The position numbers were made by a program, and so were the translations under genes. From positions 54,824 through 74,823 of IMG/VR virus record IMGVR_UViG_3300015607_002134: 20,000 nt of DNA; one strand, given 5' to 3'. Source of the DNA: an uncultured virus (IMG/VR IMGVR_UViG_3300015607_002134). Taxonomy: Duplodnaviria; Heunggongvirae; Uroviricota; Caudoviricetes. Shown piece by piece: positions 1 to 20,000 of this stretch. The notes beneath the pieces are model-generated. The model had not been told where the DNA came from and made no database searches. It saw only the letters and a program-made list of their open reading frames with translations. How positions within the stretch are numbered: position 1 is the first letter of the stretch; each line of letters begins with the position of its first letter.

Positions 1-536
1 AGCTATTTGAAGAAGTAGATCCTAAAGACTGGGGAGAAGATGATGATGATCTTTATGGAAGACCACATTATGGAAGTAAGAATGATGACTATGAAGAGTT
101 AAAGAAGAAATTCAAAGAGCAAATGGGTGAATCATTTGATGACGATGATGATAATGAAGATACTTCTGCATCAGATGAAATGGATAACTTATTATATTTA
201 CTTAGAACTCTATTTAAGAATGGTGGTGTAGAAGCTGAATTTGAAAGTAAAGGATTAGATATAATGGTTTATGTTGTTCTTAATAAGAGAGAGAAAATGT
301 CCTCTATACTTAAAGTATTCGATTTAGTTAAGAAACTAAAGAGAGATATATTACCTCAATATGATTCAGAATTTGAAATGTGGGAAACTAAATCAGGACT
401 ACCAATGTTAACATTTAACTTTGAATATGAAGGTTCTGATGGTGATCCTAACCACGATGGTACTAAGCCATTTGATGACCACGAAGGTTCAATTGACTTC
501 GATGAAGATATTGATGATGAAGATCCATTTGTATAA
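1..536 (+). CDS. Acidic hypothetical phage protein, 5'-truncated by the window edge
   Basis: The frame of the 123..536 ORF stays open back to position 3 (LFEEVDPKDWGEDDDD...), so the start lies upstream of the window; D/E-rich ends. Confidence 0.7.
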   Translation, partial: LFEEVDPKDWGEDDDDLYGRPHYGSKNDDYEELKKKFKEQMGESFDDDDDNEDTSASDEMDNLLYLLRTLFKNGGVEAEFESKGLDIMVYVVLNKREKMSSILKVFDLVKKLKRDILPQYDSEFEMWETKSGLPMLTFNFEYEGSDGDPNHDGTKPFDDHEGSIDFDEDIDDEDPFV

Positions 537-586
537 AATGGAAAAAAGTCTGTTTTTTCTTGAAATATATAATATTCACAAAACCA

Positions 587-618
587 TTTTGTATTTTTAA
601 AATATAAATGTATATTTG
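587..618 (+). promoter_or_regulatory. Bacteroidota-type sigma promoter (-7 TAnnTTTG with upstream TTTG) driving the tmRNA
   Basis: TATATTTG at 611-618, TTTTG at 587-591; lies just upstream of the tmRNA 5' end at 640. Confidence 0.65.
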
Positions 619-639
619 TGATATAATTACAAAACACTT

Positions 640-1017
640 GGGGATGTCATAGAATTGATTCGCAGAGTAAAGGTAGTTATGCAGGTATCGGGTGGTAAGA
701 TGTCCGATTAATAAATTATCAGACAAAATTGTAAACGGAAACGTAACAGAAGTAGGAACTCGTGAAGATTTAGTAGCGGCACTACAAAACAACATGCTCT
801 TGGTAGAAGAGCCAGCAACTGTCTAACAGCGGTTACTGACAAAAAAATTCTCCACTGATTCACAACAGACCAAAAGGTGAGATTTTTTGTTGTTACTCGT
901 TTGAGTCTTTCAAAATCAAGTAACTATTTTGTGAGTTTAGAAAAATTTAACAAGCCTGTGAATGAATAAATGCAATTAACTGAGGAAGACACGTTGGGCA
1001 GTGCAACGTCATCTCCA
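640..1017 (+). ncRNA. ssrA: tmRNA (phage-encoded)
   Basis: 5' GGGGATG pairs with 3' CATCTCC (1010-1016) including the G3-U alanine wobble, then discriminator A. T-arm ACGTTG-GGCAGTG-CAACGT. pk1-like pseudoknot ATCGGG/TCCGAT plus TGGTAA/TTATCA (687-721). Tag frame 737-826 follows GTAAAC. Confidence 0.9.
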
Positions 1018-1027
1018 CAAAGAAATT

Positions 1028-1073
1028 ATCCACTCCGCTTCCAGTAGAACAGCGCGCTCAGAGTGGATTTTTT
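1028..1073 (+). terminator. Probable intrinsic terminator after the tmRNA
   Basis: ATCCACTC (1028-1035) pairs with GAGTGGAT (1061-1068), followed by a T-run; nested CGCT..AGCG hairpin in the loop. Confidence 0.65.
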
Positions 1074-1141
1074 ATTATATTTAATTATGAAAAAAAGAAG
1101 AGACAGATCAGATATGTAAGTACAAAAAATAACTTACGTAT

Positions 1142-1462
1142 ATGTCAAAACATACAAACAAACATTGGTTAAGAGAGAAAGAATTTATCTCTCTTAAAAG
1201 AGAATTGGATGAACTTTGGGACACTATTCCTGTCGTTAGATGGAGAAGAATTCCACACACAAGAGTTCATGAGATAAACGCTAGATTGCGTCATAAATTC
1301 TATAATGAATATCATGGTTGGTGTCATACTGCCCCAAAACATTATAGAAAAACATTAAATAGAATACAAAGAGCTAAGTCTAAACAAGTTCTTTATAAAG
1401 TCCTAAATGGTAAAGAAGTTTCTTTCGAGGATTGTTATAAAGGATGTAACTGGTATTGGTAA
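1142..1462 (+). CDS. Small basic hypothetical protein
   Basis: 106-aa K/R/H/W-rich ORF overlapping the next start. Confidence 0.7.
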   Translation: MSKHTNKHWLREKEFISLKRELDELWDTIPVVRWRRIPHTRVHEINARLRHKFYNEYHGWCHTAPKHYRKTLNRIQRAKSKQVLYKVLNGKEVSFEDCYKGCNWYW

Positions 1463-1743
1463 TGAAATTAATAATTATAAATAGTGGCAATAGAATTTCT
1501 ATTGACTTTGATTCAAAGGTTAAGATTAACTCTGGTACCTTACACTCTCTTAAAGAACTAGTAACTCTCAAAGATATTGAGAAAGAAGTTCGAGAGTATC
1601 TTGGAGTTGAAAATTGGAGAACTAGAGTTATGCCTGGTTTCGATTCAACAACTATACATACTGGTAGTGACGAGGAATATAATCGTATTAAAACTATTGT
1701 TAGAAGGGATAATATAATTGAAAAACTATTAGAAAATGATTGA
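1456..1743 (+). CDS. Hypothetical protein with C-terminal RDxxIxxLL motif
   Basis: Overlaps both neighbours; ends IVRRDNIIEKLLEND; the ATG at 1462 is a more likely start. Confidence 0.7.
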   Translation: MVMKLIIINSGNRISIDFDSKVKINSGTLHSLKELVTLKDIEKEVREYLGVENWRTRVMPGFDSTTIHTGSDEEYNRIKTIVRRDNIIEKLLEND

Positions 1744-2212
1744 TAAATTTGAGGGAGAAAATAGATTTTTATCTAATTTTTACCCATCTGAAATAACACA
1801 CGAAGGTATTGTTTATCCAACAAATGAACACTACTATGTTGCCATGAAAATTAATGAACCACAGTATATTACAATAGATGGTGAATTGAAAAATCTAGAT
1901 ATAAAAAGATCTAGAGTTTATGTCTCAAAAATTAAAACCGCAGGTGATGTTAAGAGACTTGGTAGAAAGTTAAAGGTCAGAGATGATTGGGATGATGTTA
2001 AATTATCCGTTATGGAATATGGGGTTAGACAAAAGTTTAACAAACATGAGGATCTTAAAAATATGTTACTCGATACGGGTGATGAAGAGTTAATTGAAGG
2101 TAACTGGTGGGGTGACACTTACTGGGGAGTATGTAATGGTAAGGGGGAAAATCACCTAGGTAAAATACTAATGAGAGTTAGAGAAGAGATTAGATGTCCA
2201 ACCTCTGTGTGA
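1736..2212 (+). CDS. NADAR (YbiA-like) family ADP-ribosyl/N-glycosidase
   Basis: FLSNFY, PTNEHYY, W..VK..VM...KF, LLDTG..ELIE, WGD.YWG, G.N.LGK.LM.VR motifs of NADAR. Confidence 0.92.
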   Translation: MIDKFEGENRFLSNFYPSEITHEGIVYPTNEHYYVAMKINEPQYITIDGELKNLDIKRSRVYVSKIKTAGDVKRLGRKLKVRDDWDDVKLSVMEYGVRQKFNKHEDLKNMLLDTGDEELIEGNWWGDTYWGVCNGKGENHLGKILMRVREEIRCPTSV

Positions 2213-2242
2213 TTTTCTTTTACCACTAGCTACCAGGCATAG

Positions 2243-2269
2243 TTTTGAGTTACAAATTTATTATCTTTG
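2243..2269 (+). promoter_or_regulatory. Bacteroidota-type promoter upstream of the methyltransferase operon
   Basis: TATCTTTG at 2262-2269 and TTTTG at 2243-2247, intergenic. Confidence 0.45.
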
Positions 2270-2334
2270 TATAGAAATGGACGACAATAAACTTAGTCAT
2301 ATATTAGTTATATAACCAATAAAATATTTTTTAA

Positions 2335-3315
2335 ATGAGTATAATTTCCTATTTTGGTGGTAAGTCAAGTAATGTGTTTATGAATTTTATAAACACTCGA
2401 ATACCAAAAGATGGTAGTATTAAAACCTATGTTGAACCATTTAGTGGAGCAATGGGTACATTCATGGATGATGATTCATTGAAATTTGATACTGTCATTT
2501 ATAATGATAAGAACAGACACCAAGTTAATCTATTTAAGTGTTGTTCAGAACCCGATAAGTTTATTCCCTATCTTGAAAATATAAAAAACGGTCTACTAAA
2601 GACATCTGAGACTGATCCACTTAAGAAGTGGGATTTCTATAAATCTATTTATAAAGATTATACTAAAAATGATTTTTTAGATAATAATAATTTCCAAATT
2701 GGTGATTTTGAAAAGGCTGCAATTTATGCTTTCCTTATTACATCTTCACATAATTCTGTTTATCCGAGAGGGGCAGGATTTAATGGATATAAAAAGGATA
2801 GAGATAAGTTAAAGTTGGAAGTACTTATTAATAAACTTAAAAAGAACACCTATACACAAAAGCTAAAATCTATTACAGAGTTCTCAAATATTGATTTTGA
2901 GGAACTAATTAAAAAGTATGACTCTGAAGATACATTTATGTATCTTGATCCTCCTTATGCTAGATTTAATGAAGATAAGGGAGATGATGATGCGAAGCGT
3001 TTATTTTGGTATGGTGCTGACTCTGATGGAGTTTTTGGTCCATCTTCACATAGAAGATTAATAGAATTATTGAAGAATACTAAGTGCAGATGGTCTCTAT
3101 CATACTACTATTTCCCATTATTGGATGAATTACTTCCTCGTGGTGAATATTACTGGGAACAGAAAGAAGTATTTAGAAGTTCTGCTCAAGGTGGTAATAA
3201 TCACCAATTAAAGGGTAAACAAGAAAAGGGTGTCGAACTTTTGATAATGAACTACGATCCATCTACTGGTAAGAAAACAAATTTAGCGCATGTGGATAGA
3301 CGAGTTGAAATCTAG
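2335..3315 (+). CDS. Dam-like (D12 class) DNA adenine N6-methyltransferase
   Basis: YFGGKS, YVEPFSG (motif I), IYND, YLDPPY (motif IV), terminal ELLIMNY. Confidence 0.92.
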   Translation: MSIISYFGGKSSNVFMNFINTRIPKDGSIKTYVEPFSGAMGTFMDDDSLKFDTVIYNDKNRHQVNLFKCCSEPDKFIPYLENIKNGLLKTSETDPLKKWDFYKSIYKDYTKNDFLDNNNFQIGDFEKAAIYAFLITSSHNSVYPRGAGFNGYKKDRDKLKLEVLINKLKKNTYTQKLKSITEFSNIDFEELIKKYDSEDTFMYLDPPYARFNEDKGDDDAKRLFWYGADSDGVFGPSSHRRLIELLKNTKCRWSLSYYYFPLLDELLPRGEYYWEQKEVFRSSAQGGNNHQLKGKQEKGVELLIMNYDPSTGKKTNLAHVDRRVEI

Positions 3316-4012
3316 TGATTTAGTCAATGTAATGCCTTACATGACTTTGAATAAGAATCTTAATAACTTTATTAAGATTCAATTTAGTATGGCTTACCAT
3401 GAACCGGATGAACTATTGAATAGAGATAAATTGATACATCTCGTTTCAAATGAGTTTAATATGGCAATATCGAATAAAATAATGAAAGAGTTTAATTCAG
3501 TAAATGTCTTTGATTATATCGATAAAAGTGGTATTGGTGATATTCAAGTTTTACCATTAAATGATGTTATTAAAATAGCTGAGGAGTTTTACCATAAGAC
3601 AGATTCTTATAAGTATCTAATCACCAATGGTAATTTGGGTAGCTTTCTACAAGATTCTTCAAGATTTACCATTACACCAGTCACTAATAGTATATCAAAT
3701 TGGTCATCACTTACATATAATATTGGTAAGTTTGGAGATTTGGATGTTTGGATTGATCCAGTTCTTGAATGGAAAGATACAACAGGCTATCTTTTCGATG
3801 GAATCAACATTAACATTGGTGATTTCACAGCAACGATCAGTAATCAAGCAACATTTACACCAAGATTGATATTTGACTTAGAGATTGATTTTAGGATTAT
3901 TAATCCTAAATTATTTTTTGTAGTAACTGATAAGACATCAAAGTCATATTCAAGATACAAATCTCTACTAAGAGATATTAAAATTAATGATGTTTTAGAT
4001 GAAGAAAATTAG
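3290..4012 (+). CDS. Degenerate gp23-type major capsid protein-like protein with C-terminal RDIKINDVL motif
   Basis: LVSNEFNMAISNKIM, YLITNGNLGSFL, IGKFGDLDVWIDP and ATFTPRL follow the order of T4 gp23 C-terminal elements (recalled sequence); only 240 aa. Confidence 0.55.
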   Translation: MWIDELKSSDLVNVMPYMTLNKNLNNFIKIQFSMAYHEPDELLNRDKLIHLVSNEFNMAISNKIMKEFNSVNVFDYIDKSGIGDIQVLPLNDVIKIAEEFYHKTDSYKYLITNGNLGSFLQDSSRFTITPVTNSISNWSSLTYNIGKFGDLDVWIDPVLEWKDTTGYLFDGININIGDFTATISNQATFTPRLIFDLEIDFRIINPKLFFVVTDKTSKSYSRYKSLLRDIKINDVLDEEN

Positions 4013-4256
4013 AAATTCATATTTAAGAATAAAACAGAGTGGTGATAATGACCCGAATTCCGGAGTATTTGACCCAGATGTATCTGCTGATATTGATGGT
4101 AATGTGAGGGTTGATGGATTGGTATTGGTTGATCGTAAAACTGGAAAAGATTGGCAAATCTCTATATATGATGGTGAAATAATGATAGAACCACTTGAGA
4201 AAGAGGAGAGAAGAGATTATAGAATTAAAAAGATAATAACAGATGGAAGTAAGTAA
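3999..4256 (+). CDS. Hypothetical protein with C-terminal RDYRIKKII motif
   Basis: Overlapping operon ORF; GLVLVDRKTGKDWQISIYDG beta-meander resembles short tail-fibre modules. Confidence 0.7.
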   Translation: MKKIRNSYLRIKQSGDNDPNSGVFDPDVSADIDGNVRVDGLVLVDRKTGKDWQISIYDGEIMIEPLEKEERRDYRIKKIITDGSK

Positions 4257-4626
4257 GCATTTGGATAAAATTAAATCAATGGGATTTGATATATCAATTG
4301 ATTGGAATAGTGAAATTAATATTTGGTATAATGCTAATGATATTTACCCAGCTACTGCTTATTCTGCTGAGATATTACATTGTGCATTCTATCAGAGTAA
4401 AACATCGGGATATTCATTTGAACAAGTTATAGAGTCTTGTTGCGATGCTTTCTATGCTTGGTATAATAAAAATGTTGATACTATTAAGTATTTTGATAAA
4501 AACTATAATGCAGATGCACTTGAAAAGTTAGAAAGTTGTACACTTGGTGATATTACTAAACAAATTGCAAGAGATTTGAATCTTGTTGATGTGTTGGAAG
4601 TATTTGCTAAATACGATAGAGATTAA
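4243..4626 (+). CDS. Hypothetical protein with near-terminal RDLNLVDVL motif
   Basis: Last ORF of the + strand operon; stop overlaps the convergent gene. Confidence 0.7.
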   Translation: MEVSKHLDKIKSMGFDISIDWNSEINIWYNANDIYPATAYSAEILHCAFYQSKTSGYSFEQVIESCCDAFYAWYNKNVDTIKYFDKNYNADALEKLESCTLGDITKQIARDLNLVDVLEVFAKYDRD

Positions 4627-5105
4627 TGTTCTCCACTTCTTGTTACATTTATATCTTGTGTTATATCCTCTACTGACCAGTATCCTGTTTCAGATTTAAC
4701 TTTTTTAGATGTTTTCTCTAAGACATTTTCAATTTCCTCTTCTAAGATTTGCATATCATATGTGAATTGATTTGCAATTTCTTCAGCGATGAATCTTAAT
4801 TCATCTAACTTTTCTGCCTCGTCTGTGATAGCTCTTGATTCTTGAATTCTTGATTGAAGCCAACTTGTATGTTCATGTTCATTTGATTCTTTGATACTAT
4901 CAATTGCATCGATCTTATCATCAATCATATCACGACTAATATCTGTCCATTTACGAGTGTTTTTATCGAATTTAGACTTCATGACATTTGGTAAGTTACC
5001 TACTTTATTCTCATTATCAGAATAACCCCTTCTATCTTTTTGTAATTCCTTCTTCTCTATATCTTTTGAGAAGTCGTCAAATGTTTTTACTTTCTTACCT
5101 GCCAT
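4623..5105 (-). CDS. Charged hypothetical protein, possible internal head protein
   Basis: N-terminus KVKTFDDF; TTAATATATA box upstream (5128-5137). Confidence 0.65.
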   Translation of the reverse strand: MAGKKVKTFDDFSKDIEKKELQKDRRGYSDNENKVGNLPNVMKSKFDKNTRKWTDISRDMIDDKIDAIDSIKESNEHEHTSWLQSRIQESRAITDEAEKLDELRFIAEEIANQFTYDMQILEEEIENVLEKTSKKVKSETGYWSVEDITQDINVTRSGEH

Positions 5106-5139
5106 AATTTGTAGTAATTTTATAATCTATATATTAAGA

Positions 5140-5832
5140 TTAGGATTTGATTTTTTCATCTAAAATCCTTGCAATGTTTGATCCTATAAAGAAGTGTATA
5201 TTTCTTAAAGTATCTGATTCAACAGTTTGAATATCATCCATGAACTTGAATTGGAATTTGTATTTGTCTTGCTCTTCATCAGTCTCTCTATCAACCTTTG
5301 ATACAGATACATCCATTTTATAGTTGTTATTGACATCAACTTCAAAGTCGAATGTGGTTTTATCACAAGGGGTTGTTTTGAACTTTGGTTCATATTTTAC
5401 ATCAAAGATTGAATAATCAGTAATCTTTTCTCTTCTCATATAATAGTTTAAGAACATAGCGGGTGCCTCGATGAAATCACTTAAAATTTGAAGGTCCTCT
5501 CCAAAGTTTCTTGATTCTATTATATCTTCAATTTTCTGTTTCATATCAATAATATTATCAAAGTCTATTCTATGGTAAACACAGTTTATGTCATATAGAT
5601 ATAAGAATGATTCTTCAATTATGTATCTCTTTTCTAAGTCGGATTTGAATATGAACTTAGTATGTATTATAGATGAGTCTTCAACAGATAATCCATGTAT
5701 TGAAATAACAAGTTTGTAAAAGTCTTCATCCTCAGATAGCTCATATACTGTTTCTACTGATTTAACGACACCTTCTTCCTCTTCAAATACTTCCTTAAAA
5801 GCTTGCTCTATTTCCGATATTTTTATTTTCAT
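5140..5832 (-). CDS. Acidic hypothetical protein
   Basis: 230-aa ORF, ATGA-coupled to the upstream nucleotidyltransferase. Confidence 0.75.
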   Translation of the reverse strand: MKIKISEIEQAFKEVFEEEEGVVKSVETVYELSEDEDFYKLVISIHGLSVEDSSIIHTKFIFKSDLEKRYIIEESFLYLYDINCVYHRIDFDNIIDMKQKIEDIIESRNFGEDLQILSDFIEAPAMFLNYYMRREKITDYSIFDVKYEPKFKTTPCDKTTFDFEVDVNNNYKMDVSVSKVDRETDEEQDKYKFQFKFMDDIQTVESDTLRNIHFFIGSNIARILDEKIKS

Positions 5833-6911
5833 ATTCCAAAATCATCTTTTATATCTTTTGTAACATCACCTAGTGTGTTAAAAGTTTCAGTTCTATTATT
5901 CTCAAAGTCACCGAAAACTGTATTGCCATAGTTTTGTCTTTCTACTCTAATTGGTGATTCCTTATAATATACCTTTATAAAGTCAGAAAATCCTTCTGAA
6001 TAACCACAAGAACCATATTCTATATCTATATAGTCTTTATTCTCATCGTAATTATATCTTAAGCTCGTAGACCAACTTTCGTCACTTTGTTTATCTAACT
6101 CTTTACTTATATTATCTAATGTGTATAGAAACTCAAGCAACTCGTCTGTATTTGATTCAAATTGCTTATCATATGCGTATTTCTTTAACTCCATTATTTT
6201 ACCAATATATCCATTTCTTCTTAGTAGTTTGAAAACCAAATTACCAATTGAGTACTCACCACTCTCACTTTCCAATCCACTCTTTCTAAGGTCTTTTATT
6301 TTCTTCCAAACCTTATCGATTTTTTCTTTGAACGACTCATATTTATCCTCATCTACTTGTTCTTCTATATCATCAACCTTATCCATTATGGATGTTGCTT
6401 TTTTAGAAATCATCTTTTCGTCTGGTTCGAAGTCCACTTTTTCTGGCTTTTTAATCCACTTGTTCTTCATCAATGAGAATACACCACCCATTCTTCCAGA
6501 CTTTATACCTTCTTTCAAGTCATCTTCGTTCTGAATTGCCACTTCAACTTCATATCCCTTAATTGTTATGTCATGTCCTGAATTCCACATCTTCTTGGCA
6601 TAGTCACATAGTTGTTCAACTAGTTCTAGGTTTTCATCAACATCTCTATAATCGATTATGATGTGTAAATCGTAGTCAGAGTATTGTTCTGACCAGTTAT
6701 AGTTACATAATGATCCACATAGTGCAATATCAATAACATCTGCTTCTATATCAGTTGATTCATAGAAGTCTTGTGCTATTTGTAATAAGTCTGTTCTAAC
6801 CTCTTCTGATAATTCAAAGTTATCCCATAACTTAGGATTTAAGTTGTCTTTAATATAAAATGACTTTATAGGATCTAAGTCAGATTCCTTGAATTCGTAG
6901 AATTTTAACAT
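5829..6911 (-). CDS. Pol-beta superfamily nucleotidyltransferase
   Basis: hGS (LCGS) ... SDYDLH signature plus distal EVEV strand; N-terminus MLKFYEFKES. Confidence 0.8.
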   Translation of the reverse strand: MLKFYEFKESDLDPIKSFYIKDNLNPKLWDNFELSEEVRTDLLQIAQDFYESTDIEADVIDIALCGSLCNYNWSEQYSDYDLHIIIDYRDVDENLELVEQLCDYAKKMWNSGHDITIKGYEVEVAIQNEDDLKEGIKSGRMGGVFSLMKNKWIKKPEKVDFEPDEKMISKKATSIMDKVDDIEEQVDEDKYESFKEKIDKVWKKIKDLRKSGLESESGEYSIGNLVFKLLRRNGYIGKIMELKKYAYDKQFESNTDELLEFLYTLDNISKELDKQSDESWSTSLRYNYDENKDYIDIEYGSCGYSEGFSDFIKVYYKESPIRVERQNYGNTVFGDFENNRTETFNTLGDVTKDIKDDFGI

Positions 6912-6915
6912 AGAG

Positions 6916-6925
6916 TATATATTAA
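6916..6925 (-). promoter_or_regulatory. TTAATATATA box (putative late promoter)
   Basis: Exact 10-mer 4 nt upstream of the ATG; identical copies at 5128-5137(-), 11550-11559(-), 11577-11586(+), 12794-12803(-), 12826-12835(+) and 15828-15837(+). Confidence 0.65.
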
Positions 6926-6934
6926 AATGTTAAT

Positions 6935-7408
6935 TTATTTCTTGGTGAAGTATTTCTCTCTTAGCTCTTTTTTAGCTTTTGTGTAATACCAAGCATCAAT
7001 AGCGTGTTGCTTTTGACCAAAGAAAAAGTTTAATAATTTGCTAAACTTCAAACCAAATTTATTTAACTTACCATCTATTTGTAGTTTACCAACACTTGCT
7101 GATACTGACATATTTTTCTCAGTGAATGTTGTATTCTCCTCTGCTGTTAACATATCTTCCAATATTTCACCATTTACATTCCAAGCCAAATCAAGTGAGT
7201 ATGCAATTTCATAAAACGCATGTCCTATTGCAGCTGAGAATCCATCTATTAGTCTCCACCAAAATTGGAAAAACGCATACCATTTTTTGAAAGTTATTGA
7301 TAACCATATCGAATAACCTAGTGAGTAAGCAGTACCTATTGTAAGCATTAAACAACTTACTATAATTGCCCATATTAGAGCCCATAAACCTTGAAATAGT
7401 TCTTTCAT
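6935..7408 (-). CDS. Membrane protein with N-terminal hydrophobic helices
   Basis: Likely start ATG 7408 (MKELFQGLWALIWAIIVSCLML...), just after the upstream stop; hydrophobic/aromatic N-terminal half. Confidence 0.7.
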   Translation of the reverse strand: MKELFQGLWALIWAIIVSCLMLTIGTAYSLGYSIWLSITFKKWYAFFQFWWRLIDGFSAAIGHAFYEIAYSLDLAWNVNGEILEDMLTAEENTTFTEKNMSVSASVGKLQIDGKLNKFGLKFSKLLNFFFGQKQHAIDAWYYTKAKKELREKYFTKK

Positions 7409-7409
7409 A

Positions 7410-7667
7410 TTATTTATTTTTAAATTTTTTTGATGTTCCCGGAATAACTCTATCAGATGACATTGTTCCGGTGAACTCATAGTCAAAGTAGTCATCTACC
7501 TTTATTTTGAATTTTTTATTACCATCTGTTACATAAGCGCACCTAACGGTTGGGTCATAGTTTAGCTCTTTTATGATTAATGGATCACCATCTTTGTCAT
7601 ATATGGTTTCACCAACTAATGTTTCTCTAAGAACCATTTCGAATATATTTGTCTTATACTTTGCCAT
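7410..7667 (-). CDS. Small hypothetical protein
   Basis: 85-aa ORF; variant AAAATATATA box at 7724-7733. Confidence 0.65.
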   Translation of the reverse strand: MAKYKTNIFEMVLRETLVGETIYDKDGDPLIIKELNYDPTVRCAYVTDGNKKFKIKVDDYFDYEFTGTMSSDRVIPGTSKKFKNK

Positions 7668-7732
7668 AATTTATTAAGTCATATTTTGTAGATGTGTTTT
7701 AATCTCTGGCCAGAAATATTATCTATATATTT

Positions 7733-8440
7733 TTAGTTCAATCTTAAACTTTCTATTATACCATCTTTAATTGCCTGATTTAAATATGGTTTTGTACTAT
7801 TTGCTATCACATCTCTAAGTGGTTGTGTGTATCCATCTATAAATAGGCTAATCTCACTTTTAACGGATGTTAATAAGTCGAATGAATATAATTGACCTAT
7901 ATTAATTAATACATATGACTTTGCTTTAGATATAATATTAGTTCGTCTATCAATTCCTTCTTGTATTGATTCTTCTAATGTGTAATACTTTACTGTATTT
8001 TTTATAAGACCAATACTATTATCACTAAGGTACCATCTAGATGATTGATTTCTATACTGCACTAAACCATTCGAATCTCTTATATATTCTCTGGTTTCAT
8101 CTAATATTAAATTTGAATATGTGTGACCATCATAGAACTCATAATATTCAACTTTTGTTAATTCCCCAAATATTATTGTTCTTTTTTTGTGAAATCCAAG
8201 TATATCATAATCTATAATTGATGGATCTATGTAGGATCCTATCTTAAATTTCTTTTCAGTTATTTCCTCTCCATAATTATACCCATTACTTATATAAAAA
8301 GCTTGATACTTATAAAGTGGTAAATTTGGATTATTAATATCACAAACAAGTACTAAATCGTCTTCATTGTAGGAACCACCTTCAAAAACAATTAAGTTTG
8401 GATTACTCATCATTTGTTGATTTTTAGTTAAATTTATCAT
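7733..8440 (-). CDS. Hypothetical protein in the tail-fibre cluster
   Basis: 235-aa Tyr-rich ORF co-oriented with structural genes. Confidence 0.7.
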   Translation of the reverse strand: MINLTKNQQMMSNPNLIVFEGGSYNEDDLVLVCDINNPNLPLYKYQAFYISNGYNYGEEITEKKFKIGSYIDPSIIDYDILGFHKKRTIIFGELTKVEYYEFYDGHTYSNLILDETREYIRDSNGLVQYRNQSSRWYLSDNSIGLIKNTVKYYTLEESIQEGIDRRTNIISKAKSYVLINIGQLYSFDLLTSVKSEISLFIDGYTQPLRDVIANSTKPYLNQAIKDGIIESLRLN

Positions 8441-8442
8441 AA

Positions 8443-8610
8443 TTAGCTAATTATAATTGTTATTGATTCACCTCCAGCGGATGTGAAATCATAGTTAGGT
8501 CCATCAAGTGAATATGATATTATACTACCATTTACTGTCTGTGGAGTTTCTAATATAAATTCAGTTGTATCACCTGAAGCTGTTCCTCCGAAAATTATAT
8601 CATCTATCAT
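8443..8610 (-). CDS. 55-aa protein absent from the ORF track
   Basis: MIDDIIFGGTASGDTTEFILETPQTVNGSIISYSLDGPNYDFTSAGGESITIIIS; ATGA overlap with the 704-aa gene stop; fills the gap almost exactly. Confidence 0.7.
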   Translation of the reverse strand: MIDDIIFGGTASGDTTEFILETPQTVNGSIISYSLDGPNYDFTSAGGESITIIIS

Positions 8611-10721
8611 TGTTGAGTCAATAAAGCTTTTATTCTTACCCCACCAGGTAAAGATGATGCTGTATATCTAATGTAGTTTCCAACTGTGTCTTCTGTATCT
8701 AACCAAGCATTCCAAGAAGAACCATTATCAGAAGAATATTCCCATGTTCCGAAGGATGATGATGTTACATTGTCGTCTAGTATTAAAGATCCGGTTGTTG
8801 CGTTATATAGTCTAATTCTCATATTAGGAATGTTTGATCCCCATAATATTGATTGTCTCCATGCAAATATGTTTGATGTAATACTTGAATTAGCTACTGA
8901 TGGTTGATAATGACCATCAGTTGATTGATCCTCATATATTAGACTCAATCCCATTATCCTGGATGGTATACAAGTTGTTCCAATCACCTTAAATGATATA
9001 GCAAACTGTATTTCAGTTCCATTTACGCCAGATAAATCACCACTATCATCTAATAGATTCCAAGATCCTGAATTATCAGATATACCAGATGTTCTATAAT
9101 AGACTCTATATGGTTCCGTCGCTAGTGAAAATGTATCTGTTCCTAATCTCTCAATATCATTTATATAAATATTATATAATTTACTAGAGTCTGATATATC
9201 AAATTTAGGAGTAATTAATAACTCATTATTATTGATCGCGAAAGTCCAATGTGATCCAATTGGAAGTGTATATAGTTGGTTAATTGCTGCTGTTGTACCG
9301 ACTCTAGCTAAATATAGAATTCCATTTTCTGACCAAACAGAGAATGGTGATGCCAAAATGGCTGGATGTGGAACTCCTCCCGAATCTGAAGTTGATTGGT
9401 CTTGTTGTTTATCATCAACTAGAAAAATATGATCGAATGGATCAGATGATGTATTATATTTTGTTACATAACTTCTAACACCTGCAGCACCTGATGTTGT
9501 TATTACCAGTCTATCTATACCTGTTGATATCTCACAAGAGGTCATCGCACCAGAGGCCAAGTATGTTGTTGTACCACCTGGTGGTATTTCAACCATAGTA
9601 TCTGATTGCCAAGTTGTTGAGCCATTTGTTATTGATGATATGTCAGATCTATATATACGAGTAGTTGTTGCAAAATATAGAGATTCTATACCATTTCCTG
9701 GACCATGGCTTAGTGTACCCACTCTACCATTATTTGCTTGTGATAAAGTACCGGTAACCGTTTGGTTTCCTGTTTTTATAATATTAGTCGTTGTATCTTT
9801 TCCGGCTGTTAATGTGAGAGCCGCTCTAAAATTATAAACAAAAACTGCTGCCCCTGTCACGTTTAATACATATACTCTTTGGTCTGTCCAAGATGTTCTT
9901 GTACCTAATGCTGATCCAGCAGCTGTAGTGTTAGTGACGGTTGCTGCATCTGCCAACCAATATACCGCTCTTATATTATCTACTGTTGTAGCAGCAGGTA
10001 TTGTTGTACCACCAGGAGTAAATATTTCTGGTCTTATACCTTTAGATACGAATAATCCACCATTTGTCACAGTAGCGTTTGTTGTTGATGTTATTATCAT
10101 AATATCTTCGATGACATACGGTGTACCTGATGAAATTGTCCCAGCAGAAGATGATAGGGTTATTGATGTGTCACCCCCAATAGATGATATTTCATACCAA
10201 GTTGATATTTGTGTTGGATCTGTTGATCCAAATCCAATTCTACTGCCAACAGACATTCTATCAGATGACCAATTTGTTGAACTACCTGTAACTGATGTTC
10301 CAGAAACTCCAACTGTTCCAGATGTATATAGTTCTCTACTCACTCTAAATCCTCTTATAGTATGTAAAGTAGCTGTTGGATATGTTAGTGTTACGAAACC
10401 TTTCCAGTTAAATGTAGAATTTGTTTTATTATACTCATATAATATAATTCTTCTAGTTGCAGCTGCTGTTGCGTTATCTGCTAAAAAAACCCAATCAATA
10501 GTATCAGAAAAAGTAACAACATGAGGATAAATTCCCGGTATGGCGGTTGATTGCTCCATTGGTCTGGTCATTCCTATCTTAGCAGGTCCAGCATATTTAT
10601 CCTGTGATAATGCACCAGTATATTGTTTAATAAGCGTACCTAAATTCGTCTTAGTCTGATCATATGACGATATAGGGGTTGTTGCACCAGTAAATTTGAA
10701 GTTTATAGCCTTTGTTGCCAT
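8607..10721 (-). CDS. Putative tail fibre / virion structural protein (T/S/G-rich, beta-rich)
   Basis: 704 aa; YTSGTVGVSGTSVTGSSTNW...YEISSIGGDTSITLSS module of the type seen in tail-fibre proteins. Confidence 0.7.
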   Translation of the reverse strand: MATKAINFKFTGATTPISSYDQTKTNLGTLIKQYTGALSQDKYAGPAKIGMTRPMEQSTAIPGIYPHVVTFSDTIDWVFLADNATAAATRRIILYEYNKTNSTFNWKGFVTLTYPTATLHTIRGFRVSRELYTSGTVGVSGTSVTGSSTNWSSDRMSVGSRIGFGSTDPTQISTWYEISSIGGDTSITLSSSAGTISSGTPYVIEDIMIITSTTNATVTNGGLFVSKGIRPEIFTPGGTTIPAATTVDNIRAVYWLADAATVTNTTAAGSALGTRTSWTDQRVYVLNVTGAAVFVYNFRAALTLTAGKDTTTNIIKTGNQTVTGTLSQANNGRVGTLSHGPGNGIESLYFATTTRIYRSDISSITNGSTTWQSDTMVEIPPGGTTTYLASGAMTSCEISTGIDRLVITTSGAAGVRSYVTKYNTSSDPFDHIFLVDDKQQDQSTSDSGGVPHPAILASPFSVWSENGILYLARVGTTAAINQLYTLPIGSHWTFAINNNELLITPKFDISDSSKLYNIYINDIERLGTDTFSLATEPYRVYYRTSGISDNSGSWNLLDDSGDLSGVNGTEIQFAISFKVIGTTCIPSRIMGLSLIYEDQSTDGHYQPSVANSSITSNIFAWRQSILWGSNIPNMRIRLYNATTGSLILDDNVTSSSFGTWEYSSDNGSSWNAWLDTEDTVGNYIRYTASSLPGGVRIKALLTQQ

Positions 10722-11545
10722 TATGTTTTATTTATTTTTAATGTTAGTGTAACTTGAGTTACTATACTTGATGACTCCACATTAAAGGCAATTATATCAC
10801 CTTCTGTTATTGTAGTGGACCATGCAGTTAATGTGTTATTGTTGTTTTTTATCTGAGATGATAAAGTTGGTTTGTCGATACCACATATCGAATCTGATAA
10901 AGTTGGTGGATAATTGGCGTATGTATCTTTCCAAACGTCAATTACAATACTTCCAGTTGCTGTAGACAATAATTCCCATCCAGTTATAACCCCTGAGTAT
11001 GGTACAGTTACATACGACTTAACTCCAGTTGTTATTGGAATAATTCCATTTCCTATACCAATACCTATTTGTCCTTTATTAGCAGCTGAGCTTTCACCAT
11101 TGTTGATGCACATCCAATATACATTACCAGTTATTGCGGGATTCGAATTTGAATTTATTCTGAATCCATTCTCCGTTTGGTTATCAATGGTCCAAGATCT
11201 AGATGAGTTGCCTATTACTGCGGTTGAGTAGCTAGATCCACTAAATGGTGTACTAAATGTGACTGTGTATAGTTTAGGATCACCACTAAATGATGCTCCT
11301 GATATAAATCCAGCTTTTGTTCCTTGATTTATTAATTTATTGTCAATGTATGATATTATTTTATCCGCTGTCCAAATGTCACTTGATGCTGTCCCAAAAT
11401 CATTAAATAAATATCCTGATGAATTTATCGAGTTTGTACCAAATATTAATATCTCACTTTGAGTGAATGATGAATTATTTGTTCCACCATTCTCAATTGA
11501 AACAAGACCATCTATTTGTTTAGCATTAATTTTACCATTTGCCAT
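10721..11545 (-). CDS. Putative tail fibre / structural protein
   Basis: NGGTN repeat motif, VTFSTPF...T.NGF.I (H-type-lectin/gp53-like) segment and C-terminal beta-sandwich. Confidence 0.7.
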   Translation of the reverse strand: MANGKINAKQIDGLVSIENGGTNNSSFTQSEILIFGTNSINSSGYLFNDFGTASSDIWTADKIISYIDNKLINQGTKAGFISGASFSGDPKLYTVTFSTPFSGSSYSTAVIGNSSRSWTIDNQTENGFRINSNSNPAITGNVYWMCINNGESSAANKGQIGIGIGNGIIPITTGVKSYVTVPYSGVITGWELLSTATGSIVIDVWKDTYANYPPTLSDSICGIDKPTLSSQIKNNNNTLTAWSTTITEGDIIAFNVESSSIVTQVTLTLKINKT

Positions 11546-11593
11546 AACTTATATATTAAAATATAAGTCTACGATTTTAATATATAAGTTATG
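11543..11593. repeat. Perfect 20-bp inverted repeat forming a divergent promoter pair
   Basis: CATAACTTATATATTAAAAT (11543-11562) and ATTTTAATATATAAGTTATG (11574-11593), 11-bp spacer; each arm contains TTAATATATA and the start codon. Confidence 0.9.
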
Positions 11594-11926
11594 AAATTGA
11601 AAAAATATAATGAATTTATAATTGAGTCAAACTCTAATGGTTTTAATTCATTGGGTGAATGGGTTGAGTCATTAATAGATGATGATTATGTTAAAAACAT
11701 CATATCGAGATATACTAAGGATATAGATCCAGATATTGAACTTTCAAATGCTATAAACATCTTAGACGAGAGAACCAAGTCTGAGATAAAATCACAGATA
11801 GATAATTATCTAGAAAATGGTATCGAAGAAAAAGATCCCACTATCGTAGCATCAACCGATATAGAAGAATTAACCGAGGCAGAAATCACTATGGCTGGTA
11901 AAGGAATATTTAGTTCATTCCTTTGA
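11591..11926 (+). CDS. Acidic putative internal head protein, probably 3'-truncated
   Basis: N-terminus MKLKKYNEFIIES; ends abruptly at GKGIFSSFL overlapping an opposite-strand fragment. Confidence 0.6.
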   Translation: MKLKKYNEFIIESNSNGFNSLGEWVESLIDDDYVKNIISRYTKDIDPDIELSNAINILDERTKSEIKSQIDNYLENGIEEKDPTIVASTDIEELTEAEITMAGKGIFSSFL

Positions 11927-12202
11927 TGGACTTATAACAACACCTATATGTGACTCAAAGTAACAACCATTGGCTATCTCTTTCCCAGTTGAAATAACTG
12001 GCGCACCAGGATGCCAAGGTACGGTTTCTATCTTCTTTCTAACAACCTTATATCCATGTAGATCCAACTCAAATGCTATCCTCTCACACTCAATATATGC
12101 TGATTTGTTATCACCGAAGTGTTTTGATGATGTCATTATATCTTTCAGAACTGACCCACCATTTATCTCTAAATCAAGTATAATTGGTTTAACTACTACC
12201 TT
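11915..12202 (-). pseudogene. Internal fragment of a protein-coding gene
   Basis: Protein-like frame KVVVKPIILDLEINGGSVLKDIMTSSKHFG...KIETVPWHP...YFESHIGV runs 22 codons upstream of the internal ATG with no ATG at its 5' end, and ends abruptly. Confidence 0.5.
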
Positions 12203-12245
12203 TTATAGTTACTTCCTCTTTTATAAATTTTGAAAAATCTTTCAT
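12189..12245 (-). pseudogene. 18-codon N-terminal gene remnant (MKDFSKFIKEEVTIKGSS)
   Basis: ATGA overlap with the 12242 stop; capsid-targeting-like N-terminus followed by an early stop. Confidence 0.4.
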
Positions 12246-12766
12246 TTCCTGTTCCTAACCTCACCAGTCCAAGTAGATGCTGCTCCACTTGATATGGATA
12301 TATATTTTATCACACCATCAAATGGTAGGACAAAGGGGGTTGTATTGAATGGTAATCCATCTCCACTTCTTAGATAGATGTTAGATACATTGTTGCTTGC
12401 TCTGGCCCCAGTTAATGTGGCTGATGATATGTAGTCTATTGTCTTAGATGCGCTCCATACATCACTTGAACTCGTTCCAGAGTCATTGAAGACTTTTCCG
12501 GATGATATAACGGAACTTGTTGTTGAATTAACTATTAATATTTGAGAAGCTGTAAATGATACATTCCCTAATCCACCTCTATTCAGAGGTAGTGATCCTG
12601 TCCAACCTACTGTGAAAGAGTGTGTCGTACCAGATGTAGCTATTGTTAGAGTTACATTTGAGTCGTTATTAGATGTAATGTATTGATCAGAAAAGGTTAA
12701 CCCATTTATGGTCTTTACCACCGTGTTGTCAACTATTTGTTTACCATTAATCCTACCGTTAGACAT
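12242..12766 (-). CDS. Tail-fibre-like paralogue of 10721..11545, probably C-terminally truncated
   Basis: MSNGRINGKQI vs MANGKINAKQI; SFTASQILI..SSG..FND.GT.SSD.W.A.K.I.YI is shared. Confidence 0.7.
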   Translation of the reverse strand: MSNGRINGKQIVDNTVVKTINGLTFSDQYITSNNDSNVTLTIATSGTTHSFTVGWTGSLPLNRGGLGNVSFTASQILIVNSTTSSVISSGKVFNDSGTSSSDVWSASKTIDYISSATLTGARASNNVSNIYLRSGDGLPFNTTPFVLPFDGVIKYISISSGAASTWTGEVRNRK

Positions 12767-12793
12767 TTAAAAATTTATTCTTTTGCTATTTTA

Positions 12794-12835
12794 TATATAT
12801 TAAAAATGTTGCGGTAAAAGAACATTTAATATATA
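12794..12835. promoter_or_regulatory. Second divergent pair of TTAATATATA boxes
   Basis: TATATATTAAAAATGTT...AACATTTAATATATA near-perfect inverted repeat between divergent genes. Confidence 0.65.
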
Positions 12836-12859
12836 AATTGGGTAAAAAACAAAAACCAA

Positions 12860-14197
12860 ATGGATTTATATAATAACGAGATGAGTAAATTAGTCACATT
12901 AAACGGAATTGATGATCAAAAACTACTTGATGAGATCATTGATAATGAAATAATTGTTATCGAAGATATACAAGGTAGCAAGATATGGGTAAATTGGGAT
13001 GGTGAATCATTCACTATAAAACCAAAATCTATAAGTAATAATGCTATAAATCTTATAGATTTAGCAATGCAGAATTATTACAACCCAGCAACAAACTATT
13101 TCAATTCACTTGATAGTAGAGTTAGGGGACTTTTAAATAAAAAATGGTGGTTCTGTTTTGAATATTTTCCAGATGAGCAACCAGCAAATATTGAATATCA
13201 AAAGTTACCAAAGAATAATTTAGTATTAACTTCAATATGCAAGAATGGTAAATATGACTACTCAATAGAGGAATTAGACGAGTATGCTAGATTGTTTGAT
13301 GTTGATGTGATTCCTATTGTTTTTCAAGGAAAACTTTCACAAAGAATGATAGAAGCTATTAAATACTTCATTAATACCAGTGAGGATGATTTAGAGTATG
13401 TTTTTGGTGAGAAGTCATTTGCTTTCTTCTTCTATAAAATACTAAATCCAGCATCTGGTAATTCATTCCTAATGGATGGTGAGAATTTCCAAAACAATTT
13501 AGAGAAGCTTATAATCAGAGTAAAAGATAGAGATATTTCATTTGAAATATTAAATCCTCTTTATAAGAGAGTTTCTGATACCAATAATACAGAATTTGTT
13601 GAGATATACACTCTAATACTTGTTAACTTTTTAAACTTCTGTCAATCTGTTGATCTTAAAGATATTAAACTTAAAGGTGAAAAGAAAGATGAAGTTTATA
13701 TTTACTTAATGTGTAAGTTATATAACATATACTTATCAGAAGTAAAGGATGATTTAGTTAATTTTGATTTTGTTATCCCTGAATTCTTTGATAAGGATAA
13801 ATTCAAAATTAACAGAGAATTGATTTCCAATAAACTAACTAAGGAGTATATAAGTGAAAATGATAAATTAGAATACATTTTTAAAGTTATTTTAGGTTCT
13901 TTCTCGAAGAAAAGAAAGAAACCAATAGGTGTATTTACTGATAATACTGTTAATCTATTTAATGCTTTTGTTGATGATATTAGTAATTATATCGATGAAT
14001 ATCTTAATAAGATTCGTGAGGTTGAATTAACAAGAGCTGGTCTATTAGACTTTGGAGATTTCTTTGAAATAAAGTATGACCAAGACGCTGAGGGTGAGGT
14101 ATATCCTGATGTTTATTCTGAATTCGAGAAACAACCAGATGAGTCGAAGAAAAAAGGTAAAGGTGGTAAAGGCGCTCTTCCTAAAATGCCTAAGTAA
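12860..14197 (+). CDS. RNA ligase (Rnl2)-like protein with degenerate motif I
   Basis: VIEDIQGSKI in place of EKxDGxN, FCFEYF (motif III-like), VIPIVFQG, LEKLIIR (motif IV-like); helical C-terminal region. Confidence 0.55.
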   Translation: MDLYNNEMSKLVTLNGIDDQKLLDEIIDNEIIVIEDIQGSKIWVNWDGESFTIKPKSISNNAINLIDLAMQNYYNPATNYFNSLDSRVRGLLNKKWWFCFEYFPDEQPANIEYQKLPKNNLVLTSICKNGKYDYSIEELDEYARLFDVDVIPIVFQGKLSQRMIEAIKYFINTSEDDLEYVFGEKSFAFFFYKILNPASGNSFLMDGENFQNNLEKLIIRVKDRDISFEILNPLYKRVSDTNNTEFVEIYTLILVNFLNFCQSVDLKDIKLKGEKKDEVYIYLMCKLYNIYLSEVKDDLVNFDFVIPEFFDKDKFKINRELISNKLTKEYISENDKLEYIFKVILGSFSKKRKKPIGVFTDNTVNLFNAFVDDISNYIDEYLNKIREVELTRAGLLDFGDFFEIKYDQDAEGEVYPDVYSEFEKQPDESKKKGKGGKGALPKMPK

Positions 14198-14198
14198 T

Positions 14199-14411
14199 AT
14201 GAAAGAAATTAATATGAGTATTAAGAGTGTTAAAGTAGAGGCTACCACAAGACATGTTAGAGCTCAGTGGACCGCACAAATGGCTAGTGATATAGCATCA
14301 TTGACATCAATTGATTTCGAGGCGGAGCTTAGAGCAATACTTAGACAGCAGAATAGAACAGAGAAGTTATCTAAAATTTTAAATTCAGTTAAACATTATA
14401 ATAGTTTTTAG
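14199..14411 (+). CDS. 70-aa gp23 major-capsid-like fragment with C-terminal RTEKLSKIL motif
   Basis: Likely start ATG 14199, just after the upstream stop; EINMSIKSVKVEATTRHVRAQWTAQMASDIASLTSIDFEAELRAIL matches the conserved gp23 segment EAKSRQLKAAYSIELAQDL...DADAELSGIL (recalled). Confidence 0.7.
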   Translation: MKEINMSIKSVKVEATTRHVRAQWTAQMASDIASLTSIDFEAELRAILRQQNRTEKLSKILNSVKHYNSF

Positions 14412-14423
14412 TTATAAATTTCC

Positions 14424-15650
14424 ATGAATGTAGTTGTTAATTGGAATGATGTTAATCGAACATCGATTCGTGAGAAGTTAAGTTATAAGAAAAACAGTCT
14501 TCAATTCTTACCACAGTGTATAGAGAATATATCAGACAATGATTTCTTTACCTTTAAGGGTAAGAAACTAAAAGTCGCATACGTTGTTGATATAGTTCAC
14601 AATTTAATATTAAAATATTATTTCAAAAAGGATAATCAATTTAGCTTATCAGCAGTTGTGTTGAAAGATAAGTATGGATATCTTTATAATTATTATATTG
14701 ACTATCTGGTTAGTAGAAATATCATTATGATGTTGGTTAACTATAAATCAGGTACTAGATCACGAATCTATGCATTGAATGAGTCTGTACTTAGAGGTAA
14801 GATTAAACGATATAGAAATTCTGATAAAGTATTACTTAAAAAGTATAAAAATAAGGTATCTCAGGTAGAAGAGGGTGGAATAGAGAACTCATTAATTGAT
14901 TCTGATGTTAAATCTAAATTAGTAGATGACTTATTTCATATCGAAATTGAATTTGATAGGTCTATATTCTATCTTGACTCACTTAAGAACGAAGATACTG
15001 ATATTTATAATCGAAATAAGTATAGTGTCGAGTGTATCAATGATAAACACATATTTTATCACTTTGATAATTATGGTAGAATGCACACTAATTTTACAAT
15101 ACTTAAATCTTTCATAAGAAAGAACTGTCTTTTGATAGATGGTAAACAAACTTGTGAGATTGATATTAAGAACAGCCAACCATTGTTCTTATCTAAACTA
15201 ATTGAAGATAGTCATACTAAGTGGGTGAATGATGATGAGTTACAGTTATTTAAGTTCTTAACCACAACTGGTAAATATTACCAATATATAATGACTGAAT
15301 TGGGTATAACAAACAAGGGAGATGCCAAAGAACTGACATATAAGGTTTTATTTGGTAGGAACGCGAAGAATAGTAAGCCTGATGCTTTATTTTCGAGTAT
15401 TTTCCCAACTATACATAATTTTATAAAGCTTTATAAGAAAGAAATGGGTGACTATAAAATTTTAGCATATGAGTTACAGAAGGCAGAATCAAATTTAATT
15501 TTCAATAAAATCATTAGACAAATAATGACACTTTATCCAGAGATAAAGATGGTGACGGTACATGATAGTATTATTGTCCCGATGGAGGATAAAGATAGAG
15601 TTTCAGCTATTTTTAATTCTAAACTATATGAAGAATTTGGAATAATATAA
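14424..15650 (+). CDS. Minimal family-A polymerase-like protein (TV-Pol-like) with probable N-terminal winged-HTH
   Basis: GRMHT; motif A EIDIKNSQP; motif B K...YKVLFG; LQKAES; motif C TVHDS; no exonuclease domain recognisable. Confidence 0.7.
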   Translation: MNVVVNWNDVNRTSIREKLSYKKNSLQFLPQCIENISDNDFFTFKGKKLKVAYVVDIVHNLILKYYFKKDNQFSLSAVVLKDKYGYLYNYYIDYLVSRNIIMMLVNYKSGTRSRIYALNESVLRGKIKRYRNSDKVLLKKYKNKVSQVEEGGIENSLIDSDVKSKLVDDLFHIEIEFDRSIFYLDSLKNEDTDIYNRNKYSVECINDKHIFYHFDNYGRMHTNFTILKSFIRKNCLLIDGKQTCEIDIKNSQPLFLSKLIEDSHTKWVNDDELQLFKFLTTTGKYYQYIMTELGITNKGDAKELTYKVLFGRNAKNSKPDALFSSIFPTIHNFIKLYKKEMGDYKILAYELQKAESNLIFNKIIRQIMTLYPEIKMVTVHDSIIVPMEDKDRVSAIFNSKLYEEFGII

Positions 15651-15661
15651 TTATATATACC

Positions 15662-15823
15662 ATGATGAAAACTTTTTATTTAAAACAAAAATCTAATAAA
15701 AATGAGATAATCACCAGAATTGAAGCAGTTTCAATTGATCAGGCAATTAAGTTCTTTTCGAGAATCAAAAATCTTGCAAAGGATGACCTATTAAAGATAT
15801 TTATTGTAACTGATCAGTTATGA
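15662..15823 (+). CDS. 53-aa protein absent from the ORF track
   Basis: MMKTFYLKQKSNKNEIITRIEAVSIDQAIKFFSRIKNLAKDDLLKIFIVTDQL; fills the intergenic gap. Confidence 0.65.
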   Translation: MMKTFYLKQKSNKNEIITRIEAVSIDQAIKFFSRIKNLAKDDLLKIFIVTDQL

Positions 15824-15841
15824 TAAATTAATATATACTTA

Positions 15842-16378
15842 ATGATAGGTTTGGATCAAGCTACATCTTCTTATGTGATTATAACGTCTGATAAAATAGA
15901 CGATATTGAGACTGTTTTATACGGCAGAGACTATTCTATTATCCCAATCAAAGAATTTTATAACGGTGATTATAAGAACTCAATCATATCATATGGTAGA
16001 GTTGATAATGATAATTTAAGAAGAGATGTCCTTTTCTTACTTGATAAGTTTAACTTCAACTCAGCAATCATAAAATATCATGGAGAAAGTGTTATTAAGA
16101 GAATTAATAGAGATGGTTCTGAAGTTCCTCTTGATTTAGTTATGTATAATACTGATTTCAACAAACCTTCTTATTTATACAATGGATATTCATTCTCTTT
16201 TAATGAGAAAAAGAGATACTACTTTCCTTCTAAGAAAGAAGATATTAAAAAGGGTATGATTGTTGAGTTTTTTACAAATAATAAATGGGTTGAAAAACAA
16301 GTTTCCAACCCAGAATTAGAATATGAGAAGATGTATAAGCTACTTATTAAGTATAATAAGTTAAGAATTGCTATATAA
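15842..16378 (+). CDS. Hypothetical protein
   Basis: 178-aa ORF with TTAATATATA 4 nt upstream. Confidence 0.75.
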   Translation: MIGLDQATSSYVIITSDKIDDIETVLYGRDYSIIPIKEFYNGDYKNSIISYGRVDNDNLRRDVLFLLDKFNFNSAIIKYHGESVIKRINRDGSEVPLDLVMYNTDFNKPSYLYNGYSFSFNEKKRYYFPSKKEDIKKGMIVEFFTNNKWVEKQVSNPELEYEKMYKLLIKYNKLRIAI

Positions 16379-17162
16379 TTTCAAAATTAACAATATTCTT
16401 ATTGAATGAGAATTTAACAGGCTTCATGTAGAAGTCTTTCCTATTATTGAATACCATCAGACCTCCTTTATCTTTACCATTTTCAGCTCTTCCAACAATT
16501 ACCTTATTTGGTTTTATTAGTGGTGACTCTATTACAGCCATTCCTTGAATACTACCAATAATAGATGGGTCTTTTGGATTTGTTGGAGTTGTTACAAAAC
16601 TAGCTACTTTGAAATATTTTGATGATCCTTTACCAACTATAACAAATGTTGCTGGTCCAATCCTTCCATATGTTGCAATATAACCACTAGCTGACATTAT
16701 TCTAGTGATGATCTTTCTCGCATTTGATTGCAGATTATCATAATCACTATTATTTGGATCATTTGTTATTGTAACATTTGATATTTGTGGTGGTAGCGAG
16801 CTGTGATTTTTCAGAGAATCTAAAAAATTAATAACACTATTCCAAATACCCTGATATGATGAGAATTGTTTCTTATTAAATGATGACAGTGATGTTGTGA
16901 AAACTCTTGGAGCTATTATTCCTACACTACTCCCACCAAATCCAATCATTGATGATGGTTCTTCAATATTGACTCTTTTTGATAATTCCTCTTCTTTGTT
17001 ATCGAGAATGGCATCAAGAGTTATTTCTCTATTTTTGATTTCTCTCATTAATTCTTCATCAGAGGAATCAATCACATCTATATAATGAAGAGAAGATGAA
17101 TCACTTATTGAATCATCTTCATTATAGTTGCATATTAATTCTAAATCTTCCCTACTTATCAT
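16371..17162 (-). CDS. Degenerate gp23 capsid-like domain with N-terminal REITLDAIL motif
   Basis: RKIITRIMSASGYIATYGRIGPATFVIVG...IIGSIQGMAVIESP...VIVGR...GGL parallels gp23 KALLFQI..EIARQTGRGEGNFIIAS...FAGVLGG..VYID...FTVGYKG...AGI (recalled). Confidence 0.6.
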   Translation of the reverse strand: MISREDLELICNYNEDDSISDSSSLHYIDVIDSSDEELMREIKNREITLDAILDNKEEELSKRVNIEEPSSMIGFGGSSVGIIAPRVFTTSLSSFNKKQFSSYQGIWNSVINFLDSLKNHSSLPPQISNVTITNDPNNSDYDNLQSNARKIITRIMSASGYIATYGRIGPATFVIVGKGSSKYFKVASFVTTPTNPKDPSIIGSIQGMAVIESPLIKPNKVIVGRAENGKDKGGLMVFNNRKDFYMKPVKFSFNKNIVNFEII

Positions 17163-17910
17163 ATTTGTTGACCATTCCTATTTTTTGGGAACTCATTGCT
17201 ATATGACGACTAAGTTCATCATTTGTCATTTTAGCTGAATTGTTTAATATTTGAAGGTTTCTTTGATACCATTTCATATCTGGTTGTTCTTTTGCATGAT
17301 ATAAGTGATAACATCTTGCTCTCAATTCTGTCCATTTTAGGAATTTGTGAACTTTTATTGTTTGAAAGTCATCTTCACCACCCCATCCGATGAAATCTTC
17401 ATTCCATCCGCCTATTTTCATAATAGACTCTTTTCGGAACATTGCTATTCCACCAGAGATGTTAATTTTTTGATTGTCAGTTTCTCCTCTTCCAGGTCTT
17501 GATATTTGTAATATTTGATTGAAATCCATATTACTTTCTTGTTGTTCTAAATCAACAACTGTGTGATATGGACTAACCATTTCATATTCTTGTAATGCCT
17601 TAAGACCATTGATGAAATCATTTGGATTCATTATTAAATCTGAGTCTCCAAAAACAATAAGGGGAGCTGTTGAGTATTTAATTGCTATATTGAATGCCCA
17701 TGATCTGTTATATGGCATATCTGATTTCACGAAAATGTGTTTTGCTCTTAAATTAAGGTTTTCAATTTTTGAGTGTGTGTCTTGTTCAATTAGTAGTACT
17801 TCCACACCGTTGAATCCATTTATCCATTCGAGTACTCTTTTAAGATTCTGTAATCTATCCATCCTATGTCTATATCCTATTACATAGGTAAATGCGTATG
17901 CTTGATTCAT
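17152..17910 (-). CDS. Glycosyltransferase (GT2/GT7 galactosyltransferase-like, GT-A fold)
   Basis: YNRSWAFN, DxD (FGDSD), GGWNEDFIGWGGEDD, YHLYH; likely start ATG 17910. Confidence 0.88.
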   Translation of the reverse strand: MNQAYAFTYVIGYRHRMDRLQNLKRVLEWINGFNGVEVLLIEQDTHSKIENLNLRAKHIFVKSDMPYNRSWAFNIAIKYSTAPLIVFGDSDLIMNPNDFINGLKALQEYEMVSPYHTVVDLEQQESNMDFNQILQISRPGRGETDNQKINISGGIAMFRKESIMKIGGWNEDFIGWGGEDDFQTIKVHKFLKWTELRARCYHLYHAKEQPDMKWYQRNLQILNNSAKMTNDELSRHIAMSSQKIGMVNKYDK

Positions 17911-17960
17911 TAAATAATATAGTTTTTTATTTATAAAAAAAATCATTTGAAAGTTGTGGA

Positions 17961-17983
17961 ATTTGGCAAAATGATTATATTTG
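17961..17983 (+). promoter_or_regulatory. Bacteroidota-type promoter
   Basis: TATATTTG at 17976-17983, 12 nt before ATG 17996. Confidence 0.55.
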
Positions 17984-17995
17984 TATATATACAAT

Positions 17996-18400
17996 ATGAA
18001 GAAAATAGGTAGAATTGAAAAAGTAAGTTTCCCCGATTTGAGTATCGATTCAATTGATGCTAAGGTAGATACTGGTGCTTATGGCACCGCTCTTCATGTT
18101 AATGGTATACGAACAAGGAATGGGAAACTTTCCTTTTGGGTAGATGATCCATCTTGTAGATTATACTTTGATAAGTATAAGGTTATTAACGTAAAAAGCT
18201 CTTTTGGTAAAACACAAAAGAGATATTCAATAATGACAAGAATTAAGGTTGGTGATTCCACATATAAGATATATGTATCTCTAACTAATAGAAAGGATAT
18301 GAAATATCCCGTTTTGATTGGTAGAAGGTTTCTATATAAGTTCCACTATATAGTAGATGTAAGAAAAAAACATATTAATGATAGAGCTAAAAAAGTGTAA
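17996..18400 (+). CDS. RimB/RimK-associated retropepsin-like aspartic protease (often labelled 'ATP-dependent Zn protease')
   Basis: IGRIE.V.FPDL, AKVDTGAY.TALH, VKSS.G..Q.R, SLTNR..M.YPVLIGR.FL. Confidence 0.85.
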   Translation: MKKIGRIEKVSFPDLSIDSIDAKVDTGAYGTALHVNGIRTRNGKLSFWVDDPSCRLYFDKYKVINVKSSFGKTQKRYSIMTRIKVGDSTYKIYVSLTNRKDMKYPVLIGRRFLYKFHYIVDVRKKHINDRAKKV

Positions 18401-18902
18401 TTTCATCACTGGTGACCCAAGGTCGGTTTCGTTCGGGGTTCATAGTGTTTTATCCTTCTTAGAATTAGAAGGTCGAAATATAATGCTTTTATGTAAACCC
18501 AAGACAATTGATACTTCAAGTAGCTTAAAGTACATCTGGAATGTTAAGAAGGAGTTCACTGATTTCTTTTCATTTAAGAAACTACTCAAAGATAATTCTG
18601 CATTATTTAGAATTGATTTACTTGTTGTAGACCTATGGAGTCTGAGAAATATACCTATTGAGTATAAGCAGGCTCTTGATGAAACAGGTATACAATATAT
18701 TATACTATCGAAACAGTATCACTACACATCATCTGAGGACATTGGCGACTTTCATATTCAAAATGAATCTGATGGTACTTTTAACTCAAAATATACAATT
18801 ACAGATAAGGTTAGTGGTTGGTCTTCATCCCTTGAAGATTTGAAGAAGTCTTATATCAGAGACAAGAGAATAGATGGCATTATAGGAGACGAAGAAATCT
18901 AA
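18378..18902 (+). CDS. Degenerate RecA/P-loop-like protein with C-terminal RDKRIDGII motif
   Basis: NFITGDPRSVS at the Walker A position without GK[S/T]; IDLLVVD resembles Walker B. Confidence 0.5.
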   Translation: MIELKKCNFITGDPRSVSFGVHSVLSFLELEGRNIMLLCKPKTIDTSSSLKYIWNVKKEFTDFFSFKKLLKDNSALFRIDLLVVDLWSLRNIPIEYKQALDETGIQYIILSKQYHYTSSEDIGDFHIQNESDGTFNSKYTITDKVSGWSSSLEDLKKSYIRDKRIDGIIGDEEI

Positions 18903-18932
18903 TAAAAATTTCCATATTTCAAAATAAATCCG

Positions 18933-18940
18933 TATATTTG
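18933..18940 (+). promoter_or_regulatory. Bacteroidota-type -7 box
   Basis: TATATTTG in the intergenic gap before ATG 18967. Confidence 0.55.
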
Positions 18941-18966
18941 TATATAATTTAGAACAATTACAATTA

Positions 18967-20000
18967 ATGAGGATTAGACGAAAATTTTTACAACTTACCA
19001 AATGGACATATCCATATGGTACAGAACATACTCTCGAAAGCTATCTACCAAAAGGTTTTAGAAAAGACGAGAATGACAATTACTATTTCCAAATTGGAGA
19101 GAATCCAACAACCATGTTTGCTTGTCACCTTGACACATCTTGTTCCAAACAGGAGAAGGTAACTCATATGCAAGACAGTCAATATATTGGTACTAATGGT
19201 AAGACAATTCTTGGTGCTGATGATAAGGCTGGAATGGTTATTCTTCTTTATATGATAGAGAAGAAAATACCAGGTCTATATTACTTCTTCATTGGTGAAG
19301 AGGTTGGATGTATTGGTTCGAATGCGTTATCAATGCAATGGGAAGAATTACAAATGTTCAATGATATTAAAAAGGTAATTTCCTTTGATAGGAGAGGTAC
19401 TAAGTCTATTATAACTCACCAATTATATGGTCGTTGTTGTTCTGATGAATTTGCTCAAGAATTGGCAAATAGATTGAATTCAACTGATAATGGTTTAGAA
19501 ATGGAGCTCGATGATACTGGTATGATGACAGACTCCGCTCAATTTGTTGACCTTGTGCCAGAGTGTACGAATATTTCGGTTGGTTATTACAATGAACATA
19601 CTGTTAATGAAGTTCAAGATATAGAATTCTTACAAAGATTATGTAAGGCAGTTGTTAGTATTGACTGGGAAACCTTACCAGTTGTGAGAGATCCGGATGT
19701 AGATGATGAATACGATGATTGGTATGGTTGGGATAAGTCTCCATCTAAATATAACTATGGTAATGTTGCTGAAGAGGATGAGCCTGAGTTCCAAGATGGT
19801 TACTATACATATGTTATGTGGGGTAAAGAAACACGTAGAATGTTAGTATCTATGGATAGAATTAGAGAAGAGAGGACTCTTATTTATAATTGGTTGTTCT
19901 CAACGGGAATAATACACGATTATAAGGGTATAACTTGGAATGGTCACTCATTATATACACAAAATTCTCAAGATAGACTTGAGTTTATTGGTAATCGAGT
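18967..20000 (+). CDS. M28/M20-type zinc metallopeptidase, runs off the window end
   Basis: Translated by hand: MRIRRKFLQLT...FACHLDT...LGADDKAG...FFIGEEVGCIGS...SFDRRG...TDSA...NISVGYYNEHT (Zn-ligand motifs). Confidence 0.88.
   Translation, partial: MRIRRKFLQLTKWTYPYGTEHTLESYLPKGFRKDENDNYYFQIGENPTTMFACHLDTSCSKQEKVTHMQDSQYIGTNGKTILGADDKAGMVILLYMIEKKIPGLYYFFIGEEVGCIGSNALSMQWEELQMFNDIKKVISFDRRGTKSIITHQLYGRCCSDEFAQELANRLNSTDNGLEMELDDTGMMTDSAQFVDLVPECTNISVGYYNEHTVNEVQDIEFLQRLCKAVVSIDWETLPVVRDPDVDDEYDDWYGWDKSPSKYNYGNVAEEDEPEFQDGYYTYVMWGKETRRMLVSMDRIREERTLIYNWLFSTGIIHDYKGITWNGHSLYTQNSQDRLEFIGNR

Follow-up and report, generated by a model that had tools for sequence, protein, structure and literature searches.

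Encapsulin cargo-loading peptides are short and C-terminal and send unrelated cargo inside an HK97-fold shell, the ssrA tag and the C-terminal ClpX-binding peptide of SspB are portable and hand cargo to a Clp unfoldase, and large DNA viruses such as poxviruses and giant viruses have expanded Ankyrin/PRANC (F-box-like) and similar adaptor families, in which a variable target-binding body ends in a conserved handle that serves a degradation machine. Phage T4 possesses a capsid targeting sequence (CTS) that is N-terminal and is cleaved off in the prohead. One study describes the T-even CTS as the sole shared part of diverse, fast-evolving small phage proteins (PMC3012670), and according to another the T4 proteins gp43, gp55 and gp33 carry interchangeable hydrophobic-and-acidic C-terminal epitopes on flexible linkers, which dock on the sliding clamp (PMC2988020).

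Here we analyse a 20,000-nt window that closes a 74.8-kb contig from a huge Bacteroidota phage. According to Pfam matches this phage has a T4-type (gp20-type) portal and a gp23-type capsid protein. It is compared here with its 642-kb relative LR756502.1 and with further genomes. A previous sequence-only reading had proposed that seven dissimilar proteins of the window share a short tag. Our data suggest that this is a portable helical tag of early proteins, which probably docks on one common reader. Our literature search found no paper on it.

The tag shares several properties with the T-even CTS: it is a short terminal peptide, it is the only shared part of diverse small proteins, and it occurs in phages of the gp23/gp20 type. 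However, the T4 sequence is N-terminal, whereas the tag is C-terminal, marks about 20% of all proteins and belongs for the most part to transcription units that have host-type promoters. Judged by position it is not a CTS of the T4 type, given that 172 of the 201 strong sites lie at the C-terminus and that the window contains five C-terminal sites and one near an N-terminus. With its h-D-x-h-h core the tag is similar to the T4 clamp-binding motif, but a clamp epitope is contradicted by the family-B DNA polymerase piece of LR756502.1, which ends in ...MDIFGGSGF (LSVVMDIFGGSGF), and by the absence of sigma-like and replication proteins from the tagged ORFs. None of the annotated replication or transcription proteins carries the tag, and none of the seven tagged ORFs of at least 200 aa has a Pfam match; a search for the gp45 C-terminal family gave no match, and neither did its control. 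Clp degrons are likewise portable C-terminal peptides, and the tagged phages have ClpC and ClpP paralogues of their own; unlike those degrons and the SspB peptide, which are not known to share any likeness with it in sequence, the tag appears helical and one-faced and is sometimes internal. PRANC handles fold into domains of about 40-50 residues and dock on host ubiquitin ligases, whereas the tag is a helix of nine residues and belongs to a virus of bacteria. Encapsulin peptides have a different consensus and conformation, and the argument from promoter class against a capsid destination (see below) applies to them as well.

Consensus, position and enrichment of the tag

In the 90 ORFs called on the whole 74.8-kb contig, the pattern RD..[IL]..[ILV][ILF] occurs six times, always within 15 residues of the C-terminus, compared to means of 0.35 occurrences in total and 0.03 at the C-terminus in the control of 40 shuffles. 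The same pattern is found 81 times in LR756502.1, 60 of them C-terminal (shuffle means 5.1 and 0.50). An unbiased pattern search among C-terminal 16-mers returned R...l..l in 193 of 933, where 18.6 were expected. Positions left free in the search pattern are also conserved: of the 95 ORFs defined by the regular expression, 60 have K at position 4 and 58 have N or D at position 6. The consensus in LR756502.1 reads R-[DEN]-x-K-[IL]-[ND]-x-[IL]-[LI]. A position matrix trained on this genome, with a threshold of 6.0 bits (the 99th centile of internal windows), defines a second and larger set, in which 196 of 975 ORFs (20%) are tagged at the C-terminal end, about 1% being expected at this threshold. 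The tag is present on about 30% of the proteins below 150 aa in the clade. Terminal enrichment above shuffles and conservation among orthologues, on which the sequence-only reading had made its proposal depend, were both observed.

The tag would form a helix of about two and a half turns, in which only positions 3 and 7 are variable. The conserved residues R1, D2, K4, I5, N6, I8 and L9 fall on one helix face, with 3 and 7 opposite, a pattern that, as read from the residues, would fit docking. The sequence upstream holds almost no information (0.14-0.71 bits per position). Acidic residues do follow the motif, as had been claimed, but they are in part a by-product of the overlapping start codon of the next gene, whose ATG begins 1-2 nt past the tag in 43 of 146 cases. 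Besides the 172 C-terminal sites of at least 12 bits, 26 are internal and three N-terminal; a free C-terminus is therefore not required, because these make up about 15% of strong sites, and this would be unusual for a classical Clp degron. Among the 95 tagged ORFs a single one (DUF6011) exceeded the Pfam cut-off, with a match outside the tag, and Pfam and PHROGs searches on the window proteins returned no profile match covering the tag, in agreement with the earlier statement that no named family describes it.

Tagged proteins in the window

All seven peptides reported earlier are present in the translations, at the coordinates given for them. Five of them are C-terminal tags by our measure (p95, p240, p85, p174 and p65), whereas the peptide of p263 is internal and that of p127 lies just below the threshold. 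The reported closeness to the C-terminus was confirmed, with three residues after the motif in p95, four in p240, five each in p85 and p174, and nine each in p127 and p65. The intact enzymes, i.e. NADAR, the D12 methyltransferase, the glycosyltransferase and the retropepsin-like Zn_protease, lack the tag at their ends, as had been noted.

The 93-aa orphan p95 (1462..1743, + strand), for which no Pfam or PHROG family was found, bears the tag RDNIIEKLL at 1705-1731 (18.2 bits), followed by END and the stop; its orthologue in LR756502.1 ends in KRDNIIENILR and the stop. A second orphan, p85 (85 aa; 3999..4256, +), bears RDYRIKKII at 4212-4238 (18.6 bits), with KRDFKIKKVL and, directly before the stop, KREFRINKVIS in its orthologues. 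In p127 (4243..4626, +) the tag RDLNLVDVL at 4570-4596 is doubtful, because it scores 5.9 bits against the threshold of 6.0 and because no orthologue was found in the two relatives compared (L001 and L002).

Three carriers are related to the capsid protein. The protein p240 (3290..4012, +), with the tag RDIKINDVL at 3971-3997 (19.7 bits), is a paralogue of the C-terminal half of the gp23-like major capsid protein: its residues 103-195 align with residues 435-535 of the contig's own capsid protein (E 3e-12), and its orthologues end in QRDIKIDNVLDEED and QRDIKIDTLLDGSES. A second paralogue of this half is p263 (16371..17162, - strand), whose residues 149-236 align with residues 417-511 of the phage's own capsid protein (E 7e-11). 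Its tag REITLDAIL (17004-17030; 13.3 bits) begins at residue 47 of 263, toward the N-terminus, and orthologues retain NRNLALDVILEDK and NRQNAINSILDED at the equivalent position. The microprotein p65 (14214..14411, +) consists of a capsid-protein snippet (Pfam Gp23, E 5.6e-8, profile positions 136-193; PHROG 138, major head protein) and the variant tag RTEKLSKIL at 14355-14381 (12.1 bits). BLASTP gave no match between p65 and the phage's own capsid protein; its positional orthologues end in FRKDKIRKILDSI and RKESINKIFKTKKHDN, each followed by the stop.

The remaining carrier, p174 (18378..18902, +; tag RDKRIDGII at 18858-18884, 16.6 bits), has a body with a RecA/KaiC-like fold, in which we recognise no P-loop by our own reading of the sequence. 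Among its 13 homologues, R161, D162 and I165 are invariant in an alignment of 12 sequences. Foldseek relates its AF2 model (pLDDT 81) to RadA/RecA/KaiC cores (TMq up to 0.54). In this model the last helix spans residues 152-165 and continues into the tag, after which the confidence falls; the first half of the tag is thus predicted to extend the last helix of the fold and would not be a free linker appendage in this protein.

Portability and distribution among genomes

After removal of the tag, the 95 proteins of the smaller set fall into 92 BLASTP clusters and the 196 of the larger set into 184 phmmer clusters. Only nine of the 196 tag-less bodies match any untagged ORF, namely the capsid protein (3), ClpC (2), methyltransferases and others. 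The capsid-derived bodies comprise the C-terminal half, the N-terminal region and a 34-residue snippet, and those derived from ClpC are snippets of the M-domain and of D2. The view of the tag as a portable short linear motif on dissimilar proteins is thus borne out by bodies of different origin, by orthologues that keep the tag, and by C-terminal, internal and N-terminal copies. Our study demonstrates that it is selected as a peptide: codons within the tag follow genome usage, and in the 83 of 196 tagged genes without a closely following gene the tags are as strong as elsewhere (median 17.3 versus 18.0 bits, p 0.22).

The tag varies among genomes. ORFs passing the matrix number 196 of 975 in LR756502.1 and 160 of 930 in LR756504.1, but only 12 of 1037 in LR756501.1, at a threshold passed by 1% of internal windows. 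LR756504.1 carries a variant of the form R-K-x-K-I-..., and LR756501.1 no tag, neither of which belonged to the earlier reading. The tag evolves as a unit between clades, position 2 being D, E or N in LR756502.1 but K in LR756504.1. When the canonical RD.K form was counted by a strict DNA proxy, the search gave 26 and 33 matches in two 640-kb genomes and only two in a 436-kb contig rated 95% complete, and from these uneven densities it follows that the tag's form or its use varies within the clade.

Promoter classes and a second, N-terminal tag

Host-type promoters, which resemble the Bacteroidetes sigma-A type (TTTG, about 20 nt, TAnnTTTG), precede most tagged genes, a relationship that is new here. 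The other promoter type is a palindromic TATATATA box, behind which the capsid, portal, terminase and sheath genes are located. At least one tagged gene is found in 31 of 63 units with TTTG...TAnnTTTG versus 19 of 206 with the TATATATA box (Fisher p 4e-11). Counted by gene, 67 of 222 in host-type units are tagged versus 26 of 428 in TATATATA units, the classes being assigned by motif alone, with 93 of the 196 tagged genes in no assigned unit and 26 in the other class. By analogy with other phages, tagged genes are presumably expressed mainly early, given their host-type promoters.

Four of the five C-terminal tags in the window are inside host-type units. One such box (TAnnTTTG; 2240..2270, +) lies upstream of the operon methyltransferase-p240-p85-p127. 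Another (17950..17992, +) lies upstream of Zn_protease-p174 and is overlapped by a palindromic TATATATA box, which, read on the minus strand, precedes glycosyltransferase-p263. The unit p106-p95-NADAR is assigned only tentatively to the nearest upstream host-type box (585..619, +), because this is about 520 nt upstream of p106.

A second tag, likewise new here, occurs behind the head/tail promoter type and is N-terminal: M-K-H-L-K-x-Y/F-x-E-S (MKHLKKYNES-like) is found on 81 of 975 ORFs, 67-68 of the 81 in units with the promoter of the head genes. It overlaps with the C-terminal tag in one of the 81 when the 95 ORFs defined by the regular expression are considered, and in three when the 196 defined by the matrix are.

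Alternative explanations for the tag

The conservation of the tag could in principle reside in the nucleic acid, with its 27 nt serving as the translation-initiation region or promoter of the next gene and the peptide as a by-product. The next gene does lie within 10 nt in 102 of 177 small tagged genes versus 176 of 495 untagged ones, its ATG often starts 1-2 nt past the tag, and ATA and TTA codons are slightly in excess at position 8. We nevertheless regard this as extremely improbable: synonymous codons are otherwise genome-like (all six Leu codons are used, and AGA, AGG and CGT for Arg), the I/L, D/E/N and K/R exchanges alter the first or second codon base, tags are equally strong in genes without a close follower and also occur internally and N-terminally, and 42 of 54 matches in a six-frame count lie within seven codons of the stop in their own frame. 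It is also very unlikely that the carriers form a single, very divergent superfamily with the C-terminal helix as its sole recognisable conserved part. Most tagged bodies are orphans, all but one of 95 staying below the Pfam cut-off, and many tagged genes stand in tandem arrays, but separate origins can be demonstrated for some of them (those related to the capsid protein, to ClpC or to DNA methyltransferase, and the one with the RecA-like fold), and N-terminal and internal copies speak against common descent as well.

Two further explanations accept a functional peptide, and both seem rather unlikely to us. On the one hand, the tag might target small proteins to the capsid, loading them into the prohead for injection with the DNA as in T4: its carriers are small, diverse orphans like the T4 internal proteins, three of those in the window are related to the capsid protein, and portal and capsid protein are of T4 type. 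However, the tagged genes lie mostly in host-type units, apart from those for capsid, portal, terminase and sheath, and it is the N-terminal tag, rarely combined with the C-terminal one, that occurs behind the head-gene promoters; by analogy it would be the better positional counterpart of the T4 sequence. This argument from promoters is an indirect one, and the genes of the T4 internal proteins are themselves transcribed early. On the other hand, the helix could have no common reader and serve, with about the same low probability, as a self-association element or stabilising cap, acting either inside each protein or between identical copies of it. Oligomers can be held together by short amphipathic helices, and in the p174 model the tag prolongs the last helix of the fold. 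Such a role hardly explains why nine residues, seven of them conserved on one face, are common to about 190 unrelated bodies with almost no information upstream, and the D2 to K2 change in step between clades points to one co-evolving partner. Docking on one common reader therefore remains our preferred explanation.

Clp protease as a candidate reader

The phage Clp machinery comprises a ClpC-type ATPase without N-domain but with an M-domain and a VGF ClpP-docking loop, and ClpP paralogues. ClpP is present in LR756502.1, LR745206.1 and LR756504.1 and in all four IMG/VR relatives with a completeness of at least 89%, and the identity of the N-domain-less ClpC is at least 82% among its best 120 homologues. 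The three named tagged genomes have ClpP and the VGF-loop ClpC, whereas the tag-less LR756501.1 has neither (its Clp ATPase possesses the N-domain but no M-domain and no [ILV]GF loop), a comparison of one tag-less complete genome, the single negative, with two independent tagged lineages. Among the 975 ORFs of LR756502.1, 45 have a homologue in LR756504.1 and none in LR756501.1; these include two full-length ClpP genes and one shorter ClpP-like gene, and 42 further genes share this phyletic pattern of ClpP. The sequence-only reading had listed a protease/unfoldase and a phage compartment among the possible hubs; the phyletic pattern is a weak hint at the former, and the promoter class makes the latter less likely.

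Whichever reader it is, the conserved helix face would dock on it, and the early tagged proteins would share one fate or one place. Our first candidate, though of low probability and weakly supported, is the phage's own N-domain-less ClpC/ClpP, with a hub of the host as the next option. With Clp as the reader the tag may be a degron, by which early proteins would be kept short-lived and the removal of the whole early set would be timed. Alternatively, it may be the handle of 'bait plus handle' adaptors, which would deliver bound targets to destruction. Such baits are conceivable because pieces of the phage's own capsid protein, ClpC and DNA polymerase occur among the bodies and could bait host sensors or rival phages. 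A Clp reader would make the system a bacterial-virus counterpart of viral F-box-type adaptors, an analogy already drawn in the sequence-only reading. The full form of the proposal, a phage-encoded targeted proteolysis in which one in five proteins of a 640-kb phage is an early 'body plus handle' protein read by ClpC/ClpP, is somewhat more speculative still.

Implications for huge phages

Huge phages have small orphan genes by the hundred that resist annotation, and a label on a fifth of these suggests one shared fate or partner. The two tags sort this dark proteome into a C-terminal class at host-type promoters and an N-terminal class at the promoters of structural genes. If Clp is indeed the reader, this would be the first case in which a phage runs programmed proteolysis or an adaptor system on the scale of its proteome, and it would account for the presence of ClpC and ClpP in such phages, and the 'snippet plus tag' microproteins would represent a new kind of molecular mimic.

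Occurrence of the C-terminal tag

The C-terminal tag, a nine-residue helix of the form R-[DEN]-x-K-[IL]-[ND]-x-[IL]-[LI] (hereafter C-tag), is real, and its scale goes far beyond what could be seen from the window. Enrichment at C-termini over shuffled controls, the check proposed by the sequence-only reading, is confirmed both on the contig and in LR756502.1, our main comparison genome, where ORF calling over the whole record with a minimum length of 50 aa gave 975 ORFs. In the 90 contig ORFs the strict pattern RD..[IL]..[ILV][ILF] has six matches, none of them farther than 15 residues from the C-terminus, whereas shuffling yields 0.35 matches overall and 0.03 near the end; the corresponding figures for LR756502.1 are 81 matches, 60 of which are terminal, with shuffle values of 5.1 and 0.50. 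Position 4 is K in 60 of 95 carriers and position 6 is N or D in 58 of 95, although the pattern leaves both free. A pattern search blind to the motif recovered R...l..l in 193 of 933 C-terminal 16-mers, where 18.6 were expected. With an iterated position matrix and a threshold (6.0 bits) that 1% of internal windows exceed, 196 of the 975 LR756502.1 ORFs (20%) are tagged. By length, the tagged share is 78 of 253 at 50-100 aa, 71 of 240 at 100-150 aa and 6 of 153 from 300 aa upwards.

All seven peptides reported for the window were found in the translations where they had been placed, and the annotated enzymes indeed lack the motif at their ends. The matrix sustains five of the seven as C-terminal tags, on the proteins (named by their length) p95 (18.2 bits), p240 (19.7), p85 (18.6), p174 (16.6) and p65 (12.1), and an internal, N-proximal copy in p263 (13.3), but leaves p127 doubtful (5.9 bits against the threshold of 6.0). 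The literature that we searched, with subscription journals outside its coverage, holds no description of such a C-terminal tag in huge or jumbo phages. New here are the split between promoter classes, a second, N-terminal tag, the clade variants of the C-tag, the case against an explanation at nucleotide level, the microproteins that join a snippet to a tag, and the Clp lead.

Source phage and gene content

The contig (74,823 bases, about 31% G+C, the window being its final 20 kb) is a fragment of a huge Bacteroidota phage of the LR756502.1 kind. The closest relatives of the peptidase, methyltransferase, glycosyltransferase and several unknown genes of the window are found in uncultured huge phages: LR756502.1 (642 kb), LR745206.1 (635 kb), LR756504.1 (636 kb) and LR756501.1 (735 kb), and with the first two the contig shares gene order. 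Among the products of LR756502.1 are a T4-type portal, a gp23-type capsid protein, a terminase and a sheath; others carry type IX secretion domains and SprB repeats, an indication of a Bacteroidota host. A capsid gene identical to that of the contig lies on a 103-kb IMG/VR contig.

About 6 kb of the window (6935-12766) are missing in LR756502.1, where the neighbours p360 and p445 abut. This stretch encodes a 704-aa Thr/Ser-rich protein and two proteins starting with MANGKINAKQI and MSNGRINGKQI, one of which matches a virion-structural PHROG; it is probably a swapped tail-fibre cassette. A 408-aa protein at 14424-15650, 80% identical in LR756502.1, matched no family in Pfam or PHROG searches; its end stretch (...TVHDSIIVP...) may resemble polymerase motif C. 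The cluster at 17996-19998, composed of a Zn_protease (retropepsin-like, PF05618), the tagged RecA-fold p174 and an M28 peptidase, is conserved in both 640-kb relatives.

Portability and snippet microproteins

The sequence-only reading proposed that the tag is a portable motif on dissimilar proteins, and our data bear this out. Stripped of their tags, the 95 carriers fall into 92 BLASTP clusters and the 196 into 184 phmmer clusters; only one of the 95 has a Pfam match above the cut-off, and none of the seven tagged LR756502.1 ORFs of at least 200 aa matches Pfam at 1e-5. The bodies that can be placed, few in number, differ in origin, and the tag is therefore a portable module. Two of them, p240 (E 3e-12) and p263 (E 7e-11), are paralogous to the C-terminal half of the capsid protein that the phage itself encodes. 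The first part of the 65-residue p65 (14214-14411) is matched by the Gp23 profile, and its positional orthologues retain both the capsid snippet and a tag. p174 is predicted to have a RecA/KaiC-like core (pLDDT 81), in which no P-loop was seen on reading the sequence by eye. Conservation among orthologues likewise held: the tag is kept where the bodies share just 27-56% identity (tblastn), and the p174 family shows R161, D162 and I165 unchanged in all 12 aligned sequences.

As p65 does in the window, microproteins in LR756502.1 join a tag to a snippet of the capsid protein, of ClpC or of a family-B polymerase (277261-277446, 315773-316270, 320919-321134, 154346-154507 and 523510-523623). The capsid snippets comprise residues 513-546 (61 aa with the tag) and the N-terminal region, into which the tag is inserted (165 aa), and those of ClpC comprise the UVR stretch of its M-domain (71 aa) and a stretch of D2 (53 aa); a 49-aa frame of the same genome matches polymerase motifs.

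Selection on the peptide

Tagged genes often have the next gene close behind, its ATG beginning 1-2 nt past the tag in 43 of 146 cases, and ATA and TTA are in mild excess at tag position 8; both would be compatible with a signal read in the nucleotides. Synonymous choice inside the tag otherwise equals genome-wide usage: every Leu codon is present, and Arg is encoded by AGA, AGG or CGT in the proportions of the genome. The 83 of 196 tagged genes without a close follower carry equally strong tags (median 17.3 vs 18.0 bits, p 0.22), and strong sites (12 bits or more) also occur internally (26) and N-terminally (3); it is therefore the peptide that is under selection. The nearby ATG of the next gene accounts for part of the preference for D, K and N after the tag, and for part of the acidic residues described there.

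No more than two residues follow the tag in 138 of 196 carriers. Its variable positions are 3 and 7 only, and on a helix projection these lie on one side with the conserved positions opposite. We infer the mechanism of the tag from this pattern, which looks like a helix docking through one face. In the p174 model the tag starts within the last helix, and model confidence drops past residue 165. A membrane-targeting helix can be ruled out on sequence alone, since positions 2 and 6, and often the residues past the tag, are acidic or amides, and a ribosome-arrest peptide is ruled out by a distance to the stop codon that varies from 0 to 10 residues and by the internal copies. The presence of an Hsp70 and two J-proteins in LR756502.1 raised the possibility of a DnaK-binding motif, against which the acidic residues speak; such residues are disfavoured in DnaK-binding motifs. 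A protein at 20447-20917 of the contig and one at 86786-87487 of LR756502.1 end with a DUF6576-type motif (...LDTILDKIS..G..SLT..E..FL), matched by Pfam in the LR756502.1 protein only and read by eye in that of the contig; the first part of this motif has a likeness to the tag core (h-D-x-I-L-D).

Promoter-like motif classes and second tags

Two motifs are over-represented in LR756502.1 upstream regions. One, TTTG followed after a gap of about 20 nt by TAnnTTTG, corresponds to the established Bacteroidetes sigma-A promoter form (host-type); the other, the TATATATA class, is an [AT]ATATATA box 0-30 nt upstream of the start codon, found ahead of the capsid, portal, terminase and sheath genes. 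One or more tagged genes are present in 31 of 63 host-type units vs 19 of 206 [AT]ATATATA-type units (p 4e-11), or, counted by genes, 67 of 222 vs 26 of 428 are tagged, with 93 tagged genes unassignable to units.

Host-type boxes lie in the window at 585-619, 2240-2270, 17950-17992 and 18905-18941. Those at 2240-2270 and 17950-17992 precede the methyltransferase-p240-p85-p127 and Zn_protease-p174 genes, and the closest box upstream of p95 is likewise host-type. Boxes of the TATATATA type are found at 11579-11587, 12828-12836, 15652-15660 and 15830-15838, and on the minus strand at 5135, 6923, 11557 and 12801; the capsid-like p65 and p263 belong to units of this type. If genes behind host-type promoters are early here, as they are in other phages, the C-tag would mark early proteins, and the capsid would become a less likely destination of tagged proteins.

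A second tag, the N-terminal M-K-H-L-K-x-Y/F-x-E-S (wider form M-[KR]-[HY]-[LI]-[KR]-x-[FY]-x-[ES]), occurs in 81 of 975 LR756502.1 ORFs, against 1.0 in shuffles, and in 7 of 90 contig ORFs, among them 5797-6750, 7759-8184, 29515-30135, 31538-31996 and 45500-45973 of the contig. By the matrix the C-tag is present on only three of these 81 as well, and of the 78 others 67 lie in TATATATA units; rare overlap and promoter-class distribution thus indicate that the two tags mark different gene classes. The N-tag presumably resembles the T4 capsid targeting sequence. If the C-tag marks early proteins, the N-tag is the better counterpart of that sequence (PMC3012670). Genes with the N-tag are often arranged as tandem arrays, and two places of the window, 11591-11926 (MKLKKYNEFIIE) and the ORF that ends at 536, have weaker forms of it.

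In LR756501.1 an unbiased pattern search revealed an acidic-aromatic C-terminal tail, d-P-f-G-x-d-x-f, in about 40-50 proteins, against 6-12 expected; a narrow regular expression for this tail found no match, being too strict. The window ORF at 3-536 ends in a similar acidic D-P-F tail (...DIDDEDPFV).

Candidate readers

Candidates for a reader, the hypothetical common docking partner of the tag, were sought among 306 LR756502.1 ORFs of at least 200 aa. The genome encodes two ClpP paralogues (58607-59281 and 112095-112763), a shorter ClpP-like gene (364437-365003), an Hsp70, two J-proteins, an ankyrin protein and a ClpC-type ATPase (440544-442667) that lacks the N-domain and has a UVR-type M-domain and a VGF loop. 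The first 45 or so residues of this ClpC are of low complexity. Forty-five of the 975 ORFs, both ClpP genes and the ClpP-like gene included, have a homologue in the tagged LR756504.1 and none in the tag-less LR756501.1, whose Clp ATPase has a full N-domain and neither M-domain nor [ILV]GF loop. Each of the three complete genomes with the tag has ClpP, as does each of the four IMG/VR relatives of at least 89% completeness; three ClpP-negative IMG/VR contigs are 18-34% complete and hence uninformative. The IMG/VR scan yielded close relatives only (80 loci), with 60-100% capsid-protein identity over the best segment and at least 71% where the match spans at least 561 of 565 query residues, and so adds no new tag-less genome. 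Among the best 120 homologues listed, the N-domain-less ClpC is at least 82% identical, far more conserved than p174.

Clp may thus be regarded as a coherent lead, drawn from genome comparison with a single tag-less genome. A complex prediction for ClpC (17-row alignment) and p174 (12-row) scored 0.00 without controls and counts neither for nor against it. Phage G, another megaphage, reportedly encodes ClpP and ClpX and carries them in its virions (PMC12484599). The T4-type clamp-binding tail (PMC2988020) had suggested the sliding clamp as reader, but the polymerase piece ends in a different, T4-like tail and the clamp was dropped as the main idea; a search with the gp45 C-terminal family gave no match, nor did its control, so that absence cannot be read from it.

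Reach of the tag among relatives

LR756504.1 carries a variant of the same build whose second residue is K, R-K-x-[KIR]-I-[EDN]-x-L-[LI], in 160 of 930 ORFs, while the tag is absent from LR756501.1, where 12 of 1037 ORFs correspond to the false-positive rate. By a strict DNA proxy the canonical form has 26 matches in LR756502.1, 33 in LR745206.1, 1 in LR756501.1 and 3 in LR756504.1, and 0-8 in each of ten IMG/VR relatives. The form of the tag drifts as a unit within the clade, which is what would be expected if the tag co-evolves with one reader.

Follow-up and report, generated by a model that had tools for sequence, protein, structure and literature searches.

A 70-codon gene in the DNA of an uncultured huge phage encodes an excerpt of the T4-type major capsid protein gp23 followed by a basic, amphipathic C-terminal tag. 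The product is a gp23 derivative and not a capsid protein, and the mini-gene is very probably functional as well as gp23-derived. As judged from the genomes compared here, it is one of a class of 6 to 16 predicted tagged mini-proteins per complete genome, of which at least 4 other types are gp23 pieces and one is a scaffold-like piece.

A gp23 excerpt encoded as a separate gene

The window, i.e., the whole stretch of DNA analyzed here, forms the final 20 kb of a viral contig of 74.8 kb, with a G+C content of about 30%. In the open reading frame (ORF) listing, the mini-gene (14199-14411, plus strand) runs from an ATG at 14199 to a TAG at 14409-14411 and encodes 70 aa. Only 1 nt separates its ATG from the TAA (14195-14197) of a 445-aa gene upstream, and 12 nt separate its end from the ATG (14424) of the next gene, in agreement with the initial annotation of this DNA, which had described an uninterrupted ORF packed between two genes. 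The features of the mini-gene and its surroundings are as follows.

14199..14411, plus strand: mini-gene, 70 codons plus TAG (ORF listing, orthologues, dN/dS)
14199..14345, plus strand: gp23 excerpt, residues 1-49, equivalent to T4 gp23 residues ~247-295 (Pfam, T4 alignment, AlphaFold2), containing a strand segment, the short P-domain helix, and the first half of the spine helix
14352..14381, plus strand: tag core NRTEKLSKIL, residues 52-61 (orthologue columns, tag alignment)
14382-14408, plus strand: short variable tail, residues 62-70
12860..14197, plus strand: 445-aa gene, RNA-ligase-like, a lead only (ESM Atlas, 0.92-0.94 to RNA_ligase clusters)
14424..15650, plus strand: 408-aa gene, family-A polymerase palm-like, a lead only (ESM Atlas first match, 0.97)
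16371..17162, minus strand: 263-aa compact HK97-fold capsid paralogue (Pfam, AlphaFold2, Foldseek)
17152-17994, minus strand: family-2 glycosyltransferase (Glyco_transf_7C, E 1.2e-9; PHROG 1721 galactosyl transferase, E 6e-17)

The mini-protein matched the Pfam family Gp23 (PF07068) at 38.2 bits, above the curated cut-off of 24.4 (E 1.5e-9), with its residues 1-63 falling on profile positions 131-193 of 376; it also matched PHROG 138 'major head protein' (E 1.4e-7). Homology to T4 gp23 and gp24 (PF07068; PDB 5vf3, 6uzc, 7vrt, and 1yue) was thus clear at profile positions 131-193. Against PDB sequences (phmmer), residues 4-54 aligned to T4 gp23 residues 250-300, the same segment to which the first ~50 aa had been matched by eye, although at a pairwise E-value of merely 0.11-0.42, so that the significance of the homology rests on the profile. 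Of 14 orthologues scanned with Pfam Gp23, 7 scored above the cut-off (best E 2.9e-15), 4 scored below it, and 3 had no match; in those that passed, the first or second residue corresponded to profile position 131-136. No family was matched at E<=1 in either the PADLOC or the NCBIfam library, word-index searching found no longer relatives, and the sole name returned by cluster look-up was 'hypothetical protein'. The mini-protein covers about one sixth of the Gp23 profile and is without the A domain, the P-domain sheet, and the N-arm, and thus cannot serve as a shell subunit. A separate, full-length capsid protein of 565 aa (100.5 bits) is encoded in the same contig.

The AlphaFold2 model (31-row alignment, mean pLDDT 76) consisted of coil (residues 1-25), a helix (26-36), and a continuous helix (40-69), and had no Foldseek match in the PDB at E<=0.001. 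That the helix continues directly into NRTEKLSKIL, as the initial annotation had read from the letters, was reproduced by the single helix 40-69. Its further statement that so short a piece cannot form an HK97 fold also held, given a model of coil plus two helices and a match confined to profile positions 131-193. Within the T4 framework, the excerpt takes in the strand by which the chain leaves the E-loop-equivalent region, the acidic P-domain helix, which is short, and the beginning of the spine helix. The T4 letters in the alignment at positions 268, 275, 285, 287, and 292 (A, A, D, D, and G) are the exact residues named by Fang et al. 2022 (PMC9546572), and hence the numbering is sound. 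In passages of that paper, the T4 head-length mutations A268V, A275T, D285V, and D287V/N are placed near the short, negatively charged P-domain helix, which is close to the quasi-threefold axes and contacts neighboring capsomers through its charges; G292, together with V306 and V307, all in the spine helix, is substituted in a triple mutant that bypasses the gp31 chaperonin (PMC9546572). The mini-protein carries A, A, D, E, and A at the five positions, i.e., the head-length residues of T4 gp23 are retained or conservatively changed. Because all five positions from 268 to 292 are spanned, the excerpt corresponds to the part of a T4-type capsid protein that joins capsomers and determines size. 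The two differ at the end of the helix, which is acidic in the canonical proteins, whereas the mini-protein has a basic C-terminal motif.

The excerpt resembled canonical gp23-type proteins rather than the capsid proteins of its own clade. The family profile scored 53.5-56.4 bits on 8 full-length canonical proteins versus 22.3-24.8 bits on 6 own-clade proteins, among which this segment is nearly invariant, and BLASTP medians for the window-type excerpt were 46 bits (canonical) versus 17 bits (own-clade). Between the mini-protein and the contig's own 565-aa capsid protein, BLASTP gave no alignment at E<=100, on which ground a recent copy of the phage's own capsid gene was rejected as the origin.

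The flanking genes were both identified from language-model features only, as leads, and no profile library named them. The 445-aa gene had no Pfam family above cut-off. The 408-aa gene, with the automatic name 'DNA polymerase family A palm domain', had no match in Pfam, NCBIfam, or PADLOC. Within the window, the mini-gene and the 408-aa gene share a frame, with a TAG and a TAA between them; read-through from one into the other was considered and rejected because the frames differ in LR756502 and LR745206. Scored against Pfam, the read-through product reached 37.4 bits, compared to 38.2 bits for the mini-gene alone.

About 2 kb downstream of the mini-gene lies the 263-aa paralogue, which is kept in most related loci. 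It matched Gp23 profile positions 201-316 at E 5e-4, below the cut-off, and its AlphaFold2 model (pTM 0.74) had 121 Foldseek matches in the PDB at E<=1e-3, the top ones being all capsid proteins, including T4 gp23 and gp24. Its N-terminal extension contains a tag-like helix (residues 36-53), followed by a low-confidence linker. A split capsid gene, with this ORF completing the mini-gene's portion, was rejected because the paralogue has a complete HK97 fold with its own strands and helix; further against it, the mini-gene is present without the 263-aa ORF in several loci (a few others encode a similar ORF but no mini-gene), and the two do not strictly co-occur. The glycosyltransferase adjoins the paralogue. 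The paralogue slot (178-aa gene/glycosyltransferase) was seen to hold other cargo in loci L016, L017, L033, L054, L062, and L069, namely, a methyltransferase-like ORF of 200-208 aa or, in L069, a cysteine-synthase-like ORF of 293 aa (both identified by eye).

Conservation, selection, and inheritance

Related loci were collected by way of the flanking 445-aa gene (72 from IMG/VR and 2 from GenBank). In GenBank, the closest records are two genomes of uncultured phages (642,428 and 634,780 bases), with DNA identities of 75.5% and 70.3% over 78% and 71%, respectively, of a 4.4-kb query, and the window lies in a Mahaphage-type genome. Sections of Al-Shayeb et al. 2020 assign the four largest genomes of that study (634, 636, 642, and 735 kb) to the Mahaphage clade and predict replication in Bacteroidetes for genomes above 634 kb (PMC7162821).

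In 49 of 73 loci, the family profile located an intact orthologue of 53-73 aa flanked by the same pair of genes; none of the 36 distinct sequences was interrupted. In 11 of the 24 loci lacking the mini-gene, the flanking genes were just 60-126 nt apart. Two loci had an insertion at the place expected for the mini-gene: L044 (1488-2717) and L077 (6401-7630) encode a RuBisCO-large-subunit-like ORF of 409 aa (by eye) together with a 147-aa ORF between the flanking genes. The final base of the upstream gene's stop codon is shared with the start codon of the mini-gene in 21 of the 36 distinct orthologues, and the mini-gene looks translationally coupled to the gene upstream.

Nei-Gojobori dN/dS for the closest pairs was 0.16-0.4. 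The pooled value for 19 close pairs (not mutually independent) was 0.30 for the whole mini-gene, 0.36 for the excerpt, 0.19 for the tag, and 0.08 for the flanking gene. Synonymous divergence (pS) was no lower in the tag (0.43) than in the excerpt (0.37), and the tag is thus constrained as protein rather than as DNA. The initial annotation had named a missing gp23 profile match and neutral decay as the two outcomes that would count against its proposal; in fact the match is present (E 1.5e-9) and the gene is under purifying selection (dN/dS 0.30).

Mapped onto a FastTree tree of the flanking gene, presence and absence of the mini-gene could not be explained by fewer than 7 changes, of which well-supported branches force 5, whereas shuffled labels averaged 19.4. 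Inheritance has thus been mostly vertical, with repeated losses or gains. A profile built from 31 orthologues, when searched against 1.84 billion cluster representatives, matched 1475 of them at E<=1e-3 and 98 at E<=1e-10. Among the best 150 of the 1475, 105 were stand-alone proteins of 80 aa or less, and the layout was nearly always alike.

The C-terminal tag and the class of tagged mini-proteins

Across 33 aligned tag sequences, the clade consensus was R-x3-R-K-x-S/K-I-x-K-I-F, followed by 2-9 residues to the stop codon. R53 was the sole invariant column among 31 orthologues. The window's own tag, NRTEKLSKIL, keeps R53, K56, L57, I60, and L61 and scored <5 bits with the strict tag model; it represents a local variant that has diverged from the clade motif and is less basic. 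Orthologue tags scored 6-23 bits and all lay within 12 residues of the C terminus. So did every one of the 53 matches of at least 6 bits in ~0.9 Mb of related DNA, most of which were the orthologues used to build the model.

In the contig itself, 7 of 87 ORFs, the mini-gene excluded, have the pattern R-x(2,3)-[ILV]-x2-[ILV]-[ILF] within their C-terminal 22 residues, versus 1.09 expected from the pattern's internal frequency (P 1.4e-4, an optimistic value because the pattern was picked after looking). Four of the seven are inside the window. ORFs of the window with tag pattern matches are as follows.

1462..1743, plus strand: 93-aa ORF, local tag form at the C terminus
3290..4012, plus strand: 240-aa ORF, ending in RDIKINDVL plus an acidic tail
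3999..4256, plus strand: 85-aa ORF, local tag form at the C terminus
4243..4626, plus strand: 127-aa ORF, looser tag-like C terminus
18378..18902, plus strand: 174-aa ORF, local tag form at the C terminus

The 93-, 240-, 85-, and 127-aa ORFs form a run on the plus strand (1462-4626), in which the local tag is more acidic. The 240-aa ORF matched phrog_28442 (E 0.0015), a PHROG also matched by the 263-aa paralogue, and on that basis is possibly capsid-related; its hhalign comparison with the 263-aa family was not significant.

With regard to the origin of the tag, two observations point in different directions. In mini-proteins that hold the spine helix only, the acidic helix is complete and a linker separates it from the tag, which in this type makes the tag an appended module; a tag that is merely the natural end of the spine helix was partly rejected because of this order. 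When the tag matrix was run along own-clade capsid proteins, on the other hand, the best 13-residue match in 6 of 6 fell on the spine helix, in its distal half, at the place in register with the tag of the mini-protein. This match ranked first of ~550 positions, with scores of ~4 bits in five of the proteins and below zero in one; in canonical capsid proteins the best match fell at that helix in 0 of 8. In hmmsearch, the phage's own capsid protein likewise aligns through the tag columns. The tag may therefore descend from, or imitate, the end of the own-clade spine helix. A role as a DNA-level element, such as a promoter, was rejected because synonymous divergence is as high in the tag as elsewhere; a sigma-70 promoter scan returned 26 hits versus 26.3 in shuffles.

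Further tags and gp23 pieces were sought in five relatives, three of which CheckV rates as 97-98% complete. Each encodes one full-length capsid gene. Four also contain scattered small ORFs at Gp23 positions 159-194, 197-260, 302-356, and 26-51, and all the small ORFs that were read carry the same C-terminal motif; as delimited in the tagged pieces, the gp23 portions span positions 159-194, 197-260, and 302-354. The tag profile had 9, 13, 6, and 16 matches in these four genomes; 42 of the 44 matches were in open frames of 33-95 aa, and 27 of the 44 had E<=0.01 per genome. The fifth relative, G001 (the genome of locus L021; 596,785 bases, 98% complete), had 0 tag matches and no gp23 piece beyond its capsid gene. 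It is also without the mini-gene at the syntenic site and offers a natural negative genome for the tag's partner.

Sources other than gp23 were found for some of the mini-proteins. One tagged mini-protein of LR745206 was 54-58% identical to the repeats of an ORF of 727 aa that immediately precedes that genome's capsid gene. The counterpart of this ORF in the window's contig is the acidic repeat protein encoded just ahead of the capsid gene (48734-50851 of the G000 contig; L001, 3-1166), in which at least 12 tandem acidic repeats and poly-glutamate runs are scaffold-like. Three tagged mini-proteins share a tail-fibre-like N-terminal motif (E 1.6e-5 to 1.1e-4), and matches of others to portal, large terminase, and prohead protease were weak (E 0.02-0.17) and are leads only. 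A parent search for one composite mini-protein found itself alone. Unusual arrangements were seen at L098 (G003:165970-166390), where, by eye, a single ORF joins a tail-sheath-like motif at its N terminus to the tag and to a terminase-like motif. In the preceding ORF, an acidic tag is internal, and Gp23 profile positions 26-51 come after it.

The window gene conforms to this class as a stand-alone head-protein excerpt within the ~30-100 aa range and as a gene under purifying selection. Its likeness to canonical proteins was shared, by BLASTP, by A-domain pieces and, slightly, by spine-helix pieces. C-terminal gp23 pieces, however, had medians of 39 and 35 bits with own-clade proteins versus 24 and 22 bits with canonical ones, so that a 'foreign type' rule is not general; the scaffold piece was clearly of own type.

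Possible functions of the tagged excerpts

Canonical residues kept without the fold, a common handle, and a set that is variable or absent among genomes together point to competitive mimicry by means of a common docking or effector peptide. We tentatively propose that the mini-protein may be a molecular mimic that bears the handle common to its class and serves in conflicts, be it with host sensors or with rival phages. Freed from the rest of the fold, the excerpt would display the surface near the T4 quasi-threefold capsomer contacts and would compete for whatever binds that segment of a canonical T4-type capsid protein, while the tag would act as a shared handle or address linking all excerpts to one common partner. 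The arena would most likely be conflict, either by blocking host sensors of head proteins or by poisoning the assembly of a rival T4-type phage. The initial annotation had suggested a capsid mimic from the sequence alone; that suggestion gains partial support here, both from the canonical residues kept without the fold (53.5-56.4 versus 22.3-24.8 bits) and from the recurrence of the excerpt-plus-tag design on other gp23 pieces and a scaffold piece. The roles that it attached to the mimic, a decoy for capsid-sensing host defences or a dominant-negative bait, are candidate functions. The dynamics are also conflict-like, with at least 7 gains or losses, constraint looser than in the neighboring gene, and copy numbers that vary between genomes. 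Head proteins are reported as triggers of several bacterial defence systems (PMC13728456).

Several observations weigh against a role in conflict. The mini-gene belongs to an operon of putative nucleic-acid enzymes, a setting that is uninformative about capsids, and the window's tag is a weak match to the strict model, as are the matches of other tagged mini-proteins to portal, terminase, and prohead protease. The phage's own capsid protein has diverged in this segment, so that a decoy guarding its own segment is not obviously needed, and the C-terminal and scaffold pieces are of own type, which fits own head assembly better than the poisoning of rivals. More doubtful still than mimicry by the single gene is an extension of it to the whole class, i.e., an 'excerpt plus handle' system in which 6-16 mini-proteins would each present a segment of a head or virion protein on a shared C-terminal handle, and a common partner would neutralize the binders of that segment, be they host sensors or rival assembly intermediates. 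The window gene would then be the module for the head-length-determining capsid segment, in a panel of capsid, scaffold, and perhaps also portal, protease, terminase, and fibre segments.

An accessory role in the phage's own head assembly, the main rival to mimicry in conflict, is likewise possible, if on the unlikely side: the tag would dock the excerpt on the scaffold core or inner capsid surface, and the excerpt would tune capsomer contacts in a very large capsid or simply be packaged. The firmly identified sources of excerpts (gp23 and the scaffold-like repeat protein) are head proteins, the tag is also found on compact HK97-fold paralogues, and the same segment governs head length in T4. 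The in-register match of the tag matrix to the own-clade distal spine helix (6 of 6), as well as the own capsid alignment that crosses the tag columns, would also fit, although the likeness is statistically weak and the tag profile left the capsid genes unmatched in the genome scan. The mini-gene is, however, absent from 24 of 73 loci and a 98%-complete relative is without any tagged mini-protein, which is odd for a core assembly part; moreover, the mini-gene is located outside the structural module and its excerpt is unlike the phage's own capsid protein, with which BLASTP gave no alignment. If instead the gp23 ancestry were irrelevant, the mini-protein would be a stable helical body carrying an address tag for the membrane, a chaperonin, a clamp, a protease, or the capsid interior. 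The tag is indeed under tighter constraint than the excerpt (dN/dS 0.19 versus 0.36) and is found on mini-proteins without a recognizable parent as well as on larger, unrelated ORFs of the contig. Indifference to ancestry, however, predicts neither the retention of the gp23 consensus (E 1e-9 to 1e-15 over ~55 residues) nor that several different gp23 pieces would each be retained with the tag, and we regard it as improbable.

We give still less credence to a regulatory leader peptide, in which the C-terminal motif would stall the ribosome to control the downstream gene and the N-terminal excerpt would be the sensing part. SecM and MifM are monitoring substrates of this kind, stalling the ribosome a few codons before their stop. 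The motif is placed 2-9 residues before the stop in 33 of 33 aligned tags and a larger gene follows directly, both of which would fit. Tagged mini-proteins are, however, also found in tandem rows and before varied genes, the mini-gene appears to be coupled to the gene upstream, and a 141-nt stretch spanning its stop codon and the following start codon (14330-14470) folded no better than shuffles (z 0.20, one sequence). The least credible alternative, which we consider very improbable, is a functionless remnant of a duplicated or captured capsid gene in the course of decay. The mini-gene is a fragment, has been lost in some lineages, and is less constrained than its neighbor, all as expected of a remnant. 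Decay is nevertheless difficult to reconcile with 36 different versions of 53-73 aa that are all intact and free of stops, at a G+C content (~30%) where stops arise often, with a gp23 boundary that is constant in the orthologues passing the cut-off, with dN/dS of 0.16-0.4, and with hundreds of database clusters.

Short helices that address proteins to the prohead are known, including the N-terminal capsid-targeting sequence of T4, with the T4 internal proteins, and the coat-binding C-terminal helix of the P22 scaffold gp8. They resemble, by analogy, the role that the tag might have; the T4 sequence differs in being N-terminal and unrelated to the tag in sequence. Satellite proteins that redirect the capsid assembly of another virus include P4 Sid, SaPI CpmB, and SaPIbov5 Ccm, the last of which is a capsid-protein homologue. 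These are whole folded proteins, whereas the mini-gene encodes a 70-aa tagged fragment, one of many, in a huge phage. The closest parallel for a short gp23 stretch that is active alone, as a peptide, in phage-host conflict is Gol, which acts through the e14 Lit protease and EF-Tu, as described in part of a published account (PMC3014915). Gol, however, is part of the nascent capsid protein and triggers defence, whereas the excerpt is from mid-gp23 (250-300 of 521) and is a separate gene. According to that same portion, the Gol region sensed by Lit lies in the first quarter of T4 gp23; equivalence with the excerpt was rejected on account of these positions (PMC3014915). No description of capsid-fragment mini-genes or of the tag was found in the full-text literature, supplements aside, and in the available part of a jumbo-phage genomics review gp23 is mentioned solely as a clade marker.

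If the excerpts are mimics with a common handle, they would constitute a new kind of viral weapon or assembly control, in which short encoded copies of the most conserved contact segments of the virion act in trans. They would then also provide a handle on two open questions, namely, how the size of very large capsids is set and how phages cope with host sensors or rival phages that rely on conserved structural proteins. Even in the case of plain head assembly, tagged capsid excerpts would be a gene design that is currently annotated as small hypothetical ORFs, and the family is large, with 1475 cluster representatives for the window type alone. The same gp23 segment also occurs in a different setting: in seven metagenomic proteins of 86-125 aa (P0048, P0051, P0088, P0092, P0105, P0121, and P0150), it lies between copies of an F-K-F-x-R-G motif, and three of the seven have the conserved N-terminal gp23 motif too, outside its normal order.
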